IMG/VR virus record: IMGVR_UViG_2832702071_000001
Location: 32,001 to 96,000 of that record
From: a virus
Lineage: Duplodnaviria; Caudoviricetes
Length of the DNA: 64,000 nt
Direction: 5' to 3' (one strand)
Shown: piece by piece, positions 1 through 64,000 of the stretch
Layout: each line of letters begins with the position of its first letter
How positions within the stretch are numbered: position 1 is the first letter of the stretch
Notes under the pieces: generated by a model
The model's input: only the letters and a program-made list of their open reading frames with translations
Told to the model about the DNA's origin: nothing
Databases searched by the model: none
Program-made: the position numbers and the translations under genes

Positions 1-140
1 GACAAGTTGTGAGACACAGTATCAGCTTCTGTACACGCTGATAAGACAGTCACCATTATGATTAAAATAATAAATAAATATCCTTTTTTCAATTTTACAT
101 CCACCTTTTTAATATTTTATTTTCGATTGCAATGTTAAGT

Positions 141-551
141 CTAACTATTGTCATCCTCATAATTATCATTGCCGACAATCTCTATCTCTTGGTGAACTTC
201 CGAAAGGTCTTCACAAATGTTGTCCCATTCGTAAACAAATTTACCCTCATCAAACTTAACAACTCCGTAAATCTCGTTATGATCATCCCATCCGATATCT
301 GATTCATAAATCTCTGTTCCGTTCTTATCTTTTAATCCTGTACATTGACCGACAGATTCAGGCACAACAGGCATCCAAAATTCATGAACAATATATTCTG
401 GGTCTGTTTCAACTAAATCACCAACAACGTAAGGTTTACTTCCGTTTTGGATTAAATTGCCGACAAACCACCCGTTATCATGCTCAAAGTGTTCATTGTC
501 CAAATCACTGATCGTCATTTTTGACTTACCTCTAAACTTAATCTCTCTCAT
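141..551 (-). CDS. yopX: YopX family phage protein
   Basis: MREIKFRGK N-terminus, VGQCTGLKDKNGTEIYESDI and C-terminal IEIVGN motifs; GGAGG RBS favours the ATG at 551 over 611. Confidence 0.85.
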   Translation of the reverse strand: MREIKFRGKSKMTISDLDNEHFEHDNGWFVGNLIQNGSKPYVVGDLVETDPEYIVHEFWMPVVPESVGQCTGLKDKNGTEIYESDIGWDDHNEIYGVVKFDEGKFVYEWDNICEDLSEVHQEIEIVGNDNYEDDNS

Positions 552-658
552 TCCGTTTCCTCCTATTTTCCATCCTACTCTAATATTTTTCGTGATCACA
601 ATGCAATACAAATTGTATAAAGCTGATTAGTATTATCGCTAGATAATCCTAATGGGAT

Positions 659-1141
659 TTAGTCTGTATGCTCCATAACTACTTTTAAATAATCCTTATA
701 ATTCATCTTTTCTACCTCTTTTCCGACAACTTCTGATTCATTTTTAACACTGAAGAACCACCGATCACCTAACCACTGTGACCCTTTTGCATTATTCATC
801 CCTAGTACATCCATTCTTTTAAAAGGATCGTTATTTTTTTCAACTTCTTTCAATATTTCACTAAAAATATCAAAATATTTAGATCGCTTTTTGAAAATAT
901 AAACACCATTTTTATCAGAGTTCTTTTTCAACTCATCTTTGTATGCTTCGTAATCATCCGATTCTCCTTGAACACCAAAATGTTCATCGTGATAATAAGC
1001 AAATCCATTATCTTTGAAATAAGTAGAGTTAATTTTCTTAAAAAACTCTTTTCTTTTTCTTTCTCTCTCAATCGTATTTTTATACCACTTAGAATCTTGT
1101 TTTACTTCAAAAACTGGTGAATCTAATGTTTGCATTTTCAA
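659..1141 (-). CDS. hypothetical phage protein
   Basis: 160-aa ORF with AGGAGG RBS. Confidence 0.7.
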   Translation of the reverse strand: MKMQTLDSPVFEVKQDSKWYKNTIERERKRKEFFKKINSTYFKDNGFAYYHDEHFGVQGESDDYEAYKDELKKNSDKNGVYIFKKRSKYFDIFSEILKEVEKNNDPFKRMDVLGMNNAKGSQWLGDRWFFSVKNESEVVGKEVEKMNYKDYLKVVMEHTD

Positions 1142-1210
1142 TTCCTCCTAAAATTGCTTAACTCATATTTTAATTGCCTTCTTCTTAAATTGTTATTTAT
1201 TTCGTACTTT

Positions 1211-1240
1211 TATATTAAATTATAATTATATTTTTGTCAA
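1211..1240 (-). promoter_or_regulatory. SigA-type promoter TTGACA-N17-TAATAT whose spacer and -10 overlap the 18-bp motif
   Basis: Same geometry repeated at 6339-6368, 17302-17331, 19313-19342, 27340-27369 and 45172-45201. Confidence 0.7.
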
Positions 1241-1255
1241 GATAAAAAGAATATT

Positions 1256-1456
1256 TTATTTTGTGTTATTTTGAGAATACTTATAAATTTCCTTCTTATA
1301 ATCCTCAATAATTTCTTCCCAATATTTAATATGCCATAGATGCAGGTTTAACTTAGTTGTTTTCTTGGTATACTTTGCCAACATCTTATAATAATTTAGA
1401 TTGTTTTCCATATTATCTAAAACTCTTCGCTGTAAATCACTCATCTTTCCTCTCAT
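1256..1456 (-). CDS. hypothetical protein (cassette-like)
   Basis: Stop codon lies inside palindromic site 1242-1259. Confidence 0.6.
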   Translation of the reverse strand: MRGKMSDLQRRVLDNMENNLNYYKMLAKYTKKTTKLNLHLWHIKYWEEIIEDYKKEIYKYSQNNTK

Positions 1457-1505
1457 TTCTCACCAAACCTTATTAAATAATTTTTAATATAGGATACACC
1501 TTATA

Positions 1506-2084
1506 CTAAATTACTTGTAATTGCGTAAAGTCGATCTTCTTTCCTTTTTGAAATACAAAATGAGCGTATTCAATTGAGTCGGTCTTTCCGTTATCAGTAA
1601 AACTCATTCTTCGGTTATGTACAAAACAATATTTTGGCAGTCCGATCTCATTCCACAACTTCATTCTTTTCTTGTTACCAAAGAAGTTTAATCTTAACAG
1701 CATAATCACAAATCCTTCATTTTGAACGTCATTTAATGCTTTTCTAATAAATTGCTCGGCTAACAAAAATGGTGGATTACTTATAATTGCCCTAGGCTTT
1801 TTTGGCAATTTTGTCTCTAGATAATCGCATTTAAACTCTGCCAATGAATCCTCTCGAATATCAAAAGTATTTATATCCAATCCATCTACACCAACTTGTT
1901 TCAGTGCCTCTGGATAACTCATTAGATGATCTTTGTCACCACCTGAACATGGGTCAATAATTAATCCATCAAATGCATCCGGTTCATGTTTAATGAATTC
2001 TTTTAAAAAATCATCAATTTTCTCAATAGGTGTTACATAATAGTCTGAAACGTGTCTGTCATATCCTCTACTTGTACTACTCAA
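1506..2084 (-). CDS. DNA amino (N6-adenine/N4-cytosine) methyltransferase-like protein
   Basis: SAM-binding IIDPCSGG motif followed by catalytic SNPPF; N-terminal DYYVTP. Confidence 0.75.
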   Translation of the reverse strand: MSSTSRGYDRHVSDYYVTPIEKIDDFLKEFIKHEPDAFDGLIIDPCSGGDKDHLMSYPEALKQVGVDGLDINTFDIREDSLAEFKCDYLETKLPKKPRAIISNPPFLLAEQFIRKALNDVQNEGFVIMLLRLNFFGNKKRMKLWNEIGLPKYCFVHNRRMSFTDNGKTDSIEYAHFVFQKGKKIDFTQLQVI

Positions 2085-2116
2085 TTAATCACTTCCTTAT
2101 GTTATAATTTTATTTA

Positions 2117-2286
2117 TCAACCTGAATACTTTGATACTTCAATATAAGTTGTTTCACCACATTCATGACAGGCAAAATCCATTCCGTCAATGAAGTCAAC
2201 AATAATATCATTTTCACCTGTCATGTTACCTGTTCTAATTCACGTCCGCAGTTTGAACATTCGGTTTTAAATATTTGAATAATCAT
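2117..2286 (-). pseudogene. frameshifted small Zn-ribbon protein
   Basis: RBS-ATG frame gives MIIQIFKTECSNCGRELEQVT-stop; second CxxC (CHEC) continues in another frame to TGA at 2117. Confidence 0.5.
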
Positions 2287-2321
2287 TTATTTTCCTCCTT
2301 TAATTAATTAAAATTCTTGTT

Positions 2322-5300
2322 TTATTTATCTACCACATCTTCATAGAATGCTATTTTTTGAATCAAGTGATTTCTATTTATATTATTAAAGTGATTAGCC
2401 GATAGCTCGATACCTTCAACCTCGTTAACTAGTTGCACTAGAGCAACTTGTAAGTATTCGATAGGACAATTAGGATTCTCCCAATAATTAACTCCCTCTT
2501 TAATCCATTCCATTTATTACCGTCCTTCCATTAAAATCTTGTTATTATCTTATATTGCTTAGCTGTGTTCTTTCTAATTGTTCTTGAAGTTGTTTACGTT
2601 CTTTGACAAACTCATCCTCAATTTCCTTTATTATTCTTATTTCACGACTTTGATCATGGTTGTCTAATCTCATTGATGCCGAGGTTAGTGCACTAATTTT
2701 ATTGTCTAATTCATTAATTTTGTCAAACGCTTGCATGACATTCACTTATAAAATCTCTCCTTCCGTTTAAATGTTACTTTTATAACAGCTCATCTTCGTA
2801 TTGGATTGAACCATTTTTATCGATATAGATACCTTTTTGCTTAACTAGATTTACGAATTTATCTTTAAAGATTATACCTGAATTAACTTCATCAAAAATT
2901 ATTTTTTGTGGACGGTTTCTCTCAATTAATTCAGCCAACACTTCAATTTGATCATCTAATGAACCTCGAACCGTTTTTTGCCCTAAATCTTTTCCATTTG
3001 CAATATCTAAACAACGAACCCTACTTTCCTCTCTTCCCCAATCAAAATAAAATACCTTCATTTAAATCTCCTCCTGATTTTTTATTTCCTTTTAAAATGC
3101 CATCATTATTTAATTACAACCCTCTATTTCTTAACGGTGTCTGTAGAAAGGTGTCTACAAGATATAACGATTTTTTAATTTGTTCACCTGTAAATAATGG
3201 GGCATTAATTGATTTAATACTAATTGTCCCATGATAATCTTCTTTTTTAGTGTAGGCATTAAACCACAATAACGGGTTAGCAAATGATGGATTTCCAATA
3301 GATACATTTTTGTCATCAGCATCCCAAACTGTTCCCAATCCTAATTTACCAAGCTCATCATATAATTTGTTTATGTCCATTTTATTTCCTCCTTTATTTA
3401 TATCAAATAAAATGTCACTTTTATTCATTTAATACTCTCTTCAGGTAGCCATACCTCTTTTCGTGTAATATTAACTTTTTTCTTGATTTCTTTATGATGC
3501 CATTCTCCACACCAATTGCATCTTCTTGTATTATTTACGTGTGTAAATCTATTTTTTGCACCCAACATCCAACCATTATGACTCCTATCAAAAATACATC
3601 TGCCGTCTCGCTCATAAGTTTCAAAAAACCAATCAGTTATATCTGTCAATTCCCAATTTGGCAATGCAAACCTATCAGATCTATTTCTGGTTAATATAGA
3701 ATCTACACTATGAAATGATCTTCCGTTTTTTAAACCTAATGGCAAGATAATAAGTTGTCTTGGATTTAAACTTTTATTTTTATCAAATTCTAAATACTTG
3801 CTATCGAACCATGAGTTGTGTACAAAATGTACCTCTAATTGATTTTTAACATACTTTCCTTCATCTCTATTTGAAATTATTTTGTGTAAAAATCTATATA
3901 AGTTCCAGCTATATTTATCTGACTCTCCTTTTGTTTTTGGTTTTATCCTTTTTATATCTATCATTTTTTACCTCCATTCTATTATAACGTCAATTTTATC
4001 TAGTCTTTTTTAAACATTTTTAAAATGTAATCATTGGCTTTATACAACTTTACATCTTCCTTTTTGGATACTTCACGCTTCAATGAATATAAATCATAAT
4101 AAGCAAGGAAGCTGTCTGATTGACCATCTAGACCCAATAATAATGTGTCTGTGCATACTCCATAATTCTTTTCAGTCGTGTCAAGATAAGCAACATTGTC
4201 AATTACGACAATATCACCGTATTCAATTTCTAAATCTTTAGCGTTATCAGTTATATGCAACTCCATTTAAATTCCTCCTTTCCGATGAAAGAAACATTTT
4301 ATTCTGTTAATCAACATCTGGTTGAAGCATACTGTTAAGTAATTGCTTAGACTCTTCTGCTAACTTATAATTTTTATTTGCTATATTAAATAAACGATTC
4401 GAATATTTTCCTATTTCTTGATTCAGTTTTATATTATTTAATTGTTTTCGTTCTACCTCATCTTCTAGTTGTCTAACGTAGTCAAATAAATTCAATAATG
4501 CATTTCTTTCCATATGTGCGCCCTCAGTTGTTTCAATATCTGTCATTAAGTCATGAATACCACTTGTGTCCCAATTATCCACTCAAATCATCTCTCCTCT
4601 ATTAAAATATAAGTTTTATCCTACAATTCTTTCAATGACCGCAATTATTACAACCACCCATAGCGAGAAACTACACTTATTTGCATCCATAATTCCTTGA
4701 TCTATATCACCTTTGAAGTCATCTATCCAAGTTTTAAAGTAGTAAATAACTGCTACCACTAAAAAAAGACCAAAATAATGTATTCAATATACTAGGATTA
4801 CCCGATTTTCTCATCTAGGTATGTAAATAATTCTTGCAATTCTTCTAATATCTCCGCTTTGTCTAAATCACTGTACGCATACACAATATCTGTAATTTGT
4901 TCTTGGTCGAGTGCATGATATTTATTTAATAATAATTGTAATTTTGTCATTTTTACCACCCTTTATATTATAATGTTATTTGTTAATACAAACTTTCTTC
5001 TTTATTTTCAGATCAATTTATATCATATCTTTTTCCTACTCTTGTATGATCTTATTAGACTAATGACCCATCAACTAACAAGGCTGTGTTCTCACATTCA
5101 AAAAACTCTTTCATAAATTCATTAAATGTAATATCCCTACCGTATTTGGAATTTGCCAGTTTCCAAAAAGCATATTCTCTTGTTACCAATTCTGGTTCTC
5201 CTTCAGATAAAACTTCTTCTGGGGTTTCTCCGCCTACTGTCTCAGAATAAACTTTTGCAGCATCATATACACAATCTCTCGTTAAATCTGTGCTAACTGT

Positions 5301-5911
5301 GATTAAACCATAATATTCTTGTTTACTAAATTCATAATATAATCTTACTTTCTTATTTATCATTTTTTTATTCCATCCTTTTTATATTATTTTATAAATT
5401 AAAACGAAGATTTTATTAATTACATTTCATATTCGATTTCTAAGTTAAACTCTTTTTGGCAATTGGGACACTTACAGTCATAAACTTCAACACACCAACC
5501 GTCTTCCTCGTATTCTCGTTTATGGTCATACACTCTATAAAAGTTTCTTTCGCTACAATGGGGGCATTTTTCAGACGTTGTTGTGTTTCCAGATGTAAAG
5601 CCTGTTGGATTGTCGTTATTGACAGCATAGATTGTTCTAACCTCCCCACAAAATTCTCCTTCAAATGGTACTACGAAAGTCATCTTATCACTTCCTTTAT
5701 AAGCTAAAATTTCCGGTTTATTTGATTATTTAAAACTTTTATTAATCTTTTTATGTGTTCTTCTGAAAATCAAACCTACAAACACGAACCAAATAATATA
5801 AATAGATACTGATATGATTGTCGGCAGCAACACTAACCACCAGCTCCAACTAATAATTCCAATAAGTTTTAATACAACAAATATAATAGTTAATGTTTCT
5901 AATACTCCCAT
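2322..5911 (-). CDS. Run of short hypothetical genes (2322-2513, 2545-2745, 2780-3061, 3114-~3380, 3425-3964, 4000-4266, 4307-4582, 5055-5363, 5420-5683, 5726-5911), mostly separated by palindromic sites
   Basis: ORFs have RBSs; 5420-5683 has two CxxC pairs; 5726-5911 is a two-TM membrane protein. Confidence 0.7.
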
Positions 5912-5948
5912 TTTTCATTCTCCTTTTTTATCAGTTAAAATAAATGTT

Positions 5949-6305
5949 TTATTTAGTGTGAGTCCCTTCAACACCACGCTGTTCTCTACTCATTGTTCGC
6001 TTTCTTAACCATAATAATGCTTCCTCTAATTTTGTTATAGCCATTGAATTTTCTTTACACTTAAAATCAGACTGATTAAAATGCTCTAACCTTGAGATAA
6101 CCATAACAATCAGGTCTTCGTTCATTACACCATTAACGCCATATTCCTTAATAGCTCCTTCTTGAAAGTGAATTGTTTGTAATATCTCGTCATTGGCAGG
6201 CTGAACAACCTCAAAATAGTGTGGTGCATTAAATTGAAAATTTTCTTCATGATATACTTTTGTATATTTATTGATTAATAAATCGTGTTTTAATTCCTCC
6301 ATCAT
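5949..6305 (-). CDS. tad1: Tad1-like anti-Thoeris/anti-CBASS cyclic-nucleotide sponge
   Basis: FQEG..KE.GVNGV..EDL...RL..F......[14 protein letters not shown]...R..RGVEGT closely follows the recalled Tad1 family pattern. Confidence 0.8.
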
Positions 6306-6372
6306 CTTCTCCTTAATGTTTATCTTAAGTTATATATTTATATTAAATTATAATTATTAAAAAGTCAACAAA

Positions 6373-6819
6373 TTACTCACCAATTAATAATCTATTTGGA
6401 TGGTATTTTTTAATCTTTTTATTTAAGAAGTCAGTATTTATAAAACCAGCGAACTTAACCATATCCTCATATGATGTAACCATAAACTCATCCCATTCGC
6501 CTGTTTTCTTCCAGTGATCGAATAGTAGTTGATGCTCTTTACTTTGATCTTCTATTAACGAAAATGAATTATCTAATTTAAACCCACTAGGAACATATTT
6601 AAACGTTTTAACAAGATCGACCAAACAGTCTTCGCATAAGTCAAAGCTCCATTGCTCCATATCAAAATTGCTATGATAACCAAATGATGTCGAAAACTCA
6701 TGAAACAAATCTAAATTATGATCTTTTTTTTCATTTTTGTATGCTTTCCCACACTTATTGCAGCTAATCATAGTCAACTCATCTTTATCAACCTTAACCT
6801 TTTTAAACTTTTTCACCAT
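6373..6819 (-). CDS. hypothetical Zn-finger protein
   Basis: CNKC and CEDC pairs. Confidence 0.6.
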   Translation of the reverse strand: MVKKFKKVKVDKDELTMISCNKCGKAYKNEKKDHNLDLFHEFSTSFGYHSNFDMEQWSFDLCEDCLVDLVKTFKYVPSGFKLDNSFSLIEDQSKEHQLLFDHWKKTGEWDEFMVTSYEDMVKFAGFINTDFLNKKIKKYHPNRLLIGE

Positions 6820-6987
6820 GTATTCCCCCTAGTGCGCTTTATAAGTTTTCATTTAAATAAACTAGTAGTTTTTCTAACTCATCAACTTTCTCTTTATCAG
6901 TTAAAACTGTGTCCATTTCTATAAGTTGTTTGTTTAGATTAAAACCTTCCGTGTGATAAAATTTATTCATTAATACTTCTAATTTAG

Positions 6988-7209
6988 TCATTCCAATTCC
7001 TCCTCTTGAATTTCATACATTATTTTCGCACTTATAATCTCATCTATATCTGTCTTTGAATTAATAAAATCCTGTGTAGATATATATTTACTATCAAACC
7101 TTAATCCCTCATATGTTTTCAAATACATCAATATTAGATGCTTATCTGTTTTTAGACTATCACCATATTTTTCAAATAGTGATTTAACATTTTCAATTGT
7201 CTTTTGCAT
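6988..7209 (-). CDS. hypothetical protein
   Basis: 73-aa ORF overlapping the upstream gene. Confidence 0.55.
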   Translation of the reverse strand: MQKTIENVKSLFEKYGDSLKTDKHLILMYLKTYEGLRFDSKYISTQDFINSKTDIDEIISAKIMYEIQEEELE

Positions 7210-7501
7210 ATTCTTCTAAACTCTTAATAGCAAACTCAAGATATTTTTTAGCTTTTTTTAAGTCTGTCAATCCTTTATCTTGATGTTTTAGTGGCGCTCT
7301 TGATAGATATTTTATTGCATTACCTACACACATACCCAAATACCCATTATCATAATTTTTTGTAACCTCTTCGATCATCTCAATAGTTTCAAACTTACCA
7401 CTAGTATAGTGGTCAGGTGAATTAACCTCTTCTTTTTTATTAATAACGTTATCAACCGCTATTGATTGAAAATTCATATCTGTTTTATCTATTTTAAACA
7501 C
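7193..7501 (-). CDS. DUF3310 family phage protein
   Basis: VNSPDHY...E.IE....GNAIKYLSRA..K.....DLKKA..YL signature. Confidence 0.85.
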   Translation of the reverse strand: MFKIDKTDMNFQSIAVDNVINKKEEVNSPDHYTSGKFETIEMIEEVTKNYDNGYLGMCVGNAIKYLSRAPLKHQDKGLTDLKKAKKYLEFAIKSLEEYAKDN

Positions 7502-7507
7502 ACCTTT

Positions 7508-8149
7508 CTACTGAATAATTCTCAACTCTACTGTTTGGACACCAAAATTATATGCTTCATTTTTACTAGAAACCAATATATCTATATCATTCCCGTTTAT
7601 AGCCCCGCCAATGTCCATAGCCCTAGCCTTAAATCTTACGTCTTTATATCTAATTTCAACTAAGCTTCCCAATTTGATAAAGTTTGGGTCTACAGCAATA
7701 ACTCTATACCCATTTGGTGAATATATCGTGTTTCTTACATCCCAACCTTTATAATTCGTGTATCCAGTGCATCCTTTACAATTAGCCACGTAATTAGTAG
7801 CATTCATTGTTATCCAGCTATTACCTTCTTGTTCTTCTCTTATCTTTTCTTTCTTGATCTCCGCTTCTTTCTCTCTCTTTTCTTTCGCTGCTATAATTTC
7901 TTTTTCATTCGCTTTATAATAAACAGAAGGTTGCAACCTCACTGGAATCAATGGTTTTATATTTACATCATAATCATCCGTCTTCTTTCCATCTTCTAAA
8001 AGTCTATCAGCCATCTTAGAAAAAGAAGGGGAAAGGTATTTATCCTCTCCCCCATAAATTAAAATGCCAATAAAACTAGAAATGATTATGAGTGTTAAGA
8101 TAGAATAAAAGACGTTTTTTATTTTATTTTTATTTTCTTTTTTACTCAT
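7508..8149 (-). CDS. membrane-anchored 3D-domain (cell-wall) protein, YorM-like
   Basis: N-terminal TM helix; VIAVDP..IKLGS....A.DIGGAI.GN.IDIL 3D motif. Confidence 0.85.
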   Translation of the reverse strand: MSKKENKNKIKNVFYSILTLIIISSFIGILIYGGEDKYLSPSFSKMADRLLEDGKKTDDYDVNIKPLIPVRLQPSVYYKANEKEIIAAKEKREKEAEIKKEKIREEQEGNSWITMNATNYVANCKGCTGYTNYKGWDVRNTIYSPNGYRVIAVDPNFIKLGSLVEIRYKDVRFKARAMDIGGAINGNDIDILVSSKNEAYNFGVQTVELRIIQ

Positions 8150-8161
8150 AAGACCTCCATT

Positions 8162-9298
8162 TTATTTAATTGATTTTGCAAATTCTAACGCTTTGGCTAA
8201 ATTATTTTCATCGACTGATTCTTTATATCCCATAGCGCTACCAAATAATTTATTAAATTCCTTAACTAACTCTTTTTGTTTCTTTATTTTTTTCAATCGG
8301 ATAATCTCGTTATCAATTTGCTCAACCAGCTCACCTGAAGATAATTTACTCTCTTCTTGTTCAGCAAATTCTTTTGTATTATCTTCACGTTTTTTAGCCT
8401 GATCTTTTTTGATATCCTCAACACTTTGTTTTGTCTTCTTAAGTTGTCCTTTTACTGCCTCTTCAAATACACGTAGGAAATTTTCGGCGCTATATGTTTC
8501 TTTGTCTGGCAGATTAGTAAATCGTCCTCCTGCAATCTCAATAAAGTTGCTAGGTCGGAAATACATATTAATTTCTGTTTCGTGGAAGTTGGATGCAACC
8601 TCTTTGTTTTTCTTGGTTTTCAAGTTTTCATCTAACTCGTTTCCATCTTTGTCAGTTACAACAACATCACCATACAGACAGCAAATCAAATCTGCTTGTG
8701 ATTTAAATATTTTTTGACCTGTCGTGTTCATCATTAATTCAACAGAGTTGTATTTTAATCCGTCAATTGTTGTTGTCTCTTTAACTTTAGTCCATGCTAA
8801 CCAAAAGAAACCGTAACCAGCATTTTTAAGTTTATCAATCTGTGTCCAAATTTCATCTTTCAGTGCAATCCATACATTTTCAGTATTAATATTTTCATTA
8901 TGCTCTTGAATTGATTCATATTGAACACCATATTTTTTATTCCATTTTTTGATTAGCCATTCGGATGCAGAATCAATCAGTTTATCTACGGTATCTACAC
9001 CGATAACTTTGGTAATACGACCATCTTTTGCCTCCTGAACTAAATCAGGAACAACTTCTGAGCGAAAGAATTCCCAACCCTTATTGTGCATATCAACAAC
9101 AGACTCTAACTCCCATGTGTTATAACCTTCTTCAAAAGCAAAAAGAGTGGCTGCATCTGGATCGTCAGGAAAAAATAACTCCATTACCTCTTTCCATAGT
9201 CGTGTTTTACCACTCTTGTAATCACCAGCTACCAATACGTTGTAATCTTGTAAATCTACTTTAGGAATGTTTTTCTTAACTGAACTTCTAAATCCCAT
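8162..9298 (-). CDS. AAA ATPase, YorG/Sak4-like recombination protein
   Basis: Walker A GDYKSGKT, Walker B IGVDTVD; follows the yorF-like gene. Confidence 0.75.
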   Translation of the reverse strand: MGFRSSVKKNIPKVDLQDYNVLVAGDYKSGKTRLWKEVMELFFPDDPDAATLFAFEEGYNTWELESVVDMHNKGWEFFRSEVVPDLVQEAKDGRITKVIGVDTVDKLIDSASEWLIKKWNKKYGVQYESIQEHNENINTENVWIALKDEIWTQIDKLKNAGYGFFWLAWTKVKETTTIDGLKYNSVELMMNTTGQKIFKSQADLICCLYGDVVVTDKDGNELDENLKTKKNKEVASNFHETEINMYFRPSNFIEIAGGRFTNLPDKETYSAENFLRVFEEAVKGQLKKTKQSVEDIKKDQAKKREDNTKEFAEQEESKLSSGELVEQIDNEIIRLKKIKKQKELVKEFNKLFGSAMGYKESVDENNLAKALEFAKSIK

Positions 9299-9334
9299 TG
9301 AATCTCTCCTTTTATATTAAATTATAATTATATA

Positions 9335-10519
9335 TTACATGCCTTTAAATGGGTCATCTTCATCAGCAAAAGGATCTTCGTTTTTATTTTCCTCAAATGG
9401 ATTACCCGATTTATTATCATCATTGTTTTCTTTATTGTCTTCTTTATCTTTTTTATCGTCTTCTTTGAAAGGATTATTTTCACTATTGTTTTTAGGTTTT
9501 TCTGTGACCTCTTCTTCTGTTAATAGGTCTTTCATATATGTTCCATTAACAATAGAATGAACTTTAACACCTTTGTCAGTACCAGTGATTGTTCTGTTAG
9601 TTCTAGAGACTGTATTTTCCTCTCCTACGGATGCAAATGGATCATCTTCAACATCTGTTTCTTCTTCCACCTCAGAAAAAATTGCCCGATTGTTGTCTCG
9701 ACCTTGTACCTCTACGAAATCAAATTTATTAAGTTTGGTAAACGCATCTGCTAAAGAAATGTTGTCACCTTCAGGCTCAACATACGGAACATCTAGTTCC
9801 ACTTCATAAGGGGTGCTTTTTTCCTTACCATAGTCAAGAAAATATGCATTAATTTTTGTCTCTCTTCCCTCTTCTTCTTGATATGTAGAATTAATACCAA
9901 TTTGCATAGAAACAAAATTTACCTCTTTGAATTCTTCAGACTCAAAATCTGTAACATATTTGTCTACGATAGTTGCTTTGCCAGCTTTAATTTCTTGCCC
10001 GTTTTCAATCGGTTCTGCGTCATTTACAATTCGCCGCTTAAAGTTGATTTTCCCTTTTTCTGAATCAATAAGTGAGCCAAATTCATATTTACCTTTCACT
10101 TCCATCCACTTACCATCTTTAAGTATACTTCCGATTCGCTCTGCTTTATCCCAATCAGTTTCAATTAAGTGGTAAGTATCATTAGGGTATTTGTCTTTGT
10201 TCGTTCGATCTTTCCAGTCAATAGCGTATGATTTCCCTTCACTTTGACTATATAGGTATGCTTTATCTTGTGGAAATCCAATTAATTGAATCTCTAAATC
10301 ATTATGATCAGCAGTTTCAATAACAAATAACAATTTTCTCATTGTATTTCCGTTAGACGTTTCACGTTCTTCTAAGTATGGTTGATTGACACGTATATTA
10401 TTTTCAAAACGTGTTGCAGGCTTAATTTTTCCTACAAAATGAAAGAAACTTTTAAATTCCTTTCCATTATGTTTTTTGTTTAATTTGATAATCTGTTTCT
10501 TTTTAGCCAAACTTATCAT
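9335..10519 (-). CDS. YorF-like putative ssDNA-binding protein
   Basis: Beta-rich core, acidic C-terminal tail ending EDDPFKGM; upstream of the AAA ATPase. Confidence 0.6.
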   Translation of the reverse strand: MISLAKKKQIIKLNKKHNGKEFKSFFHFVGKIKPATRFENNIRVNQPYLEERETSNGNTMRKLLFVIETADHNDLEIQLIGFPQDKAYLYSQSEGKSYAIDWKDRTNKDKYPNDTYHLIETDWDKAERIGSILKDGKWMEVKGKYEFGSLIDSEKGKINFKRRIVNDAEPIENGQEIKAGKATIVDKYVTDFESEEFKEVNFVSMQIGINSTYQEEEGRETKINAYFLDYGKEKSTPYEVELDVPYVEPEGDNISLADAFTKLNKFDFVEVQGRDNNRAIFSEVEEETDVEDDPFASVGEENTVSRTNRTITGTDKGVKVHSIVNGTYMKDLLTEEEVTEKPKNNSENNPFKEDDKKDKEDNKENNDDNKSGNPFEENKNEDPFADEDDPFKGM

Positions 10520-10592
10520 TCTCCTTTTATATTAAATTATAATTATATAGTTTAAAAATATACTACTAGATCATAAATCACCACCTTAAATG

Positions 10593-12281
10593 TTAAATAT
10601 CTTTTATTTTCTCTTTAAACACATTTATATCACTAGACAATATACTTGTCATTTCAACCATTATTTGCTTTAAATTATTAATCTTACTAGATAAATCTTG
10701 GACAACTTTGAACATATCTTCTTTATTAATAATTTCCACATGGTCTAATGGTAATGTCCTCTTGTTGCCTAAGTCATCAATGAATGTAACGGCATCACTA
10801 TAATTTTCAATAACAACATATATTGGTTGGCTTGTGCTAGGTGACACCTTCTTTGGTTTAATCATCTTTATATCCTTATGATTATCTAATGCATTCTTTA
10901 TAAGCAATGATTGACTAGGATTAATAGTATAATAGTTATTATTTTTGTCAACCATCTCTAGAATTAATGGGTTACCAATGTAGTCAACTTTTACACTTAC
11001 TACTCTCATTTGAACAGAAACTAAGCCCAGTTTAGTGTCTGTGACTAGATACTCCTCATTAACTTTAAAATCTCTATTCATTATAACTCACCTTCCTTTA
11101 ATTAGTCAACACATTTTTATATTAAATTATAATTAATTTCAACCTTCTAAACAAAATTCATCGAAGTCTGAAGTATGTAACGTATATTGTTTACTGTTAT
11201 CTCCAAATTCAAAATTAATGATATCAACATTGAATTTAATCATATCAAGCGCCATTTTATTAACAAACTCTTGAATCCCCTCGTGATCGTTTTCTAATCC
11301 AAACATATTTACATGCGCCATTATATTTTCCTCCTATAAAGTCTCTTTTTATAATTATATACATTCAACTCAATATTAGCTCCCGTCCCAAAGATTGACG
11401 GTCAATCGATTTTTTATAAATGAGCTTAACTTTTTACCATAAAATTTAACAATATGAATTCCTCATTTAAATTTAAAAATCCCTTTTTCTTTCTTTTTTT
11501 GATTTTTATTGGAATCACGAACATTTTGATTTTCATTTAAGTCGTGAACGGTTTCTCGCAATTCACGTATTTCTTTCCTTTGCTCATAATTTTCCCATTC
11601 TAGATCATGAAGTTTTTCTCTCAACTTCGCCACACTTGCATCCTTAATGTCTTTGATTAACTTTTCTTTTTGCCGATCCTCATAATCACCAACAATATAA
11701 TCAATATAAATTTCTTCTACATTATCGTCGATGTTAAAGCTTTTCTTTTCGACAGAATACTCTTTTCCTTCATATTTAATAATATTATAATCTTTCCATT
11801 TTTCATTAACGTAGTTAAGCTTGTTTAAATAAATATACTCTACAAACTCTTCTTTTTTTTCTATATATTTTTCAGGATCAGAAATCTTGTTTAAAAGCTC
11901 AGTTTCAGGGTTATACGAAATCATTCCAGCCCATCCTCCCATAGTAAGGTGAGATCGTTGATCCATCTCTTTATAAGTATATTTAACCTTTTTTCCATAA
12001 ATTTTTAACATTATAAAAATCCTCCTTGTTTTTATATATTAACTTCATTCTACCTCATCACTAGTAAACCTTCTCCTATAACTCCACTTCACCCCAGAGC
12101 GATCTTTTACCCTTTTCTTTACGAGCCTTTTCCTGTGCACCTCTGATGTTAAAGACACTATATGATTTGTGTTATAAGCAGTATCTTCTACAATAATTGT
12201 TTTATCTAGTAATTCCAACTCTTTAAATGATTCCAATCCCCTCATCAACGAATCTAATTTGTAAAATGTAATATATGACAC
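10593..12281 (-). CDS. hypothetical proteins (10593-11081, 11139-11321, 11463-12011, 12045-12281)
   Basis: ORFs with RBS-like sequences. Confidence 0.6.
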
Positions 12282-12420
12282 TTTTTCTCCTAAAACTGTT
12301 TGGAAAGTTGAGTGTATTTCGTATACTTCTCTGTCTTTTTTTTATCATCTTTCACACGACTCTCTTTACTTTTAAATAGATTTAATATCTCAAACAACTC
12401 CTACCAAAACAAGGATTTTA

Positions 12421-13164
12421 TTATAAAATATATTCTTCACCTTGCCTAACAAAATTACAATTATTGATTTTCTCCATCAGTTCTACATCTGTGTCATCCT
12501 GATAGTGCATCATATAAATCCTCTCCATCAATTCATGACCGTAATAAGATCTTATCTCATTAATAGAAGCGTGAACTGGATTACTCACAATAGAACAGTC
12601 ATGAAATATCATGGCAGTCTTATCATCTATATGCCAGATCAATCCTTTTTCATATATTTTTGCGATATCTCCTGTAAATAGGATAGAAGAATTATTAGGT
12701 TGGATCACTTTAAACCCAAATGACTTCATTCCTTTTGCGTGATAATGGTCTGTTCTTATTGTTACAATCTTGTATTTATCAATATTAAATCCTTCTTCGA
12801 TATTAAATAAGCAGACATTAAAATAGCTCAAAAGGGTAAATCCATCTGTTTCCAAACCTCGGTTTAATGATCTTCTAAATTCCCTATATTGATCTTCCCT
12901 TATCCACAAATTAGGCTTATGGTTTAATATGAATTTGCAACGCTGCCCAATTTCCTCCAATCCCCCTACATGATCTGAATGTAAGTGTGTAATAAGAATA
13001 TCCGTTATGCTATTTAATTCATAATCAGACTCTTTCAAACTATAACGAATTGTTGTTCCTGCATCAACTAACATTCTTCTTTCACCAAAATCAAAAATAT
13101 AATTATTATGATAATACTTTTCTGTAAAAGCACCACCCACACCTAATGCTGTAATCTTAATCAT
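12421..13164 (-). CDS. MBL-fold metallo-hydrolase, Apyc1-like anti-Pycsar cNMP phosphodiesterase
   Basis: LGVGGAF..KYYHNN, THLHSDHVGGLEE, FHD, VH, MHYQDD and terminal RQGEEYIL match the recalled Apyc1 pattern; flanked by palindromic sites 12404 and 13183. Confidence 0.75.
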   Translation of the reverse strand: MIKITALGVGGAFTEKYYHNNYIFDFGERRMLVDAGTTIRYSLKESDYELNSITDILITHLHSDHVGGLEEIGQRCKFILNHKPNLWIREDQYREFRRSLNRGLETDGFTLLSYFNVCLFNIEEGFNIDKYKIVTIRTDHYHAKGMKSFGFKVIQPNNSSILFTGDIAKIYEKGLIWHIDDKTAMIFHDCSIVSNPVHASINEIRSYYGHELMERIYMMHYQDDTDVELMEKINNCNFVRQGEEYIL

Positions 13165-13217
13165 GCTACACGTCCTTTTTAAATAAAATTATGATTTTAT
13201 CTCAACCTGTAAATTAA

Positions 13218-13271
13218 TCTTAACATGTGTAATATATAAAATCAACAACTTTTTATATTAAATTATAATTA
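13218..13271 (-). promoter_or_regulatory. SigA-type promoter TTGATT-N17-TAAGAT preceded by the 18-bp motif
   Basis: Motif ends 8 bp upstream of the -35; would drive the Apyc1-like gene. Confidence 0.6.
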
Positions 13272-13299
13272 TTTTGTTTTCTAATGAGCAAACTCATTG

Positions 13300-13943
13300 T
13301 TAATTGTATACCCAGCCATCACCATCTGCCATATCGCTAAGTATAAGAGTTCTTATTTCATCATCATTGAACCATCTTAAATATTTATAATTATCATGGT
13401 ACTTTACTAAATGGTTATCACATAATAATTTTCTCCTATACATTTTCAATTCTTGTTTGCTATCTATTGAAATTATCTTTGGGTAACTAATTTTGTGAAA
13501 AATTGCTTTTGATTCTTTTTGTAGAGCTTCTTTATATCGCTTATTATGAACAACTAAGGGGATTTTGTGAAAAGCAGCTAACCTAATATAGTAAAAAGTC
13601 TTGCTATTTAACTTGTCACTGCTGTCTAAAAACATCTGTAATTGACCATCTATCATTTCATAATCCCCCCTTATTTTTGTTCATATACATAATTAACATT
13701 GCCAGTCAGATAAACAGTACCGTTCTCAACCCAACTAATAAACATGTCTAAATCACCAGAAATTACATTTCCGCTATCGTCTGTTAGCTGCATAACAATT
13801 TTTTGATTCATTAATTTTTCCTTTGAATTTAATTGATTGTAATTTTCAACTTCATTATTCAACTCTTCTGTTAATTGTCTAACAGACAACGCTTCTTTGC
13901 TCGCTTCTTCACCAAACTTCAGTTGAATATTTTTGCTCTTCAT
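13300..13943 (-). CDS. two hypothetical proteins (13300-13656, 13671-13943)
   Basis: ORFs with RBS. Confidence 0.6.
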
Positions 13944-13982
13944 TTTTATCTCCTTGTTTTTAAATATATTGTTATATCTTGT

Positions 13983-14555
13983 TTAGTTGTCTAGAGCGTA
14001 TGCGATATCTGAAGCATAATTCCAATCTAGTATTTGTGGTTGTGCTAATATTTGCATGAACGCTTTTGCCATTTGATATGCAACATCTTTTGCATGAACT
14101 CTTCCAGCCCCATGACCGAAGGCAGGAATAGCCACCGTATTAATATTTTTATGTCGCTCTGTCTCAATCAAAGTGGCTCTCATTGCACTATAGACATTTT
14201 CCGTCTTAGATATATCTTGCGGAATCCTCATTGTTGGGGTATGGGCTAAATATGGAATATTCTCATTTTGTGTATTAATAATAAAAGATGTCCCAACAGG
14301 CTGCTCGCTATAAAATTCTTTCATAATATATTCCTGTACACGTTCTTGTAATTGATTACCAAAATACCTAGTTATTGCTGCGTCCATACCTCCATTCATT
14401 AATCCGAAAGAATTAGCTGGTGACACTAAACAGTCAATATTGTCTAAGTTTTCAAATATTCCAGCGTGAATTTCAACATTATCAAACTTGTTGAACTCTG
14501 TTTTAAGTCTGTCATAAATAAATTCATCTGTGGCTATTAGAATATATTTTTTCAT
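13983..14555 (-). CDS. macro domain protein (ADP-ribose binding/hydrolase)
   Basis: DCLVSPANSFGLMNGGMDAAI and AIPAFGHGAG motifs. Confidence 0.9.
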   Translation of the reverse strand: MKKYILIATDEFIYDRLKTEFNKFDNVEIHAGIFENLDNIDCLVSPANSFGLMNGGMDAAITRYFGNQLQERVQEYIMKEFYSEQPVGTSFIINTQNENIPYLAHTPTMRIPQDISKTENVYSAMRATLIETERHKNINTVAIPAFGHGAGRVHAKDVAYQMAKAFMQILAQPQILDWNYASDIAYALDN

Positions 14556-14631
14556 TTTTACCTCCGCTTTCCTCTTGTTTTCTTTGATTTACTGCCCCAT
14601 TCTACTTAAATTTTCTAATAAAATCAGTATT

Positions 14632-15204
<573 letters not shown>

Positions 15205-15415
15205 TCAGTTACCGTTCAATCACAGCAGATACATCAAAAATATTAATTATGCCCTTATCCCATTCCAATACTTCATTGCCATTTTTCAAAGCTCTCTTGT
15301 AAGATTCGATTAGATTGTATTCTGTTTTAGCTGTTGTCATCAAGCCATATGTTCCCCAAATGTCATAATTTCTTTCTTTGATTTCCATTTAATTTCCTCC
15401 TATAAAACCAGAATT

Positions 15416-17276
15416 TCATCTCATATATTTTGCTGCACAAAAACCACCTATATACATTAATATTAATGGCACAAAATGAAACCATTCTAAATTTTTATTT
15501 ATTAATCCTACAATAAATCCAGCAGATAGCAGACAAATTCCACTAGTTAAAGAAAGTAGTTTATTTTGGTTTTCTTTCAGCATCTTTCTTAAATCAACGC
15601 TCATCATTCATGACACCTCTCACTCTAATAAAAAATATATTTTAACCAAAGTTCAACATTTGGTATTAATGTTTAATCTAATATATCCATCTGCATATTT
15701 GAGTTTAATTTGATTTCGGACTTCCATGCCATCGTTATCAGTGATCATAAGCCCTAGATTATTATATAATGAGTAACCTTCTTCTTTTAAAGCTTTGTGA
15801 ATCAACCTTTCTATAAATAAAGCTTCTGAGATCTCAGTTTTTTGATTATCTATTCTAATCACCCTTTTCTCCTTCTAATGAAGTTTTCGTTTTATTTTGA
15901 CACACAATCGTCTTTGACAACGACGAGTTTCTTATTGCCTCTTGTTAGTAAAAAATTTTCTAATCTATGTTCATAAATACTATACCAAACCATTTTTTTC
16001 TCATCGAGGCTATCAACACTCATTGTTGCATCACCATCATATATTAAGAAATTTAAAATTTGTTGAGTTGTATTACCTTTTCCTACCCCAAGGTCTCTTT
16101 CTGGTTTAAGATTAAATTCTTTCATTTTAATTTCCTCCTAATTTTATAATAGTTTTTCATTTTATTTGTTAGTTTGAATATCTTCTAATTTGCTCAACTC
16201 ATCAAAAAGATCCTTGCTAATTAGTTTCCAACTCATATCTCCATCAGTTCTAAGACCTATCGAATAGCTGTTCGTTATTGTATCATAAGCAACTTTAACA
16301 GCCCCGTTTTTGTTCTGCAAAACCTTTACACTTTTAAATTCAAGCATTTAATCCACTCCCCTTTCTGATAAAACATTCCTTTTATCGCATTATAATATCA
16401 TTTTTATTGCCTGTATTTTTCTATTTTTACGTCGAGACAACACTCTCCTACACACCATATTTCTGCATATATTTTAACAGTATGTTTATATGCGATCTTT
16501 TTATTTTTAGCCTTCACTATTCCGCCGAATAAATCACTACTACCTATCACATTTACACTTGTACGATATACATTCAACAACAGACCACCTTTTAATTTGT
16601 TGATTATCTTATACCTTTTATTATAATGTTATTTATGTCAACTGTTATTTTTATATTTTTCCTTTATTTCTTGCTTAGCCCTGATTCTTTCCCATTCCTT
16701 CTTGAAAACCAAATCCTCCTTGTCGCATTTTGGACAATAAATATAGCAAGCACGTTCAATTTCAATATATATTGGATCAGTTGTAATATATCCATCTTTC
16801 ACGTAATGCCAAATATGATTACAAGTATGTCTAGGTTTATTTTTGAAAATATTTAGTAAACCCACGCCCTCACTCCTTCCGTTAAAAGATCAGTTTTATT
16901 AAAGCTTTAAAAACCGCAGTGGACTATCAATTGACCTATTTGTTCTTTCAAATTGTTTTAGAAAGCTGTGAACTGATCTCATATCTTGATTAGATAGATC
17001 AATAAATTTAACATATTCTGGTTTCCCTTGAATTGAAATTATCGCCCAACTATGATTTTCGTAGTGGTTAATGTCTGCTGAAATATTGAATTGTTTCATC
17101 AGAATATTGTTTTCTTCGATTATTTTCTGATTTTGGTCTTGTAATTGATTCAATCTTGAGAATAATGTTGAGAATTTTTGTTCATTCCTAACGATGTCAT
17201 CCTGTCTTTTTTCTTTTAATTCAGTAATACCAATGTGTTTTTGAATTTTTAATTTAAACCATTCTATGATTTTCAT
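15416..17276 (-). CDS. short hypothetical genes (15416-15607, 15653-15862, 15892-16125, 16162-16347, 16638-16865, 16899-17276)
   Basis: RBS-ORF units mostly bounded by palindromic sites. Confidence 0.65.
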
Positions 17277-17355
17277 GTTTTCTCCTTTAAATTTATAATT
17301 TTATATTAAATTATAATTATATATTTGTCAACAATAAAATGATCTTTTTATTTGG

Positions 17356-18630
17356 TTAAATAAATGGCAAATCTTCATCATCTTGATTTGGTTTGCCTAA
17401 AACCTCTAATGGCACACACTTTGTAAACGTAGGATAACCATTGTGTAATCCATTAAAATATTCTGGTTGAACCTTTGCTTTTAACAAAACAGACTTATCA
17501 TTACTCTTATAAAACTCTTTGATCTCTTTTTCTCGTCCTAAAAATAACCCATATCTATGCTTTGCTTCAACCTCTTCATTCAACTTATATTCAAATGCTT
17601 CTGTGTGAAAACTTGTTAGACGCCCGTCTTCATGTTGCTTAACATATTTATAGACAATGCCATCTTTAATCCACTCGGAAATATTTACTTCTTCTGCGTC
17701 ATCTTTTAAATGTCCACAATCATCTATTACGCCATCCCACGACAATTTATATTTTTCATTATTATGAATAAAATATCTCTGCTTTAATCCTAATGCGTTC
17801 TCAATTAAGTCATCGATGCTATTAAAAGATATGTCTTCTGGTTTTATAAAATAAGTCTCATCTAGATGTAGATTTGCTAGTTTATCCACTGCTTTTTCCA
17901 AGTCAAAAGCTTCTGTCTTGTCATCTGGAAGAACTTTATCTAGATTGACTCCATACATCCCACCGAGCTGATCTTTTAGTTCCTCATAAGAATTGATCTG
18001 TAAGTTCATACAAGTCATAACAATTCTGAATAGCTCTTGCTTGGATATTGTAAAACCTTTATCCTCATACTTATGTGTTCTAATTAAACTCATTAATGGG
18101 AAAGAAGTGCCTTTGTTGAATTTTAAGATACGCTGCGAATTATTTTTTAAGAAATCTCTATGTAAAATAAACTCTTCGCTAATAAAATCATATGCACCCA
18201 TACAAACCGTAAAGTCAAAAGAATTAAAAATATCTCTAGCAGAATTAAATAAATCATAGTGAATTGCCTGAATATGCAAAATTACCTCTTTGTTATTTAT
18301 AATCCTACTTCTACCGAAAAGGGTTGCTTTTTTTGTGTGTGATATAATATGATAGCTATACATCTCAGCCAAAAATTTAGCAATATCATCTTTTGTTCTA
18401 AAGTAAACATCGATATCATTAATTTCGTTATTAGTAAAGAGGCTTGTAATAGCTCCACCGGCAATGATTGCATTTGTATCCTTTAAAATATTATAAATAT
18501 CGTCTCCTAAAAAGTGCTTTAATTTTTTCTTTTCAAAGTCTGTATTAAGTTTCTGTTCGTTGATAATATTTTGATAAGATTTAATCTCTTTCCCTAATCC
18601 ATCAATATGCTCTTCTAATTTTTCTAACAT
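17356..18630 (-). CDS. nucleotidyltransferase-fold phage protein
   Basis: IIAGGAI...NDIDVYF (Pol-beta-type GG/DxD) and FDFTVC motifs. Confidence 0.65.
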   Translation of the reverse strand: MLEKLEEHIDGLGKEIKSYQNIINEQKLNTDFEKKKLKHFLGDDIYNILKDTNAIIAGGAITSLFTNNEINDIDVYFRTKDDIAKFLAEMYSYHIISHTKKATLFGRSRIINNKEVILHIQAIHYDLFNSARDIFNSFDFTVCMGAYDFISEEFILHRDFLKNNSQRILKFNKGTSFPLMSLIRTHKYEDKGFTISKQELFRIVMTCMNLQINSYEELKDQLGGMYGVNLDKVLPDDKTEAFDLEKAVDKLANLHLDETYFIKPEDISFNSIDDLIENALGLKQRYFIHNNEKYKLSWDGVIDDCGHLKDDAEEVNISEWIKDGIVYKYVKQHEDGRLTSFHTEAFEYKLNEEVEAKHRYGLFLGREKEIKEFYKSNDKSVLLKAKVQPEYFNGLHNGYPTFTKCVPLEVLGKPNQDDEDLPFI

Positions 18631-18694
18631 TTTATCTCCTCCATATATTTTTCTAATAAAATAGTTGTTTTATTATCAATTTTAATTAATTAAA

Positions 18695-21569
18695 CTAACA
18701 AAAATTTTTATCTTTTTGCAAAACACGATCTACTATATTTATATACCTCTTTGGCTTAACCCAATAATACGTCACAACAACAAAATTGCCGTCATCATCA
18801 ACTTTATATATAACTTCTATATTTTTCAGTGTCTTCTTGTAACTGCCATGCGCTGCTATTCCATATTGACCCTTAGCTATCGTTTGAACAATCTTATATC
18901 TTGGTATTCTTGTTCTGTCTTTGCCGTCATATCTTGTGCCATTCTTATTATCATGAGCATGATATGTAAAAACCAATCTCTTGTCTACATATCTACAGTT
19001 ATACATTTCACCACCCCTCTTTCTATTAGTCCGACTTTCTCATTCTAATGTAATATCTTTTTCGCATACTCCCGTAATTTCGACTATCATATGTAGATGT
19101 AGATCCAAGAGGAGTATCGGTAATTTCTTTATATTTCCCCACTGCTTCCCAACCTCTCTTACTCAATTCCCAGATAGCTAAAGATAAATCACGCTTATTA
19201 CTTCTTTTTATAATCGTTTCCATACAACCACTCCCTTTTTATATTAAATTATAATTATATATTATAAAATTTTTAGCGATATTTCTTCGCTGCTGTTATA
19301 TTGCTTACCATTTATATTAAATTATAATTATAAATAAGTCAATAGAATAAAACAATCTTTTTATTTGTTTATCCTTCTTTTGTAAGCATTCCACAACAAA
19401 TCAATTAATTCAGATCCAGTATATTCAATGTTTTCTGCTGTTTTCACAGTCCATTCATCCTTAAATAAATGTCTGAGTATTGAAATACTATCTAATAATT
19501 CAATCAATTTGCCTATCGTCACCTTCTTATGATGGTATTTGTACCAATCCTCTCTTGGTACGATGTCATCGAACATATTATAAAATTGATCTTCCGTTAT
19601 TTCTTTTGCCCGCTTTGGTGTAATGTGCTGTTTCACTTTTAATTCTCCTTTTTATACATATCTTTCAACAATTTACTTTTAATTTCATTATACTCTTCAC
19701 TTGTAGCGCCAAATCTAAGTTGAATTTCTGCTTCACTGCTAAATTTATTTTCTCGTCTTGAATGTAAAAAATCAAAAATGCTTCTATAAATTACTGATTG
19801 CATCATTGGTGAAAATTTATTAACCCAGCCCTCATTTTCTCGATAATCTAATTTACCTCTGTATATTTCCTCTGAAGTATCGAAAGAAACATTTAATCCT
19901 GAACAATCAGTTGTTAATCCCCCTTCAAATAGTCCACATACCTTACAGACAGATAGTTCATGATCCTCATCCCAGACATGTTCCATATAATCAATCTACC
20001 TCCTCTAAACAATCAACTGAAAATCCACCGCTTTTACCTTTTAATAAAACAACCTTTTCACCATGTCCTAACTCCCACGGTTCACTTCTTGTAATCCACA
20101 CTTTATCGGGATTCTTTCTTGCTTCGTAGCAATTGATCATTTTTACCTTTGTTCCAATTTCCATTCTCTATCATCCTTTTCCATTAAAATTGTCATTTTA
20201 ATTCTTGTTATGAATATCACCAGACCAGACTCGTTCTTTGTTACAATTTACACATCTATGAAAACTTTTGTATATTCCTGCATGATAGCAAACATAATGG
20301 TGCAATCCTATTTTACACCATTTACCTTTGTTTACACTTCCTATATAAGCTAATTTCTTAATTGTTTTCGCATATTGCTTTGCTTCTTTCTTATCGGTAA
20401 ATTGAATACCTGTTCTTATTATTGAATTATTCTCATAAATAAAATACCGTTTCGAACTTCTGTCATATTTAACCTTCAATCTACTCAATCAACCACATCC
20501 TTTAAAGTGCGTCTTTTACTCGATATCAATCTCGTCTTTATATGAATCGTTTAATCTTGCAACATATTTATTTTTCTCGATATCCCAACTTATATAATAT
20601 TGGTCTTTTTCAAAATCACAGTATTCTTCTAACCTAACTAAATATGGATCATAAAATTCATCGCCAAAGTTTTCTAATATTATTCCAGTCTCTTGTGTTA
20701 CTTTTGTCATCTTTTCTAAAAATTCTTTCACTTGCTTTTCCATTTTAATACCTCCTCTAATTAGTAACGTTATACTCCTGTTTAATTTTTTGCTTAGTTT
20801 TAATTTTTTCCCACTCTTCTACATAAACTAATTTTTCTGTGTTACATTTAGGACAAAATACACAGCAACCTCTTTCTAATATTACGTATATCGGATCTTC
20901 TGTTATATAATCATCTTTGATATAATGCCAGTCATGTTCACATTTGTTTTTAGACTTTTTGAAAAACCCCAGCAATATTTATCACCTCCTGTTATTTTAA
21001 TCAGTTAAAAGGAAAATTTTATCTTAATATCATATTATTATTTTTGATCTTGTTCACAATTGTCGCCTTTCTAGATTCTCCACACCATGCATAAGGATAA
21101 GTGTTTTCAGAATCCTTACCCTTAACCTTATCTATAAAATCATTAAATGCTTCTCGATTAATTCTTTCCCAAAAGAATATTTTAGTAGACTCTGGTTGCT
21201 CATCAAATGATAAAGTTTCATCCTTAAAAGCATCAACACAAGTATCTATAATTCCATCATAAATTTTAAAACTTTCATGAGGATTATCATCACTAATCCA
21301 TTCTTGACCTATTTTTAATTCCAGTGATCTCACACCTTTCCTGTTATAGTTAATTATCTTAATTTATATCTTGCCATACCCCTATCAAATGCATCTTTTA
21401 GACTTATAGATCTAGGAAATTCTCTTTTTAACCATTCTTCAGACGGATAATATAAACTGTGTCGGTCATATGGTTGCGCCTCATCTTCAACAAATTCAAT
21501 ACTTCCTAAATACCATCCGGCAGCAGATTCCATTCTTACACGATTAATAATCAATCTTATACCTCCCAT
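18695..21569 (-). CDS. short hypothetical genes (18695-19006, 19026-19223, 19361-19636, 19639-19986, 20198-20488, 20516-20743, 20757-20975, 21019-21333, 21354-21569)
   Basis: RBS-ORF units, many with the stop codon inside a palindromic site. Confidence 0.65.
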
Positions 21570-21581
21570 AAAAGAAACGTT

Positions 21582-22037
21582 TTATTGTATAAATTTAACC
21601 AAAGTAACCTCATAATCTTTAAAAGCACTGTCTATCAAGTCATAGACAATCTCCCAATCTCCTCCTGCTAAACCGCAACCTATACCATGTGGTAAAGCAA
21701 CACTTAAATTCAGAGATTTTGCCATTGATGATAACCTATTCAATGATTCACTAAGAGCTAAATAATCAGTCTGCTGCTTTTGAGTTCCTATTGATTCTTG
21801 ACCAAATAAATTGCTTACATATTTATTTTTATCGACAATTACAATTTGATGTTTGCCTAATAATTTGCGCTTTTCTATATGACTATCCACTAAACCTTTG
21901 TATTGCTCGAAAGCAATAGGATATTTATTTTTAATCTGTTTTGCTAAACCTGCACCCATAACACCGATACAATTAACTTGATGTCCAATGATATTTTTAT
22001 CTGTATTCAGAATATTACCTTCAACTATTTTTATCAT
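21582..22037 (-). CDS. macro domain protein (TARG1/DarG-like)
   Basis: IVEGNIL, HQVNCIGVMGAGLAKQIK and VALPHGIGCGLAGGDW motifs. Confidence 0.9.
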   Translation of the reverse strand: MIKIVEGNILNTDKNIIGHQVNCIGVMGAGLAKQIKNKYPIAFEQYKGLVDSHIEKRKLLGKHQIVIVDKNKYVSNLFGQESIGTQKQQTDYLALSESLNRLSSMAKSLNLSVALPHGIGCGLAGGDWEIVYDLIDSAFKDYEVTLVKFIQ

Positions 22038-22075
22038 TTTATCATCTCCTTTAAAATGTGCATTTCAATCTAATA

Positions 22076-23026
22076 TTAAAATATATACTCTACTTTTACT
22101 GGAATACTAATTGTATCTTTTACACCTGTTCCGAAACTAGCCTTAACTCCATACTCTGATTCTAGCTCGATATCACCTATAACATAATTTACATCTTTTA
22201 AGCTCATCAATTCTTCTTCTGAGATAGAGTCTTTGAAGTATAGATGCTTATTAATAAGAGGTAATAAAGCTTCACCTATAAGATTGGCAGTAAAAAGAAT
22301 TGTTCCATCATGTGTTGATTCTTTGATTATTTGGTGATGGAATTCTTTATTTGTACTTTTATCATATTCTATATGTCCTACTTCTAATCCTGATCCATAA
22401 CCACTGCTTTCTAATATTGATGAGATGTATTCCATGGGATTTATAATATCTATTTTACTCATTATTTTTTCTCCTTTTTAATTAATTAAAATCTGCATTT
22501 TACACTAGAACCCAGTTACCTTCCTTGATTGCTGATTCAACTTTTTCTTTTGTATATGTTAAAATGTCATCTGAATCAATGACATAGCAACTTTTATCGT
22601 AGTCCCATCTCCCCGTATGAATTTCTTCTTTATCTAACAATGGTATTATAAAAGTAAATTGCAAAGAATTCATTGTTCAATCTCCCTCTTTAATATAAAA
22701 TTCGTATTTTATTGAATTATATTGGATTCCATTTGTACCTTGTTTTCCGATAGATATCTAACATCTACAATCACCATGTCTAACTCTTCTGATGGAATAG
22801 ATAACCCATAATCAAATTGAAATATAAAAGACTTGTCAACTAAAGACTTTTTAAAAAGACTTAAAATTTCTCCATTGTTTTTGTCTTCATATATACTGTG
22901 GTTAAAATTAAGGCTGAATCCAATCACCATTTGATTTTCATTTTTATAAAAATTTGCATTACTAAAATACAAAGTAGGTAAACCTTTTTTGTTTTGCACA
23001 GTCTTTTCATAAACTATTACGTTCAT
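22076..23026 (-). CDS. hypothetical proteins (22076-22462, 22709-23026, plus a short ORF ~22505-22673)
   Basis: Bounded by sites 22051, 22486, 22695, 23050. Confidence 0.6.
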
Positions 23027-23134
23027 TTATTTTATCACCATCCCATCGGTTAAAACCCATCTTTTAACGCATTTGCTTATTCCAGCTGTAATGTCATTCT
23101 GATACTAAGATTTCTTTATATTTTATTAATCATA

Positions 23135-23530
23135 TTAAACTACTACTAAACATTTAGTCTTCATAAACTCTTCATAGTCCATATCACCCTTATCTTCATT
23201 ACATTTGGCGCAACTACACACTAGGTTGAAAGGAGTAGAGCATCCCCCTTTAGATTTTGGAGTTTTGTGGTCTATTGTGTCTCCATATCCGCCACAATAA
23301 TGACATGTATAGTTATCTCTTTTTTTTATATATTTTTTCATCTGTTTATTGCTTCTAAACTTCTCAACAGTATGATCATCTATAACCCTACAACTACCTT
23401 CTCTTACATGTATCAACGCCTTTTCATAAGACAAAAAACTTATAAATCTATGTTTGTTCTTAGTGCTGGACTTAACAACCACCACACCATCCTCGTTTGG
23501 TTTTAAATGTTTTAATTTTACTTTAACCAC
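23135..23530 (-). CDS. HNH endonuclease
   Basis: RDNYTCHYCG...TIDHKTPKSKGG....NLVCSCAKCNEDKG. Confidence 0.9.
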   Translation of the reverse strand: MVKVKLKHLKPNEDGVVVVKSSTKNKHRFISFLSYEKALIHVREGSCRVIDDHTVEKFRSNKQMKKYIKKRDNYTCHYCGGYGDTIDHKTPKSKGGCSTPFNLVCSCAKCNEDKGDMDYEEFMKTKCLVVV

Positions 23531-23565
23531 CTTCTTTTCATAATAATCCTACTAAAACTCATATT

Positions 23566-26128
23566 TCATTCTATATTTTTCAAATTATCTTTATGAATAA
23601 ACCATCCATAATTAGGTACTAACAACGTACCATCTTCTAGCTCGCATTTGTGAGCATCTTCAAATTCAAAAGAAAAATTAACTGCTACCATCCCATCGTC
23701 TAATATATCTGAAACGACCTCCCCATGATCTCCTTTTTGTAGAAATGAACCATCTGGATTGTCAATCAAAACTTCCACTATACATCCCTTTTTAACTATT
23801 CTATTTGTCAATCTTATTCATCCCTTTCTCAATGAAAGTCACATTTTAATCAATTGCTACCTCTTTTGCTATACTGATAATCTCTTTCATTTCGTCTTTT
23901 GGAATCTCATTAAAGTAAACATCATGGAAATCCTCTTTGACAAACTCATTAATTTTATTTTTTAAACTTACAAATTCAAAATCTTTTTCAATAATTTCTC
24001 CTTTAAAAACCAGCTCAACAACATCACAACCTAACATGCTAATAAACCCCAGTGATTTCTTGACATCGCTGTTATAGTTCTTTAATCTATAGGCTACCGT
24101 TTTGTCTTCGCCTGTGAAAAATTTTACATAATACACGCCTATCTTCCTTTCTCAATGAAATCATTCTTTTATTCAATGAATTGCTAACCTATTATTTACA
24201 TGACCACATATTTTGCATTTTTTCTCATGTGTAAACCACCCATGATCTATTTTTACCAATTCATACTCGTGTTTGTGATCACTTTTCTTTGAAGATTTAC
24301 TCATTAATATTCACTCCTAGATAACTCTTTAAATATTTTATATCTTTTTCAACATTTTTAATTTGGTTATCAATAATTTTTTGTGCTAATTCAAAATCAA
24401 CTATCTTTTCATGAGCCATATCTGATACATTTCTAATTAGCTGCGCTTTGTCATTAATATTTCTTGAAAAATCTACTATAGAGTTAATTTGTAGTTTACT
24501 TGGTGACAATTTATTGTTAATCTTATCTCGTTCCTCAAATACATTATCAATCACTTTAGACCATTTCTCAATATGATTCCTATTACTCTTTGTCATCATC
24601 ATTACCTCCTAAAATATCCGAAAATAGATCTTCTAACTCAATTTTCCTATTATTAATATAAAATCCAGCCCTATCTGCTGTCGCTTTAGTTACCTTTAGT
24701 CCATTTTCTTCAGCTATTCTTCTTATTCTGTCTTCCGATAAATCCCAGCTCAAATTATCAACTCCTGTTATGATAAAATTCATGCTTTATTCCTTATCAT
24801 CCCAACTACAATTGTCTCCAATAAATTCCCATATCCAATCTTTAAAATCCTCTTCAATTTCATCGTCCGTTGTTTCTTCCTCGTATTCAAATTCTTCTGT
24901 AATTTCGTCTCCCCATCCTCTTTGAAACCTAAATATGACTGATCTCATATTAATTCCTCCTATAAAATTGATATTTTAACTCAATAGCTTCTTTCTGGAC
25001 AAATGTTTTTCCAATCCATTTCAATAATATTTCCTTTATCATCTGTCACCCATTCATCTGTATAGAAACACCTACTCATCACTCTCTTAATATCATCTAG
25101 CGTATCAAATTTAGTTGAATGTGGAATGCCTCTATCTTGCGACCATCCTGTAGGCTTCCAATGCAAATTGTAATGCTTACTCATCTAATTCCTCCCAATG
25201 ACCGTCAATATTTTCAGTAACCCAATCCTTATAATATTCTTCGACAACCTCTTCTTTCTCCATTTCATCTAATCCCTCAAGAAAATTGTCCGCGATCTCA
25301 ACTTCCTCCTCTACTTTTGACCCAACATAACGTGTACTTACTGTAAATAAGAATTTTGCCACTTACATTCCTTCCTTTCCAACAAATTTATTATTTTAAT
25401 CTATAGCTTAGCAGCTAACTCGTATACCAACTCTTTAATTTTAGCCGATTTGTTTTGCTCCTCATTGATCATATCAATAACTTTGCTCAATTCCTTTTCT
25501 AAGTCAGACCCACTCTCAGCATGTTCTCGTAAAATCATCATCATATTTTGCTGAATCCGTGAAAAATCAACTTTTTCAACATTATTAGTTTCCATTATTA
25601 AATTCTCCTTTTATAATTATTTTTTAAACTGCTAAATGGTTGATTGAGAATATTTTGTTGCCTTTGACATAATATTCAATTATATCTCCTGATGGTTTGT
25701 ATTCCGTTTCTTCGAGTTTATATCCTTTCTTCAACAATTCTTTTATCTTTTTGTTATATCTCAACCCATCTTCGTCTGTGTAGCCAACTATGAGATCTTC
25801 TCTAATGATATTTAAATGCATTTTAGTTCCTCTTCCAACTCATCTATCTCTTTTTGAACATTTTCTTTTGTCAATTTTATCACCCTCTTTTTTTATTTAA
25901 TCCCTTGAATATTTATTCTTCTTCATAATGTTCTTCTTCAAGCCTTTGATCCATTTGTTTTGTCATTTCCTTTGTAATCTTGTTATCTCTTTCCCACTCA
26001 ACCAATTCTAAATAAACATTTGCATTGTCAATTATCCCATCTTCATTTGCCATTCTCTCTAAAATATCACTATATTCCTTATATTGTTTTTCATTATACA
26101 ATTTCTTCATTTTAATCACTCCTAACAA
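23566..26128 (-). CDS. short hypothetical genes (23566-23811, 23846-24136, 24297-24602, 24583-24783, 24981-25184, 25177-25362, 25401-25595, 25624-25821, 25913-26128)
   Basis: ORFs with RBS; several bounded by palindromic sites. Confidence 0.6.
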
Positions 26129-26138
26129 ATTTATTATC

Positions 26139-26729
26139 TCACAACTTCTTTATTTCTTCCCACACTACCTTTATGGCATTTTGCTTGTCTTCGTCTGCTT
26201 CTGCTATCTCAAGCAACCAACCCTCTGACACAAGCCTGAGTAAGTCAATATCCTTGTTGTTACTAACACCTTTTTTTGTTCCAAGTAAATCATCTAATGA
26301 CACGTCAAAATAATCCGCCAAAATAACCAATGAATTCAGATTTGGTTCTCTACCACCAATTTCGTATTTTGAGTAACCCGACCTGCTTATGTTAATTATT
26401 TTTGATAAATCATCCATTGTTTTTTTCTTATTTTTTCTTAATAATCTTAACTTCTTCCCAAATTCTGTTTGAGCCCTTTCTGAAACTTCTTTTTCGTCTA
26501 CGTGATAAGAAAAATCATCGTCGGTCTTTGTCAGCCATCGACTATCTACGTCAAAAATTTCTGCCAATTTGTCTAGTTGCTCAGGAGTTGGTCTTGCATA
26601 GCCTGTTTCATAATTTGTTATAGTTGTTCTTGTTACTCCTGCCTTCATAGCTAATTGTGATTGAGTTAGCGCCTTTGTGTGACGTAAATATTTTATTTTT
26701 TTTGCCAATACTCTGTCTGTCATTATCAA
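26139..26729 (-). CDS. tandem XRE-family HTH transcriptional regulator
   Basis: Two HTH_3 domains (LTQSQLA..AGVTRTTITNYETG; TMDDLS..INISRSGYSKYEIG). Confidence 0.9.
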   Translation of the reverse strand: MIMTDRVLAKKIKYLRHTKALTQSQLAMKAGVTRTTITNYETGYARPTPEQLDKLAEIFDVDSRWLTKTDDDFSYHVDEKEVSERAQTEFGKKLRLLRKNKKKTMDDLSKIINISRSGYSKYEIGGREPNLNSLVILADYFDVSLDDLLGTKKGVSNNKDIDLLRLVSEGWLLEIAEADEDKQNAIKVVWEEIKKL

Positions 26730-26750
26730 ACAACTCCCGCTATAAAATGT

Positions 26751-27320
26751 TTATTTTAACCTATACTTTAAAACTCTACCCCGATGATTTTTCATCTCTA
26801 AATAAATTGAATCAAAGTCTAATATATTTTTAACCTCATCGACTTTAATTGTTCTTGTTAGATTTAATTCAAAAATTGTTTTTGGTGGGGTATTTATTAT
26901 GTTTATATCATCGATTCCATAGGAAATTTTCCCATTTCTTTCGGTAGATTTGTCATATAACTTATCTTTTAACAATAATTCTTTATTCTTATAGATGCAT
27001 AAAGATAAGTCACGAAAAACTTTAGGTACTTCGGAACTATTGTATACTTCTAATGTCGTTTGAATTTGAATCTCACTTGCTTTGTTCTTTTCCGCTGCTC
27101 CTAGCTTTTGGTATGATCCCCATCCTTCGTCAACATTATTTCGGAACTCTAAATCAAACAATCTAACATATATTCTCAAGCTACCAACATTCTTTAGCAA
27201 CTGAGATGATGTAAGTGTTACAACAACTCCTAACAATGTTCCTATGATGGATTGATACTCTAAAAAAACTTCCTTTAACTGATCCACACCCTTTATCCCC
27301 TTTGTAATAAGATAAAACAT
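26751..27320 (-). CDS. hypothetical membrane-anchored protein, first unit after the 27340 promoter
   Basis: N-terminal hydrophobic helix; bounded by sites 26742 and 27312 (true start probably ~27287). Confidence 0.6.
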   Translation of the reverse strand: MFYLITKGIKGVDQLKEVFLEYQSIIGTLLGVVVTLTSSQLLKNVGSLRIYVRLFDLEFRNNVDEGWGSYQKLGAAEKNKASEIQIQTTLEVYNSSEVPKVFRDLSLCIYKNKELLLKDKLYDKSTERNGKISYGIDDINIINTPPKTIFELNLTRTIKVDEVKNILDFDSIYLEMKNHRGRVLKYRLK

Positions 27321-27387
27321 ATATTTTATTGATTAATTCTATTTTAAATTATAATTATATAGAAGTCAATAAAAAAAGACATCTTTT

Positions 27388-28413
27388 TTATTTAGATGCC
27401 TTTTTCAGTAGATCTGTATATTCTGGGTATATTTTTAATAAATCCTTCTTGATACTTATTAATGACTGATACATACGGTCATCATCATTTGTATTTATAG
27501 AGAACCTTTTGAACAAACCATTTACAACGGCTTCTGAGTGTATGCTGATTTTATATCCTCTGTCTATTATCAACTTCAAAAAGTATGCTTTCCCAGATTT
27601 TTCAACATTTTTTAAACTTAAATTCAAACCTGTATATTTACTGAAAGCTTTGGCACGCATAGATAGCGTTGGACTACTTACACGAGTATTCCCGACATTT
27701 ACTCCGACAATGGTTGGTTTGAATATATAATCAGTACCAACAACGTCATAATATGTTCTAAAGTTTTTCGTTTTATTTCTATTTTCAACCGAATTTAAAT
27801 CCATATATCTATTATAAATGTTTGTATTCTTGACTTTATCAACAAGATACAAACAATAGTCATCAACAATAATATCATTGTAATAATTATTTATTTGGCT
27901 CATTCTTAAAATTTTGTTATCAAAATCAAAATGATCATGTTTAATTTCAGTCAACACACTTGTTTTATTGCTTGCTGCACCCAAAAAAGCCAAATATACC
28001 AACAGCATGTCTTGATAATTTAAAAGAGGCTGTATTTCAACCATGTCATGTGATTTACCAATTGCATTGTATACAGAGTTGAAGCTCAACAAATCTTTGT
28101 CCTTAATAGTAATACCTTCTAACTCATCCTCAGTAACGGTGGATGCTTCAATTATATTTAAACGCTTCTCTCCTTGTTGTAAACCCCATTCTTGATACAT
28201 TTTAAGCCAATCAAGATAGCTCTTAGCGCTCCCTTTGGTTATCTTCTTATCTTTTAACCAACTAATAATTTCTTCTTTGTTAAAGTCTAAAATATCCTTA
28301 TTTAGTTTCTGTTCATAAGAAAATGTATTTGCAAAAAACCATCTCCAATGATTTTCATTGTTTATAAATTTATTAATAAATTCATTTTTGTTTTTAGCCT
28401 GGTAAATCCCCAT
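27388..28413 (-). CDS. integrase-fold protein lacking catalytic residues; MrpR/YopR-like lysogeny repressor
   Basis: SAM-like N-domain (KDILDFNKEEII); box I reads GAASNK with no Arg and HxxR is replaced by KNVE; lies downstream of the arbitrium locus as in SPbeta; RBS favours ATG 28413. Confidence 0.65.
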   Translation of the reverse strand: MGIYQAKNKNEFINKFINNENHWRWFFANTFSYEQKLNKDILDFNKEEIISWLKDKKITKGSAKSYLDWLKMYQEWGLQQGEKRLNIIEASTVTEDELEGITIKDKDLLSFNSVYNAIGKSHDMVEIQPLLNYQDMLLVYLAFLGAASNKTSVLTEIKHDHFDFDNKILRMSQINNYYNDIIVDDYCLYLVDKVKNTNIYNRYMDLNSVENRNKTKNFRTYYDVVGTDYIFKPTIVGVNVGNTRVSSPTLSMRAKAFSKYTGLNLSLKNVEKSGKAYFLKLIIDRGYKISIHSEAVVNGLFKRFSINTNDDDRMYQSLISIKKDLLKIYPEYTDLLKKASK

Positions 28414-28562
28414 AATTTTCACCCTTTCATTTTTACTATGATACCACATTACACTTGTTTTTAAACAATTATGTTTGATTACCACAAAAATATTATATAA
28501 TTATAAAAAAATATTGTAAAGCCTGATTATGAACTTATTGGTTAATGTAACACAAATGTAAT

Positions 28563-28588
28563 AAAGCCCACTATCGCAAGTGGACTTT
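28563..28588 (-). terminator. hairpin/terminator after 28594-29007
   Basis: AAAG-CCCACT...AGTGG-ACTTT imperfect inverted repeat. Confidence 0.5.
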
Positions 28589-28593
28589 AGATG

Positions 28594-29007
28594 TTATATT
28601 AAAAAATAATCATTGTTTTTCGTTGGAGCATCCCATAATTGTAATATAGATAGTAATGATGACGATTTTCGATTTAAATACTTTTCAAATAGTTCCTCAT
28701 ATGTTATACTAAGGTCATTAAGTAATTGAATATGAATATGCTCGACTGGTTCTTGAAATAGCCCTTCAAGAGCCAGTTTTTCGTTTTCTCTACACTTATT
28801 ACTAAAGTCTTCTTTGTTTGTCATACTCTTCTCTCGTTTGTAACTTTGAAAATGCAGAATATCAAAAGGAAAATTACCAGTGTTGTGAAAATCATCATAT
28901 ACCATCAAATCTTTATCGTCAGAAATCAAAAAACAAAATAATTCAACGTGTTTCAACAGTTTCGCCCCATATTTTTTAGCCATATTGATTTTATATTGTT
29001 CTAACAT
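28594..29007 (-). CDS. hypothetical protein at the aimX position, SOS-box controlled
   Basis: GAGGAGGAG RBS; between aimP and the MrpR-like gene. Confidence 0.7.
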   Translation of the reverse strand: MLEQYKINMAKKYGAKLLKHVELFCFLISDDKDLMVYDDFHNTGNFPFDILHFQSYKREKSMTNKEDFSNKCRENEKLALEGLFQEPVEHIHIQLLNDLSITYEELFEKYLNRKSSSLLSILQLWDAPTKNNDYFLI

Positions 29008-29031
29008 ATATTTCTCCTCCTCGATGTTTTC

Positions 29032-29067
29032 ATTATACTATAACCCACAAATAAGAACAAGTGTTCC
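29032..29067 (-). promoter_or_regulatory. SigA promoter TTGTTC-N17-TATAAT with LexA (DinR) SOS box over the -35
   Basis: AGAAC-AAGT-GTTCC at 29054-29067 fits the Bacillus GAAC-N4-GTTC box; TATAAT at 29032-29037. Confidence 0.8.
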
Positions 29068-29129
29068 TATATACATTTATTATTCATTTTTTTATTTTTT
29101 ATAAAATTTTATAAATGTATTTTTTAGAT

Positions 29130-29164
29130 AACAAAAGCGCTACTATTAAAGTAACGCTTTTGTT
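29130..29164 (-). terminator. intrinsic terminator after aimP
   Basis: AACAAAAGCG...CGCTTTTGTT inverted repeat. Confidence 0.8.
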
Positions 29165-29170
29165 GTGTTT

Positions 29171-29359
29171 CTAGCCTGGAGTTGGATCGGGATCAACATT
29201 CATTAAAATTTCGTAGTCCGTGCTATCATCTACTGCCATTGAAAATGTTTCGTGGTGTTCCTGGTCATATGTTTGATAAGATAATTGCGTATCATCTTGA
29301 CTTGCAACACCAAAAGATAGACCAACTACAATCAATAGTGCTAAAATAACTCTTTTCAA
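29171..29359 (-). CDS. aimP: arbitrium pro-peptide (signal peptide; C-terminal DPDPTPG)
   Basis: TTG start after AAGGGGGTGA; KRVILALLIVVGLSFG signal peptide; Pro/Gly C-terminus; directly after aimR. Confidence 0.8.
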   Translation of the reverse strand: MKRVILALLIVVGLSFGVASQDDTQLSYQTYDQEHHETFSMAVDDSTDYEILMNVDPDPTPG

Positions 29360-29392
29360 CTTCTCACCCCCTTTCAAAGTTAAGATATGTGT

Positions 29393-30442
29393 TTAATTGG
29401 CTTTTTTAATTGCTTCAATCAACCGATTGGATGAGTAGTGTTCTATTAATTTTTGTTCAGGTATTTTCGCTAAAAAATAATCTCCATCATTAACAAATCT
29501 AGTAAAAGACTCTAATATTCTTTCTTTATCTCCTTTTATTATTCCGTTGATATAAACATCTAAGTAATCTTTCTCATCGCAAATAAATATTTGATTAATT
29601 TTATTTTTTTTAATCGCATTAATTTTGTCAAACCTTGATGCAATCCCTTTTACATTCTGTTCTCCTACAATTTTAAAATATTCAATAGCTTTATTTTTAT
29701 ATAAATTCATCTTTTCTAATGATTCATCCATATAAGAAAGCGCAATGCTATTGTAGGCAAAACCCAAAAAACTATTAGAGATATTTAAAGATATAATTTC
29801 ACTACATATTTCTCTAGATTTTTCAATGTCCATTTTGTATCTAAGTTCTACGTGAGATTTTATTTGTAAAAATCGAGCTTTATAGTATTGAAATAAATTT
29901 GATCCCTCTATTTCATTTATCTTCTTAGATAGTAAAAGACAAATGCTATCGGTAGCTCTAAAGTTTTTTTCAATATAGAAATAATACATTTCCATTATTT
30001 TCAAAAAAACTTTGAATTCGGATTTATTGATTTTTAGATCCTCAATTGCCAGATACATATCCAAAGCTGAAATAAATCCTTGTTTCCAGTCTAAAAATAC
30101 ACTATACACCTCAGTAGCTTCTTTGACATCTTGATTTTTAAAACTCTTTGACCTTTCAACAATTTCTCTAGCCGAATCAAATTGATGATTAATTGCCATA
30201 TACTCCAACGCTACTAAAATATGGCTTGGTTTAGTGATAGATTGGCAATATTCTCTTAACAATTCTATCTCTTTTTCTGGGTCTAAAAACTTGACTAGCG
30301 ACAAAACAATATCGAATCTAATAGATTCATTTGACGTTAAGAATTTATGGATAATCCCTTCAGAGCAATTAATTTGTTTACTTATATGGTTATAAGTGTA
30401 CCCCTTTACTTCCATTGTGTTTAACAGTTGTTGTCTAATCAT
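29393..30442 (-). CDS. aimR: AimR-like arbitrium receptor (N-terminal HTH plus TPR)
   Basis: HTH, then VALEY, A.EVYSV.L, C-terminal GDYFLAKIP typical of AimR; followed by a secreted peptide gene; RBS favours ATG 30442. Confidence 0.85.
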   Translation of the reverse strand: MIRQQLLNTMEVKGYTYNHISKQINCSEGIIHKFLTSNESIRFDIVLSLVKFLDPEKEIELLREYCQSITKPSHILVALEYMAINHQFDSAREIVERSKSFKNQDVKEATEVYSVFLDWKQGFISALDMYLAIEDLKINKSEFKVFLKIMEMYYFYIEKNFRATDSICLLLSKKINEIEGSNLFQYYKARFLQIKSHVELRYKMDIEKSREICSEIISLNISNSFLGFAYNSIALSYMDESLEKMNLYKNKAIEYFKIVGEQNVKGIASRFDKINAIKKNKINQIFICDEKDYLDVYINGIIKGDKERILESFTRFVNDGDYFLAKIPEQKLIEHYSSNRLIEAIKKAN

Positions 30443-30591
30443 GCCTAAGTCACCCTCGCTGATATTGGTATGAACCAATAATACCATTTTTGTTTCATAT
30501 TTGCAACGATTTTTTCCCAATATTTTCATTGTTTTTACTACTTATTTCATATATACTTTCCATATACATATAATAGAGGTGGTAAACGGAT

Positions 30592-30891
30592 ATGAATTTT
30601 ATTATCGCAGAAAACTTAAAATTAATACGCTCCACAAATGGCTACTCACTAAGTCTTGTTAGCGAAGGAACGGGTATCACAAAATCAACCTTATCTAGAA
30701 TAGAAAATGGTAAATCACCTATAACGGTTGACCACCTAGATAGTTTAACCTCATTTTACAACATTGATATTAAATTGCTATTCATTAAAATTAAAAATGA
30801 AAACAAACGTGAATACATAAATTTATTAGAAAAAATTAAACGAACACCGATTGAAAATGTAAGCATCGAAATGTTGAGAAAATTTGTTTAA
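30592..30891 (+). CDS. XRE-family HTH regulator divergent from aimR
   Basis: LKLIRS..GYSLS.VSE.TGITKSTLSRIENG; GAGGTG RBS. Confidence 0.85.
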   Translation: MNFIIAENLKLIRSTNGYSLSLVSEGTGITKSTLSRIENGKSPITVDHLDSLTSFYNIDIKLLFIKIKNENKREYINLLEKIKRTPIENVSIEMLRKFV

Positions 30892-30926
30892 CTTTAAATA
30901 TATTATAATACATTTTCTCAACATTT
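30869..30926. repeat. 15-bp inverted repeat AAATGTTGAGAAAAT with a 28-bp spacer between convergent genes
   Basis: Arms at 30869-30883 and 30912-30926. Confidence 0.7.
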
Positions 30927-30967
30927 GTACGACTAATCGTTCGACACTTATCGACTAAATGCGATTT

Positions 30968-31870
30968 TTATTCATTCTTGCCAACTAACAATTCTACGTG
31001 GTAAGCGTCATCGTCGTCAATTAATTGCGCTATCGCCCGTAGTTTATTGGCAAGTACCGAACCTGTATCTTCATTTTTTAACTCAAATAAAAAACTAAAG
31101 TCGTCATTTAATTCATGACTAAATTTATCGATATTATCCTGTTTGATTTCAGTGTTTTCTGGACTAGATATTTTATTTTCCTCGCCACTATCACCCTGAC
31201 TGTAACTACTACCAACACCTAGCATATCGTAGTCTGACTCTTCCTTATTTTCTTGATTATATATAAAAGCTTCATCTTCAATAGTTTCTTGTTCGTTTCT
31301 AGCAGCCTTTCTCCATTGGGATCTACTTGATTTCAGACTAGATGAAGATTTATATCCCCAATAATCCGCCAATTCTTCATAAGTAAACCCATCATCATTT
31401 AAATACTTATCAAGTAAATTATTTTTTTCTTTTGGACTTAGCTTATTAAATTCTTTTCTATTAATAATTTTATCAGCCACAACAGATGCACCCTTTTCTT
31501 CATTTATTAATTTATTTTTAATATTATAAAAAGATGTTTCACTAATACCCATAGATTCTGCGATATGTCTATTTGTATTATTTTTCATCCATCTTAATAA
31601 TAGTTCTTTTTGTCTTCCTCGATTTAAATTTTTAAAATCCCTGTAATTCATTATATCAATATATAAGTTAGACACTTTAGTCTTAGAATTTTTTTTATTA
31701 GGCTGACCTTTAAAATTCGACAATCCCCTCCAATAGCCACTTGATTTTGCTTTTTCACCTCTACTCACCTTATTGTGAGAACCCCTACCGATGCGCTTTT
31801 GAGTGCTTATCTCTTTGTTAAACATCCGAGTAATTTCTTCTGAACTTTCTAATTTAACCATAATTAGCAC
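30968..31870 (-). CDS. hypothetical protein with two HTH-like repeats
   Basis: IMNYRDFKNL...IAESMGIS and IINRKEFNKL...LADYWG repeats. Confidence 0.55.
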   Translation of the reverse strand: MLIMVKLESSEEITRMFNKEISTQKRIGRGSHNKVSRGEKAKSSGYWRGLSNFKGQPNKKNSKTKVSNLYIDIMNYRDFKNLNRGRQKELLLRWMKNNTNRHIAESMGISETSFYNIKNKLINEEKGASVVADKIINRKEFNKLSPKEKNNLLDKYLNDDGFTYEELADYWGYKSSSSLKSSRSQWRKAARNEQETIEDEAFIYNQENKEESDYDMLGVGSSYSQGDSGEENKISSPENTEIKQDNIDKFSHELNDDFSFLFELKNEDTGSVLANKLRAIAQLIDDDDAYHVELLVGKNE

Positions 31871-31909
31871 CTCCCATCTTAACCCTATTATACCTTAATT
31901 TTTAACTTT

Positions 31910-33751
31910 TTAAAACTGTTTAATTAGTTTTCCGGTAAAAAATTCTTCAGTCTTCCCATCCATGATTAAACTTGAATCATTTAATTTATCTTCTAACATT
32001 TCTAACAACATTTGATCGATCTCTGCCTCTTCTACATATAAATAATGTATGTTTACAGGTCTTGTTTGACTGATTCTGTGAATTCGTTTTTCCATCTGGT
32101 TAACCATCGTTACTGGAGACCAATGGAAGTCAATTACAACCATGTGTGCTGCTTTAGTTAAAGTTATACCCTCACCTGCTGCATCAATATTACCAACAAA
32201 AACTTTCTTCTCACCATTTTGAAACATATCTACTGCATTTTGTCTGTCTTTAGCTTCGACATCACCTGTAATTTTTACTACATTATTGTTAAATTTACTT
32301 TCTATATAGTCTGCAACATCTGTATAATTAGTAAACACAACCACTGATTCATCCTGCTCCAACAAATCTTTAATTAAATTAACAGACTCTTTTGCTTTCG
32401 CCAAAGCTAGCTCCATTCTTGCTATATTTAATCTAACAAGATGTTGACCATTTTTATTAAATTTTATTCTATTGTTAAGATAGTCTTTAATCGCCTTATT
32501 ATATTTTGACATATTTATTTTAACAGGTATAAAGTTTCTAATTCGATCTGGCAGATCTACATAGTCTTCGGTTTTTAATCGAACCATATAATTAGGATAC
32601 AATCTTTCATTCAATTTCTCTTTATTGCTTGAACCTAGATAAGTTACCCCAAAACCACTACTCCTATCGGGCTGGCAATATGTGTTAGCAAACCTAAACC
32701 AGTTATCTGATGATGGGTGATCTATGAGTCTTAAGAGGTTGAATATATCCTTAGTATAATTGATAAATGGAGTTGCCGTAATAGGGAACACATACTCTAT
32801 ATTACTTGCTATTTGCAGACTAAGCTTTGCTCGTTTACTAGATGGATTACCTCTACCATTAATGCCTCTAAGCTTGTGCGCTTCATCAAAAACAACGATA
32901 TTAAAATCTTCATTTAATATATTCTCCATAAACCGATCAATAATATCATAGTTGATAATTACATATTGGCTCATTTTCCATTCATCTTTACTATTTAGAA
33001 CATTGACTTCAGCATGTTTATTAATTTTGTAGATCTCTTTCTTCCAATTCTCTTTAATAGTAGCTGGACAAATAATTAAAGTCGGTTTATTAATATACTC
33101 ACAAGCCATTACTGTTATAGCTGTTTTCCCCAATCCAGCCTCTAAAGCATCAATTACTTTCTTACCACCCACTAATTTGTTTACAGTATCTATTTGAAAA
33201 TTATATGGATCAATTGTACTACTAGGAAAATCTTCTGGTGATATTTTACCATCGCTGTTATAGTGATTTGAAGTAAATTTTTCTAATTCGCTAATATCCA
33301 CATAATTAAGTTTTTTTAGTTTTTCATACAACCAATCTATATCAGACTTTTGAACTCTCCATGATTTGTTTTTGGAATTATACTGTCTGTTCTCTAGATT
33401 TTTAATCTGATTTAATATATTCTTATCATAATCAAAGTTGATAGTTATTGATTTTGAATTTTCTTTAACATTCAATTTAACTGTTTTAATTACTTCTCTC
33501 TTATCTTCTGCATTATATGTTTGTTGGTCATCTATGTTATCAACAACACCGTTCAATCTTTTAACAATGTCATTGTTATTTTCTTTAATTTGTTCTAAAA
33601 AGTGTAAAATATACGTTTTGTCAAAAACCCAAACATTATTATTTTCATCATAACTAGAATCTGGTATTTTTTTAATTTCATTGTATAATTCATAATCATA
33701 CTCGTTTCCCATACTTATGTTTTTTTTATCTACACTAACAAACATCCCCAA
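31910..33751 (-). CDS. SNF2-family helicase with N-terminal HARP-like domains
   Basis: AGLGKT, DEAH, TATP, GEGITLT and KRIHRISQ motifs; two N-terminal Y....K/N.W repeats. Confidence 0.88.
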   Translation of the reverse strand: MGMFVSVDKKNISMGNEYDYELYNEIKKIPDSSYDENNNVWVFDKTYILHFLEQIKENNNDIVKRLNGVVDNIDDQQTYNAEDKREVIKTVKLNVKENSKSITINFDYDKNILNQIKNLENRQYNSKNKSWRVQKSDIDWLYEKLKKLNYVDISELEKFTSNHYNSDGKISPEDFPSSTIDPYNFQIDTVNKLVGGKKVIDALEAGLGKTAITVMACEYINKPTLIICPATIKENWKKEIYKINKHAEVNVLNSKDEWKMSQYVIINYDIIDRFMENILNEDFNIVVFDEAHKLRGINGRGNPSSKRAKLSLQIASNIEYVFPITATPFINYTKDIFNLLRLIDHPSSDNWFRFANTYCQPDRSSGFGVTYLGSSNKEKLNERLYPNYMVRLKTEDYVDLPDRIRNFIPVKINMSKYNKAIKDYLNNRIKFNKNGQHLVRLNIARMELALAKAKESVNLIKDLLEQDESVVVFTNYTDVADYIESKFNNNVVKITGDVEAKDRQNAVDMFQNGEKKVFVGNIDAAGEGITLTKAAHMVVIDFHWSPVTMVNQMEKRIHRISQTRPVNIHYLYVEEAEIDQMLLEMLEDKLNDSSLIMDGKTEEFFTGKLIKQF

Positions 33752-33967
33752 TCACCTCTGGTCGTCTGGATTTTGATACTCTATTATTAAACTCACATCT
33801 TTAATATTTAATGCCTTCATTATCTTTGTTAAATTATCTAGGTTTAATTTACCGGTTTGATTATGAGCATAACTATAGACAGTTGCGTATCTCAATTCAG
33901 CTTTCTTTGATAAGAACCTTATGCTTATTTGATGGTCTTTAAGATATTCCAATAATTTTAACCTCAT
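33752..33967 (-). CDS. small Cro/C1-type HTH regulator
   Basis: ISIRFLSKKAELRYATV....N...L.LDNL.KI..AL. Confidence 0.85.
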   Translation of the reverse strand: MRLKLLEYLKDHQISIRFLSKKAELRYATVYSYAHNQTGKLNLDNLTKIMKALNIKDVSLIIEYQNPDDQR

Positions 33968-34050
33968 ATAACTCTACCTTTCAACGATAAATTTGTGTTT
34001 CTGTTATATTTATTTCCTACCACCCCTAAAGGTAAGAGGTGGTGGTTCTT

Positions 34051-34692
34051 TTACTTAGATAAGGTTACTTCTGCTATATTTTCTCCCCAATAATCCAATT
34101 GGACGAAAATATTGCCCTCTGTGATATCTAAGTCTTTATTCGCTTCAAAAACAACACTACCACGTAATTGAGAACCTGATTTTATTTCACTCGAAAATAT
34201 ATTTCCTTCTGTTCCAATAGCTGAAACAACGCTGCTGTCAGTAATAGGACTATGTTCTACTCCATTACCATCTAAAAACTTTATTGAACCAGGATCAATT
34301 GATATTGGGTCATTACCTTTATTTTCAATTGTTACACTAGATGCAATAAACTTACTGTTTTGTTCTGTGGGTTTGACAATAGTTTCTCCTGTATCAACCC
34401 CCTCTAAAGAACCTATAGTATTTAATGTAAAAGAAACGCTGTTTATCGTTGCTTGTTCACCTATACCAACTTCTAACTCTTTAATCTCTTCTTCTTTAAC
34501 ATCCTCTGATCCACTTTCACTATTCATATTTTTTGTATTCACATCATCATCGACAACTTCACTGGATTTATTTTTTACTTCTGAGGCTTGACCACCACTT
34601 TCTCCTGTTCCACATCCTCCTAATAAAAAAAGTATGCTTGTAATGGCGATTGCAAATAAATATAATTTCTTTGTTTCTCTCATAAATATCAT
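34051..34692 (-). CDS. DUF4352-like lipoprotein
   Basis: Lipobox LGGC; VTIENKG.DPI and G...GSVVFE Ig-like motifs. Confidence 0.75.
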   Translation of the reverse strand: MIFMRETKKLYLFAIAITSILFLLGGCGTGESGGQASEVKNKSSEVVDDDVNTKNMNSESGSEDVKEEEIKELEVGIGEQATINSVSFTLNTIGSLEGVDTGETIVKPTEQNSKFIASSVTIENKGNDPISIDPGSIKFLDGNGVEHSPITDSSVVSAIGTEGNIFSSEIKSGSQLRGSVVFEANKDLDITEGNIFVQLDYWGENIAEVTLSK

Positions 34693-34945
34693 CTCCTTTT
34701 TACTATTATCTTCCTCTAATAATAAGTATATGATATTTATGAGTGTTATCGCAATTTTTTTAGCGATATTTTGTACATTCTGTTATACAAATATATTAAT
34801 ATGAGTTTTCTGTTTTATCTTAATAATCCAGTGATAATATCTATATAGTGATAATATCTATATTCTGTTATATCAATTAGTACACTACTATATATAAAAC
34901 AAATAACGATAATTACACGATAAGTTAAAATTCACATTTTATTAG

Positions 34946-37900
34946 CTAATGAGCTTCTATTTTTATTATTAATCTATTATTTAGGTTGCAGCGTTCTTCA
35001 TATGCTTCTGTAAACATTAATTCGACTATCGCATTTGTATCTAATACATAAATAGGCAGTTCAGTTTCAACGTCATCTACATAATACTCGCCTTGACCAA
35101 CGCTTCTTATGTTACAAGTATAAGTGCGTCCTTCCTTCTTGACGTTAAACTTACTATCTTTATTAATCATATTAATGCCTCCTTATCCAATAAATAATCT
35201 ATTTTATTAATACTTGTTCCCAAAATGATAGACATAGTCATCAAAAGAAATTACTCTATATTCTTTATAAAATGCTTACCGTGTACATTTTTGATTCCAC
35301 CACTCATATTAATGCTGATATCGTTAATAGTTAAATTTTCATTATTTAACAAATCTTTTATAACGCTACTCTTTAATACATCGTTTTCCCATTTATTATA
35401 TAAAGTTGTATTCATTCTAATCCCTCCATATAATCCTTTAAAATTCCGTTTTTATCGGAAGGCTAGCGATATTTGTACTAGCCTGTTATACTGTTTCTTG
35501 TTCCTTATACAAAGGTGACAATCCGTATCTTTTAATAGCGTTCTGAATCAATGTCTCTAACTTTTCTTTATTCATACTAACCGCCTTACTAGCTACATCT
35601 TTTGCTTCTCTTTGCGTTGCTTTATTGGTTGCTATATTTAATCCAGTTTGTTCCTCTACAATGCTATATGTGTTATCTTCATTGTATTTTAAATAGGCTT
35701 TAATACCCTCAATGTTTAACTTTTTACCATGAGATTCAACAAAATTATGTTGACCATTATCATTCTTTAACCAGTAGAATTTTTGAACATTATTAGATGA
35801 AGTATTATTACTTCCTTTATACTCTCTATCCTCAAAGACCGCCTTAACTTTGGCTGTTATAGTAATGTTTTTGTCATCCATTGATACATTATCAAATACT
35901 TTAAACAGTATGTCTTTCTCTAACTTCATAGTAGGGTATCCTTCAATAGTATATTCTCTCTTATTTTGATCTGTATCATTTTCATTTTCGACATACATTT
36001 GTAGGTAATGTATGCAATAATCTTGATTACCTAGCATAATAGTGAATTTTTCATGCATTGCATTGTAAAATGATTCCTTTTCTTCATCTACATATATACT
36101 TTTGATCTTTTCCCAGTGATTATCTAGTATGGATGTTATAGGATTGACTTCAAATTTATCTAGTATTTTCTCCCCGATTAAATGCCATTCCCTCTGCTTT
36201 CTTTCTCTTCTTTCTTTGTGTTCTTGCTCCTCTTTCTGTCTTTTCGCTTCTGTCTCTTCTCTTTCCTTTTGTGCTCTTTCTTGCTCCAGCCTTTCCTTTT
36301 GCTCTTTTTCTACCTTCTCATTATCAATAAATAATTGTGCTTTTTCTTCATTTAGTAAATCATTGTTGATTAAGTGTAATGCGTAGTTATAAGCTGTTTT
36401 CGTTACTTCAGTATAAGTATTGTCGTCATGTTGTATCTTGTAAAGTGTTTTAGGCTTTGTATAATCGTCTAAACGTCTACTGTAATATGAGTAATTTTCT
36501 TCAAAATTAGGCTTGCTACCTTCTTGTAACTTGATAAAAACATATTCTTTCATCGACATTACTTCACCATCAAACCTCCATAGTTTATCAAGTGTATTTT
36601 TAATTTTTGCTACTTGCATAGGTTTTTTATTGTTTGTAAATCCAAAGTAAGTATTTTTTAAATTCATCATGTTTCATCTCCTTTAATTTTTCCTATAAAA
36701 TAATCGTTTTAACCCTCACTATATGTATATAAACAAGTTATACAAAATTACACGATTACTCATAAATAATTTCAAACTTTTCCAACCCTGTTCGATCATA
36801 GTTAAAATGATAAATATGACTATCTATGATATTTACTATCTCTTCATACTCATATTTATCCAACGAATAAGCATGTAGAATGCCTCCATGTAGCGCAAAC
36901 AAAATTGAATCTGTCTCAAAAATTTTTAACCTTGATACATCGAACACATAGTCTGTAGAATCTAAATAAAAATAGCTATGATTATCTAAACGCTTCAACT
37001 CTATCAACAACGTGTCTTTTGTCATAAATGCCACCTCCTATTTGATATTTCTGGTGATATTTATTGGTTTCTGTTATATAAATATATGTTAATTATAAAT
37101 TATTATAAATTTAATTTCAACATATATTTATATTAAATATTAATTGTTGCAATAAAATTATTTTTGATACGATTAATTGTTTTAACCTCTTCTTCTAGCC
37201 CATCCTTATAAAAACAGGTTTCAATCATAAATTTGATCTGTTTTTCTTGTTGCTTTAATAATCTCAACAAATATAGTTTTCCTGTTTACTCATAGCTGCA
37301 CCCCTAGCAATATTTTTTTGTTTCTGTTATATAGAGTTAGTATTTGTGAAAATATATACCAACTCTATATATTTGTATTTCAAGCACCTACTCAACAATA
37401 TCAACAATAGTATATTTGTTTTCAATTCCAGTTGAAGCTGTTACTTCTTCATTTGAAAGCACATCGTTTAAAAAAGATATAATACCATCTTTTGTCATTC
37501 TCTCCTCTAATACCATTGAGACCGTGTTACTATCTGGGTCAATCGGTTCAGCGACAACAACCCTCTTGTTTCTATTTTCAAAATCAATTTTATTAAATTG
37601 GTCAATATCTGCAATTGTCATTAAATGATTGTACTGTGTTTTTTCCTCAATATTCAACTCCAATTTTTCTCCTTCTTCATCAATTAATAAGTGGTCATTG
37701 TGTGATAACCATTCCTTCATACTTTGATAAACTTCAAAATGTACTAAATCATCAACAAACACTGTTTTTCTTTCTTTTTTACTATTTCCCGTAAGTCTCA
37801 CATCTGCCAATAATTCATAAACTTCTAGCTTACTACCGTTATTCAAATTTACTTTTACCATAATTTTCACCCCTATTTTTTTAACTTTTATACTAATATT

Positions 37901-40900
37901 TTACTATAGATTTCCAGCGATTAAAAGTAGTTTTTGTTATATAAAATGATACATTTATTGGATAGATACATTTGTAACTGTTATAAGATTTCTACTTATT
38001 AACATATCCCTAGATACTAATGTAATGGCTTTTTCTTTGGCTGATTCTCTATCCGCATCCCAAATATTTATATAGCCATTATAATTAAAATCCATTCCCC
38101 TAGCGTTCCAGCTAACTATATAATTTCTTCCATCCATTTCTTACGCTCTCCTTATATAAATTATCGCACCAGTTCTTTTACTTCTGATCGCAAACCTTCA
38201 ATTATTCCATCATTCTTTAATTCATATTTATTATTGAATCTATATACATCATATAAGAATATTTGTTCACCATTCGCATTAATTCTAGCCCTTTTAAAAG
38301 GCTTTCTAATTCTTATGTTGCCTTTACTTGGTTGCATAGTTTCAAGCGTGGCGACTTTTTCATTGTCTTTTATAGTAACCGTAAACCATGCGTCAGTGAT
38401 ACAAGATCCATTTTTATATAATTCGTTATGAATGCTATCAAAGAACTCTTTATCAGTCATAATTAACATACTCCTTCTAAGCTATTTTTTAACTATTAGC
38501 TTTATTAATCGCTTTTAGTTCTTCATCTATGATTTTATGCGCATACTCTGTTGGAGCAAATTTAACTCTTTCTAATACCTTTTTGTAAAGTTCTGCCTTA
38601 TTGCTCTGTTTAATTAAATAATCATAATCTTCCTCTTGCGCTCTTAAGACTCCACTATCCTTACTTCCTAAAAAGCTTTTATTCAAAACTGCCACCCCTT
38701 ATATTATAATTCTTTTTAAAATGGTAATTTTATTCTATACTAATTAATTCAAATATATCAATAGTTTCCTCCTTTTAAATAATCCGATAATATGAAAGAA
38801 AATTCTCCTGCTTTATAGTCTCCTGCATAGTTAGCATTAGTGAAAGCATGTTCTAATTTTTTTACTGTTCCTCTTTGGTCAAACACATTTTCATTCTTCA
38901 AAATTGCGTTTACATCGTTTATAATAAACGGTAGATCACTTTCACTAGCTAATTTTACAGATACCCTTTTAATTAATTCAATCGTCATTGTAAATCCCTC
39001 CTAATTTTAAGACAAAAATTATAGATTTAACTTAATATTACAAGTAAATATCTGGTGTATTGTATCCTTTAGTGGCTTGTAAATAATCCTCTTTTGTAAC
39101 CTCTTTACATGAAACAAGATAATCTCTATCTATTAATTGAAAGTGCCCATCTATAACATTATAACCTTCTACCCATTTTTTACCTTTTAATTTTTCGTTT
39201 TGTGTTCCGTTGCATTCATTCTCATAAGCTATAAAATGTAATAGTGCTTCGTTTGATGTAGGATTGACAACTTCACTTTCTCTAAAATAACCTAAAATTT
39301 TTATATGTTCCATTTTACATTCTCCTTTTATTAATTATCCTTTAAAATTAATAATGTTTTTTTCACAATAATTCATTGCTTTTGTCACTGTTGTAAATCC
39401 ATCTTTTATCATTTTTCTATTGTCTCTGTCTAGTGTTATTGAAATACTCTCATCCTTTTCTTTTACAATTGCATAATTTAACATTCTTGTATTCTCCTTT
39501 TCGATTAAAATGTAGTATTTATTGCAACGTGTATTTATAAATCCCTATCCATACTTGTATAGTATTTTTTGAATACCCTATTAATTCTAATCCTCTGAAT
39601 AGATTCCTTTTATCTGTCTTATTGAATTTCTTTACTTTATCCTTATTGATACATGCTAAGTCAAAGTTATGTTTTTTAAATAAGCACAATAATAACTGTT
39701 TCCCTTTTGTATAATCGTTTGATGTCTTTGTCATCTCTTTTCTTACTTGATCTTGCCATTTTGCCATAATTAACAACCTCCATAAGATAAAATTATAGTT
39801 TTAATTGATTAATTGTTATGTTTAACTTAACTTGATTATATACTATGTTGAGTATATAATCAATACTTTTTTATATTAAATTATAATTAATTTTATTAAA
39901 TAGTTAACTCCTACCATTAAAATGAAAAATGAAATGCCATAAAAATAGAAAGCATCACTCCAGCAAATATGATCTTCACCAAAAAAATATTGATTAATCA
40001 ATCTAATAGCTTTCATACTCTACACTCCTTATTACATGAATTGCATATAATCGTAAAATTTTTCATCGACTAAGCTCCTTATTAAATATATTTCTCCAAT
40101 GCTTCACTTGGATTATCGTACTCATTTTCATCTAAGAATAGCCAGTCAGTACTTCTTTTTGAATCACGTTTTGTCGCTCTCCATTTGCCATTAATGTTTA
40201 TTGCTCTATAATCTCCTACAAACCAATTATTTTTAGTTAACATTATCTCATTACCTCCATTCTAATAATTGCATTAGCTTTATTATCAAGTCTAACTGCT
40301 GCACGATATTCAAAGTTAGATAAATAAGTTCTAACATCCTCTGACCAGTAACCGTTATTTTTAATAATTGATACTAATTCATTAACATGTTTCTTTAATA
40401 CTTTTTGTTTCATACTCCACACTCCTTTTCCAGTAAAATTTGAATTTTATGTGATTCTTCATACAATAACTTTTAACTTGATTATATTGTACTACATATA
40501 GTATATAAAATCAATACTTTTTTTATATTAAATTATAATTAATTTACACTTTAATTTCTTTATTAATAATGATACAACCTTGTTTAATAAGTTTATTAAC
40601 TATATCATCAATTTTTATGATTGTTTCCTGCAAGTTGCCTGTCGTGATATCTTTTACGTATCCTTTAGACCATGCCATCACACTATTATCATACCCGTAT
40701 AAATCAATTATTTCTTTGCTTTCTTTATCTTGCACTTCTATATAATATTTTAATTTCATATCGCATATACTCCTTTATAATTTTTCAATACTAACAATAA
40801 GTAATACATATTTCTTCATAGTCATTCAATGCCTCCATATACGTAGAACATTGGCTATATTCTACGTGGTGACCTTCACAATGTATATAATAAGCAACCT

Positions 40901-42241
40901 TATAAATAGTATCACTTAATTTTAGTATTTTTACTGTAAGTCCATCTTCATAATATCCATCTTTAAGTACAGTTAACTTTATTGTTTCCACAATTAAAAC
41001 CTCCTAAAATTTAATAGCTTAACGAGTGAGCATATCTATATGCTTTATTTATCTCTTTTTCTGCAATATCATTAAATTTTTTATTGTTTACCATATCTTT
41101 AATATTTAAAAAAGCACTATGGCTATCGGTTGCTATATCATAAGCGTTTATAAAGTTAGTTTGACCGTAAACCTTTCTAACCTTCTCTAATAGTCTATTT
41201 AATAATCTTTGTTCGCTATTATTCATTTTTATTTCTCCTTTATAATTCAATAAATTGATCAGATCTATGTTGCTTATATTCAACAGTTGAAATATGTGTT
41301 TTAAAAAAACTATCGTATTTATCTAGTGTGACTTTTAACATTCCATTTTCATTAGTGTGCTTACAATGTGCTACATAAAAACGTGACATTCCTTCATTAT
41401 GTGTCAACTTAATATCAGAAAACGAGTCACTATATTGTTTCTGTAAAGCTTTTAACATTGTATTTTTATCTCTATGCGTATGATATAATGCCATCTTATA
41501 CACTCCTTATATTTTAATTAATTAGATATATTTTTCATAAAAATCTATAGCGCAATTTAATTTACTATTGTATGTTTTTATATCGTTAAACGCTTGTAAT
41601 GTAAGATCACCTTAGTTAGTATATAGTGTAAAGTATAAAATGATATTAAATTATAATTAATTATAATATAGTAACTTTTACTTTACCATTATAATGTGAT
41701 AATGCTACAGATAACGTATGTTTATCTTGATAGTATAGATCAATATATATCTTATTGTTTTTCATTTTTATTTTGCTATCATCAAATAGTAGCCGCTTTT
41801 TAACATAGTTAATAAATACTTCTACAACGTCCATTTTTCTATTAGTATTGTAATTAAATTCAAAGCTTAATTGTTTTGTCTCCATACTTACCACCTTTTT
41901 TAGATCGTTTCTGCATAAGCAAGCCATTTATAATCGTTATTGCTTTCTAGGTTAACAACATCAATATCATTTTCAGTTCCGTTCCATTCTAATGTAATCG
42001 TATCACCTATACTAACATTTGCATATGGTACTTCATCACGATATAATAATATTTTCTGACCATCTTGTGTTTTGTTTATTGCTAAGCCATAAATTTTATT
42101 ATCTTGTATATCGGTTATAACGTATTGATATTGTTGATTATTATTTACATTGCTTAATTGAACAACTTGTGGTGATTGTGACTGACAACCTGCTACAATA
42201 GATAATATTGATAAAGATAAGATAATAATAATTTTATTCAT
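34946..42241 (-). CDS. early hypothetical genes (34946-35170, 35486-36670, 36756-37034, 37388-37870, 37955-38137, 38161-38469, 38489-38695, 38758-38988, 39038-39313, 39519-39776, 40544-40759, 40791-40991, 41011-41283, 41240-41503, 41661-41927, 41900-42241 lipoprotein-like)
   Basis: ORFs with RBSs behind strong repeated promoters; second cluster of palindromic sites. Confidence 0.65.
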
Positions 42242-42610
42242 AATTCTTCATCTCCTTTTTTTTTAATTGTTATGTTTAACTCACTTATTATTATATACTA
42301 CTCGTATTTATTATTTTATAAATAATATTCGTTTAAATCATAGCCCATTTTGGTTAACCATTTTTCTATACGCTCAAATTTTGTAACTTTAATAATTTGC
42401 TCTATATCGTCTATGCTTTTACCCATTGCATTTTGATCTTCAATAAACACATTTAACACATAGTCCTTGTAACTCATTTCTATACACTCCTTTAATAGTT
42501 AATATTTGAATTTTATAAACTGATTTCTTGATGTAATAACTTTTAACTTAACTCTATTTTATACTATGTTAAGTATATAGTCAATACTTTTTTATATTAA
42601 ATTATAATTA
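39806..42610 (-). promoter_or_regulatory. Reiterated strong early promoter blocks (18-bp motif, A-tract, TTGAYT-N17-TANAAT, GTTAAG/GTTAAA leader)
   Basis: Blocks at ~39810-39889 (TTGATT/TATAAT), ~40465-40541 (TTGATT/TACAAT), ~42535-42610 (TTGACT/TAAAAT); partial copy ~42265-42300. Confidence 0.8.
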
Positions 42611-43163
42611 ATTTATCGTTAACTACCATATATATATTTAATAGTAGCTTCTGGATAACGTTTATAAAAACGTCGCTTTACTTCTTTAATATATCCTGTT
42701 TCAAAAAATGTAACTTCTTCACCATTCATATCACCAATCACCATGAAATTATACATAATATTATCTCTCCTTTATTTAATCTATATATAATATAACATAA
42801 TCATTATACTATTACAACAATAAATTAATATTAAATTATAATTATATTTTACTTTATTATATATAATAGGTGCAAACATGATGATAATATAGATGATTAT
42901 ATTAATTTGTACTGTCTATGTGTCGTGGACATTTATATAATCTTGTCCATATTTGTCCATATAAGATATACAATAAAAATCGCCTGTTACAATAGCGAAA
43001 ATTTACCTAAAGTTATGACACAAGAGCCATATATAACATGTGATCATACCTATTCTCATCATGTAATTAGATAGTAGATGATCTCTTTTTTATTACATAA
43101 TAACCATAATATTATCTGTTATATAAGTGTGTAGTGATAACCAATATTATCATTACACAATAT

Positions 43164-43845
43164 AACACTGATACATCAACATTTATAAGGTGGGGGGCTA
43201 CTAAAAAACTTGACAATTTTACATACCCCAGCTATAATGATTGAACACTTCAATCTCCACACATACCTAATTTTTCATCATATTTTCCATAAATTTTACC
43301 TTATCAATTTTATATAATTTTATCTATATTTACCCTATTTTTTGTATCGGAATTGGTCTCGGAAGAGTATCGGATAATCCTTGTCATATCAACTTTTATA
43401 GCCATTTTACCTTCATCATATTTTCCCTTATTTCTACTAAATTGTACATAAAAACAGCTATAAACACCGTTATATCAACATTTGTACGATAAAAATGTAC
43501 CGATACCCATATTTACCCCTATATATACCCTTAAAATTAACCGTATTTGTTGATGTGATAGGCTTTTTACGATAGGAAGCTCTATCGAACGATTTTACAC
43601 TCACACATTCAGGAATTAAAAATTAATACTATTCGGACAAAAGTGGTTTTTACTTTTGTGCGTTTTGTATGTTTCTCGTGGTTTTTGCGAAAACATGCAA
43701 AGGGCTTCTGACTTTGACTTTAATAATTATCATAATAAAAAACGACCCTTGAATTAGGATCGTATATGCATACAAATATCTTTAGTAAATTCTCTATATT
43801 CTCTTTTAAGAGATAGGGCTATCAAGTACCGTCATATCAACATTT
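43164..43845. repeat. Five ~21-bp imperfect repeats (core ATAT/ACATCAAC) in a 1.1-kb non-coding region
   Basis: 43164-43184, 43377-43397, 43463-43483, 43825-43845 on plus; 43545-43565 inverted. Confidence 0.65.
43210..43238 (+). promoter_or_regulatory. perfect SigA promoter TTGACA-N17-TATAAT with no long downstream ORF
   Basis: TTGACA at 43210-43215, TATAAT at 43233-43238. Confidence 0.75.
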
Positions 43846-43931
43846 TCAAAAAGTTTTAGTAAGTCCAATTTACTAAAATGGATTTTAGGCTAATATTTTA
43901 CGTATATTTATGTATAATTATTGCATATTTA

Positions 43932-45143
43932 TTAATTAATATTATCATCTAACCAATCATAAAATAATTTTCTCATTCTAAAAGATGGTATGTAAATGTT
44001 AATATTGCCATCATCTCTTACCTTGGATCTCCATATCCATTGTATTAATTCTGAAATAGCAAACATGTCTTCATCAACATCGACCTTTTGTGAGTGAAAG
44101 AATCCCTTAATAACAGGATTGATATATCTATTTACAGTATAAGCTAAGCATGATCTATCTTTGTATTGGTTAGTGGCTCTAATATTCATGGAAATAAACG
44201 ACCTAGAATATCCTCTACCTTTAATTTTATTCTTATAACCTTTGAATGTAGTCCATATGATATCTCCTGATTTAGCCTTAACAATATTTTTAAAGTAATT
44301 TTCAGTGTTGTTCTTTAATACAGCCAATGATTCTTTTCTTTTACTATACCATGATTTAGATAATGAATACTCACTATCACCTATTTTATTTAACTTTCCT
44401 TCGTACACATCAATTAGTTGTTTAAGTTTATCTTTTATTTCTTTATTGTTTGGTTTACCTAATTGTAGCTTAAACTTATCTTTATCTTTAATTACATAAT
44501 AATATTCGTATTCCATATTGTTTAAGTCATAGTAATATTTTTGTATTTGTGCATCAAATAAGTAAGTTAGATTATATACTTCTTTAAATGCTTGAAATAC
44601 TTTTACAGGAAAAGTCCACATAAACATATTATCTTTGTACATATATAATCCACTGTTTCTACACAAATCTTTAACATAGTCATACTGAGTTGATTTATCT
44701 TCCATATCCTCATTCCATGTAATAAGACCCGTATCTTTATCTACTTTAACAAAGTCTAGTTTAATAAGTGATTCTAAATCATGTTCTTTCATATCAACTT
44801 GTTCAACAACATCCATAACCTCATCTAATATAAGTATATAGTTATTAGAATATATTAATTCCATTGTCTCCTCATTTGATCTAGAGAATAGTGAATGTGT
44901 AGATACAATATTTTTATTTTGTCTTAGCAGTTCATGAAAGGCATCTTGTTTAAATAACAATTGACCATCATTCATGTGTACTTTTGGTTCATAGAATGTT
45001 TTCTTTGTTTCCTTCTTTACTCTTTGTACCTCCTCTAAATAAGGTGTAATATAAATATAGCTATGTTCATCATCGTCATTCATCATCTGAATAGACATAG
45101 ATGTTTTACCACTACCCATAATACTGTCTACAATTTTTATCAA
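43932..45143 (-). CDS. YonV-like SF2 helicase-related P-loop NTPase
   Basis: DSIMGSGKTS Walker A, LILDE Walker B, QWIWRS motif; position near yonO. Confidence 0.75.
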   Translation of the reverse strand: MIKIVDSIMGSGKTSMSIQMMNDDDEHSYIYITPYLEEVQRVKKETKKTFYEPKVHMNDGQLLFKQDAFHELLRQNKNIVSTHSLFSRSNEETMELIYSNNYILILDEVMDVVEQVDMKEHDLESLIKLDFVKVDKDTGLITWNEDMEDKSTQYDYVKDLCRNSGLYMYKDNMFMWTFPVKVFQAFKEVYNLTYLFDAQIQKYYYDLNNMEYEYYYVIKDKDKFKLQLGKPNNKEIKDKLKQLIDVYEGKLNKIGDSEYSLSKSWYSKRKESLAVLKNNTENYFKNIVKAKSGDIIWTTFKGYKNKIKGRGYSRSFISMNIRATNQYKDRSCLAYTVNRYINPVIKGFFHSQKVDVDEDMFAISELIQWIWRSKVRDDGNINIYIPSFRMRKLFYDWLDDNIN

Positions 45144-45214
45144 TAACTATCTCTCCTTTCATTTATATTTTTATATTAAATTATAATTATAAGTAAGTCA
45201 AGAAAGGATATCCC

Positions 45215-46252
45215 TTATTTTAGATATCCTAATTCTTTTGCTTTATTGATTATGTCATATTTCAATCCACGTTCTAATTGATCAAATACATCATTCCACT
45301 GATCTTTGTTTAATTCAATTTTTGTATGATCTAATTCTTCACCCATGTATAATGTTGGCTGCGTCCCCATACTTTCTCTTTGTTTAATATAATTGTAAGT
45401 TGTTTCAATATGTTCATGACCAAGATGTTCTTTTGCTACGATGATGTTATTACCTGATGCTTTGTATGCTTCCCAGCCACTTGTACCCCTAATACTATGG
45501 AATGCGATTTTTCTATCCTCAGGTACTTCGAATACTTCTTTTAACATATTTAGTGTTCTATCTATTGTCATGTAAGACATTTTGAGGATACTTTCACTTT
45601 GATTGTTTGTTTCTTTCATGTTTAACAATAACTCTGCATCTTCATCCTTCAATGATATTTTTATCTTTTTGCCTTTTAGTCTTGAAGTTAATACCCAAGT
45701 ATCATCTTCTCTTTTAAGATCTTTATATTTCAAATTAACTAGAGCTTGTTTTCTCAATCCTGTCATCCTAGCTAAGTGAAGCATAATAGCCTTGTTGTCT
45801 CCATTAGCAATATTATTAGATGGATCTTTTAAATAATTCATCCACACTGTTATCTCATCCCATGATAAATATCCATATGATTCACTGTCTGTTTCTTTTA
45901 GTTTTTTCATCTTAAGTTCGTTATGATCAATATTATATATATGAGATCCCTCAAATTTGATTTTGCTCAAGTGAACAAAAAATGAATATATCCCACTCAT
46001 TTTTGCATTAACAGTTTTTGCTGCACTTTTTCTTCTAATTTTTTCTCTATACTTTTTAACATCAATATAACTAATATCATTAATATCTTTTACACTTAAA
46101 TGGTGTATTTCTTTATCTGGGTGTTTCCATTCTAAAAAATCTTTTATACTTCTATTGTAAAGTCGTTTTGTATTCTCTGATTCTAAGCCATCTGTGAATG
46201 ATTGAATGTCGTCATAGACATAATGATCTTTGATTTTTAATACGCTATTCAT
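45215..46252 (-). CDS. tyrosine recombinase with intact catalytic residues
   Basis: SAM-like N-domain; TGLR (Arg), LKG (Lys), FHSIR (HxxR), LGH, TTYNY (Tyr). Confidence 0.9.
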   Translation of the reverse strand: MNSVLKIKDHYVYDDIQSFTDGLESENTKRLYNRSIKDFLEWKHPDKEIHHLSVKDINDISYIDVKKYREKIRRKSAAKTVNAKMSGIYSFFVHLSKIKFEGSHIYNIDHNELKMKKLKETDSESYGYLSWDEITVWMNYLKDPSNNIANGDNKAIMLHLARMTGLRKQALVNLKYKDLKREDDTWVLTSRLKGKKIKISLKDEDAELLLNMKETNNQSESILKMSYMTIDRTLNMLKEVFEVPEDRKIAFHSIRGTSGWEAYKASGNNIIVAKEHLGHEHIETTYNYIKQRESMGTQPTLYMGEELDHTKIELNKDQWNDVFDQLERGLKYDIINKAKELGYLK

Positions 46253-46515
46253 TTCAATTCTCCTTTGGTTTATTTTTGTTAGGATAATTTAATTATAACA
46301 CCATTAAATAAAAAGTCAATAAGTAATTATAATTTAATATATTTAATTATTTCTGATTCTTTCATATAGAGGTTTTATCTATTTTACTTACAAGAACCCT
46401 AGCGACAAATAAAAACATCTCACAGAAAGCCTCATTTATTCTGAGGGGCATTCCAAACATTCTATGCTAATTCTTAGGTTTATATAATTAATTATAATTT
46501 AATATAGATAAAGGG

Positions 46516-46544
46516 TTGACATATTTTGAACTACCCATTACAAT
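46516..46544 (+). promoter_or_regulatory. SigA promoter TTGACA-N17-TACAAT for the yonO operon, bracketed by two 18-bp motifs
   Basis: Motif copies at 46489 and 46557 flank the promoter. Confidence 0.75.
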
Positions 46545-46600
46545 GAAGTTAAGATTTAATTATAATTTAATATAAATGTTGAAATGGAGGTAATATAGAA

Positions 46601-46762
46601 TTGAAATTTAAAGACCCACAAGACGAGATCAATCAGAGACTAGAAAGCTTCATTACCGATGCAGGTGTTAGAACAAGTGGTATTTGTTTTTACATAGATG
46701 AGGAAGAATGGCTATATTCTATTGATCTTTACGACTACATAACTGCAAATGAAAATGACTAA
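46601..46762 (+). CDS. small hypothetical protein (53 aa) upstream of yonO
   Basis: GGAGGT RBS, TTG start, open frame to TAA; not in the ORF track. Confidence 0.55.
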   Translation: MKFKDPQDEINQRLESFITDAGVRTSGICFYIDEEEWLYSIDLYDYITANEND

Positions 46763-46779
46763 GCTGGGAGGATTGATTT

Positions 46780-49308
46780 TTGGTAAAATACCTACAAAAC
46801 CAAATACATATGTATTCTTTGGATACAGCGTGCTTTTATAATCAGAGTGAAAAATCCGTAAGTGACAGAATATTTAAGTGTAGAATACATAAAAAAAACG
46901 TGGCAAACAATAGCAATCTGAGTGACAAAAGGATTAACGACCACATTCACTACATAAATAAAAGAATTGAAAAATTAAAAAATATATTAAATGATACATT
47001 GAATCGAAATAAAGATACAAGAGTTTTAGACCCATCATCATTAAAAGACACAAGGCTTATATCTGTTTTTGAATCAAATCTAACTAGAACACTTGATATA
47101 AAAATTGATGATATAACTGAGGAACTGTTTGTTGTAAGAGTTTATTATTTTCAAGTTTTGTATGATCTTATTAAAAATGGTTTTTATTATAACGGCGAAA
47201 AATACATATATTTTAGCTCTTCTGCTGGTCAAATACGCACAAAGAAAGGTGTATGGATTAAAGAATCTTCTTGGTTAAAACATCAGAAATCTTTAACATG
47301 TGGTTTAACTGTAGATGAGATAAACAAAAAAGGCGGAAGCAATATCAATAAATATTTAGCGTATATTGCTTTAACAAATAGTGCATCACAAAGAATGAAA
47401 AACTTTGATATTAATAAAACAATAGTTGTCAACGACTTAGAAACCAATGTAAATGAGTACGTTGATTATATTGACCGTGATACATATGAAATAACTAGAA
47501 CTAAAATGGATATTCCTATCGAACACACTGACGGTGTGGGGATGATACTCCCCTCCCTTTCTAATAAATCTTTTATGGTGAGGCTACCTTTTGTGAAAGG
47601 ATTGCTTGTTCCCTTTGACTTTAGAAAGTTTATTAAAGAAAAGAATGGATCACCTATAGTTGAAGATATTTATGGGAATAAGATTGATGTTATTAAAGAG
47701 GATATCCAGATAATCTTTACAAAATCTCAATTTAAAATGCACAAATATTATGATGGATGGGGAGATTATAAAGAAAGATTTAAAAAATATAATTGCCAAG
47801 CGTCTATGTTGAATGAAGAGGAAGATTACTTTAGCGAAGCCAAGCTAAATTATCAGATGTTACAAACACTGACATCTATAACAGATGAAGAACTAGAAGA
47901 AATTTGTGAATCAACCAATAATGACATTAGAGAAATTGGCTCAGACAAAGAAACAATGCTGCGTGTATTGGGGGCAACAAAAGAAAATTCACGAAAGAAT
48001 TATTTTCAAGAAGCTTTATTAATCTATCCTGAACTATTAAACGATACGCATGCACGTAAAGTTATAAAAGATGTTAAGAAGAGTCTTGTTAAACACGCTA
48101 AAGCTGGAAGAATAAACGTTGACTCTAAGTATTCTTTTGTTTCACCCGATTTTTATGCGTTTTGTGAATATTTATTTCTAGGCAATGAGAACCCATCAGG
48201 ATTACTTAGGAATGGACAAATTTATTTTAATCAATATGATACGGGCGATATAGATTTGCTGAGATCACCCCACTTATACAGGGAACATGCTGTAAGAAAC
48301 AATGTAACATCAAGTGAAATGAATAAATGGTTTGTTACAAGTAATATCTATGTCAGTGTACACGATGCGATAAGCAAGATACTCCAATTGGATTGGGATG
48401 GTGATAAATTACTCGCAGTTAATGACCAAACAATAATCAACGTTGCGAAAAGAGATATGGAGGATATTGTACCACTTTATTATAAAATGGAGAAAGCTCC
48501 TCCGAGTGAGATTTGCTATGAAAACATTTATAATAGCCTGATCCTTGCTTTCAAAGCAAATATCGGTGTGGTATCAAATGACATAACAAAAATTTGGAAC
48601 TCTGGAAAGGTCGATCTTGATGTAATTAAGTGGAAAACGATGGAGAATAATTTTATTATCGACTATGCTAAAACATTATTTATGCCAACTAGACCAAATG
48701 ATGTTGATAAAAAAATTAAAGATTATTCTAATGTTAAGCTCCCCCACTTTTTCATACATGCGAAAGATAAAGATAAAGCTAATGTCAATGAAGTTAATAA
48801 CAGTGTCGTGAACAGACTAGATTACATAATTGAAAATAAACCAATCCAGTTTAGAGTTGTTGCTGGCAGCTTTAATTATTGGAATTTAACAAGTAAGAAA
48901 AAAAGAGATTTAGATGGTCATATTATAGGTGAATATGAAAAAATTATGTTTTCTAAAAAATCCATCATATCTAATATGCTCAGTGACAACATGGAAGAAA
49001 GAATTGTTTACTTTAACAACTATTTAAGGCAGAGACTTTTAGATATCAACCCAAACATAAATGATGTTGTAGACTCTTTAGTTCATTATCTCTACAAAAC
49101 GACAAAATACAGAATGAGGTCACAACTTTGGGATTCATTCGGTGATATTTTGGTAAAGAATCTTTCGATTAATTTAAAAAATACAAAACAATGTGAAGAA
49201 TGTGGTGCTAGGTTTAAGTATAGTAATAATAAAGCTAAATATTGTCCAAAATGCGCAAAAAAAATTAAGAACGAGCAAAACAAACGCTATTACTATTTAG
49301 GAAAATAG
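46780..49308 (+). CDS. yonO: YonO-like single-subunit DNA-dependent RNA polymerase
   Basis: 842 aa; DWDGD catalytic DxDGD, HTDGVG, LRSPHL, KGLL motifs; C-terminal CxxC..CxxC; heads the late region. Confidence 0.9.
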   Translation: MVKYLQNQIHMYSLDTACFYNQSEKSVSDRIFKCRIHKKNVANNSNLSDKRINDHIHYINKRIEKLKNILNDTLNRNKDTRVLDPSSLKDTRLISVFESNLTRTLDIKIDDITEELFVVRVYYFQVLYDLIKNGFYYNGEKYIYFSSSAGQIRTKKGVWIKESSWLKHQKSLTCGLTVDEINKKGGSNINKYLAYIALTNSASQRMKNFDINKTIVVNDLETNVNEYVDYIDRDTYEITRTKMDIPIEHTDGVGMILPSLSNKSFMVRLPFVKGLLVPFDFRKFIKEKNGSPIVEDIYGNKIDVIKEDIQIIFTKSQFKMHKYYDGWGDYKERFKKYNCQASMLNEEEDYFSEAKLNYQMLQTLTSITDEELEEICESTNNDIREIGSDKETMLRVLGATKENSRKNYFQEALLIYPELLNDTHARKVIKDVKKSLVKHAKAGRINVDSKYSFVSPDFYAFCEYLFLGNENPSGLLRNGQIYFNQYDTGDIDLLRSPHLYREHAVRNNVTSSEMNKWFVTSNIYVSVHDAISKILQLDWDGDKLLAVNDQTIINVAKRDMEDIVPLYYKMEKAPPSEICYENIYNSLILAFKANIGVVSNDITKIWNSGKVDLDVIKWKTMENNFIIDYAKTLFMPTRPNDVDKKIKDYSNVKLPHFFIHAKDKDKANVNEVNNSVVNRLDYIIENKPIQFRVVAGSFNYWNLTSKKKRDLDGHIIGEYEKIMFSKKSIISNMLSDNMEERIVYFNNYLRQRLLDINPNINDVVDSLVHYLYKTTKYRMRSQLWDSFGDILVKNLSINLKNTKQCEECGARFKYSNNKAKYCPKCAKKIKNEQNKRYYYLGK

Positions 49309-49318
49309 AAAATCTTGA

Positions 49319-49414
49319 ATCCCTTGTGCCCCAACGGATTTGAGCGTTTTTCGGAAAATCAATAAATTTTAAAAACGATGTATCCCTTGTGTCCCAACGG
49401 ATTTGAGCGTTTTT
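49319..49414 (+). repeat. 33-bp direct repeat ATCCCTTGTGYCCCAACGGATTTGAGCGTTTTT, 63-bp period
   Basis: Copies at 49319-49351 and 49382-49414 with one mismatch. Confidence 0.9.
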
Positions 49415-49515
49415 TAAGTTAAATTCTCAATGATGCACTATAGGAAAGACAGAATAAAATAGCTCTTTTATTTTTTTCAATAATTATAATTTAATATAAA
49501 TATATAAAATTAACT

Positions 49516-50187
49516 ATGGAACAAAAGGAGATGCTTATGCCACTACCAAAAGACAATATGCTTTTCGGATACGCAGAAAAGCTCACAGGAGAACAAAGAG
49601 AGTACGTTAACGCAATTTTTGATAAACAACTTACTATCACCAATAGTAAAAGTGGTACAGGAAAGACGACGCTAGCCGTCTCATGTGCGAAAGTCATAGG
49701 GAAACCTCTTCTTTATGTGTTCTCACCCTGCGAAGAAGATAAGCTCGGATATACACCCGGAGATATTGAAGAGAAGGAAGAAAAGTATATACAGCCTTTA
49801 AAAGACGCACTTATAGAGATTGGTGAAATGCCTGACAAGGTAATTATGTCAAAAGAAAATATTGATAATGTGAGGCAGAGTAATTGTTGGGTTGAGGCGA
49901 AATCGCATGTTTTTGCTAGAGGGACAAACATAAAAGACAGAACGGTGATTATAGATGAGGCTCAAAACTTTCTAAAATCAGACTTGAAGAAGCTGCTCAC
50001 AAGAATCCATGACTCGTGTACGGTTATCATGATTGGTCACACTGGTCAAATTGATTTGCCTAATCCTAATTTAAGTGGGTTTTCTTCATATATTGAACAC
50101 TACAGAAAAAAAGATTATTGCAAGTTAGTAAATTTAAGTTGGAACTGGCGTGGTCGTTTGGCTAACGACGCAGATGAATTGATTTAA
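49516..50187 (+). CDS. phoH: PhoH family ATPase
   Basis: SGTGKT, LGYTPGD, RGTN, IIDEAQN and GHTGQID motifs. Confidence 0.9.
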   Translation: MEQKEMLMPLPKDNMLFGYAEKLTGEQREYVNAIFDKQLTITNSKSGTGKTTLAVSCAKVIGKPLLYVFSPCEEDKLGYTPGDIEEKEEKYIQPLKDALIEIGEMPDKVIMSKENIDNVRQSNCWVEAKSHVFARGTNIKDRTVIIDEAQNFLKSDLKKLLTRIHDSCTVIMIGHTGQIDLPNPNLSGFSSYIEHYRKKDYCKLVNLSWNWRGRLANDADELI

Positions 50188-50229
50188 TAAAATAACAAGA
50201 ATTTGGAATGAAAAGGAGAATAAAAAGAT

Positions 50230-50424
50230 ATGGCTGATTATAATCATACTATTTCATTTAAAAAATCACAGTTAGATCTAGAAGAGGGTACGATCACTGA
50301 ATTTAAGAGAGACTCAACTCTTACTTATCGTCTACTTGATGAGTTGAAAAAATTCGAAGGTGAAGGTCGTCTGATTGACTTAACAATCAAAGAAGTCACA
50401 GAGTTAGAACCTTCTGAAGAATAA
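50230..50424 (+). CDS. YonK-like protein
   Basis: 64 aa, TITE.K......Y.L...L pattern; synteny with SPbeta. Confidence 0.65.
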   Translation: MADYNHTISFKKSQLDLEEGTITEFKRDSTLTYRLLDELKKFEGEGRLIDLTIKEVTELEPSEE

Positions 50425-50437
50425 GGCTGGTGATAAA

Positions 50438-51694
50438 TTGATATTACCAGAAAACTTAAAGAGACGGGAAAATGAATCTGACATCAAGTATAAAGTAAGG
50501 CTTTGTGTCGCCAAATTAAATAAAGACATAGATTTGGATTGGGTTGAGATAAATCAAATATTAGGCTTGAATCAATCGGGAGATCACACTAGAAAATTGG
50601 CTTATGGGTATAAAGAAATTTATGACGACAATCCCGATTTATTTGAAAAAGAGATAGTTGAGGATGACAAAGGTGACTTAAGATACAAAGAAACCATAGA
50701 AATAATGAGTGACGGGTCTCATAAGAGTGATAAATTGCTAAGGATGTCTGACGAGCAATCTAAAAGTGTAGAATTTTTGTTAGAAGCCCATGGATACGAT
50801 CCTTCAGAATGGGAACTAACGAACGCTAAAAATAACATTTGGAATGTCTATTCTAAACAAGATGGGATACAAACATTATATTCTAGTAAGATAACAGCAA
50901 AACCATCAGTAACGGGGTTCAATGTAGATGATTTTTTAGAGAAAGCCAATAACAAGATTGTTCCCATACATATTAAAAATAAGATTGGTGATGGAACAGA
51001 TCTATTAGAATTACCTTTATACGATATGCATTTTGGTGTGAATGATTACGAATACTATAGACCTGTGAGAGATGCTATTTTAGAAAAAATTAAAAGTAAA
51101 AGATGGGATAAAATCTTTTTTATTATTGGGCAAGACCTTCTGCACAATAATAACTTTAAAGGCGAGACGTCAAGTGGTACACCAATTGAAAAAGTTGACA
51201 TGGATAAGGCGTGGGAAGACGCATTTAAATTTTACTGCGAATTAATTAACGAAGCACAGAATAATTCAAATAGTGTTGATTGTAGTTACTCAATTGCAAA
51301 TCATGATGATTCAATGGCTTGGGCATTTGTTAAGTGTTTAGAAATTAAATTCCCAGATGTAAACTTTGATACAAGTAAAAAGGTACGAAAGGCATATGTA
51401 TGGAATGGTGTATTCATCGGGTATGCACACGGTCACAAAGGTGCTAATAGGCTACACGAAAATTTCATTTCTGACTTCGGTAAGCAAATGGCTCTTGCTG
51501 ATATCGTAGAAATCCACAGTGGACATTTACATACAGAGAAAGCCAAAGATAAATTTGGTGTTTTAGTTAGAACATTGTCCACAAAAGGAAAGACTGATTC
51601 GTGGCACGAAGACAATGGGTTTGTTGGGGCAAACAAGCGATTTCAAGTTTTCGAGTATTCCCCTACTGACTTGAAAGCTATTCATTATATTTAA
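50438..51694 (+). CDS. metallophosphoesterase-domain protein (YonJ-like)
   Basis: DMHFG, GQDLLH, ANHD, AHGH and GHLH motifs. Confidence 0.8.
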   Translation: MILPENLKRRENESDIKYKVRLCVAKLNKDIDLDWVEINQILGLNQSGDHTRKLAYGYKEIYDDNPDLFEKEIVEDDKGDLRYKETIEIMSDGSHKSDKLLRMSDEQSKSVEFLLEAHGYDPSEWELTNAKNNIWNVYSKQDGIQTLYSSKITAKPSVTGFNVDDFLEKANNKIVPIHIKNKIGDGTDLLELPLYDMHFGVNDYEYYRPVRDAILEKIKSKRWDKIFFIIGQDLLHNNNFKGETSSGTPIEKVDMDKAWEDAFKFYCELINEAQNNSNSVDCSYSIANHDDSMAWAFVKCLEIKFPDVNFDTSKKVRKAYVWNGVFIGYAHGHKGANRLHENFISDFGKQMALADIVEIHSGHLHTEKAKDKFGVLVRTLSTKGKTDSWHEDNGFVGANKRFQVFEYSPTDLKAIHYI

Positions 51695-51712
51695 TACATA
51701 ATTAATTGGTAA

Positions 51713-51753
51713 GATGAGAAATAGTTTGTACGTCCCCTCCCTTATTTCTCATC
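51713..51753 (+). other. hairpin with C-rich loop (CCCCTCCC)
   Basis: GATGAGAAATAG...TTATTTCTCATC stem. Confidence 0.5.
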
Positions 51754-51774
51754 CAATGCCACCACAAATTAAGG

Positions 51775-52047
51775 ATGGTGGTTCTAGTGGAATATGAATA
51801 TGAAGATGTGCGATCTAATGTAATCATTGTACCTACTGATACAGAAAGTATTGGCGATATTGTCAATGAGTATGCTCTAATGGGGCTAGATTGTAAGAAC
51901 AAAGAAGAGTTAGAAGATTTATTTAAAATGTTTGCAGACGAAATGATATTGATGATTGATAAACATTACACAACTGAAATCGCATTGAATATGGTTGAAA
52001 GATTAAAAGAGATAGAAATTTTAAGAGAAGATTATAGAGATTTATAA
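51775..52047 (+). CDS. hypothetical protein
   Basis: 90-aa acidic ORF (true start perhaps a few codons downstream). Confidence 0.6.
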   Translation: MVVLVEYEYEDVRSNVIIVPTDTESIGDIVNEYALMGLDCKNKEELEDLFKMFADEMILMIDKHYTTEIALNMVERLKEIEILREDYRDL

Positions 52048-52099
52048 AATCTTAATGAGTTTTGAGATGGTCAAGATTCATTAAATATTGTTTTTTGTA

Positions 52100-52380
52100 T
52101 AAAAGAGATGTAAGTTGCTTTCTACTGAAACTCTCTCCGTCCATGTAGCGACTTCCCAAACACCACGGGTCGTAACGCAAGCATCGGGTTGTCAACGGAA
52201 AATATAATTTAATTAATGATATGTAAGACTGTCGGATAATCGAGAGCTTTGTTGCCGAGAAATTGTCGGCTCTATGGCGAAATCTATTCCGAAGTAGGTT
52301 CGCAACCTTGCCGATAGTAGCTTTGTTCAGTCGTTTTGAACGTCCTTCAAGGTGTAACAGTTGGGTGGCTACCAACTTAA
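52100..52380 (+). ncRNA. candidate structured non-coding RNA upstream of the terminase genes
   Basis: GC-enriched intergenic tract with nested stems (CTGTCGG/CCGATAG, GCCGA/TCGGC, GCGA-ATCTAT/GTAGGT-TCGC, GTTCA/TGAAC, AGTTGG/CCAACT), then a long hairpin and T-run at 52378-52440. Confidence 0.45.
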
Positions 52381-52466
52381 AGATCTTTTTAAGGTGTCTA
52401 TATAACCTATAGGCATCTAATAAAAGATCTTTTTTATTTTAAATCAGAATTAAAGGAGGTTATGTT

Positions 52467-53399
52467 ATGGCAAAAAATCCAAGCAAAAATGTCACAACAA
52501 TAAAGTGTAGTTGTTGTGGGAAGGAAAAGAAAATTACCGAGTTTTACTCTTCTCACTCTCCTATTCACCAATATTACAACAAACTACCCGTTTGTAAAGA
52601 TTGTGTCTTTTCTATGGTAGACGAAACAGATATTAGATCTGTGCAAGATATGCTTAGAATGATCGACAAACCTTTTTATCACTCATTATGGGAGTCATCT
52701 ATTGAAGAATCTAGTAAGACAGGGCGTTCATTGTTCGGTACGTATATGAAGAACGTTGTAATGGGTCAGTATAAAGGCGACACTTGGAACGATAGTGATT
52801 TTAACGATATCCCGACCGATAACAAAAACGGTGAATATGACAGCACAAACCACCCAAATTCATCTGATTTTAATAGGGATTATTTAATGAATAAATGGGG
52901 TTTTGGATATACTGACGAAGAATATGACTACTTTGAAAGAAAATATAATATTTTGAAGAATAATTACCAAGAGAAGACCAGTATGCATACTGAGGCGTTA
53001 CTAACCTACATAAGATATCGAGTAAAAGAAGAGATAGCTACGGCACATGGGGATAATAAAGCAGCAAAAGATTGGGGTACTTTAGCCTCAAATGCTGCTG
53101 ATAAAGCAAAAATAAATCCATCACAGTTGTCACAAGCTGACCTATCTGATGGTCTAGATACATTTGGGCAGTTAATTCGTGCAGTTGAAACATCTGAAGA
53201 TATCATACCTATATTGCCTCAGTTTAAACAAAAAGCCCATGACAAAGTAGATTTTGCATTATGGTGCTACGTTAATTATATAAGAGATATGCAAGGGAAA
53301 GATCTTGCCGACTATCAAGATATCTACGCATTTTATGAAGATCGTAAAAAAGAATATGAAGAAGAGTTTGATTTTTCCCAAGGAGTTAGTGATAATTAA
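52467..53399 (+). CDS. putative terminase small subunit/packaging protein (Zn-finger N-terminus)
   Basis: CSCC and CKDC; translationally coupled to the large terminase. Confidence 0.55.
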   Translation: MAKNPSKNVTTIKCSCCGKEKKITEFYSSHSPIHQYYNKLPVCKDCVFSMVDETDIRSVQDMLRMIDKPFYHSLWESSIEESSKTGRSLFGTYMKNVVMGQYKGDTWNDSDFNDIPTDNKNGEYDSTNHPNSSDFNRDYLMNKWGFGYTDEEYDYFERKYNILKNNYQEKTSMHTEALLTYIRYRVKEEIATAHGDNKAAKDWGTLASNAADKAKINPSQLSQADLSDGLDTFGQLIRAVETSEDIIPILPQFKQKAHDKVDFALWCYVNYIRDMQGKDLADYQDIYAFYEDRKKEYEEEFDFSQGVSDN

Positions 53400-55114
53400 T
53401 GGCTCACAACTTTCAAACGAAATCTGCAAAATACACTAAAAATAGATATGGGATATACGAATCTGAGTTTGCTAATTCCATAGATTCTAGAGGTGTTAAA
53501 GAGGAAGATAATTTCACTAAGAATTTAAACAAGTATAAAGACTTTGTTAGTTGGTGTCGGTTCTATCCAGACTTGTTTTATGATTTAATCACACCAGAAA
53601 CTGGCGGGATAAGATTAGACTTAGACCAAAGGCTTTTGTTGCGATCTTTATCTAGATTTGTTGCTACTTATGGTGTATTCCCTCGTGGTTATGGGAAAAC
53701 AATGATTGAATTAATGGGTATGTATCATACAGCTATATGTTTCCCTGATATAGAACTCAGTATGACGGCTCAAACAAGAGAGAATGCTTCGAAGCTGGTT
53801 GATGAAAAACATAGAGAAATAATTAAAAATTACCCCTTAATGAAAAATGAGATTACTAAGTTTTCAGCGACAAAAGATTCGGTTGAGATCATTTTTACTT
53901 CTGGTGGAAGAATAGATATATTGGCTAACCAACAGTCAACTAAGGGTGCTCGTAGAAAACGTTTAAATATAGAAGAAGCTGCGCAGCTCAACTCTCAACT
54001 TTTTTATGATGTACTAGAACCGGTTGTCAACGTACCAAGAAGAACAGTTGGTAGAGAGGCGCTAGTTAATCCTGAAGAATTACATGGACAAATTAATTTC
54101 TTTACTACTAGTTGGTTTAGGGGTAGTGACGAATATGAAAGAAACCTGAAAATGATTGATGATATGGTTAACTTAAAAGGGACTATAGTGATCGGTTCAG
54201 ATTGGCAACTAGCAGCTAGTTGTGGTCGTGGAGAGCCTAAAGCTAAGATATTAGACAAGAAAGCAAAATCATCTCCCACTTTCTTTGCTATGAACTATGA
54301 GTCTAAATGGGTTGGGTCTATTGATGGTTCTTTAGTAGATATAAACAAAGTGATGTCACTGAGGGTTGTTTCATCACCTGAATACAAGAGTGATAATAAG
54401 AGTGAATACATATTATCAATGGACGTAGCCAGGTCAGATAGCATGTCAAACAATCAGAGTTCCATTGCGGTTCTCAAGTTAAATAGGTCAAAGAGTGGAA
54501 AGATAAAAAAAGTTAGGGCAGTTAATATTATAAACCTTCCCAACGGATTAAACTTTGCTTCTCAGGCAATGGAACTAAAAAAAGTCAGAAAAGCCTTTAA
54601 TGCAAAAATAGTTGTTATCGATGGCAACGGATTGGGAACAGCTATAATAGATGAAGTGATGAAAGACTCTTTTGATCCACAGACGGGCGAAGAGCTAGGG
54701 TGTTGGGATACTATTAATACAGATAGAGATCCTGAATCATCAGATTCAGAAAAAATAGTTTATGACCTTCATGCTCAGGGAATTAATAGCGATATTATTG
54801 TTAATTTCATTGACTACATAGAAAGTGAAAAGATACTACTGCTTGAGAAAACGAATGATTCTGGGTACGACATAAATGATGATAACGCAGTCAAAAATAT
54901 AATTCCCTTCCTAGAAACAGATAAATTCATTGAAGAAGTGGCAAATTTAAAACTAAAAAAATTACAAAACGGAAAATATAATGTTGAGCGTGTTGTAAGT
55001 AAAATAGACAAAGATAGGTATTCCGCTGTTGCTTACGGGTTGTGGTATATCAAAAACTATGAGGATAATACAGAGAGTGAGTCAGATTATGATTTTGGCT
55101 TCTTCTATAATTAA
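53399..55114 (+). CDS. terminase large subunit (YonF-like)
   Basis: PRGYGKT Walker A, IEEA Walker B, SMDVAR and DGNGLG nuclease motifs, KDRYSA. Confidence 0.9.
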   Translation: MAHNFQTKSAKYTKNRYGIYESEFANSIDSRGVKEEDNFTKNLNKYKDFVSWCRFYPDLFYDLITPETGGIRLDLDQRLLLRSLSRFVATYGVFPRGYGKTMIELMGMYHTAICFPDIELSMTAQTRENASKLVDEKHREIIKNYPLMKNEITKFSATKDSVEIIFTSGGRIDILANQQSTKGARRKRLNIEEAAQLNSQLFYDVLEPVVNVPRRTVGREALVNPEELHGQINFFTTSWFRGSDEYERNLKMIDDMVNLKGTIVIGSDWQLAASCGRGEPKAKILDKKAKSSPTFFAMNYESKWVGSIDGSLVDINKVMSLRVVSSPEYKSDNKSEYILSMDVARSDSMSNNQSSIAVLKLNRSKSGKIKKVRAVNIINLPNGLNFASQAMELKKVRKAFNAKIVVIDGNGLGTAIIDEVMKDSFDPQTGEELGCWDTINTDRDPESSDSEKIVYDLHAQGINSDIIVNFIDYIESEKILLLEKTNDSGYDINDDNAVKNIIPFLETDKFIEEVANLKLKKLQNGKYNVERVVSKIDKDRYSAVAYGLWYIKNYEDNTESESDYDFGFFYN

Positions 55115-55140
55115 AATTTAATATAAAAGGAGGTGGAATA

Positions 55141-56667
55141 TTGGATATCTTAGAAAATGAAACCACATATGAATTCAACACATCTATTGGTTTCGAAAAT
55201 GTGGTTTCTCCTCTTAATTACAACACCATTAATATAGACAGTATTAAAAAGTGGTTAAAAAACCCTATGTATTATAATCAAGAAATTAGAAGCGCCTCTA
55301 GGGTTTTGTACAATAAAAATGGTATTTATGCCAACGTTGTCGACTATATGGTATCCCTCCCTACCCTTGACAGAGTTGTTTATGGTCGAAATAGGAAAAA
55401 CAGAGATTATCAGACGAACAAAGATAAATTTATCAGTTCTTTAGATAGCTTAAAAGACAAGATTTTAATTCGTGATAATTTGAGAAAGTTATCAATCGAT
55501 GCAGTCGCTTTTTATTATTTCCAATATGATGAGAACGCATCTTTTGATAACTTTATGAGTGATTATGATAGATCGCAAACAGAAATAAATAAATATGTGA
55601 ATTGTAATTTATTCCCCCTCCCCACTGACTATTGTGAAATTGTTGGGTTAAAAAACTCTTCTTATGTGGTTGCATTTGATTTGTCTTACTTCGACAATTT
55701 TACTGGCAAAGGTAAGTCTAAAAAGTTAATGAAGTATCCAAAGGAAATTAGGGAAGGATATAAACAATTTAGAAAATCTCCTAATAATCAATGGATAGTT
55801 CTTGATAATGACAAAACGGTTGCGACTAAAGCCAGATCTAATATAGATGAAAAATGGGGACGACCATTAGGTTTAGCTAGTTTCATAGACATTCTATATG
55901 ATGAATACTACACAGATACAAAACGAAAAATACTTGATGATGTAAATAGTACAATTGTTTATCAAACGTTTCCTGAAGGTAAAGAAAAGGGAAAGTCTAG
56001 CTTAACACAAAAGCAACAAAAAGAGCAGCACGATAATATCAAGCAGGCTTTATTCTCTAGGTCAAATGTCAAAGGGGTCAACTTCTTTTCTGTGGCGAGT
56101 GGTACTAAGCTTGAAAAGATGGATACAGATGTCGAATTTTTAAAAGTTAATGCTGAAGACGAATTAATTAAACGAATTACTACATCATTAGGGTTTGCTT
56201 CTAGTTTATTGAATGCAGATTCAGGTACTTCTAGTTCGCAAAAGGCAAACTTAGATCTAATTACTGCTGAGATAATGAGTTGGATTGAACAGATAAAATC
56301 AGAGTTAAATAAAGTAATAAATAAAAACATTATTAAAAATAACTCAAACTATATAGAAGTTGATTACCTCCCTATTACTCATGCAAACAGAAAAGAAATG
56401 GTTAGGCATATGAAAGATCTGTTTCTTAACGCAGGTGGATCTGTTCAGGCGTGGATAAGTTCAACAGGCTTCAATCCAGAGACGTATCTAGCTTTAATGG
56501 ATGAGGAAAGAAGTTTAAACTTTGACGAAAAATACCCACCACACAAAACTAGTTATACGACAAGTGGAAAAGATGAATCAACTGAAGCTAAAAAACCTAT
56601 TAATAATGATTCGGATAACCCGAACACCATTAAAAATAAGAATACTGGAGCTAACCCTATTGAATAA
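55141..56667 (+). CDS. portal protein (YonE-like)
   Basis: 508 aa directly after the terminase; WGRP and SLGF motifs. Confidence 0.75.
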   Translation: MDILENETTYEFNTSIGFENVVSPLNYNTINIDSIKKWLKNPMYYNQEIRSASRVLYNKNGIYANVVDYMVSLPTLDRVVYGRNRKNRDYQTNKDKFISSLDSLKDKILIRDNLRKLSIDAVAFYYFQYDENASFDNFMSDYDRSQTEINKYVNCNLFPLPTDYCEIVGLKNSSYVVAFDLSYFDNFTGKGKSKKLMKYPKEIREGYKQFRKSPNNQWIVLDNDKTVATKARSNIDEKWGRPLGLASFIDILYDEYYTDTKRKILDDVNSTIVYQTFPEGKEKGKSSLTQKQQKEQHDNIKQALFSRSNVKGVNFFSVASGTKLEKMDTDVEFLKVNAEDELIKRITTSLGFASSLLNADSGTSSSQKANLDLITAEIMSWIEQIKSELNKVINKNIIKNNSNYIEVDYLPITHANRKEMVRHMKDLFLNAGGSVQAWISSTGFNPETYLALMDEERSLNFDEKYPPHKTSYTTSGKDESTEAKKPINNDSDNPNTIKNKNTGANPIE

Positions 56668-56700
56668 CATCTTTTCTTTATTGTAAGGAGGTGATAGTAA

Positions 56701-57819
56701 TTGTTTATAGAAATATCTGAAACGAACAGAAGAACTGGCAGGACACCTATTAAAATAGCAATGCATGAAATACATAAAAACATCAACGAAACTAATAAAA
56801 ATGGTATTCATTGGGATGAAACTTATACCAAACAAAACATGTCTAGCGCTTCTGGCGCTCCATTTGTCGTTGAATTTTTAGATGAAGATATGGATATGGT
56901 TGGTGGTCATGGTGATTTGAGGGTTGATGAAGATGGTAAGCCTTATTTCGAAAATTCTACTGTAGTAGGCACAATCGAGCAAGCTACTGTTGAGACAATC
57001 AACGTCAATGGTTCAGACACTCTAGTATTAATGTCTTCTGGTTATTTATACGAACAGAGATACCCTAAATTCGTTAATTGGTTAAGAGATATTAGTAAAA
57101 CACAATCGATAAGAGGATCTGTAGAGATTGGCGGTAAGCACCCTAATAATAACATATCTTATGATGGTGAATATAGCAGAGAATATAGAGTACCAAAAGA
57201 GTTTGACTATACAGGTATGGCTATCCTGTTTACAGAAACACCAGCAGATGACAACGCTATTCTAGTAGAGGTTAACCAGTTAAATAAATCAAAGGAGGAA
57301 AAAACATTGTCTGAAACTAATAATGAGAAGTTAGAAGAAAAGATCAACAAAATTAATGAGTTGAACAATGAATTAAACACAAAATCAACCAAGATCGACG
57401 AATTGCAAGTTGAGGTTAATACCAAACAAGAGGAATTAAACAGTGCAATTCAAGAATTAAAAGAAAAGAGAGAATCTTTGGAGTCACAAGAACAAGAGTT
57501 GAATGAACTTCGTGAATTTAAGAAAGAAGTTACTCAAAAGCAATTAATTTCTAAATTAGAAGCCGAATTGTCATCCTACTCTGATGAAGAAAAAAGCATC
57601 GCCAAAGATAAGATTGAAAAATTCTCTGAAGACCCAACTGAAGACAAAATTAAGAATATCGTTAACGAGATTAATTCAGAGATTGCTAAAAATCTTATTG
57701 AAAAACGGAAAGATAAAAAGCAAAAAGAGGAAAAAATTGAAAGTAACTCAATCAATGACCTATTTGGTGTTGTTGATGATATATCTAATGATGTTAAAAG
57801 TATTGAGGACTTATATTAA
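56701..57819 (+). CDS. prohead protease/scaffold (YonD-like)
   Basis: Protease-like N-domain (GGHG, GSVEI, TGMAIL) plus long coiled-coil C-terminus. Confidence 0.7.
   Translation: MFIEISETNRRTGRTPIKIAMHEIHKNINETNKNGIHWDETYTKQNMSSASGAPFVVEFLDEDMDMVGGHGDLRVDEDGKPYFENSTVVGTIEQATVETINVNGSDTLVLMSSGYLYEQRYPKFVNWLRDISKTQSIRGSVEIGGKHPNNNISYDGEYSREYRVPKEFDYTGMAILFTETPADDNAILVEVNQLNKSKEEKTLSETNNEKLEEKINKINELNNELNTKSTKIDELQVEVNTKQEELNSAIQELKEKRESLESQEQELNELREFKKEVTQKQLISKLEAELSSYSDEEKSIAKDKIEKFSEDPTEDKIKNIVNEINSEIAKNLIEKRKDKKQKEEKIESNSINDLFGVVDDISNDVKSIEDLY
57307..57819 (+). CDS. nested in-frame scaffolding protein
   Basis: AAGGAGG at 57292-57298 followed by an in-frame TTG at 57307, at the start of the coiled coil. 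Confidence 0.55.
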   Translation: MSETNNEKLEEKINKINELNNELNTKSTKIDELQVEVNTKQEELNSAIQELKEKRESLESQEQELNELREFKKEVTQKQLISKLEAELSSYSDEEKSIAKDKIEKFSEDPTEDKIKNIVNEINSEIAKNLIEKRKDKKQKEEKIESNSINDLFGVVDDISNDVKSIEDLY

Positions 57820-57871
57820 TAAATACTACTCTTATATAATTAAAATTTAAAATAAATGGAGGAATTAAGTA

Positions 57872-58348
57872 ATGTTTAATTTCGGAACTATTGGTGCTTA
57901 TAAACAAGTACGAAATAACCCACGTTGTAAAGCAACAGCAGAAACTAAGAATGGTCAAGTTGTAGTATTGGATGAAGTGAATAAAACCGCATCATTTCCG
58001 GCAGATGCCGCAGCAGCAAAGGTAGAAAATCTTTATATTGTAAATAATGCAGATGATAAGCCAGAAACTTGGACTACTAAAGATTTTGTTGTTAAAGAAG
58101 GAGAATTTTTGCGAAACTTCAGACTTGCAGATTTAGTAGATATGCCAGTTTTATTATCACATGATGTTATTTCTACTACTTACACAGACGTTGCCGCAGG
58201 AGATATTTTAGTCGCAGAAGCTGCTACAGGTAATTGGGTTAAAGCTGATGGAACAACCATTGTTGCTACTGATTACCCAATTACATTGGAAGTAGTTAGT
58301 AAAAATACATTCGGAGATCAAGGCGTCGAAGCAATCGTTCGTGCCTAA
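57872..58348 (+). CDS. head decoration/minor capsid protein (YonC-like)
   Basis: Between scaffold and capsid; Ala/Val/Thr-rich beta protein. Confidence 0.55.
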   Translation: MFNFGTIGAYKQVRNNPRCKATAETKNGQVVVLDEVNKTASFPADAAAAKVENLYIVNNADDKPETWTTKDFVVKEGEFLRNFRLADLVDMPVLLSHDVISTTYTDVAAGDILVAEAATGNWVKADGTTIVATDYPITLEVVSKNTFGDQGVEAIVRA

Positions 58349-58372
58349 TAGATAATTAATAGGAGGATTATA

Positions 58373-59452
58373 ATGTATAATATTGAATTAAACAATGCAC
58401 AAAAACACTTAGATACTAAAATTAAACAAAACTCCCCTGCTATTGAGATTTTCTCAGCGTTGGTTAAGGGAGATGACACTTCTAAATTTGGTAAAAATAC
58501 CGATAAAGTGGTTGGTCATTTAAAAGATTTAGGAGAACGAGCTTTTAAAGGTGATTTTGCTGCTAAATCAGAATTAAATGCTTTTGTTAAATTTACGATT
58601 ATGCCTAGATTACAGGAACGAATCAACCTGTTTGAATTTATGGGTAGATTTTCTCGTATTGGCTACGCTGATGCTGCGTATATCGAAAAATATAAGCACA
58701 ATACACGATCAAATCGCCAAGCGTCTCAAGGTGATGTGTCGCTTTCTACAATGGAAAAAGTAACTGAGCCACTTGGAACACACACTATTTCTGGCGGATT
58801 TGAGGTTAATTATCGTGAACTTGCCAGTGGTAATTTAACTCGAATTTCTGAAGGTATGGATCAAGTTAAAGTAGATATTTACAACAAAGCAATGCATTAT
58901 GTTATGGCTACTTTATATAACGAGATTAAAAATACTAGTGGAATTAAATATTTTGCTGAAGCAAGTGGTATTAATAAAGCAGCAGTAGACGAAAATCTGC
59001 GTAAAGTTCGTAGAAATGGTAAACCTTCAATTCTTGGCGATTATTCAGTTGTTTCTCAATTAAACGGATTCCAAGGATATGCTGATGGTGCGCCTAATGC
59101 ATATTCTGACCAAGCTTTAGAAGAAATTCGTCAGACAGGTTTACTTGGTATGTATGGTGGATCTCCTGTTATGGAAATACCGAACCAATACAACTTTAGT
59201 AAGTTAAACGCTGCTGGTGATAATTATCAAACACAACTACCAGAAGGATTATTATACTTAGTGCCTCAAGGCAACAATGGCGTCTATCCATTACAAATCG
59301 TTCAACGTGGTGATTTACAATCCGCTACTGGTATGGACATCACAACTGGTACAGAAATTACACGATTTGACCTTGAAATCGGTGCAGGTGTAGCTAATCC
59401 AGATGCAATTGGATTAATTTCTGATACAGATTTTGATGCTCCAACTGAATAA
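58373..59452 (+). CDS. major capsid protein (YonB-like)
   Basis: 359 aa; position; strong RBS; followed by a hairpin; GLLGMYGGSPV motif. Confidence 0.75.
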   Translation: MYNIELNNAQKHLDTKIKQNSPAIEIFSALVKGDDTSKFGKNTDKVVGHLKDLGERAFKGDFAAKSELNAFVKFTIMPRLQERINLFEFMGRFSRIGYADAAYIEKYKHNTRSNRQASQGDVSLSTMEKVTEPLGTHTISGGFEVNYRELASGNLTRISEGMDQVKVDIYNKAMHYVMATLYNEIKNTSGIKYFAEASGINKAAVDENLRKVRRNGKPSILGDYSVVSQLNGFQGYADGAPNAYSDQALEEIRQTGLLGMYGGSPVMEIPNQYNFSKLNAAGDNYQTQLPEGLLYLVPQGNNGVYPLQIVQRGDLQSATGMDITTGTEITRFDLEIGAGVANPDAIGLISDTDFDAPTE

Positions 59453-59481
59453 TTTTTTAATAATTATAATTTAATATAAGT

Positions 59482-59507
59482 GCAGAGTGGGGTCTCCCCT
59501 CCTCTGC
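59482..59507 (+). terminator. hairpin after the capsid gene
   Basis: GCAGAG-TGGGG...CCCCT-CCTCTGC stem. Confidence 0.6.
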
Positions 59508-59536
59508 TTATTTAGGAATAAAAGGAGAGTATTGAG

Positions 59537-62500
59537 ATGGCTGAATTAGATATGGATAAAAAAGTCGAGATTAAAAACTTATGTGACTGGGATCTGTACT
59601 TTACCCGTGTTGAGTCAAATGGTCATGTAAGAATTCCTAGAAGTGGTAAAACAAGAATTTCTCGTGCTGAAATCCAAGCTCAAGTTTTCGATAATAATAA
59701 GATGTTTGTTGGTACAGATGGAAATGGTTCACATGCTCGTATCTATGTTGAAGATAAAGAAACAAGAGATTTTCTTGAATTTGATAAAGGAAACAGCAAA
59801 CAAAAGATTCTTGATTCTGAGGCAGTTAAAAAGCTATTGGAGTTAAAAACCCAATCATCTTTTGAGAAAAACGTGAAAGAAAAGGTTAAAACAAAGGCTG
59901 AAAAAAATTATTTAATTGAAGAATCAAAACGTCAAAAATTAAATGATTTCAATAAAATTAAGTTTATTGAAGACTATACTGGCTACAAATTTGATACAAA
60001 GTAGTGATGAATTATGACTACACGAGATAATGTAATAAGTAATTTCCATACTGAATTTCAATCTCCAACTGTGTTGCCCGATGGTATTGAGGATCAATTT
60101 CTAATTAAGGCTGTCGGAGACTTTCAGTTGGATTTGTACCCCATTAGTTACTCGACTTCCACGAAAGATTTTGAGGAATCTATTTCTATCTCAGAAGAGA
60201 TACTACTGGGGAAGTTAATGTATAAACACTATTTATCTAGAGAGTTGGATAGGGTTTTAAAATTAAATAATATTGTTGGTAAAGATATCTCTCTTACTTC
60301 TATGGCTGGTAGTAAATCATCTATACAAAAAAGATACACAGAGCTGGTCGGAGAGATTGATGAAGTTATTTATAAATTGAAAGACAATACTTTTTATTAG
60401 GTAAGTAGGTAGATAAATATGTCTACAGATTGGTATTTACAAGATGTCAGGTACTTCTCTGGATATGAAAATAGCGAAATATCTGAAGCTTTTGGGTCTT
60501 TTGATGAATTTCTAGCTCAATCACCTGAGACCTACAAGGTGTTTATTAACGATAAATTGGTAGAAAAGACAATAATCATACAGTCTGAATCAGATTACAA
60601 TAAAAGGCGCATTTTATTTAAAAAAGATGATGTGCTTTGGGGAGATTTAATCACTCATGATAATGAAAAATGGCTAGTCACAGAAAGACCTTTTTTTAAC
60701 AAAATTCACAGTAAGTCTAAGATGGCATTATGTACAAACGTGTTGAGTTTTGAGGTTGATGGAGAAAGAGAAATTGTTGGTTGGACAGATTTTAATCAAC
60801 CAATATATTCAGATGAGCCAAACATTGTCACAATTGAATTCCCTTGCGTTGTTGAAGATGCGTCAGACTTAAAGTCTAATAATGAAGAAGAAGTTAATCT
60901 ACCAAATGGTGATATGGCTTTAATAATATCTTACACAGATAGCGAACAGATCACCGAAGACAGAGAATTTTCTATGTTTAATCAAACCTACAGAATTTCT
61001 GGAATCGATAAGAGTAAAACAAAGGATAGCCTAGGTGTTTTAAAGCTAGTAGTTAAGAGGGTTCAAAGCAATTAAATTAGAATGTTTGGAATGATTGGAT
61101 GGTTAATTTTAATAAATTTGCGATAGACGATACTTTTGAGTATTACAAGAATCAATTTTATAAAATTCTAAATCTATATGAAGATAATGATATGTATGGA
61201 TACATGTATGCTATCCGCATATATACTGAGTTAGAAGAATTACCTGAGTTGATACCTGAGTTAAACGATAATTATAAGTTTGTTATCGTGTTAGACAAGT
61301 TGGGAATCATTTTAAATGGGCTTATATCTTTCGATACTCCTTTACAGCTAATTAAAAATCACACATTTGAGTCTATGAATTTGCTAGATGATATACGGGG
61401 GTCGATTGAATGAATTCAAGAGATCACTTAATGGAAATATACAAAAAATTTCAAACAAGTGAAGATCTTCTGAGGTTATTGTACTATTACCCAACAGATA
61501 ATAACGGTAACTACTCAAACCCCTTGTCTCAGGATAAGCAAAATATATTAGATATGAGTCCGTTAGAAAAATTGAATATCATTAAAGATAGAATAAGATT
61601 TACAAAATCAATTGATGGTATGGGTACTGACGAAAACCATATATGTAGGATTATATTTTATGCAGGTAGAAGAAGTGTAACATCCAACAGGTTGACTATG
61701 AATCAAGACATTAATTTTGACATTATTGTTCACAGAGAATTTAATGATAACGACATGAGGTTGGAATGGATTAAAGACGTTGTTGATAAAATATTAGTCT
61801 ATGAAGATTATTCATCTTTTGGAGAAGTTAAACAACTGTCTGGAAAGGAAATTAGTGGTTTGCCAGAAGGATATATAGGATATCAATTAACTTATAATTT
61901 TGGTGATTTAATTGATAAATGAATTAAAATTGATGCATGGTGATCCTATCCCCTCTCCAAACAATAAATTTGAAGTTTTACCTCTAACAGTTGGAAATGT
62001 GAAGAATATGGGTGAACAAAAGTATTATCAATATTTAAATATATTACTGATAGACAAGAACTCGCTAAATAATTTTAATAGTGAATACATAGACAACAAT
62101 TCAATATATGGCATATTTATTAAATTAATGTCAGAAAGTATAGATATTAATTTAATGGCAATGGCTGCTCTATCAGTTTTCACATCAGAAACATTCTCGA
62201 TTCATGATAACAATCTTTATATAGTTAAATCTCGTGAAGACGGAGAATTTAAAATACCATTTACCAAAGATGACTTCTTATTCTTAAGAGATGTAGTCAA
62301 GAGGCAAAACTATATGAAAATAGAAGATGAAACATCATATAAAAATGCAAACAATAAAGTAGCAGAATTAAAAAAGAAAATGATGGAACAAAGAAAAAGA
62401 GCAATAAAAAACAATAAAGATAAAGGGCTAACCCTTTCTGAAATAGTTTCTATTACATCTTCGTATTCTCAAAATGTCACCCCATTTAATGTTTGGGATT

Positions 62501-62661
62501 TATCCATTTATGAACTATACAACCAATTTTATCGTCTTCAGATTTGGGATAATTTTCACATTATGCAATATCTATCTCCTCACATGGAGAAAGATGCAAA
62601 TAAAAATACAAAACATTGGACAACACCTGTTGATCCGAACAAATACAAGGAGGAAAATTAA
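59537..62661 (+). CDS. head completion, head-tail joining and tail-associated genes (59537-60004, 60014-60400, 60419-61075, 61099-61413, 61410-61922, 61912-62661)
   Basis: Contiguous coupled ORFs between capsid and tail tube, matching the SPbeta yonA-yomV order; individual functions inferred from position only. Confidence 0.6.
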
Positions 62662-63446
62662 TGTCTGCACCGGGATTACAATATGGTATTAAAGAAGTCC
62701 TAGACTTCTTACTGCGTGACTTTGCAACAAAAGAACCAATTACTTTAATTGATTATGCAACCGCTACATCTAACGAGACTTCTGCTGAACGAATCGATAT
62801 CAATGGTGGTCGAGGTATGCCTAAGCTGATGAGTTTTGACCATACTAAAGTATCTACATTCACATTAACACTACCATTAGTAGATTTAAAGACTTTAGCC
62901 ATGTTGGCTGGATCTGAATTAATTAATGACACAACAAAAGAATTAATTAAAACTGAAAAGGTTACTGTTACCGACAATGGTGGAACATTAGAGGCGACGC
63001 TTACAAAAGAACCAATTAACGGAGATGTAGCACTATATGTTGTTGACGGGCAACGAGATTTTGGAGAGGAAATTACAGGGGCAACTGTCGCAACATCAAC
63101 TATTACTTTTGGATCTGAGACACCAACTGTGTCAGATGGTCAAGAAGTTTGGGCTATCTATCAGTACGCTGCTCCAGCGGGTGCTAAACAAATCAGAATC
63201 ACTTCTACAAACTTTCCTAAAGCTGTTGAGATGTCTGGGTATGGTATTTGGCGTAATCAACTTGACGAAACAGATTACCCTGTTCATGTTCAAGTACACA
63301 AAGCTCGTCCACAGTCAAACTTCACGTTTACTATGGAAGGAGAAAATGCAACCAATTTGGAGCTAACCTTTGATGTATACGAAGCTACAATTGATGGTGA
63401 GAAAACTTATATTGACTATATCGTAATGGACGATCCAGACGCATAA
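62661..63446 (+). CDS. major tail tube protein
   Basis: YGIKEV N-terminus, GGRG, FTFTMEG...LELTFD beta-rich pattern; followed by a hairpin. Confidence 0.7.
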   Translation: MSAPGLQYGIKEVLDFLLRDFATKEPITLIDYATATSNETSAERIDINGGRGMPKLMSFDHTKVSTFTLTLPLVDLKTLAMLAGSELINDTTKELIKTEKVTVTDNGGTLEATLTKEPINGDVALYVVDGQRDFGEEITGATVATSTITFGSETPTVSDGQEVWAIYQYAAPAGAKQIRITSTNFPKAVEMSGYGIWRNQLDETDYPVHVQVHKARPQSNFTFTMEGENATNLELTFDVYEATIDGEKTYIDYIVMDDPDA

Positions 63447-63527
63447 TTTAATTAATTATAATTTAATATAAATTGGTGAGGGGTTACTCCCCTCCCTCTT
63501 ATATCTAAGGAATGAAAGGATGATTAT

Positions 63528-64000
63528 ATGTCTAAAAAGCTACCAATGTCTAAGGTAAAGAAGGAAGCAAAAAAACTTGATGAGATTGTTGTCATACCGT
63601 TTGATATATATGATGAAAATGAAGAGAAAAGATTTGAATATCAAGTTCAATTTAAGCCCTTCTTTAGCAATAGAAATATACAAAATGCAATTAAGGATTT
63701 ACGAGATTCTCTTGTTGGTTTTAAAAAATATGGTATTGAATTAAGTGATGAGTTAATCTATCCCCTGCTATCTTATTATGTAATTAAAAATCAGAGCGAT
63801 CTATCTACTCCAAATAAGAATGACTACAAGAATGAAGAAAATTTTTATAAAGCTGAAGAGCAATTCTTTTATGCTTTATATGATACGGGATACATTAAGA
63901 CAATCACAGACTATTTTGTAGAGGAAGAATGGTCTAAGGTAGTTCAAAGCACGATTCAAGTTGTGCAAGCTGATGAAAAAATAAAAAAACAGTTTAGTCA
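63528..64000 (+). CDS. probable tail assembly chaperone (truncated by window end)
   Basis: AAAGGA RBS, ATG 63528, frame appears open to the window end; position after the tail tube. Confidence 0.5.
   Translation, partial: MSKKLPMSKVKKEAKKLDEIVVIPFDIYDENEEKRFEYQVQFKPFFSNRNIQNAIKDLRDSLVGFKKYGIELSDELIYPLLSYYVIKNQSDLSTPNKNDYKNEENFYKAEEQFFYALYDTGYIKTITDYFVEEEWSKVVQSTIQVVQADEKIKKQFS

Follow-up and report, generated by a model that had tools for sequence, protein, structure and literature searches.

Among the described systems that resemble the sites analysed here, the difH/XerH system of Helicobacter and Campylobacter, which relies on a single Xer recombinase, uses a site with A-tract inverted arms and a unique 6-bp centre, TGAAAA-N6-TTTTCA, and recombination by XerH is described as abolished when its four As are changed (PMC3325230). 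difH is a single chromosomal site for dimer resolution and depends on FtsK. Multiple Xer-type sites, the pdif sites, are described in accessory regions of Acinetobacter plasmids, where they border separate modules of adaptive genes that reappear in various contexts (PMC6449649); their recombination is attributed to host XerC/XerD. The PeSL cassettes of T4-type phages, which consist of a promoter and a stem-loop terminator and recombine between copies, are described as conserved intergenic elements in hyperplastic regions, at the boundaries of insertions, deletions and replacements (PMC2839356). Stoperators of cluster A mycobacteriophages are described as short intergenic sites found by the dozen throughout a temperate genome (24 in L5, 34 in Bxb1); each is asymmetric, 13 bp long and aligned with the direction of transcription, and the immunity repressor binds to it (PMC3029335).

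Analysis of the window, that is, the whole 64-kb stretch of phage DNA, revealed 33 exact copies of TAAAA-N6-TTTTA (Table 1), while dinucleotide shuffles gave 1.79 expected copies and a maximum of 5. Thirty of the 33 copies were located at positions 1-40450, the early leftward array. Spacers of N0-N5 and N7-N14 yielded 0-5 copies each and the reversed arrangement TTTTA-Nk-TAAAA likewise 0-5, and the palindromes noticed in the original prediction were thus confirmed as real and specific to N6. One-mismatch copies were barely enriched overall (42 versus 34 expected), with variants similarly frequent on both arms (4 TGAAA and 5 TTTCA), but 24 of the 42 were intergenic (P = 3e-8), which agrees with the earlier figure of about 20 near-matches. 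Some of these intergenic one-mismatch copies may be due to chance. Two details had to be corrected: position 2780, cited as an example of a stop codon within an arm, belongs to the one-mismatch site starting at 2767, and the recombination module at 7-11 kb, in which no sites had been seen, carries an exact one at 8106.

Table 1. Sites and recombinase-fold genes of the window (window coordinates; exact sites from the exact motif scan, without strand)
Feature	Position	Strand	Remarks
Exact site	1243..1258		centre AGAATA; adjoins TTGACA promoter-like box
Exact site	2309..2324		centre TTCTTG; overlaps stop of gene 2322-2513
Exact site	3408..3423		centre TGTCAC
Exact site	4603..4618		centre TATAAG
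Exact site	5400..5415		centre CGAAGA
Exact site	5936..5951		centre TAAATG; overlaps stop of 5949-6305
Exact site	8106..8121		centre GACGTT; within the first codons of ORF 7508-8149 as called (start uncertain)
Exact site	13184..13199		centre TTATGA
Exact site	14619..14634		centre TCAGTA; overlaps stop of 14632-15168
Exact site	15629..15644		centre AATATA
Exact site	16369..16384		centre CATTCC
Exact site	16883..16898		centre GATCAG
Exact site	17335..17350		centre TGATCT; adjoins TTGACA promoter-like box
Exact site	18657..18672		centre TAGTTG
Exact site	19348..19363		centre CAATCT; overlaps stop of 19361-19636
Exact site	20185..20200		centre TTGTCA; overlaps stop of 20198-20488
Exact site	21006..21021		centre GGAAAA; overlaps stop of 21019-21333
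Exact site	21569..21584		centre GAAACG; overlaps stop of 21582-22037
Exact site	22487..22502		centre TCTGCA; overlaps stop of 22500-22673
Exact site	22696..22711		centre TTCGTA; overlaps stop of 22709-23026
Exact site	23051..23066		centre CCCATC
Exact site	24963..24978		centre TTGATA
Exact site	26743..26758		centre TGTTTA
Exact site	27313..27328		centre CATATA; immediately downstream of MrpR-like gene
Exact site	34926..34941		centre TTCACA
Exact site	35439..35454		centre TTCCGT
Exact site	36696..36711		centre TAATCG
Exact site	38717..38732		centre GGTAAT
Exact site	39788..39803		centre TTATAG
Exact site	40434..40449		centre TTTGAA
Exact site	49455..49470		centre TAGCTC; after YonO-like gene
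Exact site	52421..52436		centre GATCTT; lies 30 nt ahead of rightward gene 52467
Exact site	60601..60616		centre GGCGCA; late region, uncertain gene call
23 one-mismatch intergenic copies, leftward arm	2532..42989		16 nt each; starts 2532, 2767, 3983, 4286, 5705, 8149, 12405, 15403, 16391, 17288, 20503, 22052, 23553, 23833, 24156, 24774, 25598, 29342, 35191, 37942, 39506, 42500, 42974
24th one-mismatch intergenic copy	start 61965		
YopP-like, XerH-like tyrosine recombinase	45215..46252	-	345 aa; Pfam Phage_integrase E = 1.9e-10
MrpR/YopR-like protein, tyrosine-recombinase fold	27388..28485	-	365 aa; Pfam MrpR_N_CB E = 3.8e-10

The phage arms, WTAAAA-N6-TTTTAW, are almost identical in layout to those of difH, which bears out the suggestion that the palindromes have the layout of a tyrosine-recombinase core site. 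Unlike difH, the phage sites number 33-45 per genome, carry different centres and lie at gene junctions. They differ from pdif sites in that dozens occur in one genome and that no enrichment is seen in the chromosome of the host, and from PeSLs in that they lack a G+C stem, have centres that differ within a genome and adjoin a promoter-like box (TTGACA, with the site at the UP-element position) in only 3 of 33 cases. In contrast to stoperators they have dyad symmetry around a free centre, and the ten prominent repressor peaks described for SPbeta lie at another element.

Although the gene calls in the window are rough, 32 of the 33 exact copies were located outside called gene interiors, which make up 81.5% of the window (binomial P = 9e-23), the only exception being the copy at 8106. 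Of 99 co-directional leftward junctions defined by these rough calls, an exact site is present at 28 and only a one-mismatch site at a further 19; sites thus occupy about half of the gaps between the small early genes. Among the 30 exact sites at positions 1-40450, 11 overlap the stop codon of the upstream gene with the arm that faces this gene, and 22 have the next start codon 13-36 nt away. In Tsamsa the site ends just 2-5 nt before the Shine-Dalgarno sequence, and in SPbeta sites were also found upstream of promoters and after terminators.

The motif was likewise N6-specific in SPbeta, two distant proviruses, Tsamsa, PBC2 and Geobacillus virus E3. Whole records contained 45 (G000), 36 (G001), 39 (G002) and 34 (SPbeta) N6 copies, with means of 1.4-5.6 for other spacers. 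No enrichment was observed in the host chromosome: the whole Sporosarcina genome has 99 copies versus 96 for the control, and 36 of the 99 are in a 140-kb prophage. The motif therefore belongs to the phage rather than to the host. The window phage encodes a YonO-like RNA polymerase, AimR and an MrpR-like protein and is SPbeta-like, as had been proposed. No close relative of it was found (best YonO identity 54% among viral contigs and 60% among genome contigs), and consequently the boundary evidence comes from SPbeta relatives and not from the window genome. Centres common to the window genome and distant relatives were at chance level (1, 5 and 1 versus 1.6, 2.2 and 1.7 expected).

Alignment of 154 sites indicated that the element is a double-stranded DNA dyad of about 11-6-11 (16-28 bp) and not a hairpin. 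The inner six arm bases (W-TAAAA) are fixed while the outer bases are looser, with Y at position -4 in 124 sites and R at +21 in 127; positions 0 and 17 are both W and are complementary in 77 sites versus 79 expected. Neither excess pairing of centre positions (38/43/42 versus 50/43/43 expected) nor hairpin covariation or an attC-like fold in flanks or centre was found in these sites. Among 281 sites from eight genomes, pairs with the same centre within one genome, direct or inverted, were absent (0 versus 5.32 expected, P = 0.004), as were self-complementary centres (0 versus 6.24 expected, P = 0.0013), and the centres are thus polar. Since centres are never duplicated in a genome, matching centres appear to matter, and for this reason copies in one genome should not shuffle together; this is the opposite of the Tn916-style tolerance of non-homologous centres that had been suggested.

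Comparison of five SPbeta relatives showed replacement boundaries at 55 of 68 motif junctions versus 78 of 199 neighbouring motif-less junctions, with an odds ratio of 6.6 and pooled P values that are overstated because the five phages share ancestry, and the excess persisted whatever the gap length (odds ratio 5-16 in the individual classes). The comparison of breakpoints with sites that the original prediction had proposed thus came out in its favour in this group. Where a copy is shared, the boundaries lie at its outer edges. Stop codons that overlap the site contribute to the precision at the left edge. Twenty-four of 40 distinct centres were common to at least two of the five phages, and their order was unbroken in all ten phage pairs. 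The 100-nt flanks of 92 same-centre pairs were unrelated on both sides in 27, unrelated on one side in 40 and homologous on both in 25, and at boundaries where both genomes kept a copy the centre was the same in 33 and different in 5. A site within 30 bp was lacking at 94 of 159 distinct boundaries, and divergence change-points inside homologous blocks were no more frequent at sites (31% of 32) than at other junctions (25% of 158, P = 0.37). Among laboratory hybrids of phi3Ts and SPbeta, one crossover lay in a 40-bp interval without a site, and the remaining crossovers lay within long identical blocks and were uninformative with respect to sites.

Proteins with a tyrosine-recombinase fold encoded in the window include a YopP-like and an MrpR/YopR-like one. 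The YopP-like protein, which the original prediction had named as the recombinase, is Xer-like and possesses in the family alignment the full catalytic set R-K-HxxR-H-Y (R167, K193, H252, R255, H279 and Y288). The solved relatives of the YopP-family profile are Xer proteins, the best being XerH (5jjv, E = 1.9e-10), and no integron integrase was present among the six profile matches at E <= 0.001. This enzyme is the candidate cutter or binder of the sites. The MrpR/YopR-like protein, probably the master repressor, is an alternative candidate binder; orthologues are SPbeta yopR and proteins of G001, E3 and Tsamsa, and its family occurs in 6 of the 8 genomes strongly positive for the motif and in none of the 6 that are weakly positive or negative. 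The link between site and recombinase across genomes is imperfect: the complete genome G008 carries 45 sites with no detectable YopP-like or MrpR-like gene, while Lactococcus phage 949, with the closest YopP homologue, has only 7 sites versus 2.6 for other spacers.

The best explanation, which we advance tentatively and at slightly under an even chance, is that the sites are Xer/dif-type in-register crossover joints at which related phages swap genes. A rather unlikely alternative, though the strongest of the rivals, is that the sites are operators through which a dimeric DNA-binding protein of the phage silences or times early and accessory genes without any recombination, possibly as a transcription roadblock, for which the stoperators (PMC3029335) are a precedent; they would separate independently expressed modules and be preserved at boundaries by selection. 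The intergenic location, the concentration in the early leftward array between stop codons and ribosome-binding sites, the three TTGACA boxes and the distribution of the MrpR-like family are consistent with such a role, and the dyad with its outer W suggests a symmetric dimer reading the minor groove. It leaves unexplained, however, why centres are never repeated in a genome and never self-complementary, and why whole copies including the centre survive replacement of both flanks. The ChAP-seq of SPbeta MrpR describes ten prominent peaks at promoter regions bearing the element SPBRE, and its supplementary tables may list weaker ones (PMC10516654). SPBRE, derived from the upstream regions of the genes at those ten peaks, is AAATACAAAWAATATGTAT and differs from TAAAA-N6-TTTTA. 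Repressor specificity is moreover described as different in SPbeta and phi3T (bioRxiv 10.1101/2025.11.27.690993), yet the motif is identical in very distant phages.

Less probable still, the copies may be short identity patches at which general or phage homologous recombination joins unrelated modules with no dedicated site-specific enzyme, the fixed arms serving another function such as expression. Boundaries in the observed position, at the edges of copies held in common, are expected if the copy is the identity patch, PeSLs are described as conserved elements between genes through which modules are shuffled and mini-circles arise (PMC2839356), and the laboratory hybrids arose by ordinary exchange between homologous sequences within long blocks of identity. 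On the other hand, for homologous recombination a stretch of 16-28 bp is very short, and this explanation leaves unaccounted for the exact N6 rule, the polarity of the centres, the presence of identical arms in phages as remote as SPbeta, Tsamsa and E3, and the resemblance to difH.

The original prediction stood with respect to motif, layout, recombinase and boundaries but not with respect to its integron analogy and cassette capture, in which single genes would be excised as circles and captured at TAAAA-N6-TTTTA; we consider this improbable. Integron arrays are similar in their co-oriented promoterless genes, their recombination-type sites and the stops near or inside the site, and the co-oriented units of ribosome-binding site, ORF and overlapping site, the encoded tyrosine recombinase and the coincidence of boundaries with sites would fit. 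An integron attC site is, however, a folded element of 57-141 nt, and no such fold or covariation is present here; of the five distinct simple insertions identified in SPbeta relatives, not one is flanked by sites on both sides, the fixed copy order in the ten pairs means that no reshuffling occurred, identical centres are avoided within a genome and the enzyme is Xer-like. The least probable explanation, an element of the polycistronic early mRNA (a small AU hairpin or a site bound by a protein) that controls processing or translation of the next cistron, would fit the constant position between stop codon and Shine-Dalgarno sequence (2-5 nt before the latter in Tsamsa, 13-36 nt before the start codon in the window), but from nearest-neighbour rules an A-U stem of 5 bp is not stable by itself, the one-mismatch variants are symmetric on the arms and hence favour no strand, compensatory pairing is absent in flanks and centre, and SPbeta sites also occur upstream of promoters and after terminators.

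For the in-register crossover joints, we therefore return to a site of two inverted arms around a six-base centre that differs at every copy, placed in the short gaps of co-oriented accessory genes, past the stop codon and a few bases before the next ribosome-binding site. A tyrosine recombinase that requires matching centres would bind and cut these sites, most plausibly the phage's own XerH-like enzyme of the YopP family. Since the centres are unique and never self-complementary, such a centre-matching enzyme could not delete or invert the DNA between copies. Exchange would be possible only between the same copy on two molecules, for instance with a co-infecting phage or a resident prophage, and would replace everything on one side of the joint while gene order is retained. 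In the long term this would leave phages, as is observed for the SPbeta relatives, with identical joints in the same order and unrelated genes on one or both sides of them.

The window spans positions 32001-96000 of a provirus record of 115,935 bp. It has a G+C content of about 30% and carries small leftward genes up to approximately 46 kb, followed by rightward late genes. Judged by Pfam domains, plus SPbeta similarity in the case of the YonO-like protein, the phage is SPbeta-like. The features discussed below are collected in the table.

Genes and repeats of the window
Feature	Coordinates	Basis or remarks
YonO-like protein, 842 aa	46780-49308	SPbeta similarity; without Pfam family
AimR	29393-30529	Pfam
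Protein with MrpR N-terminal domain	27388-28485	Pfam
Phage_integrase-family protein, 345 aa	45215-46252	Pfam
Direct repeats of 43 nt (two)	49309-49351, 49372-49414	88% alike, 63 nt apart, directly past the stop of the YonO-like gene
Second repeat TATATTAAATTATAATTAT	1209-1243, 6337-6371, 9295-9341, 10510-10556, 13236-13282, 17300-17334, 19222-19268, 27326-27373, 39854-39900, 40522-40556, 42575-42625, 45158-45205	about 20 copies
Second repeat, rightward (ATAATTATAATTTAATATA)	46317-46577, 49474-49501, 55101-55133, 57830-57862, 59454-59486, 63446-63473	ahead of rightward genes
Third repeat TAGCGATATTT-N10-CTGTTATA	19274-19306, 33236-33268, 34754-34792, 34839-34877, 35464-35496, 37045-37084, 37305-37337	5-7 copies, early region

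A scan of the window revealed 33 copies of TAAAA-N6-TTTTA against a shuffle mean of 1.79 (largest shuffle 5), while each of the other spacers from N0 to N14, and likewise the swapped arm arrangement, gave 0-5 copies. Thirty of the 33 exact copies are located within 1-40450, and 32 of the 33 fall outside called gene interiors, though these make up 81.5% of the window (P = 9e-23). One-mismatch copies are unenriched overall (42 vs 34 expected), but intergenic ones make up 24 of the 42 (P = 3e-8). Among 99 leftward junctions, defined by rough gene calls, 28 contain an exact site and 19 more a one-mismatch site only. Of the 30 exact sites in 1-40450, 11 have the preceding gene's stop codon within the upstream-side arm, and 22 have the following start codon at a distance of 13-36 nt. 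The original prediction had described an array of intergenic palindromes with an exactly six-base spacer, occurring far above chance, and this description proved accurate when N6 was compared with other spacings and with shuffled controls.

The motif is also abundant in other phage genomes. The whole record of the window's phage contains 45 copies, and two proviruses whose YonO is just 54% and 48% identical contain 36 and 39; three further YonO-bearing records have 5, 0 and 5 copies, and another dominant palindrome was absent from these three. In Bacillus phage SPbeta the copies number 34, with other spacers averaging 1.8; PBC2 carries 23 against a control of 1, and two more metagenomic phages carry 29 and 45. 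In Geobacillus virus E3 (30 copies) and Tsamsa (23) the motif is N6-specific, and in Lactococcus phage 949 it is weak (7 vs 2.6). The Tsamsa sites at 8163, 34809, 48671, 66043, 76546, 91264 and 102515 follow an extra conserved element of some 26 nt (AAGG...TTTTCTTGA), and in this phage the distance from the site end to the Shine-Dalgarno sequence is just 2-5 nt. The genome of Sporosarcina globispora, which hosts one provirus, shows a motif count at control level (99 vs 96), with 36 of the 99 copies inside a 140-kb prophage, indicating that the motif is phage-owned and not a host regulon. A host factor as the binder was rejected, the Sporosarcina chromosome outside the prophage being unenriched. 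We found no published description of the motif in phages; the sole literal match was a paper on an archaeal regulator.

Site anatomy was measured over 154 sites drawn from four genomes. Both arms have a fixed inner 6 bp, and the bases that flank them on the outside are A or T, with mutual pairing at chance (77 vs 79 expected). Complementarity of the three centre pairs is not in excess (38, 43 and 42 vs 50, 43 and 43 expected), one-mismatch variants affect the two arms to the same extent, and a symmetric outer preference is seen, with a pyrimidine at -4 in 124 and a purine at +21 in 127 of the 154 sites. This pattern is the one expected of a symmetric protein reading double-stranded DNA and not of a folded RNA or DNA hairpin; the hairpin was rejected on the lack of covariation in the 154 sites. 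In SPbeta relatives, site flanks whose remaining sequence is unrelated still agree at two positions, 6 nt past the site (97% of 32 pairs) and 1 nt ahead of it (97% of 30 pairs). The sequences suggest arms of about 11 bp each, giving an 11-6-11 site, and family-wide outer-arm positions of the form TTTTA-w-n-n-A-R-A.

Inverted arms around a central region of 6-8 bp are the layout of Xer/dif core sites, whose strands are exchanged at the edges of that region; this layout was found here with N6 only. According to the available text of PMC3325230, the XerH site difH, TGAAAA-N6-TTTTCA, consists of two matched domains and a unique 6-bp central region, and recombination was abolished when its four As were changed. 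The phage motif and difH are one base per arm apart.

If sites with matching centres recombine, a genome should shun equal and symmetric centres. Among the 281 sites of 8 motif-rich genomes, identical centre pairs within a genome, in either orientation, numbered 0, where column shuffles predict 5.32 (P = 0.004), and self-complementary centres 0 of 281 vs 6.24 expected (P = 0.0013). The central region is thus asymmetric, the property that confers polarity on Xer/dif sites. Of the 40 distinct centres of five SPbeta relatives, 24 recur in two or more phages, with no break of order in 10 of 10 pairs. The distant provirus G001 and SPbeta have 5 centres in common vs 1.03 expected (P = 0.0025); tblastx similarity was absent from the flanks of these centres, and one of the SPbeta copies lies inside yopR. 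Retention of addresses between the genome of the window's phage and distant relatives was not supported (1 shared vs 1.6, 5 vs 2.2 and 1 vs 1.7 expected).

The best fit to all results, which we hold tentatively and at slightly less than even odds, is a grid of individually addressed Xer-type sites that would act as in-register crossover joints between related phages, probably for a phage XerH-like recombinase. Each of the dozens of sites would bear its own six-base address, and the recombinase would pair a site only with a same-address site of a second genome. This would let relatives trade accessory genes, anti-defence genes included, in register, with no need of gene homology and with gene order unscrambled.

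That the motif is purely a regulatory binding site is unlikely; an operator model predicts neither the uniqueness nor the polarity of the centres. Stoperators are asymmetric, oriented with transcription and occupied by the immunity repressor, which binds the early promoter operator too, whereas the phage motif is a dyad with both arms varying equally. A PeSL combines a strong early promoter with a stem-loop terminator, whereas a TTGACA box adjoins 3 of 33 phage sites and no G+C-rich stem is present. The available text of PMC10516654 reports ten prominent ChAP-seq peaks of the SPbeta repressor MrpR at promoters bearing its operator, SPBRE. The element common to the upstream regions of those ten MrpR-bound genes is AAATACAAAWAATATGTAT, which differs from TAAAA-N6-TTTTA, so that identity of the 15-bp SPBRE with the motif was rejected. 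The phi3T repressor is described, in the accessible part of bioRxiv 10.1101/2025.11.27.690993, as a monomer on a 26-bp box. The TATATTAAATTATAATTAT repeat often adjoins a TTGACA box or directly precedes a ribosome-binding site, in early and late regions; it is likely a promoter or operator element, and is probably the counterpart of SPBRE, more so than the motif.

The 345-aa protein encoded by the window is an orthologue of SPbeta YopP, for which the available text of PMC8612738 gives a XerC-type integrase domain and no function beyond domain annotation. Conserved in the family alignment are R167, K193, H252, R255 (lysine in SPbeta), H279 and Y288, corresponding to the R-K-H-R-H/W-Y catalytic set of tyrosine recombinases. 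A search of solved structures with the family profile placed XerH first (5jjv, E = 1.9e-10), with the catalytic residues aligned to XerH motifs; the solved relatives were XerH, XerC-like, XerD and XerA, and an integron integrase (IntI, which in integrons adjoins attI and a Pc promoter) was absent among the 6 matches. Co-occurrence of YopP and motif is imperfect: the complete phage genome G008 has 45 sites without a detectable YopP homologue, whereas phage 949 encodes one and has few sites. A phylogenetic-profile search for the binder, in which all ORFs of the window's record were compared by tblastn and jackhmmer with as many as 13 further phage genomes, yielded no family that occurred in every motif-positive genome while missing from every negative one. 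Its best candidates were the MrpR-like family, found in 5 of 7 other motif-positive genomes (6 of 8 with the window's own) vs 0 of 6 weak or negative ones, and the YopP-like family, which merged with other integrases on iteration.

A third gene with a tyrosine-recombinase fold, similar to SPbeta yomM, is located in the structural module at 96598-97605 of the record, just past the window end; its stop codon and an exact TAAAA-N6-TTTTA copy overlap. In the accessible text of PMC9703825, structural-module tyrosine recombinases are likewise described for Tyrovirus gp50 and 949 phages, and a putative attP is placed past the recombinase of Tyroviruses. Identity of this attP with the motif was rejected, as the inverted repeat found downstream of the recombinase gene in Tsamsa differs from TAAAA-N6-TTTTA.

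Because no close relative of the window's phage was found in the collections searched, replacement boundaries were compared in the early region (about 50 kb) of SPbeta, Goe13, phi3T, SPbetaL2 and SPbetaL3. A site is present no more than 30 bp away from 26-35% of homology ends, vs 2% of random positions. With gene junctions as a fairer null, those that carry the motif are still boundaries much more often than the rest (odds ratio 5-16 in each gap-length class). Set against motif-less neighbours within three junctions, the counts are 55 of 68 vs 78 of 199. Pooled P values are too small, since the five phages are related. The expectation in the original prediction that breakpoints between related phages coincide with the sites was borne out for gene-replacement boundaries in the SPbeta relatives. 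Of 83 boundaries in motif junctions, 39 are no more than about 3 nt from a site edge (null 11%), a precision due in part to stop codons overlapping the site, and 1 falls inside it (null 11%). The 100-nt flanks of 92 same-centre pairs were unrelated on both sides in 27, on the left only in 24, on the right only in 16 and on neither in 25. Several results speak against a simple recombination hot spot at the sites. Of 159 distinct boundaries, 94 have no nearby site, and divergence change-points inside homologous blocks showed no excess at sites over other junctions. The crossovers of the phi3Ts x SPbeta laboratory hybrids Hyb1-3 occurred in long identical blocks, in intervals of 18,236, 1,405 and approximately 4,890 bp, all site-bounded; one further crossover occurred in a 40-bp interval without a site. 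That the sites serve as short-homology linkers we consider rather improbable.

The original prediction had read the array as integron-like, with single-gene cassettes captured and shuffled, and this analogy fails on site structure, insert anatomy and fixed copy order, which leaves it very improbable. An integron attC is an extended, imperfectly palindromic sequence that adopts a single-stranded DNA fold, whereas the phage core is 16 bp without complementarity past the 5-bp arms. An integron cassette is bounded by sites on both sides, whereas none of the 5 distinct simple insertions in the SPbeta relatives has a site at both ends; copy order was kept in all ten pairs. An RNA element is, if anything, still less credible, the site pattern being unlike the trace of a folded RNA hairpin.

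Phage genomes are mosaics, and the clean joining of unrelated genes at their borders has long been an open question. To our knowledge, the linker idea of modular theory has found little support. More speculatively than for the array itself, large temperate phages of Bacillota might possess a built-in grid of addressed recombination sites, worked by a phage XerH-like recombinase, through which accessory genes are traded in register. As the motif is found in SPbeta and in relatives like phi3T, which can be grown on laboratory Bacillus subtilis, this hypothesis is directly testable with existing strains. If the sites are operators, they would represent a second, genome-wide control layer unseen in the MrpR work. 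If they are addressed crossover joints, they would provide a programmed mechanism for the exchange of accessory genes between phages, and a role for Xer-like recombinases whose conservation in SPbeta-like phages and Tyroviruses is so far unexplained.

Follow-up and report, generated by a model that had tools for sequence, protein, structure and literature searches.

A YopP/SroD-family tyrosine recombinase and the TAAAA-N6-TTTTA palindromes of a provirus

SroD was reportedly described by Brady et al. in 2023, in Cell Host Microbe, as an auxiliary repressor of the lytic cycle. YopP of SPbeta lies in the yopM-yopR operon together with the master repressor (PMC8612738), and, being the fourth gene of this six-gene repressor operon, yopP corresponds to sroD by gene order. 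According to microarray data (bioRxiv 10.1101/2021.11.22.469490), the dormant prophage transcribes yopP, and 'sroDEF' serves as a signature of SPbeta-like phages (bioRxiv 10.1101/2025.11.23.689978). The master repressor itself, MrpR (YopR/SroF, PDB 8A0A), shows that proteins of the tyrosine recombinase superfamily can be active at numerous positions throughout a phage genome.

Several catalytic members of this superfamily are also relevant here. Single-recombinase Xer systems, as described in PMC5357621, use one protein and a nearly palindromic site, in which inner arms ending in GAAAA...TTTTC surround the central region; the left arm of difH is AGTTATGAAAA, and the difSL arms are TTTCCGAAAA and TTTTCTTGAAA. 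XerH and XerS act at one site per chromosome beside their gene, with arms of 10-11 bp and under FtsK control. Phage P1 has a single loxP site with 13-bp arms and an 8-bp centre, and in integrons the attC sites recombined by IntI are folded single strands with extrahelical bases, with intI standing beside attI and Pc. In T4-type phages, PeSL elements, consisting of an early promoter and a stem-loop, flank shuffled genes and are thought to work through homologous recombination over longer repeats.

The window analysed here is a stretch of 64,000 nucleotides of a provirus (positions 32,001 to 96,000 of IMG/VR record IMGVR_UViG_2832702071_000001). The recombinase locus within it comprises the following features.

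43932..45143, minus strand: YonV-like gene, downstream neighbour, 49% identical to SPBc2 YonV (E 1.5e-143)
45172..45188, minus strand: 17-mer preceded by TTGACT at a distance of exactly 7 nt, serving as promoter of the YonV-like gene
45215..46252, minus strand: YopP/SroD-family tyrosine recombinase gene, an open reading frame of 345 amino acids with an ATG start
46259..46263, minus strand: Shine-Dalgarno GGAGA of the recombinase gene, read from the sequence, six bases 5' of the ATG
46292..46319, minus strand: sigma-A-type promoter of the recombinase gene (TTGACT, 16-nt spacer, TG-extended TATAAT; 11/12 matches)
46325..46341, plus strand: exact 17-mer AATTATAATTTAATATA, five bases outside the recombinase -35 element, on the opposite strand
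46490-46506 and 46558-46574, plus strand: two exact 17-mers flanking a TTGACA-17-TACAAT promoter at 46516-46544
46780..49308, plus strand: YonO-like single-chain RNA polymerase gene, divergent neighbour, 54% identical to SPBc2 YonO

Because the 17-mer and TTGACT at 45172..45188 constitute the promoter of the YonV-like gene, the recombinase gene apparently forms a single-gene unit with a promoter on either side, and it is best explained as the first gene of a leftward early arm with a strong sigma-A promoter of its own. The initial annotation had already seen this promoter, a repeated motif beside it and the position between yonV-like and yonO genes; all three were confirmed, the last by the SPBc2 identities, with the promoter spacer corrected to 16 from 17 nucleotides and the motif being the exact 17-mer at 46325..46341. 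Across the 31 copies of the 17-mer, 11 have TTGACA/T exactly 7 nt upstream, and the -10 region of the recombinase promoter holds merely a degenerate copy (inverted repeat I5). The 17-mer was considered as a possible promoter for YonO, which PMC5467207 does not define; two of its copies flank the sigma-A promoter at 46516-46544, which serves a 53-aa ORF and the YonO-like operon itself. An Rfam scan of 45000-46900 returned nothing at E<=0.1, and no att-like junction flanks the recombinase gene. Searching 45100-46700 for a lox/dif-like inverted repeat with a 6-8 bp centre, or for a Cre/lox-type single site with arms of about 13 bp, yielded only 17-mer copies and short AT palindromes.

The encoded protein contains a Phage_integrase domain (Pfam PF00589; 1.9e-10, 41.2 bits against a cut-off of 27.1) and an N-terminal SAM-like domain, Phage_int_SAM_1 (PF02899; 2.4e-5, above cut-off), and belongs to phrog_1 integrase in PHROGs (1.5e-25). 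A core-binding region (residues ~12-95) is followed by the catalytic region (~130-292), and two helices (316-340) form a conserved tail at the C-terminus. A word-indexed protein search retrieved the recombinase itself and one 44% relative and nothing else, and an exhaustive search gave 497 representatives. The family alignment of 72 sequences was built from the first 78 representative matches; seven fragments or length outliers (P0005, P0007, P0009, P0034, P0040, P0070 and P0078) were left out, as were P0081-P0152.

By motif and alignment, the catalytic residues were assigned as R167, K193, H252-x-x-R255, H279 and Y288, in agreement with the R-K-HxxR-H-Y set of the initial annotation, to which one correction applies: the acidic core position, three residues after the first Arg, is Ala (A170), as it is in 42 of the 72 relatives. 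The corresponding family columns are R in 72/72, K in 71/72, H in 72/72, R in 28 and K in 44, H in 69/72 and Y in 68/72. The seven-residue core of tyrosine recombinases (R, D/E, K, H, R, H/W, Y), which includes the acidic residue according to Table 3 of PMC10516654, is thus matched at 6/7 positions, compared with 3/7 given there for MrpR.

Compared with the PDB, an AlphaFold (AF2) model of the protein (pLDDT 94.3) matched 82 structures at E<=0.001; XerA, XerH, Cre and lambda Int headed the list, and IntI came at rank 39. The best solved structures were XerA, XerH-difH (5jjv, the best DNA-bound match; TMq 0.60, rmsd 4.4), Cre/Tre (TMq 0.59-0.63, at a sequence identity to Cre of 11-13%) and lambda Int. 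A sequence search of the PDB gave HP1 integrase at E 0.48 as its sole match. Judged from sequence and model, this is a genuine, intact tyrosine recombinase gene, whose product is of the two-domain Xer/Cre-like type and is predicted to be catalytic.

The enzyme does not integrate the phage, since this role is filled by a large serine recombinase encoded at one end of the prophage. The latter, a protein of 504 amino acids at the left end of the provirus, has Resolvase, Recombinase and Zn ribbon domains and is 30% identical to SPBc2 SprA/YokA, which bears out the earlier view that the gene, having no att junction, is not the integrase. A second conserved recombinase of the provirus, YomM-like, is intact and 60% identical to those of SPBc2, E3 and Perkons; it keeps R, K, HxxK/R, H and Y and is common to all six fully compared phages. 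Two further control genes stand side by side, 17 kb from the recombinase gene.

27388..28485, minus strand: MrpR-like gene (Pfam MrpR_N_CB, 3.8e-10), not similar to the recombinase
29393..30529, minus strand: AimR-like arbitrium receptor gene (Pfam AimR, 4.1e-32)

The MrpR-like gene, not the recombinase, is the likelier repressor of the provirus. The recombinase resembles MrpR in superfamily fold and phage group, whereas it differs in having no significant sequence match to it and in coexisting with this separate MrpR-like gene. A role as an MrpR-type repressor with the 17-mer as its operator was rejected, as the protein shows no similarity to YopR or to the MrpR-like gene product, lacks the MrpR_N_CB and MrpR_C_cat Pfam domains and has kept its catalytic residues.

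The best match among SPBc2 ORFs was YopP (BLASTP; 21% identity over residues 2-308, E 2e-13), which, at the sequence level, makes the recombinase a distant YopP homologue of the YopP/SroD family. The two are full-length homologues with the same two Pfam domains (345 and 358 aa), and orthology is supported by a chain of relatives retaining the YopP-YopQ-YopR order; relatives match both YopP and the target. In relatives, the gene is found either in the YopP-YopQ-YopR trio (L006, L009, L016, L019, L023, E3 and Perkons) or, as in the provirus, divergent from the YonO polymerase gene (L005, L007, L014 and L024). Unlike YopP, the target carries Arg rather than Lys at position 255 and is detached from the repressor operon: it lies outside any yopP-yopQ-yopR (sroD-E-F) operon of the kind that follows aimR-aimP, and no YopQ/ParB-like gene was found in the provirus. 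The family is a core gene of SPbeta-like phages and of related large siphophages, namely Tsamsa-like phages, E3, Perkons and lactococcal 949-like phages. It is the first gene, beside a RecD-like helicase gene, in the lactococcal phages, and it adjoins replication-relaxation and VirD4-like genes in the Tsamsa-like phages.

The initial annotation had suggested that this enzyme may act on TAAAA-N6-TTTTA sites. The motif occurs 33 times in the window, against 1.8 expected, and 45 times in the provirus, in which other spacings from N2 to N10 gave only 0-4 copies, so that the excess is specific to the 6-bp centre. The window copies are distributed as follows.

1243..40449: 30 of the 33 exact palindromes, candidate target sites, between early genes
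49455-49470, 52421-52436 and 60601-60616: the remaining three, in the rightward arm

The copies nearest to the recombinase gene are at 40434-40449 and 49455-49470, and none lies within 3 kb of it. In DNA that is about 89% coding, 40 of the 45 provirus palindromes are intergenic; they frequently overlap the TAA stop codon upstream, with their end 12-31 nt 5' of the next start codon, and most flank single small genes together with the ribosome-binding site. They are strict 16-bp duplex palindromes with 5-6 conserved bp per arm, and the arms are fixed in sequence rather than co-varying. All 33 centres in the window differ from one another.

The co-occurrence of palindromes and recombinase clade, which had been proposed as a check, was scored as the TAAAA-N6-TTTTA count over a mirror-control count, with L008, L013, L022 and L025 left out of the whole-record count. 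Where the clade was present, the excess was 6- to 7-fold (290 sites/40 control in 12 named phages; 263/44 in 17 IMG/VR records), whereas the 16 phages without it stood at control level (58/54; Mann-Whitney p 8e-6, uncorrected for relatedness). Ten of the 12 named carriers, including SPBc2, have 17-45 N6 palindromes, and two lactococcal phages have 7-8. The Staphylococcus SPbeta-like phage had just 17/8. Lactococcal phage 949, in which the target-family gene is present (profile E 2.5e-106), has almost no array, with 7 palindromes at N6 and 1-4 at other spacings; no alternative palindrome with an arm of 5-6 and a spacing of 3-9 stood out in its genome, the best being ATTAT-N3-ATAAT (10 vs 1).

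The carriers form one related lineage sharing polymerase, terminase and tail genes as well as the YomM-like recombinase. The association is therefore not independent evidence and may reflect descent, YomM or another shared protein, and the link between the recombinase family and the N6 palindromes is plausible but correlative. The palindrome-bearing phages do not have YonO in common, and the proteins shared with 949, PBC2, E3 and Perkons do not include it; a tie between the palindromes and this polymerase was therefore rejected. A literature search, limited to one paper collection, returned no paper on SPbeta N6 palindromes or on the 949 recombinase.

On balance, the suggestion that the enzyme acts on these palindromes gains from their N6-specific co-occurrence and is weakened by the single lineage, the shared YomM-like protein and the nearly array-free 949. 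Our tentative reading, to which we give somewhat less than an even chance, is that an Xer/Cre-like recombinase of the YopP/SroD family acts on the N6 palindromes and is not an integrase. From the fold, catalytic residues, family and co-occurrence, we infer binding, cleavage and outcome as follows. Two subunits would bind the inverted TAAAA arms of the intergenic A-TAAAA-N6-TTTTA-T palindromes, and Y288 would cut and rejoin the DNA where the arms border on the 6-bp centre. As strand exchange in this class of enzymes depends on centres that match, and these vary between palindromes, productive exchange would be limited to the same palindrome on two genome copies. The outcome might be the resolution or circularisation of replicated or terminally redundant phage DNA, without deletion of genes inside one genome, or, alternatively, in-register exchange of DNA with a related phage.

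In favour of this palindrome-recombinase reading, the geometry is similar to that of the inner arms in sites of single-recombinase Xer systems. Against it, conserved arms of 5-6 bp are short for the enzyme class and no palindrome lies close to the gene; A170, the Lys at Arg II in 44/72 relatives and the position of YopP in a repressor operon also count against it. XerH/difH and XerS/difSL are alike through the XerH-difH match 5jjv and the nearly palindromic form of their sites, whereas the provirus differs in its 45 sites, none of them near the gene, and in its shorter conserved arms. Cre/loxP is alike in being a simple, non-integrase tyrosine recombinase of a headful-packaging phage, and the SPbeta packaging paper likens its packaging mode to that of P1 (bioRxiv 10.1101/2021.11.22.469490), but the single loxP, its arm and centre lengths and the low sequence identity set P1 apart. 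PeSL elements are similar in that the accessory early genes of a large phage are interspersed with recurring promoter cores and short palindromes; unlike them, the provirus repeats share merely 10-12 bases, too few for homologous recombination.

A more specific form of the palindrome-recombinase reading, which we find decidedly improbable, is a distributed lox system, in which dozens of core palindromes with individual 6-bp centres are dispersed through a headful-packaged, circularly permuted genome. Any terminally redundant stretch in the virion would then carry the same palindrome twice, and a Cre-like recombinase made early could close the incoming DNA into a circle or resolve the junctions of concatemers independently of RecA. 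As unlike centres cannot recombine, the genome would stay unscrambled, and in-register exchange with related phages would be allowed.

Among the alternatives, a regulatory DNA-binding protein like SroD/YopP, acting as an auxiliary repressor or an early-late switch with its catalytic residues kept for binding, is unlikely but deserves serious consideration. The closest SPBc2 relative belongs to the master-repressor operon (PMC8612738), is transcribed in the dormant prophage and contributes to the 'sroDEF' signature, and its trio with YopQ and YopR is kept in seven relatives. Moreover, the gene lies at the divergent early/YonO control region with a promoter of its own holding merely a degenerate 17-mer, and MrpR/SroF shows that a recombinase fold can turn into a pure repressor. 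However, the six catalytic residues are nearly invariant in the family, unlike those of MrpR/SroF, and the provirus is without the YopQ/ParB-like partner. The gene is also kept in 949, where lysogenic repression has no role, the 949 group being used as virulent dairy phages.

It is improbable that the enzyme is a Cre/lox- or Xer/dif-like resolvase that resolves genome multimers at one dedicated site, with the palindromes unrelated to it. A fold closest to XerH, XerA and Cre, the retention of the gene in the almost array-free 949, its helicase, replication-relaxation and VirD4-like neighbours in other phages, and the replication of SPbeta-like phages as headful-packaged concatemers (bioRxiv 10.1101/2021.11.22.469490) argue for such a role. 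Nevertheless, single-recombinase Xer genes usually adjoin their site according to PMC5357621, and the region 45100-46700 contains no lox/dif-like repeat.

Still more doubtful is that the palindromes are served by another factor of the lineage, either the YomM-like recombinase alone or paired with the target in XerC/XerD style, or that they play an RNA role upstream of the ribosome-binding site. The shared YomM-like protein with its catalytic residues is consistent with the former, and the overlap with stop codons and the short distance to the next start are consistent with the factor or the RNA. The four phages with YomM-like only, however, showed little or no excess (4/3, 10/6, 7/3 and 7/5), PBC4, with one ambiguous recombinase, had none (0/0), an RNA stem of five A-U pairs would be very weak, and the arms are fixed in sequence and do not co-vary.

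Finally, the 'cassette recombinase' of the initial annotation, an integron-like enzyme moving single accessory genes at palindromes, is not supported and stands as a very remote prospect: although IntI likewise is a recombinase with many sites and single-gene units, most palindromes flank single small genes, and five SPBc2/Goe11 homology blocks stop exactly at a palindrome found in both phages, the palindromes are strict duplexes that do not adjoin the gene, no attI/Pc arrangement lies beside it, IntI ranks far down the fold matches, and the 33 differing centres block exchange between different palindromes in this enzyme class. Homology breakpoints in this one pair were not enriched either. 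Eight of the 54 SPBc2/Goe11 breakpoints fell within 30 bp of a palindrome, against 0.8 for random positions; among breakpoints at gene boundaries, 8 of 42 coincided with a palindrome, compared with 27 of 204 gene boundaries that carry one, a difference that was not significant (Fisher p 0.16), and for this pair palindromes as preferred mosaic joints were rejected.

SPbeta-like phages are a model of arbitrium signalling, in which two proteins with a recombinase fold have drawn attention and the role of YopP/SroD is poorly understood. If YopP binds or cuts the palindrome, large phages would turn out to employ site-specific recombination in a novel way; if it does not, an abundant and conserved phage DNA signal would be left without a reader.

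The recombinase gene between the YonV-like gene and yonO is an ATG-started open reading frame of 345 codons (45215-46252, minus strand), as the initial annotation had located it, and GGAGA sits 6 bases upstream. Its product matched the Pfam Phage_integrase profile (1.9e-10, above the cut-off) and an N-terminal SAM-like domain, and was assigned to phrog_1 (integrase) in PHROGs. The catalytic residues R, K, HxxR, H and Y credited to it earlier were present, whereas the seven-residue core lacks its acidic residue (A170). When the protein was aligned with 71 near-full-length matches (n=72), R167 and H252 were found in 72/72 sequences, K193 in 71, H279 in 69 and Y288 in 68; position 255 was R in 28 and K in 44, and Ala occupied the third position after R167 in 42. 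The C-terminal tail beyond the tyrosine was kept among the closest relatives. The AlphaFold model was confident (pLDDT 94.3, pTM 0.84) and matched solved tyrosine recombinases in the DNA-clamping form, including XerH on difH (TMq 0.60, rmsd 4.4), Cre/Tre (TMq 0.59-0.63), lambda Int and the Tn1549 integrase, with the best E-value for XerA; MrpR was absent among the 43 structure matches listed. Unlike SroF, described as having no catalytic tyrosine, and MrpR, for which PMC10516654 reports only 3/7 core residues, this family keeps its catalytic residues. The gene encodes an intact, conserved, simple tyrosine recombinase of predicted activity, distinct from the prophage integrase.

BLASTP of all ORFs of the provirus (115,935 bp, 31.6% G+C, with the window as its bases 32001-96000) against all SPBc2 ORFs identified it, at the level of protein similarity, as a distant SPbeta-like phage. 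YonV (49% identical) and YonO (54%) bore out the neighbours named initially, YomM was 60% identical, and the polymerase, ribonucleotide reductase, terminase and tail genes likewise matched. The left end encodes a large serine recombinase, 30% identical to SprA/YokA, in which Resolvase, Recombinase and Zn-ribbon domains were recognised. The lysogeny genes were as follows:
29393-30529, AimR-like gene (Pfam AimR, 4e-32)
27388-28485, MrpR-like gene downstream of the AimR-like gene (MrpR N-terminal core-binding domain, 3.8e-10)
26139-30529, minus strand, compact lysogeny block of AimR-like gene, 137-aa ORF, MrpR-like, YopI-like and double-HTH Xre-like genes
Unlike the SPbeta sro operon, this block held no YopQ/ParB-like or YopP-like gene, and no ParB/YopQ-like gene was found in the provirus. 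The MrpR-like gene is likely the master repressor. The provirus is thus already supplied with an integrase and, probably, with a master repressor; the tyrosine recombinase is neither.

The protein aligned over nearly its full length with SPBc2 YopP (21% identity, E 2e-13) and showed no significant similarity to YopR/MrpR, YomM or the MrpR-like protein of the provirus. YopP is presented in PMC8612738 as a XerC-like gene within the six-gene operon yopM-yopR and, judging by gene order, corresponds to sroD; 'sroDEF' is used as an SPbeta-like signature in bioRxiv 10.1101/2025.11.23.689978. When 1.84 billion representatives were searched exhaustively with HMMER, 497 relatives came up at E<=1e-3, only 7 of them below 1e-30, indicating a divergent family member. 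A role as an SroD-like regulator would fit the kinship with YopP, but we regard it as possible rather than likely, given the retained catalytic residues.

Relatives occurred in 55 records of the phage collection, every one below 60% identity. The relative is the first gene and adjoins a RecD-like helicase in lactococcal 949-group phages, and it adjoins replication-relaxation and VirD4-like genes, HU and PhoH in Tsamsa-like Bacillus phages. Geobacillus E3 and Psychrobacillus Perkons also have relatives, in the order recombinase, DndB/ParB-like gene, second integrase-like gene, matching YopP-YopQ-YopR. Of the ten IMG/VR loci inspected, five had this trio, two had the relative divergent from an HU/PhoH block, and three had it divergent from YonO as in the window, indicating that this position is a recurrent alternative and no accident.

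The window held 33 copies of the palindrome TAAAA-N6-TTTTA, where 1.8 were expected and none of 100 shuffles gave more than 5; the whole provirus had 45 copies and the whole SPBc2 record 34 (NC_001884; about 2 expected). The spacing was strict, with 45 sites at N6 against 0-4 at other spacings across N2-N10 in the provirus, and 34 against 0-3 in SPBc2. When 156 sites from six phages were compared, the consensus gained a flanking base at either end (A, 73%), and the two outermost positions of the centre showed a weak T/A. Coding sequence takes up about 89% of the provirus, yet 40 of its 45 sites were intergenic; many provide, through their TAA, the stop codon for the gene upstream, and leave 12-31 nt between their end and the start codon that follows. 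All 33 window sites had different 6-bp centres, as chance alone would also give. The inner arms resemble those of single-recombinase Xer sites, namely difH AGTTATGAAAA and difSL TTTCCGAAAA and TTTTCTTGAAA, as given in PMC5357621. The Perkons record (MT325768) contained 10 TGAAA-N6-TTTCA (mirror control 2), an arm variant nearer to the difH type, besides 17 TAAAA-N6-TTTTA. A resolvase confined to a single site would also suit the XerH-like fold, but we hold it to be improbable.

The N6 pattern and its mirror control were counted over whole records.

Site/control counts in phages with and without the YopP clade
With clade: own provirus 45/6; SPBc2 34/2; Goe11 34/1; FADO 33/1; E3 30/7; PBC2 23/1; vB_BcoS-136 23/6; Thrax2 19/2; Perkons 17/2; Staphylococcus SPbeta-like 17/8; PMBT69 8/1; 949 7/3
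Without clade: SPP1 0/2; SPO1 0/0; K 4/4; A511 0/1; 0305phi8-36 0/0; phi105 0/0; sk1 1/0; Tuc2009 0/0; phiEF24C 1/2; AR9 9/10; G 15/18
YomM-like only: Ldl1 4/3; S-CoN_Ph4 10/6; vipetofem 7/3; MT835469 7/5
One ambiguous recombinase (score 2.6e-34): PBC4 0/0

The co-occurrence proposed in the initial annotation was found: totals were 290/40 in the 12 named phages with the clade and 58/54 in the 16 without (Mann-Whitney p 8e-6, uncorrected for relatedness), although the common lineage of the carriers confounds this comparison. Another 17 IMG/VR records with the clade totalled 263/44. Phage 949 has the gene (profile E 2.5e-106), and neither an N6-specific excess nor another strong palindrome was found in it. 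Six fully compared phages share polymerase, helicase, RecJ-like, reductase, terminase, tape-measure and tail genes together with both recombinase-like genes, indicating that the carriers form one lineage; the association could thus reflect a single historical event. The link is correlative and lineage-wide, SPBc2 included, and is apparently new, since our literature search found no paper on N6 palindromes, those of SPBc2 and Goe11 included.

The provirus encodes a second tyrosine recombinase:
L074:598-1605 (the provirus right of the window; provirus bases 96598-97605), plus strand, intact YomM-like gene in the tail-gene block
Its R, K, HxxK/R, H and Y are retained, and it shares 60% identity with the SPBc2, E3 and Perkons counterparts but 31% with those of 949 and PBC2. 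It is by far the better conserved of the two, and 192 phage records contain a relative, among them Staphylococcus and Enterococcus phages of 85-90 kb. That some other factor reads the N6 sites seems quite improbable: the counts in YomM-only phages favour the YopP clade as the palindrome partner, although these phages are more distant overall.

One phage pair, SPBc2 and Goe11, was compared for breakpoints, taken as the points where blastn homology blocks of >=300 bp and >=84% identity ended. Eight of 54 block ends lay <=30 bp from an N6 site in SPBc2 (random positions would give 0.8), and for five of the eight the site was common to both phages. N6 sites were present at 27/204 gene boundaries and 8/42 boundary breakpoints (Fisher p 0.16), so that in this pair they were no better joints than other gene boundaries and no enrichment as preferred exchange points was found. 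The 'cassette recombinase' of the initial annotation, as part of an integron-like system, is accordingly very hard to credit.

A separate 17-mer, AATTATAATTTAATATA, had 31 copies in the provirus with <=1 mismatch, on the minus strand left of the recombinase gene and on the plus strand right of it; the switch at this gene indicates that the motif follows transcription direction. Examples in the window are:
1211-1227, 6339-6355, 17302-17318 and 45172-45188, minus strand, 17-mer
46325-46341, 49482-49498, 59462-59478 and 63454-63470, plus strand, 17-mer
TTGACA/T lay exactly 7 nt upstream of 11/31 copies, giving a -35/17/-10 promoter with TAATAT as the -10; others directly preceded a ribosome-binding site or lay just upstream of a second promoter, and two bracketed the yonO-operon promoter. 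The 17-mer is thus probably the core of provirus promoters. It contains TTATA-N6-TATAA, with the same 5-6-5 geometry as the palindrome, and by analogy with SPBRE it perhaps doubles as the operator of the MrpR-like protein. A consensus scan of 45100-46800 gave two top promoter-like sites:
46319-46292, minus strand, recombinase promoter (TTGACT, 16-nt spacer, TG before TATAAT; 11/12 matches)
46516-46544, yonO-operon promoter
The former had been placed correctly, boxes included, but its spacer is corrected here to 16. Its 17-mer copy is only degenerate, suggesting that the gene may escape control acting through this motif. The divergent region that separates the recombinase gene from the yonO operon spans 350 bp. 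About 150 bp of it (46342-46489) had no ORF and no Rfam match, with a terminator-like hairpin at 46446-46430 (minus strand); this stretch may give rise to a small transcript or serve as a binding region.

A palindrome-punctuated lineage with strict 5-6-5 sites thus carries an intact tyrosine recombinase that is not the integrase. Tentatively, we favour site-specific recombination by this enzyme on the N6 palindromes, resolving or circularising phage DNA. Two subunits would bind one site and cut where the 6-bp centre meets the arms; because the centres differ among sites, a site would exchange only with its own counterpart on a second DNA copy. Concatemer replication, headful packaging and circular permutation are described for SPbeta-like phages in bioRxiv 10.1101/2021.11.22.469490, whose authors liken the mode to P1; resolution or circularisation would therefore be a natural job for such an enzyme. 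The trio of YopP-like, DndB/ParB-like and integrase-like genes is kept in E3 (GP148-146) and Perkons (ORF64-66), far from SPbeta, and no annotated arbitrium genes occurred in the stretches examined, suggesting that the YopP-YopQ-YopR-type module may be older than its arbitrium link. The recombinase described here is a new divergent member of the known, poorly understood YopP family, in a recurrent alternative genome position.
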